Assembly (NCBI GenBank): GCA_963924565.1
Contig: OZ004614.1
Location: forward strand, 3,720,001 to 3,784,000
Direction of reading: 5' to 3'
Length of the DNA stretch: 64,000 nucleotides
DNA from: Ascidiella aspersa
Lineage: Eukaryota
The position numbers and the translations under genes are program-made. Below are positions 1-64,000 of the stretch, piece after piece; position 1 is the first letter of the stretch, and each line of letters starts with the position of its first letter. The notes below the pieces were generated by a model. That model did not search any database. It was not told the DNA's origin and worked only from the letters and a program-made list of their open reading frames with translations.

Positions 1-407
1 CCTAACGAGAAGGCTGTACTGCGGCTAATATAACTTATCAGTATGTTTTACCTATCATATTTTTCGTGGTTATGATGAAAATTTCACCCAAATGTTGCGG
101 TAATTCTTGCTTTGTCATTTATTTGTCGAATTTGTAATCTTTTAGGGCCACCCGTAGCGTATTTCCGAAACTCACGCTTTGGACGCAAAGTTTGTTTTAG
201 CTTTGACGACTTGTTTGCGGAAGATAAAGGTTTCGCTGTTTGTCATATAGTTGTGTAACGCTGGTACCTGTTACATTCCAGGGCGTTTTTTCACGAGGTA
301 AAAGGCTCCCAATTTATCCTCTTACCTAAACCGATTTTTACCTAAAGCGGACATTTCGTAAAGTTCGCGTTGTATTTGAAAGTCAGGTGAGGAAACTTTG
401 AAGGAAT

Positions 408-3400
408 ATGGTTCATCTGTGCCGTTTTGCGGTTGCAGTTATGCTGTTGTTTACTGCTATTGTCGAGGCTGTTTCTTCCAACTCCGATTCGATTTCACCA
501 GGAATTGTTTCAAAGAATGCATTCGAAGGTAAGTTGAATGTTTTTGTTTTGCATTTAGGCGTTGAAGTAGGACCTTAAGACTGTAGTTATACTATATCAA
601 AAATGCAATTTACCTGAATTAGTGTTTGAAACCGGTAATTAGGGATTTTTGAATCGATTGAGACTTTTAGTTATTTCGTCGTTAACTTAATATTAAAGTT
701 TGAGATAAAAAATGTGAAAAAGTATTACTTTTACGATAATAAACTCGCTATGAAATTAACTTACACATATAACTAGAAGACAAGATAACTGGAAGTGTGC
801 CACTTTGCCAAAGAGGGCTTTTGCCAAAAGGTTTAAAGGCTAAGAACAAGCAGAATTAAATTAAAAATAAATTAATTCTAACGTGATGCTGGCAAACACG
901 ATCAGATTTCGCATTATAAAAGCTCTCAACGTGGAGGTGTAATATTGTTTGCAGTCCCCGTTACTGAATAACCGTATCAAGGCCGCATGTCTATGTATGC
1001 GTTCCCAAACAGTCTGCTCCGTCTAATTAACGCACAATTTTAACTGTTAAATACCAACCTTAGTAATTTCTAAATCATGGTGAGTATAACGTAATTATCA
1101 GCCGGTGTCTATAGGCGGTTATTTGGATTGTTTTATTTTATCAGAACAGTTTACTGTGTAATAAGAATATCAAAGCCCATACAGAAGTAGGTATCATTTT
1201 GAACGTTTCGAATAACTCTTTATTCATTTTCAACAGTCTATTGTGTGAATCTATTGTGTAGATTTAAAAAAACCCAATATTGTTGCGACAAGTCGGTGTT
1301 GGCGTCGTCTTTTGATTAAGGAAACCGTAGAAATAACACGGCACAACCCGGAAATTAATGCAGACCGGTATATATACACTTACTATCAGTGCCTTCTCTC
1401 TATGTTGAAAATGAATAAAGACTTATTCGACACGTTCAAAATGATACCTAGGCCTACTATTCTTATTACGTCTTACTACAACCTCCAACCATTATGCTCC
1501 AAAGTTTACTGTGTGTTTCGTCTATGTGTGATATTTGGTGAGGTGTTAAAACTGTGTGTATCAACGCGTTAGTCTGCTAATTTACATCCAACTCAATATA
1601 TCTTTAATTGGCATAGCTGTGGTGGTTTTTGATAAATTTCTGTAATAAACCGTATAGAAAAACTCGATTTAAAAACTCAAATAGTAAACAGAAAGCTATG
1701 GAACCTTATAAATGAATTCAGATTGATATTTAGGCTTTGAGAAATACACAAATTTGGTTGCAATATCATGCTATTTTGCAACACAAGGTATGAGCGCATA
1801 AATGGCTATTTTGTGAAATACTCACTGCATCAGTGCTCTTTAAACGGTGTAGACTATATGCATGTGGTGCACCAGTACGGTAAACAAGGGTGCATCACAA
1901 ACTTTCAATGAACCATTATTATTTGTCTTCTTAAGTTTGTTGAATGCTGTTTTTTCTCAAGTTTGTTGGAATAATGTTTTATGGCATACAATAGGACTCG
2001 CAAGCAGTCTCAGCCATATCGAACTCTCACCGTCTTTGTGTAAAACTTCGGCAGCTCCGCTCGGTTTAATTGACATGATTATATTGATATGCATAATGAT
2101 TTTTCGCTTTTTATCTCAGTGTACCTTTTAAGTAAACAGGGTGCATGGTTTCGTCACAACAACTTTAGGGTTTAACAAACTTAAAAAGGGTGAAGAGCAC
2201 TGCACTACATTATACTTTTGTAATAACGAACCGTCCACCTTTCAGAATGGATTTATCCGCATATGTTGGCTTCCGAAGAACACTGGTTTGAAACTTCGGG
2301 TGAAGGTTCCGGCACCACAGATGGTTCCGGTAGCACACCAGAACCAACCACCCCAGAACCAACCACACCAGAACCAACCACACCAGAATCAACCACACAA
2401 GAACCGACCACACCAGAACCAACCACACAAGAACCGACCACACCAGAACCAACCATACCAGGACCAACCACACCAGAAGTAACCACACCAGAGCCAACCA
2501 CACCAGAACCAACTATACCAGAACCAACCACTAAAGAACCAACAACCATTACTACAACTACAACCACAACAACCATAGCACCGACGACAACAACACAAGC
2601 TGATCCTGAATGTGGGCAAACGTGCATCGGATGTGATAGTCCTTGCACACCAGACCCTGGTGATAGTGACTTGTGCATTTGTTCGTGCATCGACGGGTTT
2701 GAACCAATTCCAGGAGGTTGCAAGGAAGGTAAATATTTAGTTTATCAACGAAAGCAATGTTATTAAATTAATCTAGAAATATTTACTAATGTGAGGTGGG
2801 TGGTTTATAAAGCGTTTATTCAACGAACCCGGAAACATTTGGTGTAAGTTGGTAATTTTAACCTGGTCAATTAGAAATAGGGATGATTTTGCACACATTG
2901 TGTTAACGTATAGCGATGTTGAAAGTAGAATTATGTTGTTAGCGGAACGATGAAAATTTAAGAGTTGACGTCGCAAAATGTTTGCATAACAGTACGTATT
3001 GAACTGAAACCTGGAGGCATCGTTCGGTGTAGCACTCACATGCAACTGAAATCTGAGTTTAGATACAATCAAGTAGATGGCGGGATAAGGCTGGTAAAAA
3101 ACAAGGCCTGGACAAAAATTACATTTTGCAAAACGTAGTTTACTTGAGAGCCGTTCCAGCAGCAATTGTGTTACCCAAACAACCTCCTGGGCCGTCCCGA
3201 CTTATTTTAGCACTCCCTTACAGGCCTAAATATGTTTCCTGGACGAATAGCGAAAACCTAATTTCGCTTTTGGTTTTCTGATTTTTGTTCATTATGTAGT
3301 TCTGCTTATATAGTGGGCTACTTTAAAAGTGGCGACTGCCATTATTACATACAACGGTAGAACCTGATAAGTTGGTTAACTGCAAAAAAGTACTTACGAC

Positions 3401-6400
3401 GCACAACAAATAAATGTTGTTTCATATTTTTCAATAAAGGTCTCTAGACTTACCACTATTACTATTTAGCACTCTCGACTACTATTATTATTAGAGACTA
3501 AGTTGGCCATATAATTTATTTCTGAGAGTGCCATGGTGTTGATGACTCTTTAGACAACAATTTCTTAAAACTGGGCATTAATTTACTACCTAAAACATCT
3601 AAGAGTTTTCAGACTAAAAACAAGGTAGTTAAAACAGGTATTTTGAATAATCAATGACTGACAAATTTAGGCTTCACCGCTATTCATATATTTTGCAGTG
3701 CTGTGTCCAAAAGATACTCTTCTCTACCCAAAAAATTCGACTGTCGAAGTAACTTTTCCATCCACACAAACCGGGTATTCGACATCTTCAATAACAACAT
3801 GTCCGGGGGACGGTAAACATTCAAACAATTGTTTGTCCAATGTGGTATTATAATTTTATTCGAATAACATAAACTTATGGGCGCTAAAAATCTATTGTCG
3901 AAATATTTAAAAAAACTAAAACAAGATGTAAAACGTGATCCATCAACTGTTAAAGATTTGCCAACTGAATAGTTTGGGTTTTTGTTTGCATTGACTTCTG
4001 TTTTCCTTACAACGTTCCTTGTGGTAATTTAGTTTTTCTTTTTCAGTATGAAATTAGTTGTTACAAATATCTCGATAAACTTTCCAGGAAAGTTATTTAA
4101 AAGTGAGGGACTTCCTCAAAATACAACAAAAATGTCGACGTTATTGGGACGAACTTAAGTTTCCGGATCTTAAAGTTTGGCCAAAACAATAATAAACAAG
4201 TGTTTGCAAAAATTAGACCGGAAAACATTTTTTAGCATGCAACATCTTTTGTTTATTACATTTCTTAATACAATTTAAACAAACCAAATTTCGAATGTTT
4301 AATTTTCATATAAAACGTTTTCGAAAAAGGTTGGCGTTTATAAATTTTGAAACAGCTATAGAGAAAACTGTAAACAGATAAATTAAATTGACTTGTTGAA
4401 TTTGCCAGTTGGAAAACCTTACGGCACAAGAGCATGCAACCTCAATGGAGCGTGGGATGAACCAACTTGGTTGTCCAGCTGTGGAGTTTCAATAGAGGTA
4501 ACAATAAACTGAATTTTATAGACGAGACAGACCCAGGACGGGGCCAGGCCAATTGTATTTAGCCAGAGTATTTTGTTGTAAAATAAACTTTATTGTGGTA
4601 ATTAAATTGCGGAATATTCATGTCTTACTGCTTAATAGAATATATGAAGTTGCTTGTACTCAATATGGAGTTGCTTGTACTAACAAATTGAGCAAGCATT
4701 ATCGTTGTTTCTCGACTCGCTCCTCTCTGAGCCTGCATAGCTCAGTTGGTAAAGCGACGGTCCCGGCTTGACCGGAGGTCGTGAGTTCGAACCTCACTGC
4801 AGGCTAGTTGTTTTCCTAGTCTGCTCTGCTTGCATCATTGATCAACAGATTCAAGGAGTCTGCAATGGCTTTCCGGTGTGCTTAATAGAAGTACAACATT
4901 GTGTCTTGGTTTAGGTTGTTTCTAATGCCAGGAAATTCCGATACTCAGCATTTGATTCCGATAGCAATACCCGATATACAAGATGACGTCATTGCTGTGC
5001 TCAAACAAACGAAATGAATCAAATAAAACGTTCAAACCTATTTTTTTATTTTTCATATGCTCCGAACCGATATTATCGTACATTCTTACTAATGTTGACA
5101 CTGAACCCAAACTCCTATTTAATTTGTTGTTAAACCTACATATGTAGAAAGCTATTGCTGCCAGACATAATATATAACCGAGTGTTGCTCATCCAGCAGT
5201 GCGTTGGATATCTATATATGCAAGTCTGGTTTGATTAGATTTTTATTATTCTATGTGCAAGTAATTCTACTTTAAGATAAGTGATGGAATTATTTTCTTA
5301 TTTTACACAAATCAAAGCACAATTATACTGTATAGAGCCTAGCAAACACCACGATCTCTTCCGAAGAGGACCGAAAAGAAGTTGCGAACGATCTTGAAGT
5401 GATCACGTCTGATCCTGAAGAGTTGGAAGAGGAGAATATCGCTGAGGTCGTGGAAGTCCTGGAGGAAGTTGTCGATGCTCCAACTCTTTCTCCTGAGGTA
5501 ATGCGATTGACTTACAGGGTTACCAGATGGCCAAAATAAAGAAGCCAAGCTCATTTACAAAAGCCAAACAAAGCCAAATCTACTTCAAACTACAGCAAGC
5601 CTATGTTTTTCCTGAAATAGATAAAATAAAGCAATAAATTGTCATGCTGGTACATTGAATGCCTCTTTTTTTGGCAGTTTTCTCTTTTTTTGTGTTAATT
5701 TGAGCTCATTTTAATATAACACTCATAAAATTTTTGAATATAACCAAAAAACCCAAAAAAATCCAAATTGTTTTGGATTTGTTTGGAAAAAATTAAAATA
5801 CAAAGCGGTTAAAAAAGCCTTACTTTTCAAATTTGGCTTTAAAAAATCCTAACTGGCAACCCTGTTGGCTTAAACTAAGTAATAAATACCACTGTCAGAG
5901 AAATCTGTAAACTGTTACTGGTTTCTAAACAATGTTTCTTGGTTGGTTAGCACAACATATCTTATAATCTTTTTTCTTACTAAACTATTGAGAACAATTT
6001 CTAATTAGTACTCTCATGTTTTAATTTAAATTGCTACTAAGCTTAAGCATGTTTTCTGTCTTTTCTCGCAAATTGAATTAAATGCATGTTTTGTCACAAC
6101 ACCCAAACAAGGGTAGTATAAGATAGCCAGCATGTGGGCCACATATTATTGTTGATGTATTTTTTACTGTTCGTATAACAATGCTTGTTTAATATTCGTC
6201 TAATTCTGCTCTAGTGATATTTGTTTTCGACATTCGTTTAATTTGTAAAACTTTATTAGCTTTAGTATATATTTTTAAGGGCTTATTGAAACAAGCAGTA
6301 TGCTAAAACTCAACAATGGGCTAGGTTTGGACAACTCTGACCAAAACCAACTATAGTCTTTAGAATTACACTGTTACTTTATTCATTCGAATTAAGGTTG

Positions 6401-9400
6401 TTTGCGACCTACTGGTAATTAAAAAAACATTATCAGTTAAGGCGTTAAGTAAAGGATAATTTGAGGGTTAAAACACCAAATATAATTTTAATTTTCAGAA
6501 ACTCATGTATGTATATTCGAAATATATGCCACCTACCTCAACGGTTTGTGGACTTTAGCAACCTTCGAAAGCGTTGGTTATTCATTCCTTAACTAAGCAC
6601 TTAAATTGGTCACGTTCCTATAAACCCACAAACACACAGGAGTGCGTCGAACACAAACAACCCCCACGCGCTCACATAAAACTACTTATAAATCATGCAC
6701 AATAAACGCCCTGACACTGGATTTTCGTGTAATACATTAAGCTAATCTAGCTGTTTTAAACCTTCCATGTATATTGAGTTTGACTGTCGCTGAGAACCAC
6801 TGATATAGATAAAGTTTGCATATTAAATTTATTTTTTATTTTTTATATATTTTTTCATTTAAATTATTTGTAAAAACTATTAGGTAGAATAGATATGCGT
6901 AGACTCCATTGCGAGATTTTTTTCTAATGTAATTTCTTCCGGGCGGGTCCTATTGGTAGTATGCCCGACTAGCAACTAAAATTTAATATCTTTACTAACT
7001 CCAAAATTTCTGCTAATTCCTTACAGTTCCAACAGAGCGACATTTGGTAACAATAATTTTAACAAGCCTGATGCTGAAATCTGATTTTAATCATTTTTCG
7101 GGTATTAGGGCTAAAAACACATTAAAAATTGTAAGTCGATTTGGTGTTGCAAAGATGAATGTAAATTACGGTGACCGAAATATTGTTAACTTTTTTTTAA
7201 GTTTATCTAAACCCTGCATTCGACTTATGGTTTACCATTTGAAAGCCTTCGCCTACCATGTAATCCACGGGTGGAGAGCCTCTTATCTAAGCCAAACAAT
7301 TTTTTTTTGTTTCAAGTGACATAGACCGGCGCAATACATTAATGCCTACCTACAGATCAATTAACATTGGTATATTTAAAGTATGGATCAAATTCAATAG
7401 ATTACTCCGAGGCGATTTTCCAAATTTATTACTTATTTTAGAAACATGTAAATTATACCACTCTGTACCGTAGATGGCCAAACCTACACTTCATACTTTA
7501 AACCAGCATTTCATATATCAAGGTTTCGTGTGTTTTAACACCGATTGGGTATGGCTTGGGCTTTTCTGTTATCAGCTGTTTTGTTTACCAGACTTCCAGT
7601 TCGGTTGTGGCGACGGTTGGGAATCTTCTGGAAGCTTCTGATGAAGCTCTTGAAAGCAGCGACCAGACTGAGGAGTAAGTTATATTCATGTTTCCTTAAA
7701 AATCCTAAATGAACACAGCGCATATAAAGTGTTTTCATAATACTTCAAGTATTATAATGATTTGGCAAACAAAATAGGAAATAATTTGCCAAAACTTTTA
7801 ACTAGTGATGTCTCGCCTGTAGCTTAAATCAGTGTTTCTTAAACAGGTGAATGGCTCACCCCAGGGTGAATAAAAGATAGATGCTAGGGGTGAAAAAAAC
7901 TAAAAAAGTTTAAGAAGCACTGGCTTAAATTATGGAATAATTCAATTGATGTGCCATTCCCGAGTCAGTCAAATGCGTGTAAAAATGGTATATTAGGTTT
8001 GTTTAACGTGTTAAACGTGTTGATAAACACGTAACAAGGTTTTGTGTATTTACTGCATTTTCGTTTGGCTCATCTCAAAAGTATATTTGTCGCTTTGAGC
8101 CCGCAATTTATTAAACTTGGCTTAGTTACTATTAAAAAAATGGTAACAATAGTGAAAAACCGCGCCTATGTTAACAATCTTAATCTGGCCGTATAAAGTC
8201 AACGAAATCTGCCTATTAATCTATTTTTTTGGTTGAAGATTTCGTTTGAGCTTGAATGGTTACTTAAGTGTTAACAAAATCACACGAATGGGTGTCCTTA
8301 CTCGCTTTTTTGTTAAACGTGCGTATCTTTCTGTGGCTTATGTAAATCACTTATAAACTAAATGCAATAAACATACCTGTAGGCTGGAGCCTGTATAAAT
8401 GGAAAAATCAGTTCAATTGAGGATTTTTATGCAAGAATGGCATGGTTCGTCTACCGTGTATTTTTAATCTAAAGCCTGATATGCGATTCGTCCTCGCCAT
8501 ACCTAAATCACAGCTATACACACTTGTAATAAACGTTTCAATGCAGTCAAGTGGGTAAACACACCTTTATTTTATGACACTTTTTTGACGCGTTGCAGAA
8601 TACTTGGCACTTTGGACGCAGTTGGAGAAAAGGTTGAACTTGAAGAAGGGGAAGAATACCAAGAAGTGACGAGCACAGTCGCCATTGCTGTAGTGGAACC
8701 AACACCGGAAGGTTAGTTGCTTTTAATGCAGTGTTTCCAAAACTTTTTCGTCGCCGATCCCTTAAAATTATAAGGGTTACTCATACTGTTTAAAAAAATG
8801 ATCCTAACCAATAGTCTGCAAAGCCAGGAATAGAAAATTTCTACAATATCCAGCCGAAATACGAATAAGACACAATTACTAAATTTAGAATTTAAGAAAA
8901 CCTTAAGAAAAAACAACAAACTGTTTTCGCTTTTTGACATATAAGGGTTTGCGATATGATAATGCAAAATGACTTTTGGACAACAAAGAAAAATTACAAT
9001 CAAGTGTTACATTTTAGCCACTGTAATAATATCCGAATAAAGCAATATCTTTTATATTTGGAAGTTAAAGTAATACTTTGGAGCTAATGGCTGGAGGTTT
9101 TAGTTGTTAGACGGAGAACAAATATCGAAGCCTATACATTAGTAGGTACCATTTTGTGAACATTTCGAATAAATATTAAGATAATCGCTGAAGGATTTAG
9201 TTAGACCAGTGATTCCTAAACTTTTTCACACGGATCCCTAAAATGTTTTTGACTCGCGTGGACCACAGTAGAAAAACAATCTATAAGTGACGTCGTGAAT
9301 TTACGTCACAATACAAATAGACTTCACAAATCTTCTGATGTCGGTCTAAAAATGTGAAAGTGAAATGAGTCTTGATACATTAGTGCAAAACCGCTTTTGT

Positions 9401-12400
9401 TTTAAATTAAACTGTTTCTTTTGATAAGTTGATTACTTTTTAATTATACACTGATATTTCAATTAGGTCGTCATAGACCCCCTGAAACTAGTTCACGGAT
9501 CCCCAAGGGATCCACAGAACCCAGTTTAAAAAAACCTGAGTTAGACGCAGAATTAATATCAAAAGCCCCTATTGAGATTTTACTGTTTAAAATATGTTTA
9601 AAACGTTCAAAATATAAAGTTTTTGTTTTTCGTGTACGTGATAAGTTCAGAACCACGTCTTACCACTCAGGGCAGACGAAAATAAATATTTGACTTGCAG
9701 TTGTCGTGCTCTTAAATCTCTAGCGTCACCAACAACACTTTCGAAAGCCAAGCGAGCGGAAACAAAAGAGTAAAATAAAATTAAACAAGCAGAAACCTTA
9801 CGCAATTCGAAGTTTCACAGATGTCCTTGTAAAAGTTTTCTAAAGACACCGGCCAATTTAAATGCTTCGAAGCGTTTTGCGAGTATTAACGTTAACATGT
9901 TTAATAAGCTGTAACACAGCGTAACTTACAATAAAATTGGCTTATTTCGATGTTTAGAAACGTATCGGCTATGGCTCAATCATTATCAGCTTGTTGATTT
10001 TATCGAATACTATAAAATTGGCAAGGACACCCATGTATTGTATTACAACATATTTAGCAATGTTTAATAGCTTTTGCGGATGGATATTAAGTTTTCAAAT
10101 CCTATACAGTCGGAATTCGAAGAGTCTTGCTCTATAAAACGGAGCTGAAGTACTAACTAACTTTGTTTCAACTTTGATGAAAATCGGGTATTTGCAGATT
10201 ACAAATTTTTCTGACATGTTGAATTTAATTTTAAAATCACTCACTGGTATGTAGTTGAACACCAACACATTTTTATCCTAATTTTCGACATATTATTTGT
10301 TCAGAATTGTTTACATACCCAAGCATAAACTCTTTCTTTTTGATTGTCACACGTAATGTATAGAAGTTTTTAACCCATTATACCGTTACGTTTAAATTAT
10401 TTTTCCTAACAGACCCGTCTACCTTGCAAAGCATATTAAACGTATTTGTTTGAATGTTTAGCGGATTGGAATAGAGTTGGTTACGGGGTTCGAGCTTTGT
10501 CAACCTCCCGAGAAGAAGGATTCAGATCGGATCAGTTGCAATCCTTCAACGGGGACGCTGATGGGAACTTTTCTTCCTACATCACTGTTCCATACACTGA
10601 ATCTACGCTAAGAACAGGTAAAGAAAATAAAAAAATGAAGGCAACTTGCAACAGCCGTAATGATATACCATTTACGTTGATTTTCCTGAACTCCGAGTTG
10701 ACCTACACCTTTCGTTATACATCACGGGCTGGGAAACCATTTAGTTTAAAGCAATGAGATTAAACGTCAAGTTACATAGACCCGTATAATAAATTAAGAC
10801 CGACAAACAGAATAAAAAAGCATCAGTGCTTTGAAGTAAGGGAGTCAATTTTTTTCGGTGGAAAAACTTAGTAAACTTAAAATCAATTTGTTTGGATGCT
10901 ATGCGATAAATATATCTCACTCCTATGACCATCAGCAGTATCTCAACTTTAATGAACTAATTCATTCATAACATCCTAATAGAGTGGTGGTAGACTTACT
11001 AAGTTTCCACTTAGTTCAATCTGAACTCTGGACATCCTAATTTGGTGTAAATTTTTTTGGAAATGTATTGTTACTACCAGACAGCTCAGCGATTCCAGTG
11101 TTTGCTTTGTGCCCCGGACAACAAAAAACACCGGGCAAGTTAATAAGTGCTTTATACACTTTGTATCGGTGCGTGTTTGCCAAACGCCAGCCTTAACACA
11201 CTTTGAAATAATTGACAGTTTACGCAATAACTGAAGCGCTAAGCTTGTAGGTGGAAGATGATTTCCATAAGGCGTTTTACAAAAGTTGCTTGTGTAACTC
11301 GTTTACATGAAAATGCTTTGGAACGTCAAATAAATATGGCCTTCATAAAAAAGGTGTTGTTTATGATTTTTTTTTAGCGTTTGTTCACAAAAAGCTCATA
11401 TGACCGACAAAAACAACCAATTTACTCGCTTTGAATAAACTTTTTGAAAACAGTTTCGTTTCCTTTTAAATCGAAACAAAAGTGATTGTTGTGATATACG
11501 GCAGAACTCCTAACGCCAAACAAATTTAGGCTTTATTAAGTCATTTTCGGACGTAACTTAAAAGTTGTTTTCATACTTAAGTTAAATTTTTTTCTAATAT
11601 TGTATAAAAACATTGAGCGATAAAAATAATGAAATACAGAAACAGACAGTTTTCCATCGTTTAAACATTTCGAGAACTCCTTTACAGGAGGCCCTGTAAT
11701 TTCTAAAAAAAGCGCGCGCAAAAAAAAAAAACAGTTTAACCAGAAAAAAAAACAGAGCTAAAACAATTTGGCGGCACACCTACGAAATGCATGTCGATCA
11801 ACAATAGACAACATCAGCAAATAATGTTTGCAGCGAAAAGATAAACGAGCTATGTATGACAAAATGCGCCGAAGGCGCCGAAAATTCTACGTAGGAAAAT
11901 CCCTCTTTCAAAATTTCCCGGTCAGCGTCCTAAAAATTGTTCCCCCCTTGCAATTTCTGGTTACAGAGTTCATAAAATTTCACCGGGGTAATTGCATAAG
12001 ATAAAAGTACATGCCTTGATGAAATAATTTTATCGGCGTTAATTCGACGGATCATTAAATAATGCATCTCGGGGAACGCCGGGCCACACCTAGCATGGTC
12101 TCGCAGCTAACTAGTTGCGGAGCACTGTAATAGACTGAAACAGTTGAAGTTGCGACATACTCGGTCAAACTTTCAAAAAACTAGTTGCTTGGATAATGAA
12201 TCACGTCTCTTTGACAAGGAGCAAGTATTATGCCTATGTGGGAGGGAGGTTTATTGAATCCTGACAAAAGCAAACACTCCTGTATGGAAATAAGTTTTAA
12301 CGAGTACTGGGACTCATACAGTGACTGGTACAATTCTAAGTTCAACTGGTATAAAGCAAGGGTACGGGCAACAACTAATCAGCCTGGCCGTTCTATACAA

Positions 12401-15400
12401 ACTGGTTTCGTTTTTTCGGTTAACTATAAACAAAAGACTGTTAATGCATTCGTTTGTTGTCCAGCGAATACATATTGTCCCTAACCAAAGGTGCTTACAT
12501 TTTTGTTATACAAATATAACTCCATGGCAACCCACGTCTATCGACTTTTAGAATTGAACGTATTAATTAAATTAAATATTTTTAAGATTTTGTTAGATTT
12601 GCTTTAATTTACTAGACAAGATATAAGCAATACACAGTTTTAGCTTTGAATAAGCACCATTTTCGACCTTAACACACAAAATATAAGTGTTTAACTTAGG
12701 GGCTTATTAGATCTCAGAAAAGCAAACCACTTCACAATACACTGTTTCGGAAAACAATGTATCGAAAACCAACCTAATGAGTCACACAATTTTCAAATAT
12801 GCATTCCAGCTGCCTAATAGAGTGAATCAACTTGTTTGCGCAAAACACTTCACATCTATTGCCGTTGATGTTTACTTGAGGTAAAGTAAATAGGTTGTCA
12901 CCTCTAATCAGAGAACCAAGACTACCGGGCACATGTGGCCACGTCATTCTTATCTGTCATTCTTTATCATGTGTGTAACAATGTTTAGTTTAGTGATGAC
13001 TGGACTTTGTCTGTTTGGCTATCTTTGAAACTTACGTAAAGCAAACGATTTGCACAAAACGTGTCCTTAAGGTTCAACATATATTTTTAAAAACAATATC
13101 AACTAAGTCAGTGTTTCTCAACCTATGGGTCGCGACTAACTCTAGCTCTAGCTCTAGCTCTAGCTCTAGCTCTAGCTCTAGCTCTANNNNNNNNNNNNNN
13201 NNNNNNNNNNNNNNNNNNNNNNNNNNNNNNNNNNNNNNNNNNNNNNNNNNNNNNNNNNNNNNNNNNNNNNNNNNNNNNNNNNNNNNNNNNNNNNNNNNNN
13301 NNNNNNNNNNNNNNNNNNNNNNNNNNNNNNNNNNNNNNNNNNNNNNNGGCGTGCACAGTTTTTCGCACATGCAAAATAACGCCACTTCCCCTGTTGCCAC
13401 TTTGGGTGGCCGTTTGATTTGATTAGGCTGGGTCGCCAACTTCAGTTCACGTGATTTTATTAGGATTGATTCTGAGAAAGATTTCTACATACATAAAACT
13501 ACGAAGCAATATAAAGACGTGGTCATGTTATTTTGTTTAGGACTTATTTATAGTAATGTTTTACGTTTAGTTAGCTTAGAAGAATGTAGTGAAGAAAACT
13601 TGGTCGCCAAAGCCTTGCCGTTAACCTTAAGTGGTAATCGTGAAAAAAATGCTGAGAAACACTAAACTGTATTGTTAGCTTACAAAAATCTACTGAAAAA
13701 AATTGCGTCGTCAGAGATGTTATACTAATAGTTTTAAGGTCGCCGCAAAAAAATGTTGACAAACACTGAACTCAATGGAGTTCTTACGAGCTTTTTTATT
13801 AAAGAAAACTACACAACAATTCTCAGGTAACTTCCGCACGAGTTTCTACGCGTTCTCCGACGATCGTTTGTTCCAAAGCAGCAAGAATTCCAGCCTTAAG
13901 TTCACATCTACAGTCGTGCTTGCTGCTACTGTGGTCGGAGAAAGTAGCTTCACAACGGGTCCTGGGGAGCCTGTTGTCATCAAACTATCTCTACAGAAAC
14001 TGGTTTGTTTTTCGATTATATCAGGGGTTCTTAAACTGGGGCCCATGGACCCATTGGGGGTATGTGAACTAATTTTAGGTGGCCAATGAAGGCCTGCTTG
14101 AAATATCACTGTAGGTCATATTTGGAAAGTAATAAATTTAAGGAAAAGAGTGGAAAATTAAAAAAAATTTTGAAGGTTATTATACTCTGTTTCACTTCCA
14201 CATTTTTCGGAAAAAAAAATGGGCTTCTGACGTCTATTTGTTATGTGACGTCATCTCTAAAATTCCGTGCCTACATTGGTCCACGCAAGGCAAACAAAAT
14301 GGGGTTCTGAGGATATTATATTAAACGACAATAACTATTGGCTGCTAAAACGAAGCAGCCTTTAGTCAGAGTGCTGGATTTGCCGTCACCGCGGGTTCTG
14401 ATATGCTAATGTAACTTTGGTTTACTTATTAGGAAAATTTGTTGTTTTTTTTCGTTCGCTTTACAAACTAAAACCAAATCAACATTTTAGACTTTAGACA
14501 CACAATTATTTGTCTTTGAACTGAAGCAGCAAGTGAATTTAAGTTAATTCCGTTACCTTGCCAATTAAATAAAAGTAATAACAAACTAGCACAAAACACA
14601 CTTGGACAATTAGATAATTCTAGTATACTATTTCAATTAATTCAAGTAAAATGAGGCAAATTCTTTGTGAATTGCTTATGTGCTCAAACTCTAGTTTTAA
14701 TCTAATTCGGATTTTACCAAAAATTCTACTTTGTTTGACGGTATTTTCAGTCTCATAGTTGAATAAAAACGATTTTAAAGGAATACTTTTTGGTCTAAAC
14801 TACTTGCTAGTGGATTGTATAGTTTGAAAAGCACAAGCTATGCTAAAAAAGTATTAAAAACAGGACAGGGATATTTTCCGTTTGCATTCCTAAACTAAAT
14901 TGATTCTAAATAATTAAATGAAATTCCAGTTCAAGTCTAGTTTATATTCTAGTTTTCAAGAAATCAGTGATTATAATACTGATCTAATTTGAGAAAACTA
15001 AAGATATATAGTGATAATTATAATCTAATTTAAAAAAACTGAAATGTTCTAAATCTTAAAATAATAATAAAAATTCATACGGCGATCTGAAATTTTCAGT
15101 GAAATGTGACGGAAAAAAAGTTAAGTTGTTTCTATCAGTGCTCCGGAGGGATAAAGAAGACAGACAGTAATTTTATTTTCGCTGTAACTAAACACTAAAG
15201 TTTCGCATATAATTGGGAAACCTTTTTCTAATCGCGGGCCAAAACCAAACTCAGATAGGTCTCTGCGGGCCGTTAAATTTTAACCGTGTAGATTGTAGAC
15301 TTAGCCTTTAACAGGCGCAACTGAACGACACTAGGGTACTTTGCAATAAAAAGGGGCCGAACGACATATTACGCTAGATGCAGGAACAAGATTAAGGTAG

Positions 15401-16628
15401 TTGAAAACAGCCCAAAAGTATAAGGAATGGCCTTGTATCCAGTTTGTTAAATAGGTGGCGCGCCGCATGAATTGCGTTGGTGGGTCGTAGGTTGCCCATC
15501 TCTGGTATAGTGTTTAAAATATACTTTCAGGACTACAGCATTTAAGTTCATTTTATTATTATATATGTATTTTTTGTTGTTTAAATTGCAGATTTAATTT
15601 AATATCATTTTATTTCCAGGTCAACCAATCCAACCCGTATCTTCGCGAAAACACACTGTGTAGTTATTGGCACAACGATTCGTGGTCTCAGGCGGGAATG
15701 AGGCTTGTTGAACTCACTCAAGACTCGGTTACGTGTGAGAGCGATCACCTCACCAACTTCGCCGCCCTTTTTGTAAGTTCAACATGCATTTCAGTGTTTT
15801 AAATATTTTATTTTTTTATATTTATGGCTTGAAAAAAGTATGCGTAAAGTATGTATACTTTTTGATTAAAATTCACCGCTATACAAGTGAGAAAAAACTA
15901 CAGCAGAACATTTTTTGGTTGTTTAAACATCTTTTAATTAACAATTACACGCCTTCTCGTAATATTATGTTCATGTTACTGTATACCGAATATTTTATCT
16001 TACATAAATCTTTGTTGTCTTCGCACATAAATGATGTTATTACCTCGTTTGTAGTATTTGTTGAATTAAGACTAAATCTATTCTAAACTCTAACCTAGCT
16101 ACTTTATTACTTGCTACTTTTCCAGAACCCAAACTATGCCCAAACCTGGGCCTTGGACATCATTTCGATCGTTGGTTGTTTCGTTTCTATAATTTTCCTC
16201 TCAGCTTTGCTTGCACTCATCTTCGTTAACAAGTGAGTTATTTGGTTTGCAGTAAGATTTTATGGGCGATATTTTCGAACTGTACTTTGAAAATGTAATA
16301 GATTGAACTTCACAAAGGTAAATAAAATTGCAGGTTGTTNNNNNNNNNNNNNNNNNNNNNNNNNNNNNNNNNNNNNNNNNNNNNNNNNNNNNNNNNNNNN
16401 NNNNNNNNNNNNNNNNNNNNNNNNNNNNNNNNNNNNNNNNNNNNNNNNNNNNNNNNNNNNNNNNNNNNNNNNNNNNNNNNNNNNNNNNNNNNNNNTTTGT
16501 TAGTGTCTGTTTGTTTGTGTTTGCGCGCGTGTGTGAGTGAGTTTGTGCCTGCTTGTCTGTGTTTGTGTGTGTTTTTGTGTATGTTTGTTGTCTGTGTGTG
16601 TTTGTGCGTATTTGTGCGTGTTTGTGTA

Positions 16629-16702
<74 letters not shown>

Positions 16703-19700
16703 GTTTGATTGTGTGAGTTTGTTTTAGTGTGTTTGTTTGTGTTTGTGCGTGAACGCGTGTGTGTGTGTGTGCATGTGTGTGTGTATTTGTGTTTTTGTTC
16801 GTGTATGTTTGTTATTTGTGTGTGTTTATGTGTATTTGTGTTTGTTTGTGTGCGTGCGTACGTGCGTGTGCTTGTGTTTGGTACGAGTTCTATCTAAATA
16901 AAACATATGTATTTGTTGAACACAATGAAGGTTGAGTACTGTATTTTAAACAAATACTTTTCACCACCAGGGGGCGTGGTCGCATGAGTCGAGGTTCATT
17001 TCTTCTGGGCAGCCTCGCGGTGTCGCTGTTGTGCTTGGACATCTGCATGATTTTAAGTGAGGCCGAGTTCATTGTGAGGTCACCAGAGGGCTGCGTGGTC
17101 ATCGCCGTGTTCATCCACTATTTCCTGCTGACGTCATTATGTTGGATGACCGTTGAGGCGGTTACAGCCTACATAGCAACTTCCTTTGTAAGTTTTAACG
17201 CTTAAAGAGTTTTCTTCCCCTAAACCAGTGTTTCTTAACCTTTTATGTGACGCAAATACTCACCGTAAGTATGACAGCGAAACTTTGGCGACCGAATTGT
17301 CTTAAACTTTGAGAATTCGAACAAAATAAAAGCCATTTTCAATTTTTATTTCGCTTTTATTTCATACGAGTCATGTCTTTCTATTGCTTCTACCATTTTA
17401 TCGAAGTTTGCGGAATTTTGCTCAGAATCAATCTCAATAAACCTTAACCATATAAAACTACTGCAGTCGGTGACCAAAACGGAACCACGCCTAATTTGGT
17501 TTCTTAACTCACAAGTTAAGAAACACTGGTTTTAACTTTAAAGTACATTCTTTTCGTTTAAAATTGGTGGTTTGGCTTAGATTAAGTCATTCATTTAGAG
17601 CCTGTCTTAGAAAAAAATATCATTTTATATACTCGGTAAGGGTGAAAGAATAAAAAATAGCGGGGAAAGTATGTATCCTGTGCTTAACTTTTTGTTGATT
17701 TGTTTTCCAGCCGTTTTACATGCGCGCTTTGTCCAGCATGCGGATTTACATCTCGTCGAGTTTATTCAGTTGGCTGCTACCAGCTGTATTTGTGGCAGTA
17801 CTTCTGGCTGTTGACCTGTCCTACTACGAGAGACAAGATGACACGTAAGTTGGCATCCAGGGGTAGCCAACACGTCGATCATCACATTTCACCTGGTCGA
17901 TCGCGTCGAATATGTGTTACGTCATTACATTAGCTGTCGCGCACAAGCGAAACATTAAAATGACCAATTGTTGTCTGGACAAGCCTAAAAAGCGTTCCTA
18001 ATTTACCTCCATCGCTGGCTTGGAATGCAATTAACGCTCAAAATGTTTAATAAGTGTTCTTGTTTTACTGAACCAGTCGATCGAGAGTCTCTAAAAATAT
18101 TTCAGTCGATCGTAATCAAACATAAGTTGATTACTCCTGGATAGCCTAAATATGATAAACATATTGAAAACCTCAAAACGTTGGTAATAGTTTTAAAAGT
18201 CCTGATCTACCATAAGAGGAAAGATCAGAAACACGTGAGTTGCAACCTGAAAAAGTGCAGTAAAGGAAAAGCGAAATAAATCCAATTGTACGTTATTGAC
18301 TTTGGAACTTTACTAGTAGCGAATTGGAAAGATAAGATTTTTTATCAAACTAAATCATCATTTACAAGTTAAGCTTTTTTTAAAGCCTGTCGTTATAATC
18401 TTTCTATAGGCGTTTTTTAATCTATACTTAAGAAAACTATATTAAGCTAAAAAATAATATTGCTTCCATTAATAAATTGTTTAAAATATATATGTAGTTA
18501 CTATATGTAGTTACAAGTTACAACAAATATTTATTTAAGTCACTTCTTTTCCATTTTTCAAGTTTTACTGACTATGTGTTAACTGTATTTATATTGTTCA
18601 GATGTTGGATTGCAGATGACTACATCTTATATTTTTCCGGCATCCCGTTCGCAGTTATAATTGTGGTCAACATGGGTTTGTACATCGCTGTAATGCATGC
18701 GGCATTTACAAGCAGGAAGTTAAATACAGTAAGTAAAGTCAACAGATACAGTACACCGAATAAACGTAAAATGCCGTAAAGCTTTTCATGTGAAATTTTC
18801 GTCCGAGCAATTAAGGTTTTTATAGCCAAATATAAATTCAGCCATGTAATCCACATGTGTATATATTGTGAACAGCCCTGTTGACTTGTTACCACCGAAA
18901 ACAAATTAGGGCATGGCCTATACTTATAACAATATACCTTTATTAATGATTGAGCCAAACATATTTCAGTAATAGCCTTTCTAAATGGTACCCGGTATAG
19001 GATAATATCAATCGCGACAGATTGGCCTAAAAAAAACGGTAAAATTTACTTGTTTTTGTAGAGAAAAGATAAAATGTAGACACAATTGACCGTACCCCAT
19101 TGTACAGATGTGTACCACTTGCAAAGCCGACATAGGGATCAAACATAATTCAAAAAGCAATATTTATATCATTCTGTGACCTTTATTGTTTTGCGAAGAT
19201 ATTTTAACCTATAGTATAGTTCTGAAAACTCTCATTTTTGATATTTTGATTCATATTTCATATTTAATATTTAAACTAAATTGTTTTGTTCTTAAATGTA
19301 ATACACCACATGGTGAAAAACATCTTTCAACTTCTTGACGTGTTTTGTGGATATTACAATAAAGGATATTATAATAAACACCTTATACTTAGTTTCTTCC
19401 TTAAATCTTATATAATCCATGTTGATCTAAACATCTATAATTTAATTGTATTTTGTTCTATTTTGCAGCGAACAGTTGCGAATCGCAGTCGATACAAGAA
19501 GAACGCCTTGCTGTCCCTTAGCTTCTTCGTGTGTATGGGAGGAACTTGGCTGTTTGCCCTCATACTCGTGTTCGACACTAGTGGGGGCACCGGAGCAACT
19601 GTGTTTGCCTATCTCTTCGCCATATTCAACTCACTACAAGGTAAAACAATAGGCTACACTTTCATAATAATTCGCTATATTCAACTCACTACAAGGTAAT

Positions 19701-20724
19701 ATAACACAATGTTATAATAGCTCGCCATATTTAACTCACTAAAAGGTAATATAATACCGTACCCTTACATTAGTTGTCGTGTTCAAATTAATTCAAAGCA
19801 GTTTTCAAGGGAGTCCCAATCAAAACATATGCAAAATAAAGTCCAACACTAGTCACATGCTAAAATAGCAAGTCAAGTCCAAGTCATGTCCTATGCTTTA
19901 AAATAGGATTTTAAATGATTAAACATGGTAAAATCATGTCATAAAGAACGACATTTCTATATTTTCACATGCAGAAATAGGGTAAAAACAAATCAAATTT
20001 TGCCAAATTATTTTATGAAAACACCCCAATGACCAAACGACGGCTTACTATTTAACAATAGCTTACAAATTTAAATATGTTTTGTAAAACATTCAGTTAT
20101 AGTAGAGATATAGGACATTTTTAAATATAATAAAATTCAAGTCGGACGTTAAAAATGCGTAAGATTGAAAACGTTCATGCTTTGTCAAACTTTTGAAACC
20201 TTCCAGTCTTATTCGTAGCAAGAAAATCGATAAAGTTTTGTGTATGATAATTATAAGACTTTTTCCTTGTTGTTTAAAAAAAAAAACCTCCATTCTTCAT
20301 TTTCAGCAAAATACTCTAGCAAGCTAGTAATTCAGGTCAGACACAATAAACGGATCTTGAAAGATATATATATATTTCGCCAACCAAGGCATCGTCAGTA
20401 TATCTTAATTCGAATGAATGCATATCTTTTAAGATCTTTTTATTGTGTCTGACCTGAATTGCTAGCTTTTCTAGAACATTTTGCTGTTACTGATCAGGAA
20501 TTAAGGTCGACATCTATCTTAAAGGGTCAAGGTGATTTCAATTATAAACATATTCAGTGCAACATTCTTCATTTTCTTCATCATTTTTAGGTCTTCTGCT
20601 CTTCATTCTTTATTTCATCCGAGAGAAGATATTCCAAAGGAAACTGAACTCTCTTGCATCTGACACTTTTCGTCTGGACTTCAACAGATCGGAACTTCGA
20701 CCGGAATACAACAAAAACGATTGA
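408..20724 (+). CDS. Adhesion GPCR A (ADGRG-like; mucin-EGF-like-HRM-GAIN/GPS-7TM), 16 coding exons, ~846 aa
   Basis: Exons: 408-528, 2246-2728, 3699-3812, 4409-4497, 5336-5497, 7592-7674, 8599-8711, 10462-10617, 13827-14002, 15620-15772, 16126-16232, 16971-17187, 17711-17844, 18602-18728, 19469-19640, 20591-20724. All introns GT-AG, phases compatible, total 2541 nt. Signal peptide MVHLCRFAVAVMLLFTAIVEA; (EPTTP)n stalk; HRM-like CPKD..F..T..G...TC..YGTRAC..GAW..C; GPS CSYW..WSQAG..TCESDHL|TNFAALF; TM3 HYFLLTSLCWMTVEA; TM7 YLFAIFNSLQG; ends ..NKND*. Confidence 0.92.
1158..1480. repeat. Inverted pair of a dispersed repeat (AAAGCCCATACAGAAGTAGG family)
   Basis: 1158-1234 is inverted at ~1402-1470. 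Further copies at 33752-33925, 38796-38883 and ~61660-61740 (reverse). Confidence 0.7.
1831..2202. mobile_element. hAT-type MITE
   Basis: TIR CAGTGCTCTT...AAGAGCACTG; 8-bp TSD CACTGCAT/CACTACAT; homologous copy at 55531-55906. Confidence 0.85.
2335..2550 (+). repeat. Coding 15-bp minisatellite encoding the (EPTTP)n mucin stalk of GPCR A
   Basis: About 14 units of GAACCAACCACACCA and variants within exon 2. Confidence 0.9.
4730..4882 (+). mobile_element. tRNA-derived SINE with near-intact cloverleaf head
   Basis: A box TAGCTCAGTTGG, B box GTTCGAACC, acceptor stem GCCTGCA/TGCAGGC. Body shared with 23096-23240, 27703-27896 and ~45745-45990 (reverse). Confidence 0.8.
5515..5864. mobile_element. 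hAT-type MITE (CAGGGTTRCCAG TIR)
   Basis: TIR CAGGGTTACCAG...CTGGCAACCCTG; TSD TTGACTTA/TTGGCTTA. Confidence 0.8.
7830..7922. mobile_element. 93-bp hAT-type MITE (internal-deletion derivative of 39564-39793)
   Basis: TIR CAGTGTTTCTTAAAC...GTTTAAGAAGCACTG; perfect TSD GCTTAAAT. Confidence 0.85.
9207..9538. mobile_element. hAT-type MITE
   Basis: CAG...CTG ends; perfect TSD AGTTAGAC; homologous to 21598-21929 and (reverse, partial) 14022-14310. Confidence 0.85.
12219..12484 (+). other. Candidate cryptic or alternative terminal exon (C-type-lectin-like C-terminal half) in GPCR A intron 8
   Basis: Acceptor ctctttgacaag|GA is phase 1, matching the exon 8 donor. Open frame GASIMPMWEGGLLNPDKSKHSCMEI...VNYKQKTVNAFVCCPANTYCP*. 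Confidence 0.35.
13140..13186. repeat. (TCTAGC)n microsatellite running into an assembly gap
   Basis: Hexamer repeat directly adjacent to N-run 13187-13347. Confidence 0.9.
14022..14310. mobile_element. Partial hAT-type MITE, reverse copy of the 9207/21598 family
   Basis: Starts CAGGGGTTCTTAAACTGGGGCCCATGGACCC, the reverse complement of the 21598-21929 right end. Confidence 0.7.
15620..15772 (+). other. GPS motif exon (autoproteolysis site HL|T and Stachel start) of GPCR A
   Basis: Translates VNQSNPYLRENTLCSYWHNDSWSQAGMRLVELTQDSVTCESDHLTNFAALF. Confidence 0.9.
16496..16880. repeat. (GT)n and degenerate GT-rich microsatellite
   Basis: Long TG dinucleotide tract next to gap 16340-16495. Confidence 0.95.
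17226..17528. mobile_element. Probable hAT-type MITE
   Basis: TIR CAGTGTTTCTTAAC...GTTAAGAAACACTG; no clear TSD. Confidence 0.65.
19617..19755 (+). repeat. Tandem triplication of the exon 15 3' end plus splice donor (GPCR A)
   Basis: TTCGCYATATTCAACTCACTACAAG|GTAA recurs at ~19617, 19671 and ~19721. Confidence 0.85.
20304..20486. repeat. Foldback/palindromic element
   Basis: Long imperfect inverted repeat AGCTAGTAATTCAGGTCAGACACAATAAA...TTTATTGTGTCTGACCTGAATTGCTAGCT. Confidence 0.8.
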
Positions 20725-21015
20725 GGTTTTTGCTCGGACAGTTTTCTGGATCTCCGAACATGTTCACGTACACACAAGGCTGCAAAACTGCAACTGTTTT
20801 GAGAATATTCAAATAAGTTTCACAGTGTTTCTTTGCCCCAGGCTGTTTGCCGAAAAACTGTGTCAAACTTCATTTGGTGCAAAATGTTTTTGCCCCCTGC
20901 TTATTTGTTATTAAGCCTATTGAATCCTAACTTCTTGCTTTGCAAGCATAACCACATAGAAGGGAAATCGGACTAATTGGGAGGCCGACAATATTCGAAA
21001 ATTTTTATGCTAGAC

Positions 21016-21512
21016 CAGTGGTTTCCGAGATTCACGAATAAACTAAGATTATCGCATTTTAATTATACAGACACTCGTGGTTGTCAGTTTAAATGTGCTA
21101 CTTTTTTGTATTTAGGTCGACCACAGTATTACATTTGAAGTGCCCTAAGTTTATATAAATGTAGAAGTAGTTTAGAAAAATTATTGATTAGGGTGAGTGT
21201 TGAAAAAAATTCGGGTTATATAAGCTTGATTAGGAATGCTAAAACGTTATTCCGATACCGCTACCCGATAAATTGTACAGAAAGTATCGCAATCTGATAC
21301 CAAATAACATTATTATTGTACTTTAGCAATCAAGATAAACAATATTAAAAACTTAAAACATGTTTTTAGCTAATAACTTTTGCCGTCGTATTAAAATTTG
21401 CGTTAACGTTTAAAAGTTGTTAATTTAGCCTACTATGTGTTGATAAATTTAGAAAATCCTAACCTTGATAACGTTTCAAAATGGGTCGGTGACAAAAAAT
21501 TTGAAACCACTG
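21016..21512. mobile_element. hAT-type MITE downstream of the GPCR A stop
   Basis: TIR CAGTGGTTTC...GAAACCACTG; TSD TGCTAGAC/TGCTAGAT. Confidence 0.75.
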
Positions 21513-21597
21513 TGCTAGATAGTAGCTGTTTGTAATGTTTGTATAAAGAGCTGTTCGTTTGACCAGTTTGCTCTTTTCGACGTTAATTGTTTTAAAT

Positions 21598-21929
21598 CAG
21601 AGGTTCTTAAACTTTTTTTACCGCGGACCCTAAATTTTTTTTGCTTTGCATGGACCCCGGTAGGCGAGAAATGCTCCTAAATGATGTCATAATATGACGT
21701 CACAATACAAATAGACTCCATAATTCTGTTTATTTCGGTCCGAAAAATTTGAAAGTTGAACGGAGTCTAACTATACATTCAGTGCAAAACCGTTCAATTT
21801 TTAATTAAAGTGTTTTCTTTGAAAAATTAATTACTTCTTAAGTATACACTGGTTCTTTAATTAGGCCTTCATGGACCCCAAAAAACTAGACCCCCAAGGG
21901 GTCCATGGACCCCAGTTTAAGAACCCCTG
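21598..21929. mobile_element. hAT-type MITE
   Basis: TIR CAGAGGTTCTTAAAC...GTTTAAGAACCCCTG; TSD TTTTAAAT/TTTTAGAT. Confidence 0.85.
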
Positions 21930-22249
21930 TTTTAGATGCTTATGCTCTATGGAACGTATTAGATACGTTGAAACAAAAAAAAACTTAAAAACTTACTAAT
22001 AAGATGCTAAACCGAATTACAAGCTTATACATTTAGGCAATTAACCACTGTTGGGCCGTAGTTTTAATCTTAACTTTCCTCTTTTTGAATGACTGATGCC
22101 TTTATTGATTTATCGTGTTTATAACTTGTTATTCAAAGGCTTTATGTGATTTGTAATAAACTTTTGCTGGGCGCTTGAAGCATAAAGGCTGAGGATTGTA
22201 GTTGAACTAGAATACAAGCAACTTCCAAAGAAAAGCAGGGAGCATTTTG

Positions 22250-22672
22250 TAGTATTGTAATGACTGAAGTCAATGACTGGACTTAAGTGCACTTAAGTCA
22301 CTGTTTTCAAATGACTTGACTTGACTTAAGTCTTTTTGACAACGGAATTAGGTTGAAATGAAATGTTGTGATTAGCATTTTTGTTTTAAAATTGTGCTAT
22401 TAGTTTTAATTGTTGCACAGAGAACAATGTACTTGCTGTATGTTGAGTTTTTGTTGTTTTTTTATTGAGTTATTGCTCATAATCGGAGAAGTTTACTATT
22501 TTTGAGAGATTAACGTTTAATTTTAATGACAAGCACTTGACTTAAAATTGACTAGCTCTAATCAAAACTGGACTTGTTTTTGATTTAAAAAGACTTGACT
22601 AGGACATAACTTATTTTACAAATGACTTGATTGGGACTACAGTCATTTCAAAATGACTTGTTTGAAACACTG
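22250..22672. mobile_element. GACTT/AAGTC-rich non-autonomous element (hAT-like)
   Basis: Internal TGACTTGACTT motifs; TSD GCATTTTG/GTATTTTG. Family members near 29170-29520, 30395-30570, 49365-49925, 53085-53493, 56197-56360 and 58910-59255. Confidence 0.7.
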
Positions 22673-23095
22673 GTATTTTGTGAAGACTCGAATAAATGGT
22701 AAGATAATGGTTTGAAGTTGCAGTTAGACACAAAATAAATAGCAAAGCTAATACAGTAACAGGTAGCTTTTGTGAAGGTTTTGAATAAGTTTTCCGATAA
22801 TGGCGGGAGGTTGTAAGCCTATAGTTGGGTGTAGAATGGACATTTTAAAGCTCATGAAAAGTAGGCAATATTTTGTAAACGTTTTGAATAAATAAAAGAT
22901 ATTCGTTAGAGGTTGTAGTTAGACGTAGAATGAATATCAAAGCACATACAGAAGAAGGGGGCAATTTATGAAAGTTTCCTGATTAGGAATATTCTCAAAG
23001 CTTCACCTATTTCTATATGGGCTTCGAGGTGTGGTATATGTTAGACCATATTTATCCCTGCAGCACAGAATAACTTTATTATATCTTTATTACAA

Positions 23096-23240
23096 TGCTT
23101 GCATCATTGATCGACAGATTCGGAGAGTCTGCAATGGCTTTCGGTGTACTAATGATATGTAAGCCGTAATTGTTGGTCAAAAAGCAGCTTCAGAAGGGCT
23201 AGATTTCGGTTGTTAACACACATCTGTGTTTTCATGTTTC
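23096..23240 (+). mobile_element. 5'-truncated SINE ~300 bp upstream of the GPCR B ATG
   Basis: Body matches the 4730 SINE family; 13-bp TSD ATCTTTATTACAA (23083-23095 / 23241-23253). Confidence 0.85.
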
Positions 23241-23543
23241 ATCTTTATTACAAATGTGAATTTGTATTTTACCTTTTACAGATAAAAGTGCTTCACGCCT
23301 GAGCTGGTTTGATCATCACGATTAGAATCAGAACACAAGCTTTGTACCGTTGTAGGTTTACCCTTGTTTGCCAGATCAACAAAAAACACTTACTGTTTGC
23401 TTAATAACTGCCTGAGCGCAGTGCACCGTTACCCGGTGCGATGTTGAAAAGAAAAGCGATGACCTTGATTTGCATATTAGTTTGTACGCGGATCTGCTTT
23501 ATGGCGAACTTGCACAACCAGATGTTGGTACAGGTCGACAGAG

Positions 23544-26500
23544 ATGCTGAACAAAAGACTATTACTTGCAGTTCAGGCTGTGCTAGTTTTAAATGCTCTT
23601 AGTGTCGTCTCTGAGACGCCCAGCCAGAACACAACTCCACCAGTGAAAGACAACATTACGTATCGTCAAGGTAAGAAGAACGACTGCAAACTTTGTCTTA
23701 ACTTGATCAAATTTAATGGAGCAGTATGTGTGAAATGAATAAACTGTTGCTGCCAGGCACTGTTTTAATTGTAAAATTGATCTTCTGGTAATTTTTTTGC
23801 AACTTTAGGTAAAACATTGCCTTAAAGAATATTGCCCAAGTAAGTGGTCGAAACATTTGTAATTTAGTAAAATTTTGAACAATTTTATAATTGAAAGATG
23901 TGGTGAGTCTTCCCTTTATTTTTTCGTTTGAATTCTCCGTAAATTTAAGCCAATAATAGCTAAATATAATCGCCCATGTTAAGACAAAAACGATTTCTTA
24001 ATGTAGTCAATTTTAAATCAAAAAATGCCAAGATAAAATGTAAACAGTAAGAAAAATTAGGACAGAGATAGCTTGTCTTATCTTATCACCTAAAATGTTA
24101 AAATTATAACTCAAAATGGCCCCATAATAAACTGCACTGACTAGCGATAACAAAATCACAAATTTACAAAACATCTGTTAGATAACGTAAGAATAAAAAA
24201 CGTTATACTGGGTGTTTTAGAGAAGGTTCGGTGGTTGTGATAATCTAAGTCGTCCTTTAGATGTGTGGATTTACTGGAAAACCATCAAAAATAGCATGAG
24301 TTTTTCTGAATCTTTGGAAGGAGGTTTTGGTGGGAATGCAAGTTCGACAAATCAAACAACAACGAAAGTTGCGACAACCACTGCTGTTCCAACCACCATA
24401 CCAATCACACCACCAGCTGATCCAGGTCTTCAACCAACCGTACCAGTAATTACTACCACCGCTGCGTCAACCACCTCTGCGTCAACCACCACTGCGCCAA
24501 CCACAGCTGCGTCAACCACCGCTGCGTCAACCAGTGCTGCGTCAACCACAGCTGCGTCAAAAACAGCTGCGTCAAACACCACTGCGTCAACCACCGCTTC
24601 GTCAACCACCGCTGCGACGAACACCACTACGTCAACCACACCTGCGTCAAACAACACTGCGTCAACCACAGCTGCGTCGAACACCACTGCGCCAACCACC
24701 GCTGCATCAACCACAGCTGCGTCAAACACCACTGCGTCAACCACAGCTGCGTCAACCACAGCTACGTCAAACACCACTGCGTCAAACACCACTGCGTCAA
24801 CCACAGCTGCGTCAACCACAGCTGCGCCAACCACCGCTGCATCAACCACAGCTGCGTCAAACACCACTGCGTCAAACAACACTGCGTCAACCACTGCTGC
24901 ATCAACCACCGCTGCGACAAACACCACTGCGTCAAACACCACTGCATCAACTACCGCTGCGTCAACCACCGCTGCGTCAACCACCGCTGCATCAACCACC
25001 ACTGCGTCAAACACCACTGCATCAACCACCGCTGCGACAAACACCACTGCGTCAAACACCACTGCGTCAACCAACGCTGCGTCAACCACCGCTGCGTCAA
25101 ACAACACTGCGTCAACCACTGCTGCATCAACCACCGCTGCGACAAACACCACTGCGTCAAACACCGCTGCGTCAAACACCACTGCGTCAACCACCGCTGC
25201 GTCAACCACCGCTGCATCAACCACCACTGCGTCAAACACCACTGCATCAACCACCGCTGCGTCAAACACCACTGCGTCAACCACCGCTGCATCAACCACC
25301 GCTGCGACAAACACCACTGCGTCAACCACCACTGCGTCAAACACCACTGCATCAACCACCGCTGCGTCAAACACCACTGCGTCAACCACCGCTGCATCAA
25401 CCACCGCTGCGCCAACCACAGCTGCGTCAACCACCGCTGCGTCAACCACAGCTGCGTCAACCACCGCTTCGTCAAACACCACTGCGTCAACCAACGCTGC
25501 GTCAACCACCGCTGCGTCAAACAACACTGCGTCAACCACTGCTGCATCAACCACCGCTGCGACAAACACCACTGCGTCAACCACCGCTGCGTCAAACACC
25601 ACTGCGTCAACCACAGCTGCGTCAAACACCACTGCGCCTACCACAGCTGCGTCAACCCCAACTGCGTCAAACACCACTGCGTCAACCACCGCTGCATCAA
25701 CCACAGCTGCGTCAAACACCACTGCGTCAACCACAGCTGCGTCAACCACAGCTGCGTCAACCACCGCTGCGTCAACCACCACTGCGTCAACTACCGATTC
25801 AACCACAACTACCATAGCGACGACGACAACAACACTAACCGACCCTGGTTGTGGTCAAACGTGCATCGGATGTGATGGTCCTTGCACACCAGACCCTGGT
25901 GATAATGACTTGTGCATTTGTTCGTGTATAGAAGGGTTCGAACCAACTGAAGGAAACAGAAATTGCAAACCAGGTAATAATCCTGTTAATCTATTAATTT
26001 TTTTTATTGCTTGTGTTACAAGGCTGCAGCTTATATGAACCATATATCCTTTTTTGAGATTACGAGCACAGTTTTTGTCGTTATTTACATGTCATTTGTC
26101 CAAATATTTCGCATTTATTTCGTTATGCTTTAAAATTATTTTCAAAGACCTATCATTACGCTTATCAGAAGCGCAAGATTTTGTTTTACATGTTTGTATG
26201 TACTTCATTTATAAGATTGGCACAGTATGCAAAACTGTGTCAAATGATTTTATGTATTAATGTTTCGCTCAGAGCTAGGGCTTGACAAACAACGAGAGTG
26301 GCGTGTTTAAGTCGACATACCGTAAAAAAAAACAATGTAGATGACGTTTGGTTTTAGTACTCATGCTACTTACAAAGAAGAATAGCAATACCAAAACATC
26401 TAACTCGTATAACCCGTCATGCACTTGTGTTATAGTTTATTGCCCAGAAGAAGTGGTTTCTTATAAACCCGAAGTAGAAGCAACAGTCGAAGTAACCTTC

Positions 26501-29500
26501 CAATCAACACAAGCCGGGTATTCGACATATTCAACTACAACTTGCCCTGAAGAATCCAATAACGGTTCAATAAATCGTTTCTAAATTCATGTTAACCTAA
26601 CATAGTTATTTTTTCGTTAATTGTTTTATTCCAGTGAATATTAATTTTTTTATGGCTAACGGCACCTCGTAGAAATAATAAATAGATTTTTGTCACCCAG
26701 ACTGGAATTTTCGTTAAGCATTTTACTGAAATGTCACTAGAAATGGAACTTGAACAACACAAACAACTTAAAACATGTGGGAAAATTTCATTTGGTATAA
26801 TGTTCTTTAATCGTACACAAATAGTTGTATCAAGAAGCTAACCGATTGAACAAAAATCAGATTTTAAAACTTCGCAATATCTCTCGGCACCCTTGAGCAA
26901 TAGAGATGGCACCCCAGGGCGCCGCGGCACCCCGGTTAAGAACCACTGTTTTATTCTATCATTTGATTTACAGGTAGAATCCCCTACGGAACCAGAGCAT
27001 GTAATATTGCAGGATTGTGGCTTGAACCAACTTGGCTGTCAAGTTGTGGTGTTACAATTGAGGTAGGAGACAATCTTTTTTACCAAGAGCATTAAAGCAG
27101 AGTCAAACCTTTCATGCCACAAACTGATTCACATATTCCCTGCGAATTTGCCTACGATGTAGTTCATAAATTTAACTATAGCGTATTTTCATGGTAAAAT
27201 TGGTAGTTTTTTGTCGTCATAAGCAGTATAAAATGAAAAGAAACATCATCTTGATATTAGTTTAAAATAATGCGTATCAGACTATAAAGAAGGCGGTAAC
27301 ATTGAGCTGTAAGCCTTTGCCACGTTAAGTGACTTTCTTCATAAAATTGCTTTAATTTGCGAGCCGCCCTGTTTAAATACAATATGTATGGACGCCGTTT
27401 TTAGTTGGTAAGAATATTACTGTTATAAAAGATAATGCGTATGAGTCTAGCGGTTACATTAAGCTTCAAGTCTTTCACTTGTTCAGTGACAATCGTAATG
27501 AAATTGTTTTAATTTTCGAGCCGCCCTGTTCAAATTTTTAGCTGTTTAGAATATTACTGTTATAGATTGCGATTAAAACTCACCCAAAACTCACAACATT
27601 TCCAGAATCTCGCAAACACCAAGATTGAAACTGTTATTTGCAAGAAATTTAGCTCAAGTTAAGTGATAAAGTTATTTTATTTTGGTTTATTGTCTGTGAC
27701 AGGAGGTCGTGAGTTCGAACCTCACTGTAGGCTAGTTGTTTTTCTAGTCTGCCCTGCTTGCATCATAGATGAACAGACTCGGTGAGTCTGCGATGGCTTT
27801 CGGTGTACTAATTATACGTAAGCCGTAGTCGTTCGTCAAAAAGCAGCTTCGAAGGGCTAGATCTCAGCTATTAACACACATATGTGTGAATGTTTCATTG
27901 TCTGTGACAGATAAAAACTTCAGTCGACATCATCAACTTTCAATGGTAGCTGAGGATGGCTGATGTCAACATTGTGCTATTTTTAAGTGTTTTATATTTC
28001 AAGTTGAAATTGGAACATTGTTGACTTCATTGAAAGTTGATAGTGTCGACTGAAGTCTTTATCAGTCAACATATAATAAATACAATGATGGTTACACAAC
28101 CGCAGTTCCTTATTCAAATAGAATTAGGGCCTATTACACAATTAAATAGGTCATAAATCACTTACATCAAAATGTGCTTTAGCAAGCTCACTGTTAATCT
28201 TAACACTTTTTTTACACAAATCAAAGCACGATTACTCTGTATAGAGTCTCGCAAACACCACGATCTCTTCCGAAGAGGACCGACAAGAAGTTGCGAACGA
28301 TCTTGAAGTGATCACGTCTAATCCTGAGGAGTTGGAAGAGGAGAACATCGCTGAGGTGGTGGAAGTCCTGGAGGAAGTTGTCGACACTCCAACTCTTTCT
28401 CCTGAGGTAAAGCGCTTGGTTGAGACCAAGGGTTCTCAGCCTTTTTTACACCGTTGGCCCCATTGACAATTTTGAGGAATCAATACCCCCCTATTTTGTT
28501 CAACCTTTTGAAATAAAAAGAAACGTCATTTTAATTAAAAAAATGGTTTATACACTAAACGGTAGTTAAAATGATAAAATGATATACATTTTTAAAAATT
28601 TGTCTATGGCTTGTACTCTAGTCTCTCGTGTTTACATTTAAATTGCTACAAGGCTTGTGCAGTAAAAACTAGTAAAACTAGTTTACTAACAATTGTTATA
28701 TTGGATTAAAAAAAAAAACTGTTGTTGGATTTTGAAAAAGCAGAGTAGTTTTAAAGTTTATTTTTCTTTATTTTGTCTGTTCTTTGATAGTTTTCATTCA
28801 GTTTAAGACCAGTATCCTGGTAATTGTTTCACATGCGTATTTTGTAGACTGCCAGTTCGGTTGTGGTGACGGTTGGAAATCTTTTAGAAGCTTCTGATGA
28901 AGATCTTGAGAACAGCGACCAGACTGACGAGTGAGTTGAATTTTTTTACTTCATTTTAGTGCATTGTTTACTACTGCAATGTCGATCGCTATAGTGGTCC
29001 TTGCTCATATCAATTGAGTCAAAAACGCGGTAAACTTCACCTGATAAAACCATTCCAAATAAAAAAGTTATATATAGATGTAGTTCAAATCCAACGATAT
29101 ATTCAGTTCTTAATCAGGTACTACAAGGGAGTTCCCAGGTCGTTTTTTCAAATACCGTGGCCTAAGCAGTGGGACACAATGACTTGACTGGACTTGACTT
29201 GTCCTTTAAAAAAATTATTTGACTTTAGTTCAGGTAAATGACAATTACATTAGTATACAGTGGTTTAATTGAACACATTTTTCTTAACAAAGGTAACTTA
29301 CCTGAATTTCTAGACGTAAATAGTGCTTGCTATTCCTTTCTTTCTTAGTGCTTGCAAGTATTGTTTGGAATTACTAATTAGTTTATGATTTAGTTTTGAT
29401 GGGAATCTTGAATTAAATGTGACTTGCTATGGTAATGAGTTGACTGGGTTAATCATTGAATTTGGCTGGAAATTGACTTGATATTTAATAAAAATAAACT

Positions 29501-32500
29501 TGAAGTTGACTTTAGACTTCTTGTTACCTTCAAGGCCCGTTTACACTACAGCTGCACTGAGCAGAGCAAAGCGTAACTTGCATTTAAATTCTATTGTGGC
29601 GAGCGTTTCACGCTTTGCTAAACCCAAGCCCCGTGCAGCTATAGAAAAACGTTACGTTTTGTCGCGATTTTTACGCCCAGCGCAGCTCAGTGCAGCTGTA
29701 GTGAAAACAATTTCATGCCCAGTGCAGCTCATCTCCGCTCACTGTAGCTGTAGTGTAAACGGGCCTTAACCGAAGAGTTTTATTTTAAAGCTGCCTTTGT
29801 CTAAATCTGCCTTTATTTAGAGATTTAAATGAGGTGTTAAGGCTGTCCGAATGCTTGTGGTACAACAGTGGCACCTCATACTCCGTTAAAAAGTTCTCGT
29901 TTAGGAAGGTTTTTTGACTCGTTGCAGAATTCTCGAGACGTTGGACGCAGTTGGAGAAAAGGTTGAACTTGAAGAAGGCAGTGAATACCAAGAAGTTACG
30001 AGCACAGTCGCCATCGCTGTTGTAGAACCAACGCAAGAAGGTGGGTGTTTTGCCCTGATTCTAAAACTGTATGCCGCGCGTAACAGGGCTGTGTAGTCGG
30101 TTTAACATAACCCGAGTTGGACTTCGGCCAAAACAAATATTACTCTATAGCTAGCAAAACAAACCGACTGCGTAGAGGTCCAGAGTACAGAGTCCGACTC
30201 CGGCTAAATGTGCGATTTTTTTCAAGTTCGACTCTACAGTCAGCATTTCACCCATTAACGTAACTAAAATAACGTGGACATTAAGCAATTCAATCATAGG
30301 GGTGTCATATGACTCACCCACCTGTCTAAACGGCGTGAGTAAAGTCTATAGTCATTATGTTAAGAAAAACGAAATCAAGATTGTGTTTAAAAACAGTGAC
30401 TTAAGTGCACTAAGTCAAGTCGTTAAATAAGTCTCTACAAGAATGGTAAGTGACAAAAGGACAAGTATCCGTACTTTAACTTTTAGATGCGGTGTCAGCA
30501 GTTGGTTAAGACTAGTCATTTAAAAAGGGTGACTTAAGTGCACTAAATCAAGCAGTTGAATTAAGTCACTAAAAGATTGCCAAGTGACGAAAATACATGT
30601 ATGATTACTTCAACTTTCAGACGCGGTGTTAGGAGTTGGTTACGGGGTTCGAGCTTTGTCAACTTCCCAAGAAGAAGGATTCAGATCGGATCAGTTGCAA
30701 TTATTCAACGGGAATCCTGATGGGGATTTTTCTTCCTACATCACTGTTCCATTTGCAGCTAATAATCAGAATAAAGGTAAGAATAGAATATGAAATAAAA
30801 ACCAGTTACTGTTACCTGTGTAAACCAACGGTATCCAAACTTTTCTAAAAATTTGCCTGGTGGACCCTTAAATATTATTTTGATATTTCGCGGCCCTATA
30901 AAAATCAAAGAATGCTATAGAAAAAATGCAAAATCACACCAAAGAAAAAAAACAAAAACTATCAAATATGCTAAACGTTTAATGGGATGGGTGCACTTGT
31001 TTTGCTGCATTAACTCATCAATGGACCCGAAAAGCTTTATTATCGAATCACAATTATTGCTGTAGCCTATGTATACATTGCAAACCCTCTGAAACTGCTT
31101 GAAAGCTTTGAAGACTAATTTCTCATTGCGGACCCTCTGAAACTGCTGTACGGACCCCAGTTGGTCCACGGATCCTAGTTTGGGAACCGCTGGTACAAAC
31201 GAACAACGTGTGATAAATAGAATTCACTATGAAAGGCTTTGTGGCGAGCGTTTTTGGTAGGTCGTTATATGTGATTATCAGGGGCGGATCAAGCGGTGGT
31301 GCGGTCAATATTTTCATATTCGGATTAATATTTAAACTTTAAAGGAACGACAGTTAGTTGATTTAGCATCTCGTGCTTTGTAAAGGCTATAGTTTCAGCG
31401 CCCTTTAGTTAAGCTTAACTTGGTAATATTTTACTTTTGAAATAAAGTAAGGAAAACATCTGCTAAACAAGGCAAACGAGTGTAAACTTAGCCGTATAAA
31501 TGACACGGTACGGACATGACGTAAATAAAATAAAGCTTATTAAATGCTGTTGAGCATATCCACCGTTACGTTAGCTTCACAGAAATGTGAAAGGCGGTGT
31601 GCTGTGTAAGCCAGAGCGGGTCTTAAAACCAACAATGAAACTAAAACGAAATGAAAATGGTAAATGTCTAACAGAAACTTTCCAGTGTCCAATATTGAGT
31701 TATTGCGTTTTGTTTCTTAAAACCGTTTTACTTGTTGTAACTGGTGCTACGACAAAAGGTTTTGTTCAGTCGTAAAAGTGCCACCTGACTGTTCTTAAAT
31801 AATAAAAAAAAAATAAGAAACAGAAACAAAATGCAGCTTTGCAGTACAAAACAGGGGCGGGGGTAACCAAACTACGACCCGCGCCCCAGATGCTATTCTT
31901 TGGCTTGCGGCATATTGCCATAGTGAAGATAGAAAAATCTAAATTTTGAACTTAACGGTAATTGAAAAAAAAAATGTTTAGGTTTCCTTATTTTCTATGA
32001 TAATAAATCAAGTTTACAGATTTCGACACAAAATTGCATATCCGGTGCGGGATTGTCAATCTTTTTGAAAACCCAGCCTTTAACGAAAAAAATTTGTGAA
32101 TTCTGATTTTTTTGTTAGTATAATTGATTTTTTATTATTATAATAAATATAAAACTATCGCAACCTCGTTAATTTTATGCTTTCAAGGAAACTCTGTCAG
32201 TCTGAAATTGACTTTGAAAGTGCTTAAACAGAGATAACATCTTACAGATAAATGTTTCAGATTTTATACGAAAAATGCTAGCATAAGATCTACCTTTAAA
32301 ATATTTGAATTTGCACAGAACCCAATTGAGAATGCTTTAACATAAGAGCGATCTAAAAACTAGCTTTTTTGTGAAGATTTTCGCACGAGTTTCTACGCGT
32401 TCTCCGACGATAGTTTGTTCCAAAGCAGCAAGAGTTCCAGCCTTAAGTTCACATCTTTAGTCGTGCTTGCTGCTACTGTGGTGGGAGAAAGTAGCTTCAC

Positions 32501-35500
32501 AACTGAACTCCAAAACCCTGTCGTCATTAAACTGGCTCTACAGAAACTGGTTTGTAATGCTTATATAATATTTAAAAAATAAAATTGGTTTCAAATTGAT
32601 TTGAGTCATTTTCGAATAAAGTTTTGAAAATGCGTAAAAAAATGCCTTGATTGTACTTGATTAAAGTGTTTGGACATAGAACTCAGGTCTTTGGAGCAGG
32701 CGTAAATGTTAAATTGCTCCGGCTCCAGCTCCTGAGCTTATTAATACCACTGCTCCGGCTCCAGCTCCGGCTCCATTACATCAACAATTGAGGTTTAAGG
32801 ATAAACGCTAAATTAGCAATATCTAGCGTTTCAAAATAATCACAAACAAAACACCACAATAAAAAAATTCAAAAAAAAAACACCACAATGGTTACTTAGA
32901 AAAGGTGGCGCCAAAAAGAGGCAACAATTCTTAATTTTGTAAAGGGTTGCTGTTGAACTATGTGACTTCAGCCATTAGTAATAGCATAGCATCTTATGAA
33001 ATACATCGGATCCGGAGCTATTTTTTACACAACTGCTTCAGCTCCTGCTCCGGCTCCGTTTGAATTTTACGTAGAGCTCCGGCTCCAGCTCCGGCTCCAG
33101 CTCCGGCTCCGTTTCAAATGCACGGCTCCGGAGGTCCGGCTTCAAAGCCCTGATAGAACTTGCTTTGCAATTAAGGCATTTATGCCAAGATTAAACTACT
33201 CTTAGGTTTTTCAATTCAATTTTTTTTCCAAAATATTGACATTTACCTAAAATTTCGATGTCTAAAATGTGTTTGCGATTTGCTTCATTTTTGTTGTTTT
33301 CTATGCGTAATATTGCTTTGGAAGACCTTACATACTCTTTTTAATAGTTCAACATTTATTTGTAATGCGAAATGGACTTGATATTTATTGAAAATGGGTT
33401 GACTTGGACTTCAATCATTTTTAAATGACTTGTTTATAATATTACACTGATATTATATACATTCTAAAATCGTTTATAAACGGGCCTAATAAAACAAATC
33501 AGCTGCTAAACTTGGTGTTACTTTTGTTGTTTAAATTGCAGATTTAATTTAATATCTTTTTCTTTCCAGGTCAGCGAATCCAACCCGTATCTTCGCGAGA
33601 ACACACTGTGCAGTTATTGGCACAACGATTCGTGGTCTCAGGCGGGAATGAGGCTTGTTGAACTCACTCAAGACTCGGTTACATGTGAGAGCGACCACCT
33701 CACCAACTTCGCAGCTCTTTTTGTAAGTTAAATATAAATTAGAATGTATATTGTAGTAAGGATATCAAAGCCCATTCAGAAGTAACGTTTCAAATAATTT
33801 TTATTCATTTTCAACATAAACTACTACGTCTTACCACAACCTCCAGGAATTATGCTTTTAAGTGTATCGTAGTAAGAATAACAAAGCCCATACAGAAGTA
33901 GGTTTTGAACGTTTCGAATAATCCCTTATACTTTACCGCTCTTTTTGTAAGTTTGATAATTGCCTAAGTTGTACGTTTTAGTCACAAAGGCAGCAGTTGT
34001 GAATTTGTGGTCTCTATAGGTTGTATAGGTTCTAGCGCTAAGTTTTTTGTAAGGTTTGCCAAAGCTGAAGATTTTTGTTGTCATGTAAAAGTTCCCAATA
34101 AAAAATACATGTTATTCGTCTCTGTAAAACAATTGCAGTAATGACTCTAGTGCAGTGGTTCTTAACCAGGGTTCGATTGAACCCTTGGGGTTGGACGAAG
34201 CTGTTTCAAGGGATCGGCGAGAGCGTCCTCTGAAACATAAATGCTATTATTTCAAGCTAAAATCGAATCTCTTTTGTGTGCCAAGGTGTCACGTAACGTA
34301 ATAAATTAAAAGTTCGGCCAATTTAACCTATATAAATGCAAGTTTATAATTTGATTATGCCCAGTTTCAGCTGCTAGAAGGAAGAAACTAAAACTGAGCG
34401 AAAATTTGGGGTTCGACGAACGCTTGCAGAATAACGTAGGGGTTCGACAGGTTGCCCAGAGTTAAGAACCACTGCTCTAGTTGTGAACTGCCGTAGCAAA
34501 ATTGAAATGTTTTTACAGTATTATACTGAGTACCGAACATTTCTTCTTACTAATTTCCGATATATTTTAGGACTCTATAAATCTAATGCCTGTAGCATTT
34601 GACTTAATACTTTTGCTGAGGAGCAAACACAAATAGAAAAACGTTACTATTTTTCAGAACCCAAACTTCGCCGAATCACGGGCACTGGACATTGTTACAA
34701 TGGTCGGATGCTGTGTGTCCATAATATTTCTCGTCGCTTTGCTTGCACATATACTGATTAAAAAGTAAGTTAAACTCGTTTTTCAGCACACATCAAGCTT
34801 TTACATTTTTGTTTTAGTTTACAATATTTTATGGAATAAATTACGCTTGAAATGCATCTTCAGCCGCTAGTGTTCATACCAGCTTGTCAAAACAATGCTA
34901 GTTCTCTATTAAAAGGAACCACCCACTTTTTGACTCAACCCTTTAAAACGTTTTCTGTTTTTTATGCGGCCACAAAACAAATGCCTACCACGGTAAAAAT
35001 AAATTAGTAAATAAACTGCTACTCTTATCGTAGCTTGATAATAAAATTCGAAGCCCATAACTTTGAGAAGATCACAATGTTCGGGGTACCAGTTACTAAA
35101 ATAAATAAGCATCGTACTTTTCTATAGACACCATACAGGTTAAGTATTTCAGGGCTAAACGCTCAGTTGGTTCAAATTGATTTCGAGCGACGAAAGAAAT
35201 GCAATTGTGTCGTAGGTCGAAGGTAAAAATATCGACATCACCCTGATGCGTTTTGATACGTCCTTGTATCAACATCAGTTAATGTTAATTGTATTTTAGT
35301 CAAATTTACTGATCATGAAACCAGAGCGTTTCGAAACATCTTAATCAAGATGACGTCGATTTACTCGATATTTTGGCTTTGTAATTTATTATCAAGCTAC
35401 ATTACAGATCAGCGCATAGTGAAACTAATCATATCATCTTGTCAAAACACTGTTTTTAAAACTTTTTTTTTTTTTTTAAGTTTTATATTATTTGCTTCAT

Positions 35501-38500
35501 AATACCAAAAAGCCTCTTTCTGTCATTTTTTAGGCAAAAATCGCCCACCGGGGGGCGCTCGCGATTGAGTCGAGGCTCATTTTTACAATCCAGCCTCGCG
35601 GTGTCGCTGTTAAGCCTTAATATCTTCATGATTTTGAGCGAGATCGAGTTAATTGTGAGGTCACAAGAGGCTTGCGTCGCAGTCGCCGTGCTCATCCACT
35701 ATTTTCTTCTGACGTCATTATGCTGGATGACGGTTGAAGCCCTCACAGCGTTTCTGGCGACTTCCTATGTAAGTCAACCGCAGTACGGTTTTTACCAAAG
35801 TTCCCGCCGACCAGTTCGAGATACAATCCCCAAAGTAGCTGCTAAGGATAAGGATTGACTTTTTTTATTTCTTAACCTTTTTTACTTGGGGCGCACGTAG
35901 AAATGTATGAAAACGTGGCGGCGCACCTTGCGAGTGAAGCAATCGCGAAATTTTTGAGCTGTACCGGTATTTCTCTTGAATTGACTGCAATTTTTTTATT
36001 ATATAGGTTTTATAGTTGCCTATCTTTAAAGGGACTCCAGCCTTTAAGACGAAAAACGCTATTTTGTCCATTTAAGTCCTATTTTGATTAATTTTGGACT
36101 TATTTCGACATGTTGGGGTCTTATCTAGACTATTTTAGATTTTATTCTGTCGTGGTTATCACTGCGAATATGGCTTTATAATGTCGGTGGTCTTAATAGG
36201 CCTACTATGGTAGCCTAATATAGATACATTGTCTGATTTAGATATTGTTGCTTTGCATAGGTCTTATTGCGTTTTCTACTTGAAAGGCTTGTCGAATCAA
36301 TGAGCTAAGCTTAATAGGAAGTAAAAAATATGTTTTATATAATAGGACCTACATTATTTTTTCCTTCTGCTCGAGGCGCACCGGGCAGCCTTCCATGGCA
36401 CACCGGTTGAGAAACGCTGAGCTACAGCTTGTCTCTAACCACGACATTGCAAACTGCCTTTAAAATGCGTCTGATTCTCTCGGTATCCACCTGACGAATG
36501 GCGATCCAAATGACGCAATACAAAGCTAATCGCACACAAAGACGCAGCGCTAAAAAAACGGAGACTGCCAATTTTCACAGAAAGTCCTATCCCCCAGAAA
36601 AAACGTATCGCGCGGCCAGCCGATCCGAAAGGCGATTTACCCATTATTTCGGCACAAAGGTACTTTTAAATTTGCGACACAGATGTTTGTTTTGGGAGGC
36701 GTGAACATAGTTTCCATTTTTTCTTATGGTTAAGATCTAGAATTACAATAAATTTAATCTAGAAACATCTAGACTTTTTGTAGAGAAACGTAAAAAATAA
36801 TCTAAAATAATTTTTAAAAATATTGAATACATTTGGACAATAAAACAACATTAAAGCTTAATGCCGTATAAAGTTACATAAAAGTTTTTGTTTGAAGCTT
36901 TAGATCTAAGATTTTCTATTTTATAAAACATTTTACTGAACATGACCAGTTTCCGAAATTTTGATTTTATACCTTAATATTTATTTTCAATCCGCAAAAA
37001 TTTTAAACTTTTTAAATTACTGAAATATTTAACCTGGATAGCGAATCTGTCACTAATTAGATTATATTATATTATTTTTATAATAATCTAAAAAACATTT
37101 AAGATCTAGATTGTATAATCCAACATCTAGAATCAAACCAAAACATCTAAATCTAAATTAAAATAATCTAGAATGGCAACTATGGGCGTGCGCTTGATAC
37201 TCAAAATACCAGGTGTCGGAATGGAATTAAATACCATTCTTTATTATCAATAAGTATATGCAGCAATGAATTGTAAAGCCAAAAAGGTCGAGTAGATCGA
37301 CATCATCTTGATTAAGACGTTTCGATACGATCTTGTATCATCTTTAGTTAATGTAATAGGTTTATTATCAAGCTACATTACAGATCCGTGAATAGTGTAC
37401 CCAAATATATGAAACAAATTTACATTCTTAACAAACATTAGAGGGCATGAATAATTTAGGACGAAGAGCTGTGTGTCGTTTTTATGTCTCGTAGCTAAAC
37501 TTAATTGTGGTCTATTTTTATTTTCAATTTAATCATTTTTAATTATTTGACCATTTGACCATACTATATTTTGACCTTCAAGTTATTTAGTATGGAATCG
37601 AATCGTGGAAAAAATGTTAGGTACTGTAATGTAATAAAATACCAAGTATGGAATAGAAGAAATAGTTTTCTGTATCTTTCAGCCGTTCTACATGAACAAT
37701 TTATCCAACAAGAAATTATACATATCAACAATTCTGCTTGGTTGGCTGCTGCCTGCAGTTTTTGTGGCAATTCTTCTGGCTGTAGATCTGTCCTTCTACA
37801 AGCGACAAGACGACACGTAAGTTAGTCTGAAGCAGCTATTCTCAAACATTGCCGCTGCACATTGACCAGAAGCTACACAGCACAAAAAAAAAGTCAAAAT
37901 AAACTTATTTACGACAAAAATTTTAGAAAAAAAATATACCACAATAATAAAAATGGTCTATATTTTTAGAATATTAATATATTTTTTGGAATATGCACAT
38001 TGGTATTTTTTAAGTGTGCTTTTATAATTCAGTAGTGCACCATTCATATGACAATTAAAGGCCGGTATAAGCATGCAAGTAAGAGTAATATGCACACTTT
38101 CGTTGAGAAAACTGATATTAGGATATTTATCTATTGCAGTGCTGTGTATTAAGGCTGTTTGTTAAGTTTATTTTACGGTATTATTGTTTTGTAGAAAAAA
38201 TGCCTTGTTTTTTTATTTATTTTTATTTTTTTTCTTAGTTTGCCCAAACTAAAAAATTAAGAAACACAGGCCGAGGTAGCATTTTTCACGAAAAAAATCC
38301 AATACAATTGATCAAGTAAAGGACAAAATAAATTGTTGTGTCGTTTTACCAAAAATTAGATCTTGTTGCCGTTAGTTTTCTATGTTTTCAAGTCTTTGTC
38401 TTACATTTTTCAGTTATCGAAAAAGGTTCTCCTTAGTTTTTCTTATTTTTATTACTTTAGGTGCTGGCTGATAGATGAATACATTTTATATTTCTCTGGA

Positions 38501-41491
38501 ATTCCGTTTGCAGTAATCATCGTGATCAATATGGGGCTCTACGCTGTAGCTATTCATTCTGCCTTTAAAAGCAAGAATCTTTCTGCCTCTGTAAGTCAAA
38601 TTATCGATTTTAAAGTTTGAATTTTCTTTTAGCAGTTAAAAAGCTCTTAAGCTGAATCGCCCCTGATAAGCAAAAAAACAAAAACAAATTCGTTTTATAA
38701 ATGTGTAAAGCACCTTTTATTCGTCACCGGAACACAATGTTGGGTTATAAATTAAAAATATGCGAAACGAACATGGGAGCATAATGGTTGTAAGCTGTAG
38801 TAAGACGTAATTAGAATATCAATGCCCATACAGAAGTAGGTTGCATTTTGAACTTTTCGAATAAGTCTTTATTCATTTTCAACCTTCTATGTTTTATAAA
38901 TGTGTAAAGCACCTTTTATTCGTCACCGGGACACATATTCGGTTATAAAACAATAGTTCACTGCGAATAATAATTATTTGTTGGCCAACACAAAGTGTTA
39001 GCAAGCAACAATCTTACAAAGTTGTTCAAACTGCGGCTGTCCGACATATTTTCTAGCTCATTTAGAAGGTTTACTTCCCAATTTGTAGGTGGCAATACCT
39101 AATATCTGGCTTATAAAAAACGGATTCGTTTTAAAAACCTAAAGATCCCATCCGATGCTGAAGATGTAGAATTTCTAAACAACATAATGGCAAACGCAGG
39201 TGGATTCATATCTTATACAAATGAATGCAAAACGATGTTATTAAAAGAGAAACAGAATCAGTGTAAATTATAGATTATTGCTAAACATTTACAAGCCAAA
39301 AATAATGCAATCTTCTACCCCGAAAAAGAAAGAAAAACTAACTGCCGCAAGGAAAACACAATTAAACAAGTCATAAAGCACTTATACCAAAATGTGCAAG
39401 GTAAACACGTTTTTAGAGCCTGTACTAACCTGGATTATCCAAACATTCATAATAACTTTTTTGTTAAAGCTCTGTATTTGCCTGATTATTCACCAAATCA
39501 GAACAATGTTTCACTGTCACAATGGTTCGACGAGCTGCTTTGTTCAAACTCTATGTGTTAGCACAGTGTTTCTTAATCAGGTGAATGGTTCACCACGGGG
39601 TGAATATAATTTTTGCAGGGGTAAACCAATTAAAAGGAGTGAAATGTCAGAAATGGAGGATAGCTTGTGAAACAATCCAAGTCATTTTGTGCTGTTATAC
39701 ATAGACGAGATATTTTTATTATATCATGATACAAGGGTGAATGAAATCTGGAGATAGATGCTAGGGATGAACAAAACTAAAAAAGAAGCATTGTGTTAGC
39801 ATATTGTTTTAAATTTGTGTTGGGGCACCAACATTAGACTACTTTGGCGTCCCTGGCTTTAAAAAAATGCATCATACTGTAATCCACTCAATGTAGCTCT
39901 TTATGAAACGACTGAACTTGAAACACAGCTCGCTAGCTGAAAAGTTTATCCAGTGTAGTAAATAATCATTTTTTGAAATGCCAAACCATGTTACATACCT
40001 TCAGTCCTTTACCTATTGCTTGATCGACCTATTCCATTGCTAGGTTTACCTATTTACCTGTTGATTGTATAAGGTGTAAAGTGTATCAGTAGTTAGTAGA
40101 CTAAAATGTTTCTAAAAGTGCCAGACTTTATTAGAAAAGCAGATTTCTGCATTAAAATAATCCGCTATTAAACGTGTGCCCTGCCGAGCGAATAGTGTCA
40201 TTACATAGAATCCGTAAATTATTCAAGCTATTAATGCTATGTAGTACAACTTTTTTTAATTTTTTTATTTCAATTTTTTGCCAGCATCGTGGCGCCTCTA
40301 AAGCTTTGCGGAGCGTTCAAACTAAAAAAAATGTTTTGATGTCCATGAGCTTCTTCGTGTGTATGGGAGGAACTTGGTTGTTCGCTCTCATCCTCGTTTT
40401 TGACACTAGTGGGGGCACCGGAGCAACTGTGTTCGCCTATCTCTTCGCTATATTCAACTCACTACAAGGTAATATAACACAATGTTAGAGTAGTTCGCTT
40501 TATCAAACTCACTACAAGGTAATAAAGTATACAACATGTGAACACCATTATTATAGTTCGCCGAATTCAACTTACTAAAAGTTTATTAAATATTCACTAT
40601 TATAATAGTTCGCCAGAATCCACTTACTATAAGGTGATAAATTATACACTATTATAATGGTTTGCCAGAATCCACTTACTATAAGGTGATAAATTATACA
40701 CTATTATAATGGTTTGCCAGAATCCACTTACTATAAGGTGATAAAGTATACACTGATTATTTCGCTATATTCAACACACCTTAACAAGTTGAAACACTTT
40801 ATCGAGATTTCTTAATCAAGATGATGGTCTCTTATACGTTTGAGTAAAGCCCAATCGTTTTTTTCTTCAATTCACTGATAAGATAAAACACAGTTAACTG
40901 CATATTTTCTTTTTTGAACTACAAATATATTTCACTTAAAAAGTGAAAATGATTATAGATGTTTGCCCTGTTTAAACCAATTCGTTATGTGCAACTAAAA
41001 CGAAAGTAGAATTGTTATGTTTGAGAAAAACGTGACATATCCACCAGTAAGGAAGACAGCTTCTAAATAATAGGTCTATTTCTGAAACCAATATATACAA
41101 GGTCTCGCCTAAAAGTCTTGTTAAAAGTATAAGCAACTAACTCGAAATGCGAACGAAGAGGAAATTTTAACATTTTTAAGCATCCTCCGAGGACCATTCA
41201 GTTTTCTTGAGAAAAGGGGACAAATCCTCCTAAAAGAGTACACATGGTAGGCCTAATTACGAGGCTATGCAATTTGAAACAAATTTACTTTATATAATTT
41301 GGATTTCTACCGTTGCAGGATTTTTTCTCTTTGCCATTCATTACGCTCGTGAGAACATCTTTAAACCGGAAAAGCAGAGTAGCAGCAAGTCTTTCGGAAC
41401 TGAAACCTACCAGCTAGAGAAGGTCTCCGGTGCAACCTCGCACAGTCACGGGACTCCTCAGCCTGTGAATTTTCAACCTACAAATGACTAA
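23544..41491 (+). CDS. Adhesion GPCR B (tandem paralog of A, long Ser/Thr/Ala/Asn stalk), 16 coding exons, ~1286 aa
   Basis: Exons: 23544-23670, 24261-25973, 26436-26564, 26974-27062, 28245-28406, 28848-28930, 29928-30040, 30621-30776, 32377-32549, 33570-33722, 34658-34764, 35534-35768, 37683-37816, 38461-38590, 40285-40468, 41319-41491; total 3861 nt. Same intron phases as gene A and same GPS (CSYW..HL|TNFAALF) and 7TM motifs. The exon 3 donor (G|GTTCAA) and exon 9 acceptor (AAG) are weak. Confidence 0.92.
24452..25795 (+). repeat. Coding 15-bp minisatellite encoding the (STTAA/SNTTA)n stalk of GPCR B
   Basis: About 90 units of GCGTCAACCACCGCT / GCGTCAAACACCACT variants in exon 2. Confidence 0.95.
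26632..26948. mobile_element. hAT-type MITE
   Basis: Right end GCCGCGGCACCCCGGTTAAGAACCACTG; perfect TSD TTTTATTC; relative at 47904-48226. Confidence 0.8.
27265..27565. repeat. Degenerate ~165-bp tandem duplication
   Basis: ATAATGCGTAT...GAGCCGCCCTGTT...AGAATATTACTGTTATA occurs twice. Confidence 0.7.
27703..27896 (+). mobile_element. 5'-truncated tRNA-derived SINE
   Basis: Starts in the tRNA 3' half (GAGGTCGTGAGTTCGAACC); 14-bp TSD ATTGTCTGTGACAG (27689-27702 / 27897-27910). Confidence 0.88.
27903..28071. repeat. Foldback/palindromic element
   Basis: ACTTCAGTCGACATCATCAACTTTCAATG...CATTGAAAGTTGATAGTGTCGACTGAAGT inverted repeat. Confidence 0.8.
29533..29766. mobile_element. Palindromic MITE, PIF/Harbinger-like TIR
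   Basis: TIR AGGCCCGTTTACACTACAGCT...AGCTGTAGTGTAAACGGGCCT, TAA-like flank. Confidence 0.75.
30396..30645 (+). repeat. ~134-bp tandem duplication containing the exon 8 acceptor of GPCR B
   Basis: TACTTTAACTTTTAG|ATGCGGTGTCAGCAGTTGGTTA (AG ends 30486) versus TACTTCAACTTTCAG|ACGCGGTGTTAGGAGTTGGTTA (AG ends 30620). Confidence 0.8.
32684..33152. mobile_element. hAT-type MITE with (GCTCCR)n subterminal repeats
   Basis: CAGG...CCTG ends; perfect TSD ATAGAACT. Confidence 0.85.
33570..33722 (+). other. GPS motif exon of GPCR B
   Basis: Translates VSESNPYLRENTLCSYWHNDSWSQAGMRLVELTQDSVTCESDHLTNFAALF. Confidence 0.9.
34153..34474. mobile_element. hAT-type MITE
   Basis: TIR CAGTGGTTCTTAAC...GTTAAGAACCACTG; TSD CTCTAGTG/CTCTAGTT. 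Confidence 0.85.
36706..37184. mobile_element. hAT-type MITE with ATCTAGA-rich interior
   Basis: TIR CATAGTTTCCATT...AATGGCAACTATG; TSD-like GGCGTGAA/GGCGTGCG. Confidence 0.75.
39564..39793. mobile_element. hAT-type MITE
   Basis: Perfect TSD TGTTAGCA; both ends homologous to 7830-7922. Confidence 0.85.
40444..40780 (+). repeat. ~52-bp minisatellite derived from the exon 15 3' end plus splice donor (GPCR B), ~7 units
   Basis: Units start near 40444, 40494, 40557, 40609, 40661, 40713 and 40761; most retain AAG|GT. Confidence 0.85.
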
Positions 41492-44400
41492 TTCCCAGCC
41501 AAGCCTAAAACATCAAGTTATGATTGAGAGATTTGTAGATTAGGACAATGGCAGTGGTGTTTATGATTGTCGCTCGTTCGCAAAACAAAGTGTTAGCTTA
41601 TTAAGCGAAAAGAAGGAATTAGAAGTAAGGCCTTTAAACTAGTTTTTTATATCTTTTGATTTTGTCCAAATGGGTTTGAATGACCTTTTCAGGCCAATTT
41701 TACACAGGAAAATAAAATGCTCTTTAACAATGACGTTATGTCTTAATTGCAGTATTAAAATGCGCTTTCATCTGTTTCACTATTTCAATACTTTAATTGA
41801 ACAACTGCTTATTCTTGCACTGTTTGTATATACCGCTACATAGTTTATTTTTTTAAGGTGACAAAATAAATCAAGCATTTTGTGTTCCATATCTAACTAT
41901 GCTTTAAGTTTAGAGACCACTGCATTTATGGAATACTTTTATAGCTGTGTGTATTAAGGCCGTGGCTGCCATTAACTTCATTGATAGGTCTATTAAGGTT
42001 GAACCTGTTGAATAAAGTAGTTGGCAGTGCCTTTTTTATTTTAGTTTGGGAGAGGCTATTTGACCGGCCAACAAAGTACTTAAATTAATTCTAATCTTTA
42101 ATGGATGTTTGTGTGTGCGTACCCGGCTAACAAAGTAATTTGTACGAATTAGGGAATACATAGTCAAATAATGCAAAACTAGGAAGTCAAATTCAGTCAT
42201 AGCCGAACTCAAACCTAATTCCAAAAATGGTACAACGCTTTTAGTTATTTTATAAACGATGGGCGAAAAATCGCAACCCTCTGAATAATAACTGATCGGT
42301 GTATGCGTAACACGAGCGGACTGGGTAATTCCGATTAATGTTGTTTGTCTTACCAATATCTGGCCGTTTAATTGATATTAGTTAGACTTGTTTTTAAAAA
42401 TGTTGAAATAACCCTGTCAACGCGTCAGTCATTTAAATTCCACGCAATATTCATTGTTACGGCTTTCTGTTGGCGTAGTTTATTGACCTAAAGGATCCCA
42501 AGTTTAATACTCTACACGTATACATTTATATTGTACTTTCAGTTTTAAGTTATGTTTTTTGGGGTGATGGTTTTATGTAAGCTGTTTATCTGTTTCTCCA
42601 GTCAGGCACGCTTTGCTTCTCTGCTGCCGATTATTTTTTATTTTTTATTAAATGCGTTACTTTAAAATTAACCCAGCGTGACTCAACCATTTTTACGTCA
42701 GAGCGCATTTGAAACCTTTTTTGGTTAAACCACCATTTCTATCGAAATGCTTTCTCAATTTTAATACGTATGATTAATAGTTGCATATCTTGAACGAACT
42801 ATGGGATTAATGAGCTAAGCCAAAGAAACTGAAAAAAAAAGCAGTTTCCATTTTAAAATATTTTATACTTTTGCCCGCGGCGTACCTGGCAACCTTTTAT
42901 GTCGCACTCGGCATTTGAAAAATAGATAACTGAGATATAAAAGTTTCTAAACATTTTATTAAAAAAACTTACTCAACCTTACACTTTTGTAAAACCCAGC
43001 AATTTGTTTGGTGCTAACTCACAAATATGGTTGGTTAGAAGATTAGACATTTATTTGAGAAAGTAAAGGGCAAATATACGATACAAACAACTGACTTATG
43101 GCATACGTCAGCATTTTTATCTGCACAGTTTTTGTGGGGCGAGGACTTATTTTGTGAAACACTATTCATTAGTCAAAAATGTTTTTTTATTTAGTTTGGT
43201 ATATTCGGTATTTTTTTATATCTTATTTTAAAAATCAGACAATTCTTTTTTTACATCATGAAACAAGTAGGTACCTTAGGAAACTGGGTTATCGTTGGAT
43301 GTTGTGCACAAAATGTGTTAAAATATTATCAAAAATACATTGAAGGATGTGTTTAGTTATATAGGTAGCGTAAATACGAGAATAAAGTATAGCGGGCGAA
43401 TCCTAAAGAGTCCATTCGTTTGCAACATGTTTGCGATAGTCGTAAAATACATAAATATAGAAGTGGTTTGGACAAACTTGGAGTTAGGTCAGTTTAAAAT
43501 TAAATATATTATAAAAGCTTGATAATGTTTTAAAATAGGTTTGTGGCTAAACATAAGGTTGGAAAACAAAACACAGAACATAAAAAACACAATTCGAAAT
43601 AAATATTAAAGTGGCATTTTTAGGCTAAAAACATGGCAGTACGATACGACATAAGGTGAACTAGAAAGTAAGAGGTATGCAGGTAACTATACACCATATC
43701 TGAGGTCATGACCTTCCTAGGTAAGGGAGTCAAAATGGCTGCATATTTGTGTTGTATTTCTTGGAGAGCCATCTTGTATTTTTAGTTGGCAAAAACAAGA
43801 GAAAAAAACTTTTATTTCAAAGTTTCTAGTTTGCACGGGGCCTTTAAACTAAACTATTTTCTTGAAACGGGCCAAAATAAATCACGCAATCAACTAATCT
43901 TCGCGCAACGCACGAAACAAAATCGCTTTTACGTGGGTAAAATTTGTAAATAAAAAAATTACGAAAACATTTTTTAATGTAGTTAAAGTAATAAAGGCTG
44001 TAAGCGTAAATAGCAAATAACATAGGCAATAAAATTATGGCGGGCATACTGAGAACACAAAAAGTATTACAATACTTGCAGTTCAATACCAGTTTAGGTT
44101 TCATTTCATTACGCTCACTCACTGATATAACCACTATATTTAACTGATGACGTATCATGTTTAAAGTTGTAAGTATTTGAGGTTTTGTTTATCAGACATA
44201 AATGCTGGACAAAGTAACACATTGGGTTTAATTGGCAAATGTGACGTAAAATAAATACGCTGGTCAGCTCTATCGACATATGTAACCTGAGTTTAAATAG
44301 CACATTAAAGCGTTCGTACAACAACATCTTACAATGGTTACATTCAACTGGCCAGGCTTAAAACATGATACACTAAGCGGTCTGTAAATTTCATTTATAA

Positions 44401-44583
44401 AAAAAGTCAAAAACTGTGAAAACACTCGTAAGTTACAAATTTTGCGAACAAATCCTCAAGAGAATACTGTTTGAATTGTTGTTAGTGACGTCGTAGTAAG
44501 ACTATTCTAAAATAATTTTTCTGGAATACGACCATTGTCGTGTTGGATAGTGAAACCTCAGGCTGGTGATATCAGTTATTCAT

Positions 44584-47500
44584 CTAGTAAGCCAGGGACC
44601 CGTTATTGTGACTGTTTTTCTTGCAAGCTTTTGTCCTGTAAAAATAATCCCAAAATTATTTTTGTCTATCATCGAAAATGATTTATTGGGCCACCAAAGA
44701 ACACGTTTTAGCATATTTTATTAACCATTGTAGAAATTATATGCATTTAACTTAAAGCATTTTTAACACAAATGTTTTTTGCCGTAGCCTTTCATTTTCA
44801 GACCCCATGTTTTTCCTATTCTATTCCATATTTTAACATTTTTCCGAATTATCACTTAACCAGAATATAATTTTCGTTCTAAAGCTGAGATTAGTTGTTA
44901 CCTGCACAATATCGCAGCAATGGCAGAACAAAGAAGGACAAATCCTGCGACCCCGACCCCGATATACAGCCCGAGGTTGTTAATAGGCGGTTGAGGAACT
45001 GTAAACAACAGAAAATTAGGACTAAAGTGTACTAATCTATCCGAAAGACGTTAGAAAAATAAATAGGCAACAAAATGAAAAATATGTTAACTACCTTGAT
45101 GGCTTTATCTAAAAACGAACATAACGCAGAAATGGTAACATCGCCTTTTTAATTATTTTTAGGCAAACTCTTTGAAGTGTTATTTGTTTAGTTCATTTAA
45201 CACTCTTAAAGTTCTTGTAAACAGAATAAGGCATTTCTTGAATAAGGGGTAGTAGGCCTATAATGCATTTCAACAACTTTACGAACAATATTGTTTTCAA
45301 ATAAAACAGACATCACAATAACCCTTTAAATTGATCCACGCCTTCACAAATAGTTCTATCAAGTAGAAAATGCCATCACGGGCTATTTCGACATCCTTAC
45401 TTTTATTTGTGTAAAATCTTGATTCAGTTCACTAAGCAATACTTACCAGTCAGTTTAACTTGTTTCGTTTTGAGCAGTCCGCCATTGTATGCCTCGCAAT
45501 AATAAACTCCACCAACTGTGGCCTCGGTTGCTGTAATGTTGAGGGTGGATATCACTGTGTAAGCTTCTACCACGTTAGTTTGCGAGTACGACCCGCTTGT
45601 ACAACAATATGCCGGTACGCCTTCTCTGCAAAAAAATCAACTTAAGACCCTAAAATAAAATAAAATAAAAAGTTGATTTTATATACCGGGTACCTTCGGA
45701 AACCTTATTATTGACATCGGTAGGACTAATCAGGATAACAGTGCAAGCATGTCCAGGCTAGGAAAACAACTAGCCTGCGGTGAGGTGCGAACTGACGACC
45801 TCGGTCATACCGGAACCGTCGCTGCATCCTGTTCGTGAAACTATAGTATGTGATGAGGTTCTAACTCACAACGTTGGTCATACCGGGATCGTTATACCAA
45901 CTTAACTACACAGGCTAAGAGGGGAGCAAGTCAAGGACCGGCCATGGCACCGTTGCCTACTGCATCCTGTTCGTACTTGCAACTTCAAGTTAGTGGCTTA
46001 ACAGGCCAGATAAAGCAACTAAACCATGTAACCCACGTGGATGTTTTTTTAAAGGGAAAAAACATGCTGGTTGTGATAGGGAACTAAATTTAAATAATTG
46101 TTTGCAAATATGGCTTAACTTACATCAACGAACGTCCAAGGTGTAAAGGTCACCAACCCCACCCAAAAAAATCAAACTAACTTGAGAATAAAGGGCTACA
46201 AGTACCTTGCTGTGAGCTTTGTATTAAGTACTCTACAAAACACGACACTGAGACACAGACACGTTTTTATCAGTACTCACCTTCTCCATTTGATGCTTGG
46301 AGTTGGATTACCGGAGCTGACGCAGCTCACAGACTTGGTTTCCCCATTCTTTGCATCCATAGCAGTGGTCGATATCGTCAGGTTTGGTTGAACTAGAAGT
46401 TTTGAAATATCGAGTGTTAGTTTTTTCGATAGTTGTTTTAATCTTTCAAGGGCGTCACATATAGTGATTATATTTTGTATATAAACATTATTGTGGTATT
46501 GAAACGCTTCCAGGTATATTATTCTATGACAAATGTATTTGTATTGAATTTTGAGAAACTAAACCGATTCATAATAATGGTTTTCTGTTTCAACATATGA
46601 ATAATAAAATTAGGTAAATTCCTATCGCTGTGTGCGCCACAAGTCCAACAAACTTTCATAGGCGTCGCGAGACAAAATAATTGAGAAACACCAGTTTACA
46701 CCTGTTTTTCTCCTTTTAGTCATTCTTTTTTACTTATTTTTCAAATTTTTTTTATTTTTTTGCAATTTAAAAAAATGACTTTATAACGAAACTTTGTAAA
46801 TTTTCACACATTCCTTTGTCAGAGTCTTAAAACTAGAAAGTTATTGTAAATTATTTTAATTGTTTTTAAATAAAAAATCACCTGTGACGTTCAAAGTCAA
46901 CGTCAATTCACCCCCGACAGAATTCTTGGCTACTTGACAAACGTAGCTTCCACCGTCAGCAACATCCACCATCTTAACTGTGAGGGTTTTTGACACGTAC
47001 GTCTCATCCGACGAATCGGACTGGTGAACGTTTACGCTTGGGTTGCTTGTCACTGGAACTCCATTTCTGTAACGTTATAATGGGACAGAGGTTCTAAACC
47101 GGGGTTACCCCTAGGCGGGGTTGGAAATTTAACCAAAGCACTAGGGGGGAGTTAAAATTTGACCATCATAAATTTATAATCCAATGCTGCATTTTTATCC
47201 TAACAGTTGTGTTGGATTGGTAACAGTTGTGTTGGATTGGTAACAGTTGTGTTGGATTGGTAACAGTTGTGTTGGATTGATAACAGTTGTGTTGGATTAG
47301 TAACAGTTGTGTTGGATTGGTAACAGTTGTGTTGGATTGATAACAGTTGTGTTGGATTGGTAACAGTTGTGTTGGATTGGTAACAGTTGTGTTGGATTGG
47401 TAACAGTTGTGTTGGATTGATAACAGTTGTGTTGGATTAGTAACAGTTGTGTTGGATTGGTAACAGTTGTGTTGGATTGGTAACAGTTGTGTTGGATTGG

Positions 47501-50293
47501 TAACAATTGTGTTGGATTGGTAACAGTTGTGTTGGATTGGTAACAGTTGTGTTGAATTGGTAATAGTTGTGTTGGATTGGTAACAGTTGTGTTGGATTGG
47601 TAACAGTTGTGTTGGATTGGTAACAGTTGTGTTGGATTGGTAACAGTTGTGTTGGATTGGTAACAGTTGTGTTGAATTGGTAACAGTTGTGTTGGATTGG
47701 TAACAGTTGTGTTGAATTGGTAATGGAAAAGTATTATCTGCAAGCAGGTTATTGTCGCAATTGGTTTGGAATACAAAACGGAATCATTGTGGCCCCCTTT
47801 AAAAAATTAAAGCGACGCATCAGGACGTCGCGACGCACGGTTTAAGGTTCAATAGAGTAAGCTATTAAATCCAAATCAATATAAAGCCGATTTGTTTTAC
47901 TAGCAGTGGTTCTCAACCTTTTACGGCTTACTCTCCCATAAAAAATCTCCCATAAAAAATGATACATTGCGGCACCCCGACTAGAATTTTCGTGGAGTAA
48001 TTTACTGAAATGTCACTATAAACTAAACTTGAAAACCACAATCAATTCCGCGCATGGCGGAAAATGTATTTTCATTTATTATAATCATACACAAAGAGTT
48101 TGTATCAAAATGCTTACCACTAATAGGCAAAATCAAATTTCTCGAGATTTCCAAATATTTCGCGGTACCCCTGAGCATTAGAAATGGCACCCCAGGATGC
48201 CGCGGCACCCCGGTTGAGAACCACTGTACTAAAGTCATGTCACGTCAATCAACCAAATAATCTAAGTTACAACACAACAATATTTAAAGCATAATAATTA
48301 CAATACCATCGCATTAATACAAACGACATATTAAAGCCAAATACATAGTAATATCCACGACAGAAGAACATCTAAATCTGAATCTAACCTTTCGGAATGC
48401 TTACCTAAATTAATTTAGCTATCGACGTTTAATCGTCCAGTTTGTCTCACCGTTAGGGTGCCGCTGTTTTAAGAACAGGTGTTTGGGGATAGTGAGGAGT
48501 AATGTTGAAGGTTAGAAATTGTGTTAGGGTTAAAATAATTAGGCAAGTTAGTGATCTACTTAAGGAAAACCTTGTACATGCCTGATTATGGCCATTTAGG
48601 TCTTGTTTTGACGAGTTGAAGACGTATTTCAATTTAGACGTTATTACGAAGTATTAGTCCTATTTTGGTCTTATTCTGAACTGTGGTTTTTAATCAGATG
48701 TTAATGTTGTTCTTATGTGGAGCTCGTCAATTATTACAAAGCAGTAATCAAATAGCAGAAATGTTTACGTCGACGACAAAAACATGTTAAAAGGCACGTT
48801 CGGTATCACAACTGATGAAAATGCTGCAGGTAAATAACCAATTTAAGTATTGCGAAGCATTAATCAAAGAGTACAAAAGTCTATCGCCTTAATCGACGAC
48901 AAAACCTGTCACAAAGCACGTTTGGTATCACAACTGACGGAAATGTTACTCTTTAACAGCCTAAACGCACCTCAGCCAATTAACGACTGGTGTAGGATTT
49001 CCTCTTGACCTGCAATAGACTTCCTTGGTGTAGCCGTACAAAGTAAAGTCCAACAGGCTTGGAATCATTGAAATGGTACTGGCCCCAACTAAATCACAAA
49101 ATACCAGATTTTAGAAAATGCGTATAAGTATATAAGAAACTCCATTTTACACCATAGGTGTTTTTTTCTTGTTAAATTCGCTAAAAATTTAACCAAACGA
49201 AAAACACAGAAACAACACAATGATATACAAAACTTTGCCCAACCGAGGGGCCACAATTAAACTTGAAATAGAGTTTTATATAGACAAAAAGTTGAACAGG
49301 TTATATCAAAATAGCAAGGTTAATAAATCTAACGTATTTATCGTATGTCAACGTTTGACAATTACCGTATTGTGAACAAGTCGTTTTAAAAAGACTCATC
49401 TCCCAGTCAAGTCATCTAAAAATAATTTAAGTCGAACTTAAGTCTTTTGCAAATGCAAAAAGTCCCAGTCCGCAAGTTACGGTTGCTCAAGTCAAGTCAT
49501 TATGAAAGCAAGTCAACTTTAAATCATGTCATTGACATAAAAGCAAAACGTTAAATCATTAAAATTGGAAAACTCGTTTGGTTATAAACAACAATTCCAC
49601 TAAAAAATAACACAAACGCCATAGACAGTTAAATTTACTGAACAACACTTAATTTAGTCCAATATATTTGGCAAAATGACTGAAGTCCAAGTCAAGTCAT
49701 TTTTTCAAAATGTTCAGGTCAAGTCAAGTCATTTTAGTCGCAATACTTCAGGCAAGTCAAGTCATTTTAGTCGCAATACTTCAGTCAAGTCAAGTCATTT
49801 TAGTCGCAATACTTCAGTCAAGTCAAGTCATTTTAGTCGCAATACTTCAGTCAAGTCAAGTCATTTGAAAAGTGTGATTTGAGTGCACTTAAGTCAAGTC
49901 AACGATTTAAGTTATTACTACACTGGCAATTACTCGTCATTTGTTGATAAATCAACACACTTTAGGTCGTTTTACGAAACATTTCCACTATTTGTTTAGA
50001 AATAGTTACAACCTAGCAAAAAAGTAAAACCATTAGTACTCGGTCCTGGCGTGGGTGTTGTGTTAGTCTTTCTCTTTTCTCTAAAGTTGATGTCGTGGCC
50101 TTGTTTAACAAATACAAGAGGTTTTCCGAATTTGGAGTGAACTCCAGCGACACCTTGCGACGACAACACTGCAAATAACTGGACGTTAAAGTAGGAAATT
50201 CGAAACCCCTAAGTGATATTTTTTGCTGGTTTCGTACTCACCTTCGTTTGCGCAAAGACCCAACAAAACTAACATATTGAGGATTGACGCCAT
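44584..50293 (-). CDS. Type I membrane protein with two Ig (I/C2-set-like) domains and a short cytoplasmic tail, ~310 aa
   Basis: Minus-strand exons: 50293-50242, 50168-~50031 (donor ambiguous: 50040/50031/50013, all phase 1), 49088-48971, 47066-46882, 46392-46281, 45625-45447, 44998-44902, 44635-44584. Signal MASILNMLVLLGLCANE; Ig1 VYCRSRGNPTPVVNW..DGGSYVC; Ig2 VSCVSSGNPTPSIKW..GVYYCEA; TM LYIGVGVAGFVLLCSAIAAIL; tail CRTKACKKNSHNNGSLAY*. Confidence 0.88.
45745..45990 (-). mobile_element. Rearranged tRNA-derived SINE copies (reverse)
   Basis: Reverse complement contains GCGACGGTTCCGGTATGACCGAGGTCGTCAGTTCGCACCTCACCGCAGGCTAGTTGTTTTCCTAG plus a second degenerate head. Confidence 0.7.
47201..47724. 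repeat. 20-bp minisatellite (TAACAGTTGTGTTGGATTGG) x ~26
   Basis: Near-perfect tandem array in the intron splitting Ig domain 1. Confidence 0.97.
47904..48226. mobile_element. hAT-type MITE
   Basis: TIR CAGTGGTTCTCAACC...GGTTGAGAACCACTG. Confidence 0.8.
49365..49925. mobile_element. AAGTC-rich element with an internal 33-bp tandem (x4, ~49718-49866)
   Basis: GTCAAGTCAAGTCATTTTAGTCGCAATACTTCA repeated; ends ...CACTG. Confidence 0.7.
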
Positions 50294-52130
50294 TTTAACA
50301 GTCCTTTATAGCTATAAGAGATTACAAGTGTTTAAAGGTCTAGATCTAGAAGAAAAAATGCTGTGATTATTCTTTAAAATATTAGTATATTCATTTTGGA
50401 ATACAATCCACGTTCCACGTTTTTTAGTAATTCAAAAAAATATATACTATTCAACAGAATCAACATTTCGTTATTTACAAACCTTCAGGAATATATTTCG
50501 TGCCATTATAAGGCAAGGTAAAAGCGATAAAACACAAAAAAGAAGAAAAAGAACAAAGGTAACAGCAAAAGAAGGCGATGTAATATGTCAGTTAGGTGTA
50601 AATAAGATAAAAAGGTGCCGATGTGGTGTCGATGTTACGCTCTGGTAAAACCACACAATTCGATAAAACAGAAACCAAATCTGCGACTTAAATTATCAGC
50701 TCAATAAATATAGTAAACTATCTGTCAAAATTTTTAGCAGTTAAGGTACCTCGCGCAAAGTCAAGTCTTTACAACAAATGGTGAAGCATCACATATCAAC
50801 ACAGCCGACTTTTAAACATATTTCTAACGCTTCCTAAGCAACTATAGCACCTCCAGCTGTAAGAACGTTTGCTTATAGGCTGTGCTGAAAGGCATTTATC
50901 TGCACAATCTGCCGACTCATTACCGGTAGATTCAAACGCCTTAAGTTGCTCCAGGCTGTTGTGGCTGTGGTTTTACGCTGCACACGTGATTATGGACAGA
51001 GGAAAGTTCTTGGAAATTGACAACGGCTAGAACTTTTAGATTACATTCGTACTTTAAACTACAAGCACGTTTCTGCTTACCTTGGTAGGGCTTTTTCCCA
51101 CCCTCGCGTAATAAGTACATAGCAGGAATTAGGGAATTTTTCAGGCTCAAAGGCACCAAGCATACGATAGCATGATGTGCGTACTGCGTCATGTATCCTT
51201 TGATTGTTCAAAATCAAACGTGTGCAATTTTATCCAAAATCATTAGAAGGGAAAAAATAATGGAGTTTTAGACGTTTATTCCCGGTTGTGTTGGTAAATT
51301 TTTAATTGTGTCAGACCCAGTGTAATTTTATAATCGTTTAAACTAAAAGTAAAAGTTATTGGAAAAATTATTTAAATTAGTCAAAAAGCCTTGAAGCTAA
51401 TTTCCCTGTGTTGTCAAGGTCAGAGTCAAGGTTGCGCAAAAGTCGTGTTGCGACATTCCTCGCGTGCCCTATTGTTACGTCACAGTTTGTAAACAAGCTG
51501 CCGACGACTGGGCAGGTCCGGATTAGAAAAAAAATATTGCTGTTAACTGCAAACTCTATACATTAAGCATAGTTGAAATACGCCTTGCTCGCACTGCTTA
51601 GCGGCAACACCATTCCATAACCCAAGTTAAATTAATGATTTTGTGTTTGCCATTACTTCGGACGCAGCTTTCCCAATCAAAATTCCGTGATTACTTAACT
51701 TTACTTTTTTAACAGTCATGCAATGGGCTACATTGAAAATTCAGTAAGGTTTAATTACGTTTTGCTGGCATTTTAAATCAAATGTAACCTAACCAGAACT
51801 TTGCCTAAATATATCAGTTTTTACCTTTTAGCTCGTGACTGACAGCAAATTTATTTTGTAAAGCACAAGTACTTTTTTGCTTAACTTAGTAGAAAAAAAT
51901 TGTGTTACTGTTCTATACTGCCTTGGCCTCCAAACGCATTGCTGTAATGTGCAAGTTTTGTAACAAGTTCAAGCAAATTCAACCTTAAAAAAAATAATAT
52001 CTCGATACTGTGTCTATACAGTCCGAGTTCTTATCATTCTTACAACCCTAGCCTTACCGCAATTTCATTCTGTAAAGAACAAGTAATTTTCCACTTTACA
52101 GCAATTCGTGATCTAGCCTCATGTACTTAC

Positions 52131-52250
52131 CAGCAACAGCTGACGACTGATCACAAGCCAGCCATCGAAACCAGGGGATTCACCGTGACGTAACGGAAAT
52201 ATTCGGCGGCTCTTGATAACTCACGAGGGAAAGTACCGAATGCACTACGT
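52131..52250 (-). other. Candidate non-coding 5' exon of the Ig gene
   Basis: Strong minus-strand donor CTG|GTAAGT at 52131/52130 in a GC-richer patch. The Ig ATG exon is preceded by an acceptor (ctcttatag). Confidence 0.35.
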
Positions 52251-53572
52251 CGTTGAGAATGGAGCATTTCATTTGTCGGTGTGTGAAAACATTTCTCCTT
52301 TGGGGCATTGGCGTGATGTTGTAGTTGGACGAAGAATGGATATTGTATAAATACAGCTTCTCTAATAAATGTAATTCATAACCAACGTTTCAGCAACCTA
52401 TTCAAATCGCCTTTTTCAGGGTGAATGACAACGAACGGACCTAGTACAATTTATAGAAAACACACAGCGGAAAAAATGCAGAAAAAGACGCAAGAAATAA
52501 CATTCTTTCAATCAATACAGTTTTGCAATTTTTTTATTTAAATATATGCACCACAAACCAATGGGATAGACAAAAGAGGCGAGATAAAACACACAATAGA
52601 AGTTACGATTTAGCAGGGAGGCATTGAAAGACAGCTGGAGATTCGGGCTTACTTAGACTGGTCTTCAAAAGAGCCTTGTCCCTTTGCAGAGAAAGTCATT
52701 TATTTTATTATTCTTAGTGGCGATAAGAAGACGTTCAGATTTCAGTATCGCAAGATTGCATGATATTCACAAGAGTCATATCCGCTAAAGTTTCTAGCGA
52801 TTCGATAAAATGGAAACAATGTTGGCACACTTCCACACAAGCTAAATCACTAGCGAATTCAATAAATCCGCAAAAACCAGAAATTGTAAAAGAAATATTC
52901 TTGTTTTTCAACCAGATGATTTTTAGACTTTTTATAACAGCAGGTACAAAACATAAAACCATTTGTTTAATTTGACCTAAATATATAACATACATATTAT
53001 TATTACTTTAAGTATTTTATCACCTGAAATTCATAATATCAAAAGTATAATATTTAAATGCTCTTAAGTAACTGTTTTTAAAATGACTTGACTTTAAAAT
53101 ACGACTTGACGTATGTTAAAGCGCATTAATTAAATCATTTGAGTAAAATTACGTTATTTAGGTAAATTAATAAATGTAATAAATGTTAGTTTGTTATAAG
53201 TTTTGTTTTCTGTCTTTCCTCTGCGCAATATCGGTCAGAGTAAACGTGTTTACACCTTTTGTAAATTTAACATTAACTTTAAAGCCACTACTGTGACTTG
53301 AAATTGGTTTGCGTCACTATAATGACATTTGACTCGGACTTGATATTTGTTGAAAATGACTGGACTTTGGCTTAAGTTAGTAGACTGGACTTGGACTTAA
53401 GTTAGTTTGAAAATGACTTGACTGGGACTTAAGTGTTTTGCAAATGGCCTTACTGAGACTTAAGATCATTTTGAAATGACTTGTTTACAACCTGCTGCAA
53501 GGTTTGCAAACTATTCATGACAGTGCTAGTTTGCTTAACAAAATGCACCACGAAAACATATCTGGATGAAGT

Positions 53573-56500
53573 CTAACCCACATTTGCATAATCCTCGTCC
53601 AATTCATAAGGCGGCATTTCTTTTTCAACTCCTGCCTCTTTAAGAAACCGCCTCATTTCGATAATTGCCCTGTTCAGTTCAACGCTCACTTTTCGAATAA
53701 ACGGATTAAAGTCAAACTTGGCCTTTTGCCTTTTGAACATCCCAGTAAGGTCTTGACTGAGACAGGCGAGTCTCTCTTCCAAGTCTATTGGTTGTACGAT
53801 TTTGTTGCTGGAGAATTTGAGCATCTCCCTTGAACTTTCGATCGGGTTTTCCACAATGTCCTCGTAGTACATCACAAGTTTTCTCTTCGGGCAGTTCATC
53901 ACTGATCTTATGACCGTAGTCCATTCCTTGATTGGTTTCTGGATTGACTCGACCGTGATTGCTGCGAAAGTGTTACAAATTCACGTTTTTTTTAATTTTT
54001 TTAATTGATCAGAATCGGGAAAATGTTTTAGTAGGAAAAGCTTAAAGCAATGCCGACAGTCTATTACGCAAATCTCAGTCGATTTTGAAAGAATGAAACA
54101 ATGAAGCTTTGAAAAAGTTCACATTAAAATATGTTTATTGTTACGTGTTATGTATCACATATGTTATTGGCTTTAATTAGTTACTTCCATATGATTCGCA
54201 AAATTATTTTAAACATCCTTTAATACACGTCATTTTGCCATATACCTCGAACCACGTAAAAACATTAATGTGATATACAATGTAATATTACATACATCGT
54301 GCGATACTTGTGATTTAGATTTACAATTTTTGGCCTTAAAACTTAAATTTTCTTAATATCTATGTATTGAGCCAAAAGTTTAGCAAATTAGAACGACAAG
54401 TATAATAACACAAAATGAAAATGCCTAAATTACATTACATTTACAGTTACATTGAAAATTGTAGTTAATTACATCAATTACGATTACAAATTACAATTGA
54501 TCCAACTCTGGTCTACACCATGTAATTATCATAGGATCAATATTACGTGATTCATAATCACGTCATACAATCACATGATGAGTTTTCACGCGCTCACCAT
54601 GTTTCCCGTGCTTGAAGAGCTCGTGAGGAATGGAGCGCATGTGAAAGCCTCCTGAGTACATGAAGTTTAAGAAGGAGAGCAGGGCTCGGTAGGGATTCCT
54701 GATGAGAAGTATCACGTCGGGAGCGTGAGTCATGTTGGGCATCACGCCGGTGAAGAGATGCTCTTTCACGAACACGGTCTTTTCTCGCGAGGCCTCGCCA
54801 AGGTAACCTAGTAGGGAAAACAATCAAATTATTGCCGAGTTTTAAGTCTTGCTAAGCCAGCGGTTCTCAACCAGTGGGCCATGGCTCACTGTTAGGCCAT
54901 GGAAACTTTTTAGATGGGCCACAGACCAATTAAAAAAAAGCTAGATTTATTGAAGAATTTAGTTTCATTTGTGTCACTATACCTAGTTTTACAAAAATAA
55001 TGGCTTGGGGAGAAATCGAGTAGGAATGTAAATGAAACGTAAATTTATTGTTATATGCTCCGCTATATTTTGTTCTTTTGTTCATTCATCAAATTTATTG
55101 GGCCACAGAATTTTTGTGCAACGAAAATGGGCCACGAAAGGAAAAAAGGTTGACAACCACTGTGCAAAACGAATCAGGAAAGTCCGATACATTTTATTCC
55201 GATTCCAAAACGCTAAAGTGTTAAAATATTCGCTAGCCGATCTGATACTAAATGACATCAATACAATGCTCAAGCATAAATACAAAAGTTTAAATGGCTA
55301 AACGTTTAAAAGTATTTGTCGAACCCATATGATGGATGACATCCATATGTTATTTTAGTATAGCATCTCTGCCGATACCACAAGTATCGAACGAGTACTC
55401 ATACGACCAAATCGGGTATCGGCTTTAAAGCGATATTATTGAAGTCCATAATATAAATTATGGGTAAACTTCAACCATAGGTCTTTAAACTGTTTTTGTG
55501 GCTCACTATTCTAAATAGTATTTTCTAGGCCAGTGCTCTTCAACCAGCGTGCACGGTGCACCCTAGGGCGCACCAAAATATGCATGGGGTGCACCAGTAC
55601 GAAAGGGTATACAAGGGTGCATCACAAACTTTTGAATGAACCATTTTTTGTGGTGCAAGTTGTATTCCTGTGTTTTGTGAAAAGTTTGAATGCTGTATGA
55701 AATCCAATAGTACTTGCAAGCAGCCTGTAGCCATAATCGAACTCTCACCGAAAGTGTGTACAACTTAAATGACCTGATTATATTGATATACATAATGATT
55801 TTTCAATAGATTTTTATCTCAGTGTTATATTTATTAAACAGTGTGCATGAGTTCGACACAACAACTTTAAGGGTTCACAAAAACCAAAACAGGTTAAAGA
55901 GCACTGATCTAGGCAACATTTGTAGAGATGTGAAACTTTATTAAAAAAACACTATTATTTTTATAGATTAAATATTGTTAGCGATGCGAAAGTTGGCTCT
56001 TCCATTAAAATAATTTATCTGAGGGTAAATTGCGAAATTAGTTTCTTTAAGGAAACATTTCTAAAAATGAGACATTTTAACTTTTTACTGAGAAATGTTA
56101 ACAAATTTTTACTCTACAGCCGCATCACAACTACACCTTTGACGCAGAGTAAGTTATCGTTAAAGATGGTTGACGTGTAAATTTTATCAGAAATCAATGT
56201 TGTAACAAGTCATTTTGAAATGACTGAAGTCCCAGTCAAGTAATTTGTAAAACAAAACTTAAGTCCAAATCAAGTATTTGTAAAAAAAAAACTTAAGTCC
56301 CAGTCAAATATTTGTAAAAGAAAACTTAATATATAATTAGAGCAAGTCAATTTCAAGTCACCTTTTACGTAGAGTGAGTTATCATTGAAGATGCTTGACG
56401 TGTAGATTCCGCTTGCCTTCTCAAGAAGGAATCTCACCCAAGTGTTCCCGGATCCCGGGTAAGACACCAGGAGCGTCTTATCATGGGAGGAGTCTTTAGG

Positions 56501-59500
56501 AACAAACCCGACGTTCCCGCATCTTTCGTCTTCGACCAACGTCCGGTAAAGCTGCACTGAATCTTTCAGGTCGACGCAACTCGACTTTTGATGGGTGAGG
56601 TTGAATCTTGGCAAGAAATGACGGAGATGAATAAAATGTAAGCTTTACCGGACGTTGGTCGGATAGGCAGTGCAATTTCAGCAGCAAGTCGCTACCACCT
56701 CACCCTTCTTAACACCGAGCTTGTTGAAGACGGAGATAAATAAAATGTATTTTCTGTGTTAGATAAAATGGCGACAGGAAGTTTTACCGTTTGTGTTAAA
56801 AGTTATTTTGATCTTTAAATTTGTTGGCCTTTTTAAACTTGATAATACTAACTTTGTTGGTCTGAAAAATTAAAGACAAAATTGTCATGTCGACTCCTTG
56901 CAACAGTTCGAATTTCAAGTAACCAATTGAAGCTATACCTATCATAGACGAGATTACTAAAGCAAACAGGGCTGAAAATAAATTAATTTTCCCACCAGAA
57001 CGATGACAAATGTTCTTATCGACACGCAGAAGAGAGATGTCATAAATTACGTCAAAACAAGACGTCTAAAATATGTTAACTTAGATGGCCTATAGATCGT
57101 TGTTGTGCACAATTATGCGACTAAAACATTTGTCAAAAACAAATTCAAGAATATGGCGGAATGGCCTGGTAAACAGTGACACGGCCCGGTTAATATAAAA
57201 ACATTATTTTACTTCCAGCAGAAAGTACGAGTAACATAAACTGGTTTTGAAATACGCTGGAATAAAATCGTTTGATTTTATTTTCCAGTGAATTTGTTCG
57301 ATTCGTTCTTGGAAACTAATTTTCATCATTTTTATGTTTTCAACTTATAACTTTATGCATCTTTTGTTCAAAAGCTTTCTTAGGACTTCAATCTTAGGTG
57401 TTAATTTCCAAAGATTACAACAAATCTTATACCTGCCTGTCATTTTTCCACACAAACATATTTCATCCTGTCCGTAAGCTGCCACTGGGTGTCGCAATCG
57501 CTCGCACGTGACGAAACAATGCTGGGGTGACGTCACTTGGAAGGCGCGAAACGAGGAATCACGTGGCGGGAGACCGAAGCAGCCTTTGTATCGCGTCTCG
57601 AGGAATTCGTCGGTAACTTTATCTGGTGAAATAAAAATAAATTTAAGGGGATGAATGACGTTACCAAAACAACCAGTCAGTAACCAAAACAACCAGTACG
57701 TAACAAAATGAACCACCAGATAACAAAATAAACACAAGAAATCATGAAACCAGAACACAATTAAAACAACCAGTAAGTAACCTAAACAGCCAGAACGTGA
57801 ACATGTAGAGTAGTAGGTTATAACAAAATCATGTAACCAGAACGAACGCAATCAAAAACAACGACAAAGTAACCAAAATAACAGAACGTAAAAGTACAAC
57901 AGGTCATTTTTTAATCTAGGTAAACCCATTATCTATTTTCTACAGGTCAAATGGTTTTTGCATTTACCAGTGTCCACACAAGTTCCCTTGACAAGCAACA
58001 GGGAGTTTCCACCTTGCATTGACCCGCAAACCTCCCACTCGTTTCCACTGCAGGTGACGTCACACAATGATGACGTCATTTTTGCGCTGCGTATTATTGA
58101 GCTGTAACACGTGCAAGTGTCTCCGTTAGAGAGGCCGGCGAACGGATGGTTTCTGTTAAAAAATTGAATAAAATCGAATTGCTAATTAAAAACTTTTTGT
58201 CACGAGTTGCACTACAAACAATTATTGGCTGAAAAACAAATATAATTATACAGGAAAAGTGGGCCTACTTCAAATCACTTCCAAGAGCTGTAAATTTACA
58301 AAATGTAAATTTACGACTGGGACATTTTAAAATTTTAACAAAATACTAGTTTTGAACCTGTTTATTAAAAAGTGCATAAATAGAAACTTTTCTGTAAACG
58401 TGTAAATAAAAATTGTAAAAAGTGGTCACCAGGCACGACATTAATCAACACATAACTCTGGTAATTATAATGGATCTAGAATAAATAAAGTTTATTCCTT
58501 GTATATTGAAAGATATTTCATAAATTAAAAGTCATATACAAAAAACAAAGCTTCACTATGAAAAAGTTTGTTCAGAAAAGCAAAGACAAGCCATATAAAA
58601 CGATTTACCATAAAATAAAAAGAGTATAAAATTCATAAAGTAAGGATAAACAAAAAAATTATAAAACAAATACACATCGAATAACAAAATAAACATGATA
58701 AAACGAAAAATGTAATATATATTAAATAAAGTCACAAATATATTTTATATCCATCGAATGGTTTTCATAAACTATAAAGAAAAAGTTCTACTCGTTGTTA
58801 ATAACTCAATACTCGCTACTCGTTTTCGAATGAGTTTACCACCCTTTGCGTTACTAATAGCTAAACCAGGAATAGGTAATCTTCTATTGAAGGGGAGTGT
58901 ATGACAAGCCAGTGTTGTAAACATGTCATTTTTTTAATGAAGTCCCAGTCAAGTCATAATTAGAGCAAGTCAATTCCAAGTCAAGTCCTTGTCATAAAAG
59001 TTAGCCGTTAAATTATTTAAAAACTCGTTCGATTATGTGCAGTATCTTAACTAAAAATAACACAGAACGCAACATATAACAAGCAAATTGTTTTATAATC
59101 TTTAGATAAATAACCCAATTTTATGATAAATTTGCTTAATGAAAGCACTTTATTTGTCCAAAGAATCCAAAAGAAGTCAAGTCAAGTCAAGTCGTTTGAA
59201 ACTAGTGACTTAAGTGAACTTAAGTCATGTCACTGACTTAAGTCAATACAACACTTTTGGAACCTCACAACGAAGGTCAGATAATGGGTTGGGGCGAGAA
59301 GGCGATTGAGATAAGGTCTGTTGAGACCGGTCATTTAGACTGCGTGTTCATGCACAAGAGGGCGCAAGTCCACATGTGACTTAAGTGAACTTTGTCATTT
59401 GACAAAAGCGACAAATTTTCCATAACTTACAAACGATTTATGAAAAATTACTCGCTTAATTTGCTTAGTGGTCCGTAGTTTGCCCAGATCTGATCTAAAC

Positions 59501-61278
59501 AAACTTAAACCCCTGGCGCCAGAAAACGATATCGAAGTAAGAGTTTTGCTGCGTTTAGACGAAATATTGTCAATAAGTTTCCACAAAAACTACAGCAATT
59601 TGAAATATTAGAAAATACAAATACAGAGCTTAACAACTGACCGCTGGCGGCAGTGACGAGCACACCAGTTCCTAGTCATGAAGTAATTTCTTTTTTGGTA
59701 GATTCCAGAGCTTGCTTTGAAGCAGCCGAGATGAACAACTGTAAAAAGTTTGGTTGTAAACAGCAGCTTGCATGTACACCTATATTTTTAGTTTCTGGAT
59801 AAAACCATCTCATCAAAAGATATTTGGCAGTAGCACGAATTTTGAAGATGATGTTAAAATCTTTCATAAAGCAATTGAAAATTCTACCAAATGGTGATGT
59901 AAGTATTTTCAAGAAATAAATTAATCGCGTGTTTAAGTCTCTAAAAGTTATTCTAACATTTTAATAACGCAATTCTTAGTTAAAATTTTTTTAAGGCCCG
60001 CAGAGACCTCTCTGAGTTTGGTTTTGGCCCGCGACTAGAAAAAGGTTGCCGACCCCTGTTCTAGACTATATAGATATACATCCTGCAGCAAGCTAAATGT
60101 ATTCAGAACCAATTGATGAATTTAAGTTTAGACTGCAATTATGAGATTTAGTTTTTATTACCATTTTATACTTGGATGTTTAAATCTTATTAACTGCGTG
60201 AAAAAAAAAATATATATACACAAAAAAGTCAGACTTATTATTGTTGTAATCTGAAATTGTGTGTGTTCAAATTACCTAATAATTTATACAGACGCAAACC
60301 AAGTATATAATCAGATAAAGGCCTGACAGTTGTAAAAATAAGAAGTTTTACACTTTATGCTAACACACTTATAGACTTTAAACGGGTTTGTTTAAACCTT
60401 GATTTTCTTTTAATTTGAGCTAAATTCAAACTATTTATTTAAAAATCTTTATTTAAAAAAGAAAAAAAAGCGAAAATTAACTATTTTTTCACTCACACTC
60501 GCAAATTGTTTCGTGGGGCAAGTCGCTGAGGTAACGGGGTGGTCGTTCCAAGATTAAAGAATTCACTTGACTTCTCTTCCTGTCAAGTAAACCGTAAATA
60601 GCAAAACTAGATGTATGCCAATTGAAGTGGTGAAGCAATGATTTAAATAACACTTTCTTCTGGTTAATATTAACTTTCATAAATTATTTGAAATATATGT
60701 CTTGAAAAAAGAACATTTCTTGAACGATTATCTGATTCCATGATATGCCTGGCAGAAACAAGACACAAAAATAAGGTTTAGTATTGTTTAAGACATAGAG
60801 TTTAATACTGTCGAAGACAGCTTCAGTAAATGGCATACACGACTTCGCTCAGACGTTAAAAGTATGGCGTCTGTTATATATATTGGCAAAAACTCATTAG
60901 ACACTGACGCAAAAACGCCACAAAAAACATTGTTTTGCAAATTCTTTTGAAGTAAATTAAATAAAGATTACATTAAACACGTTTTCAAAAACGAATAGGC
61001 ATGGTATTGTCACTTCTTTACAGTGGGTATTTCACAAAAATATAAATTGAGTCCTTGACCATCGTCAATAAAACAAAGCCTTTAATACTGCGGCTGGTAA
61101 TTGCATAATGTATGAACTAGATTGACTTTTACCTTACTTTGTAGTGTAGTCCCTCTTTAACATTGAGATCGTTCAGGGGGGCAACAGAAAGTCTCTTCAT
61201 ATACAGGAGAACAGTTAAGAGCAAGGTTAAGGGCAAGACTTGGTTGCGAAAAAGTCGGATCAGAGGCACTTTGACCAT
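53573..61278 (-). CDS. WSC-domain-containing sulfotransferase (WSCD1/WSCD2-like), type II membrane protein, ~514 aa
   Basis: Minus-strand exons: 61278-61133, 60579-60497, 59738-59642, 58152-57968, 57622-57433, 56606-56362, 54807-54598, 53961-53573; total 1545 nt, phases consistent. N-terminal anchor [14 protein letters not shown]; two WSC-type Cys domains (HLGCF..C..HC..FAGL..G..CTC..C..C.G..VCG; YKGCF..C..TC..CLCG); 5'-[12 protein letters not shown]; 3'-[14 protein letters not shown]; YYED motif. Confidence 0.9.
54858..55162. mobile_element. hAT-type MITE
   Basis: TIR CAGCGGTTCTCAACC...GGTTGACAACCACTG. Confidence 0.75.
55531..55906. mobile_element. hAT-type MITE (same family as 1831-2202)
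   Basis: TIR CAGTGCTCTT...AAGAGCACTG; TSD TTCTAGGC/ATCTAGGC. Confidence 0.85.
57660..57890. repeat. Degenerate ~20-bp tandem repeat (TAACCAAAACAACCAG..)
   Basis: Recurrent CA-rich unit in a WSCD intron. Confidence 0.6.
58910..59255. mobile_element. AAGTC-rich element (same family as 22250 and 49365)
   Basis: Starts CAGTGTTGTAAAC; internal AAGTCAAGTC and GACTTAAGTG motifs. Confidence 0.7.
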
Positions 61279-64000
61279 TATAACTTTTGCTGTTTCAGAA
61301 TTAACCCCGAGCACAGCAAGACAGCAAATTCGTCAGAATAAACAGTTTCTACATGAAAAAATCAATTGTGCGGATTTAGACTCAATAACTAGATATATCT
61401 AGTTAACTAGTTCGATGAATTAGTACGGTACACGGACGTTTAAGTATAGATATTGTTGCAGTATAAAAGCGACGTATAACAGATTCCAAATAGTGAAAGG
61501 TGATTACTTAATTACCAATAAAAGGTTTTTATCACAAAATTTAAAGCATAGTAGGGCAGCCATCTAGTGCTTAAAACAGAAGCTTTAAGAAATAAGAATA
61601 TCAAGGCATTTCAAACGTTTCAACTAATTTTTATTAAGCTTGTAACATCATTTTTTAATATAGTGTCGAAAATGAATAAAGATCTATTCGTAACGTTTAC
61701 AATTATACCTGCTTCTGTATTGACTTTGATATTATTACTAGGTCGTACGTAAACATGTTAGTTCTTTTCTATTCAGTCGGGCGAACCAGTAAACAACTTT
61801 TAAATAAATCTAACAAGGGTCCTGACTTTATGCAATAAAACACACCAAACCTACATTTGGACAACGTACCGACATATTTTACGATTTTATACCAACAACA
61901 AAACAAATTGTTTGTTTTCATTAAACACACCTGCTTTTTCTTATACGACAAAATAAACAAAACTTCTCAACCGAAAACCGCCCAAATTTTCTTTACAATA
62001 AACCTCTTTTTTCGCGCAGGTATTCTCTCTCTGTCACACTCGACATAAATGCATCACGCATTTTTATAAATGACGTGTGTGTGCGTTGCACATATTTCCG
62101 TACCGTTTGCCAACGCTCCCATTGTTATAATGTAGCCTACTATGGTACCTTTGTACAGTACAGTCCGGCACAACTCGAAATGGTAGAGTGGTTGCAACAA
62201 AAGACTGTTAATTTCGGTCATCATACTAACGTTGACTAACTTTGCCGTTGTTATGTATGCACAATGTTGTTTAATCGAACTAGAAATGTCGCTGAGTGAC
62301 AAAGCACCAAAAACAACTGTCCATAAAAAGGTCGTTTCCCACGAACAGCTATAGATTTACCAAATTAAACACAGTGCTTAATTCTAATTTTATTGAAATT
62401 TGTAAATTGCTTGTGCGTTTAATATAGCAGTAGTTGCAATCCAATTGAAGGTTTTATGTAAAGCGTACCTTGTCCAGCGAAATATTTTTTTAGATTCTCA
62501 GTCTGAACAAACAATTTGTCTTTTTAATATTCTTTTGGTTTATTTTTAAATAATTCTTTGGATTCTTTGGTTTTTACAATACTATTTGGTGGGAAGGCAT
62601 TACAGTCATGTATAGGACTAGGTGAAATTAGCTGTATGCAAAAAAAAAGAATCGACCCGTGGTAGCCGAAAAGTGAGAAACCAATCGCCACATTACGAAT
62701 TTGATTAAACGCAAAGCCCGCACCTCACTTATATAGACAGAAATAAATACCGAACTGTTTACAAACCTTTTGATCAGCTAGATTTATTATAGACGCTGCA
62801 CCCTAATCCCAATCCCCACAGATGTATCAAAGTCTTTCTTTTTTTTCTTTTTTCTAGTTCTATTTTTTAAGTTTCTATTTTCTCTCTCCTTTCTCTTAGC
62901 GAACTTAAAACAAGGATTTTCCATGTTTGATGTTGCGTCGTTATTAGTAAGCGAAAACTGCACCGTTGGTTGAAGAGTTAAATACGCAACTACAGCAACG
63001 ACAGCAGAACAACTGCTTCTTCAAGTTCAAGTATTCTAATTCGAGCGACAAAAGTAGAGCTTTTAGACATCTCAATTGCCCTTAACACGACAATCAATAC
63101 AAAGTAGCTTAACATAGCAGCAGTACGCTATAGGATTAGCTTGGAATTATTTCCGAGTATCAATTGTAACGTATATTTATCATTTTTTTTTCTTTTAAAA
63201 ATATATGAAGTACTATATTAGTATAAAGCAGCAATATTTAAAACAGAATTTGCGTTGAATTCCATTTTAACTAAAACATAAATATACACAATGTGTATTC
63301 TGTGATCAGGCCCTTCTGGAGTTGTATTGGCCAACGATTACGGCGTCCATTATATAATACACAAGATGCCTGCAATATAAAATTGTATTGTGTAATACTA
63401 TTGTATTAATACCCACACACAACAAAATTGAAAAATATCCACAACGGAAAACGGCCCAAATCATCGGAATAGGACTTAAACCTGTTGGAAAAGTTAGTTA
63501 ACTCAGTGAAACAAGGCCTAAAAAAGTTGTTTTGCTGTCGATGTTTAGGCGCCGCTGGTTTGTCAGCTGAATATTTGTCGTTGTTAGGGGTGAGTAATGG
63601 TAAAGTTTATAATTTGAGTTATCATATGGTGGAATATTTTCCAACCACGCTTTATCAGTGTATCAGTTGCATCATACCCCTATGTGTGTATTGCTGTTAC
63701 ATCCACCCTAACTTAGCTATGTAAATCGGCGGAATACATGGCTGTATATTCGAAGCCGGATTGAGTGGTTAAACCTGGTCGGAAAAGTAGCCGAAGAGGT
63801 TTGGGTTTAATAATTATCCAAACCGACTGTGTTTTATTACGATATTGAAGGTTTTCTGACTTCGGTTGAAGTCCTGTAGTCCACAAAGACCTTAAATATG
63901 GTTGACACACATTGGGTGATGGGTGTATTCTGTAAGCTACCCCTATAAAATCTTACTGGCCAATGTTAACGACACGCATTACTAACGATTGTTTTTCTTT

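Follow-up and report, generated by a model that had tools for sequence, protein, structure and literature searches.

Several human genes are described in one report (PMC1557585) as carrying minisatellites whose first unit lies across an exon-intron boundary, namely the 37-bp VNTR of F7 IVS7 and the repeats of 6-16, CBS IVS13, LAMIN B2 and PDGF intron 4, and pseudo-sites are spliced in two of these cases. A published genome-wide test of whether local duplications are enriched at exon edges was not found in the literature searched. The window analyzed here, a stretch of 64,000 nucleotides from Ascidiella aspersa, contains five exon edges that recur, together with their splice sites, within a neighboring intron (Table 1). 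These echoes are real copies of the edges. Most likely they arose from four unrelated local duplications that happened to cross splice junctions, and they likely persist because the intact site beside the exon remains in use. Since short local duplications are about as frequent elsewhere in introns, the echoes are most likely harmless remnants similar to those described in human genes.

Coordinate-based gene models gave intact reading frames of 846 aa for GPCR A and 1282 aa for GPCR B, with exon numbers that match those of the first-pass annotation. Pfam identified GPS and 7tm_2 exons in the GPCR genes, and WSC together with a weak Sulfotransfer_1 match in the WSCD gene. A scan for junction-spanning repeats at 83 curated edges (60 in A and B, and 23 in two minus-strand genes) flagged exactly five edges, at 28-69 bits, and none of the remaining edges exceeded 15 bits. 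These are the same five edges, in three genes, at which the first-pass annotation had reported duplications, and all five duplications are real. They represent four independent events that differ in anatomy, comprising an array, a target-site duplication, a tandem pair and a filler-split pair. Several echoes score as high as the corresponding real sites (for B exon 10, 6.1 for the echo versus 5.8). A candidate sixth echo at 48729-48945 was rejected as it starts ~26 nt inside an intron. Local duplication is also common away from the junctions, with 17 of the 22 local-duplication clusters in the gene span of the window touching no splice site and the same duplicate-insert-duplicate scars occurring mid-intron.

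Table 1. Echoed exon edges and associated features, in positions of the 64,000-nucleotide window
Feature	Positions	Strand	Details
GPCR A exon 15 (TM6-TM7 part of 7tm_2)	19469..19640	+	real donor after 19640
Gene A exon 15 minisatellite	19617..19754	+	echo donors after 19695 (+55) and 19745 (+105), both GT
Tandem duplication across GPCR B exon 8 acceptor	30386..30642	+	134 nt, 80% identity; echo acceptor before 30487 (-134), real before 30621
Left copy of 24-nt repeat	33706..33729	+	end of B exon 10 (GPS exon, 33570-33722) and donor at 33722
Rearranged F1 insertion (Penelope-like stub, direct and inverted pieces)	33730..33929		includes ~23 nt of unassigned DNA
Right copy of 24-nt repeat	33930..33953	+	echo donor after 33946 (+224); read as target-site duplication
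F1 insertion with 60-nt flanking direct repeat	38692..38949		mid-intron control case, no splice site
GPCR B exon 15	40285..40468	+	working donor after 40468, followed by unit 2 of the paralogs
Gene B exon 15 minisatellite	40444..40785	+	unit ends at +50, +113, +165, +217, +269 and +317; GT in 4/6
WSCD echo, 50-nt copy (86%) of exon end and donor	56134..56183	-	225 nt into intron
Filler between WSCD copies	56184..56360	-	one end of MITE-like family T and a short spacer; terminus near 56195-56204
WSCD sulfotransferase-domain exon	56362..56606	-	donor at 56362; donor position common to 11 paralogs
Second scar, at acceptor of the WSCD exon	56620..56749	-	21-nt direct repeat around 88-nt insert; insert holds perfect 21-nt inverted copy of exon (56533-56553 / 56641-56661)

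The exon 15 arrays in A, B and a third paralog located just upstream are one old minisatellite with a unit of ~50 nt. Each unit consists of ~24 nt of exon followed by 26-38 nt of intron, and the first unit spans the exon-intron boundary. Unit number varies among the paralogs, and two units of the gene B array are 100% identical. A common origin of the two exon 15 cases, which had been thought probable, is borne out by the alignment of units across paralogs, where similarity between matching units is 84-95% and unit 1 reaches no more than 80% with any other. The gene B array lacks unit 1, and its working donor is therefore probably a promoted echo. In the exon 15 arrays, only the upstream donor yields the intact frame. 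The likely course is that a ~50-nt duplication crossed the donor in an ancestral gene and that slippage or unequal crossover then lengthened and shortened the resulting array. In gene B, a crossover joining the end of the exon to echo 1 would have taken out unit 1 and left the protein unchanged. An exon 15 unit with differing letters, which is not assignable to a single paralog, is present in sequencing run X2.

At B exon 10, the echo likely reflects a 24-nt target site that was duplicated when a Penelope-like element, of a family that we refer to as F1, inserted. Staggered nicks made during insertion of the stub probably copied this site, which contained the donor. Direct repeats with at least 10 matches flank 23 of 76 F1 copies versus 2 of 76 swapped-flank controls, and at a threshold of at least 12 matches the counts are 15 versus 0. 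These repeats are variable in length, and the long cases reach 60-90 nt. Corresponding counts for other families were 3/80, 0/10, 3/25 and 5/39, versus 3, 0, 2 and 2 in the controls. An alignment of 66 F1 copies and paired opposite-strand matches revealed truncated copies with an adjacent inverted partial copy. A strict minimal-hammerhead pattern was found in 16 of the 66 copies, 15 of these with U3-A8, and helix II folds in one copy; an Rfam hammerhead search of the window, with E up to 10, gave no match. F1 resembles the Penelope-like stubs described in PMC8557442, PMC4209133 and PMC9977147 in being short, truncated and high-copy (1,052 candidates at first look) with adjacent inverted partial copies, in its putative hammerhead-like U3-A8 core, and in flanking repeats of 10-15 nt and sometimes 24-90 nt. 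It differs from the Penelope-like elements in these sources in that neither a reverse transcriptase nor a GIY-YIG frame could be connected with it. Five open frames of at least 280 aa lie within 3.5 kb of F1 copies in the sample; three of them are the gene B mucin repeat, and the other two lay outside the domain scan.

The echoes of B exon 8 and of WSCD are isolated duplications that contain transposon fragments. At B exon 8, each unit of the tandem pair opens with a fragment of the MITE-like family T. The echoes other than those of exon 15 had been said to abut repeat fragments, which holds directly for B exon 10 and WSCD, but the fragment at B exon 8 is part of the duplicated unit itself and is separated from the acceptor by ~50 nt. 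In both cases a tandem copy was probably generated by break repair or template switching, with transposon DNA carried along or copied as filler. Two other readings were rejected. Family T is not a source of long target duplications, as only 1 of 101 copies has a long flanking repeat, and the WSCD spacer is not identifiable as the remnant of a plain tandem unit, as 376 of 500 random windows match equally well. No echo was found at the equivalent donor in any of the 11 usable WSCD paralogs (of 14 loci compared, one without GT at the position). The echo duplications did not create a new intron, since the intron positions are common to A and B and a GT is found at the equivalent place in the 11 WSCD paralogs.

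An alternative explanation is that transposons inserted at splice sites and that a functional site was restored either by the insertion itself or through later selection. This scenario is most nearly approached at the WSCD donor. Similarity of its intron to family T begins at base +2, where 15 of 32 alignments start exactly, and the real site scores 7.2 compared with 2.9 for the echo. In B exon 10 an element lies 7-30 nt behind the donor, but both copies of the repeat hold the full donor, and therefore nothing needed rebuilding. The rarity of long flanking repeats around family T copies also speaks against rescue, as do the exon 15 array, which is without a known repeat, and the five matches found outside the window (see below), none of which has repeat DNA between its copies. 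We regard rescue as very unlikely, and the proposal in the first-pass annotation that selection re-created splice sites after transposon insertion is not required. Selection is required only as a filter, in that the upstream copy retains a usable site.

Another possibility is that a mutational process favors exon-intron borders, either genome-wide or regionally, for example through breaks or template switches at structures linked to transcription or splicing. The comparison of edges with introns that had been proposed beforehand was run on 1.6 Mb outside the window (0.5% of the genome), with edges from a home-made exon predictor that had an edge precision of 20/26. Of the 16 dispersed 100-kb blocks, two consisted of repeat arrays and were left out. 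Echoes were found at 5 of 769 high-confidence predicted edges (0.65%). Among intronic first-copy controls, 95 of 17,051 unique sites and 188 of 23,931 sites overall had a duplication (0.56-0.79%); 24,000 of 76,052 available control sites were used, and the matches fall in ~175 bins and are not independent. Duplications were thus not commoner at exon edges than at unique intronic controls (Fisher p 0.62), which counts against a border-targeting mechanism. The edge/control ratio from a block bootstrap was 1.17 (95% range 0-2.9) with unique controls and 0.83 (0-2.1) with all controls. A wider edge set (8/1,217 with an echo), homology-anchored edges (0/77, the sole match being a GT microsatellite) and a relaxed test (11/769 versus 111/9,000) likewise gave no excess. 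Four further outside matches were excluded because whole exons appeared to be duplicated there, as confirmed by predicted exons for three and judged by eye for one, and keeping them left the comparison at 9/769 versus 162/17,051 (p 0.57). In trials with planted echoes, the scan retrieved 206 of 252. Corrected for precision and for this power, the edge rate is 1.0% (0.3-2.4%), and therefore duplications at edges could still exceed the intronic rate by as much as about three- to fourfold.

The window itself is rich in echoes. Four of its 83 edges carry independent echoes compared with the 5 of 769 outside (Fisher p 0.007), and of its 22 clusters about 1.0 would be expected to span a junction (0.49 without repeat-family clusters) versus the four independent cases seen (p 0.018). 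These nominal p values of about 0.01-0.02 belong to a window chosen after the fact, and ~55 of 4,821 windows would have at least four such events by chance if all were equally exon-dense. At the rate of the window ~23 matches would be expected in the sample, and 5 were seen. A regional process finds some support in the scars at both ends of one WSCD exon and in the distribution of the outside matches, all five of which come from two of the 17 blocks, including one that adjoins the window, with three lying within 7 kb on one strand of a single block. The window events also depart from the background in that 2 of the 4 have repeat DNA between the copies, versus only 4 of the 95 unique control duplications. 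However, intronic rates are also raised in both of these blocks (12/1,072 and 4/471, versus 95/17,051), and the four window events are anatomically unlike one another. A process that favors borders appears very unlikely. The abundance of short local duplications in this genome, together with the persistence of those in which a usable site remained, accounts in large part for the apparent clustering at splice sites.

Some echoes would, as the first-pass annotation suggested, give truncated receptors if used, judging from the predicted frames. Use of the A +55 site would produce an 844-aa protein in which the end of TM7 and the tail are replaced, with no stop before the last junction, and use of the B +50 site would place a stop 33 nt before the last junction; both products are predicted to escape decay. 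Use of the B exon 10 echo would stop translation at residue 964, just past the GPS exon. It has to be asked, then, whether echoes are retained as alternative sites for truncated or secreted receptor forms, and conservation of the first exon 15 units in three paralogs would fit such a role. Several observations point the other way. GT is kept in 2/2 echo units of A, 4/6 of B and 3/6 of the upstream paralog, a loss in 5 of 14 units (0/2, 2/6 and 3/6, respectively), and unit numbers differ in a set of paralogs of which the upstream one is apparently broken. The echoes of B exon 8, B exon 10 and WSCD and three of those of B exon 15 would lead to early stops well before the last junction, and all five outside matches shift the frame or carry a stop. 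Retention for such products is highly improbable. A broader version, also unlikely, is that echo arrays serve as spare parts and as a leak, in which a paralog swaps its exon end and donor for an echo with the protein unchanged, as gene B has apparently done, the first exon 15 echoes escape decay and give rise to adhesion GPCRs whose seventh helix is broken, and junction-crossing duplications in the region run at several times the genome average. Under the preferred explanation of harmless scars, the spliceosome would mostly ignore the echo copies and nonsense-mediated decay would mostly clear rare misuse.

Contigs from sequencing runs were compared with positions 48000-58400 (runs X1-X4) and 30300-41600 (runs X1, X2 and X4), and no exon-to-exon joints were found among the best 15 of 375 and the best 15 of 29 matches, respectively. 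An exact match to an exon of the Ig-domain gene (48971-49088) was obtained with one X4 contig, and X4 may therefore be RNA; among the matches listed, no X4 piece covers WSCD or GPCR B exons, from which no conclusion on expression follows. Contigs of X2 span the B exon 8 duplication, the B exon 10 insertion and both WSCD junction regions, and thus no empty-site allele was seen there.

The main value of this analysis is its negative result on splice-site targeting. Because echoes occur at nearly the same rate as intronic duplications, a duplicated splice site appears to be almost neutral in this animal. The donor of GPCR B, apparently replaced, offers a small and clean case of splice-site turnover by means of a repeat array, and the exon 15 arrays and the WSCD hairpin would lend themselves to natural tests of how an invertebrate chooses among splice sites.

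The echoes can be compared with several known systems. Both ends of the WSCD exon resemble break-repair insertions whose filler derives from neighboring direct and inverted sequence (PMC4056370) in their duplicate-insert-duplicate structure and in their locally copied or foreign filler, although the repair pathway at WSCD is deduced from anatomy only. Direct repeats that overlap splice sites are also found where introns were gained through tandem duplication or carry direct repeats at their splice sites (PMC2809761); in contrast to such gains, the introns here are old. The exon 15 units resemble the human F7 IVS7 type (PMC1557585) in being arranged head-to-tail, in joining an exon end to an intron start and in repeating the donor into the intron. 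For the human genes of this type, it has been demonstrated which site is spliced. Human units are identical at the site, whereas exon 15 units are 60-95% alike. Unlike the human arrays, moreover, the exon 15 array is common to three paralogs, in one of which the real donor has apparently been swapped for echo 1.

The first-pass annotation had described short intronic duplications, or echoes, of five exon edges together with their splice sites, and these duplications are real. A scan of 83 curated edges for ungapped copies across the junction, no more than 500 nt from the edge and with the GT or AG intact, flagged exactly those five: the exon 15 donors of the tandem GPCR genes A and B, the B exon 8 acceptor, the B exon 10 donor and a WSCD exon donor. 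Since approximately 500 offsets were tried per edge and the scores are 28-69 bits, no flagged echo is a chance match. The five edges represent four events, and the echoes belong to kinds already known; the observation is confirmed, but targeting of splice junctions is unsupported at this sample size.

The genome holding the window comprises 308.6 Mb in 75 contigs (features are listed in the table). The name WSCD, taken from the first-pass annotation, is supported by a WSC match and weak Sulfotransfer_1 matches. A third GPCR paralog, Z, with closely spaced matches to exons 5, 12, 14 and 15 only, appears to be deleted or broken. A and B are 88-95% alike in exons 5-10 and 72-79% in exons 11-14; ahead of exons 5 and 10 their introns agree at 35/40 and 38/40 nt, and other flanks are near chance. 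This uneven exon and intron likeness suggests patchy gene conversion between A and B.

Features in and around the window (window positions unless a contig of the assembly, G000, is named; L003, L004 and L005 are fetched loci)
Feature	Position	Remarks
Adhesion-GPCR paralog A	408-20724	846 aa
Adhesion-GPCR paralog B	23544 to about 41.5 kb	1282 aa; tandem with A
Ig-domain gene and WSC-sulfotransferase gene		minus strand
GPCR paralog Z	2-4 kb upstream of window (L005, G000:C8; also L003)	apparently broken
A/B near-identical region, exon 5 surroundings	5297-5509 vs 28206-28418	
A/B near-identical region, exon 10 surroundings	15572-15785 vs 33522-33735	
Exon 2 repeat, A	2334-2543	14 Thr/Pro/Glu units
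Exon 2 mucin-like repeat, B	24455-25796	Thr/Ala-rich; ~88 five-residue units
tRNA-like match (Rfam, 50 bits)	4731-4805	start of a dispersed repeat that is probably a SINE derived from a tRNA; similar pieces near 23096, 27697, 45770
F1 copy with 60-nt flanking repeat	38692-38949	mid-intron
20-nt tandem repeat	47201-47723	26 copies at 96%; Ig-domain gene intron
Perfect 21-bp inverted repeat, WSCD exon vs upstream intron	56533-56661	minus strand
Three partial echoes outside window	G000:C7:6020000-6028000	one strand, within 7 kb
Two partial echoes outside window	G000:C8:3825900-3848500	42 and 64 kb downstream of window
69-nt exons duplicated in tandem with their introns	G000:C6:6041000-6042200	run of exons
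Exon 15 last 54 nt + donor, 96% identical	L004:1501-1557 = G000:C4:31686456-31686509	another chromosome

At B exon 10, a 24-nt repeat lies on both sides of a 200-nt insert made mostly of pieces of the dispersed repeat family F1. Across 1.66 Mb, flanking direct repeats accompany 23/76 F1 copies vs 2/76 with swapped flanks (15 vs 0 at a higher cut-off), and four other repeat families gave little or no excess in the same test. The F1 repeats are mostly 10-15 nt, with some up to 60-90 nt. F1 also has a U3-A8 core resembling a hammerhead, and partial copies in inverted orientation, traits described for Penelope-like elements in PMC8557442 and PMC4209133; such elements leave target duplications of variable length, as PMC9977147 describes. 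Rfam gave no hammerhead match and no autonomous partner of F1 was found; F1 is likely to be a Penelope-like family. Given the flank excess, the Penelope-like traits and the variable duplications of such elements, the B exon 10 echo is best read as a target-site duplication with the donor inside the target.

The B exon 8 echo is a tandem duplication of 134 nt (80% identity) with no counterpart in A; each of its units opens with a short stretch of the MITE-like family T and runs ~22 nt into the exon. In WSCD, 50 nt of the exon end recur 225 nt inside the intron, and one end of a T element plus a short spacer lies between the copies, the T likeness beginning at intron base +2. The upstream donor, whose position is common to 11 paralogs, is the ancestral one, and the echo occurs in 0/11. 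Because just 1/101 T copies has such long flanking repeats, the WSCD echo is a one-off event, for which repair that copied in filler is the simplest account. At its acceptor this exon is scarred again: 21-nt direct repeats flank an 88-nt insert, within which 21 nt of exon sequence recur inverted and without mismatch. At Drosophila breakpoints, filler templated by neighbouring sequence in direct and inverted orientation is described in PMC4056370. With the exon sequence and its inverted copy paired, the 3' splice site would lie in a loop of 87 nt (fold z -5.4); no perfect inverted exon copy of at least 18 nt was found within 200 nt of any of 769 predicted edges elsewhere.

A mechanism aimed at exon-intron borders had been proposed, with a comparison of edge and intron duplication rates as the check. 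We ran this comparison on 1.8 Mb of the genome, minus two repeat-array blocks, using a simple trained exon finder; where two models called an edge, it was exact in 20/26 window cases, 9/11 homology-fixed WSCD paralog donors were recovered, and planted echoes were found in 206/252 trials. Outside the window, 9/769 predicted edges had a copy; four were whole-exon duplications, leaving five (0.65%), vs 95/17,051 intronic GT/AG controls (0.56%; unique DNA, first copy) or 188/23,931 overall (0.79%). The block-bootstrap ratios, 1.17 (0-2.9) and 0.83 (0-2.1; Fisher p 0.62 and 0.84), show no edge excess and do not bear the proposal out. Echoes were found at 8/1,217 edges of a wider set and 0/77 homology-anchored edges, and a relaxed test gave 11/769 edges vs 111/9,000 controls. 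After correction the edge rate stands at 1.0% (0.3-2.4%), and a real but modest excess, at most three- or fourfold, may still exist. The window rate would predict ~23 matches in the sample, where five were seen. The window itself, chosen after the fact, is above background (4/83 edges, p 0.007 vs the sample; given its own 22 duplication clusters, ~1.0 junction-spanning event would be expected, p 0.018), and ~55/4,821 windows would reach four events by chance if equally exon-dense. The five outside echoes are confined to 2/17 blocks, both also above average in intronic rate; local duplication is patchy.

By our own weight matrix, echo and real sites score 3.4-3.7 vs 3.7-4.4 (exon 15 donors), 6.1 vs 5.8 (B exon 10), 3.4 vs 4.9 (B exon 8) and 2.9 vs 7.2 (WSCD); some outside echoes equal the real site. 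The B exon 8, B exon 10, WSCD and three distal B exon 15 echoes are predicted to yield early stops and, if spliced, should trigger decay under the usual 50-nt rule. The exon 15 echo donors 55 nt (A) and 50 nt (B) past the real donor would, if used, escape decay and alter TM7; that at +105 in A would be borderline (49 nt).

The suspected common origin of the A and B exon 15 echoes holds: A, B and Z have the same array (seven units in Z), with matching units 84-95% alike (A1 and Z1, 95%; A2, Z2 and B1, 84-92%; B2 and Z3, 95%), and B4 equals B5. The array is therefore older than the paralogs or owes its spread to conversion; its length has changed since. No other unit is more than 80% like unit 1, which is absent from B; as the divergence of unit 1 from the rest exceeds that between matching units, it was more likely lost in B than recently gained in A and Z. 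If so, the working donor of B would be the former echo 1, with the protein unaltered. The exon 15 piece on another chromosome is a captured gene fragment, flanked by two copies, ~876 nt apart, of a segment duplicated locally. In layout the exon 15 arrays match the minisatellite of human F7 intron 7; there, as PMC1557585 describes, pseudo-sites are able to work yet the most upstream site alone is used. Among the other minisatellites discussed there, two pseudo-sites are used as well in 6-16 and CBS, and those of LAMIN B2 and PDGF are unused.
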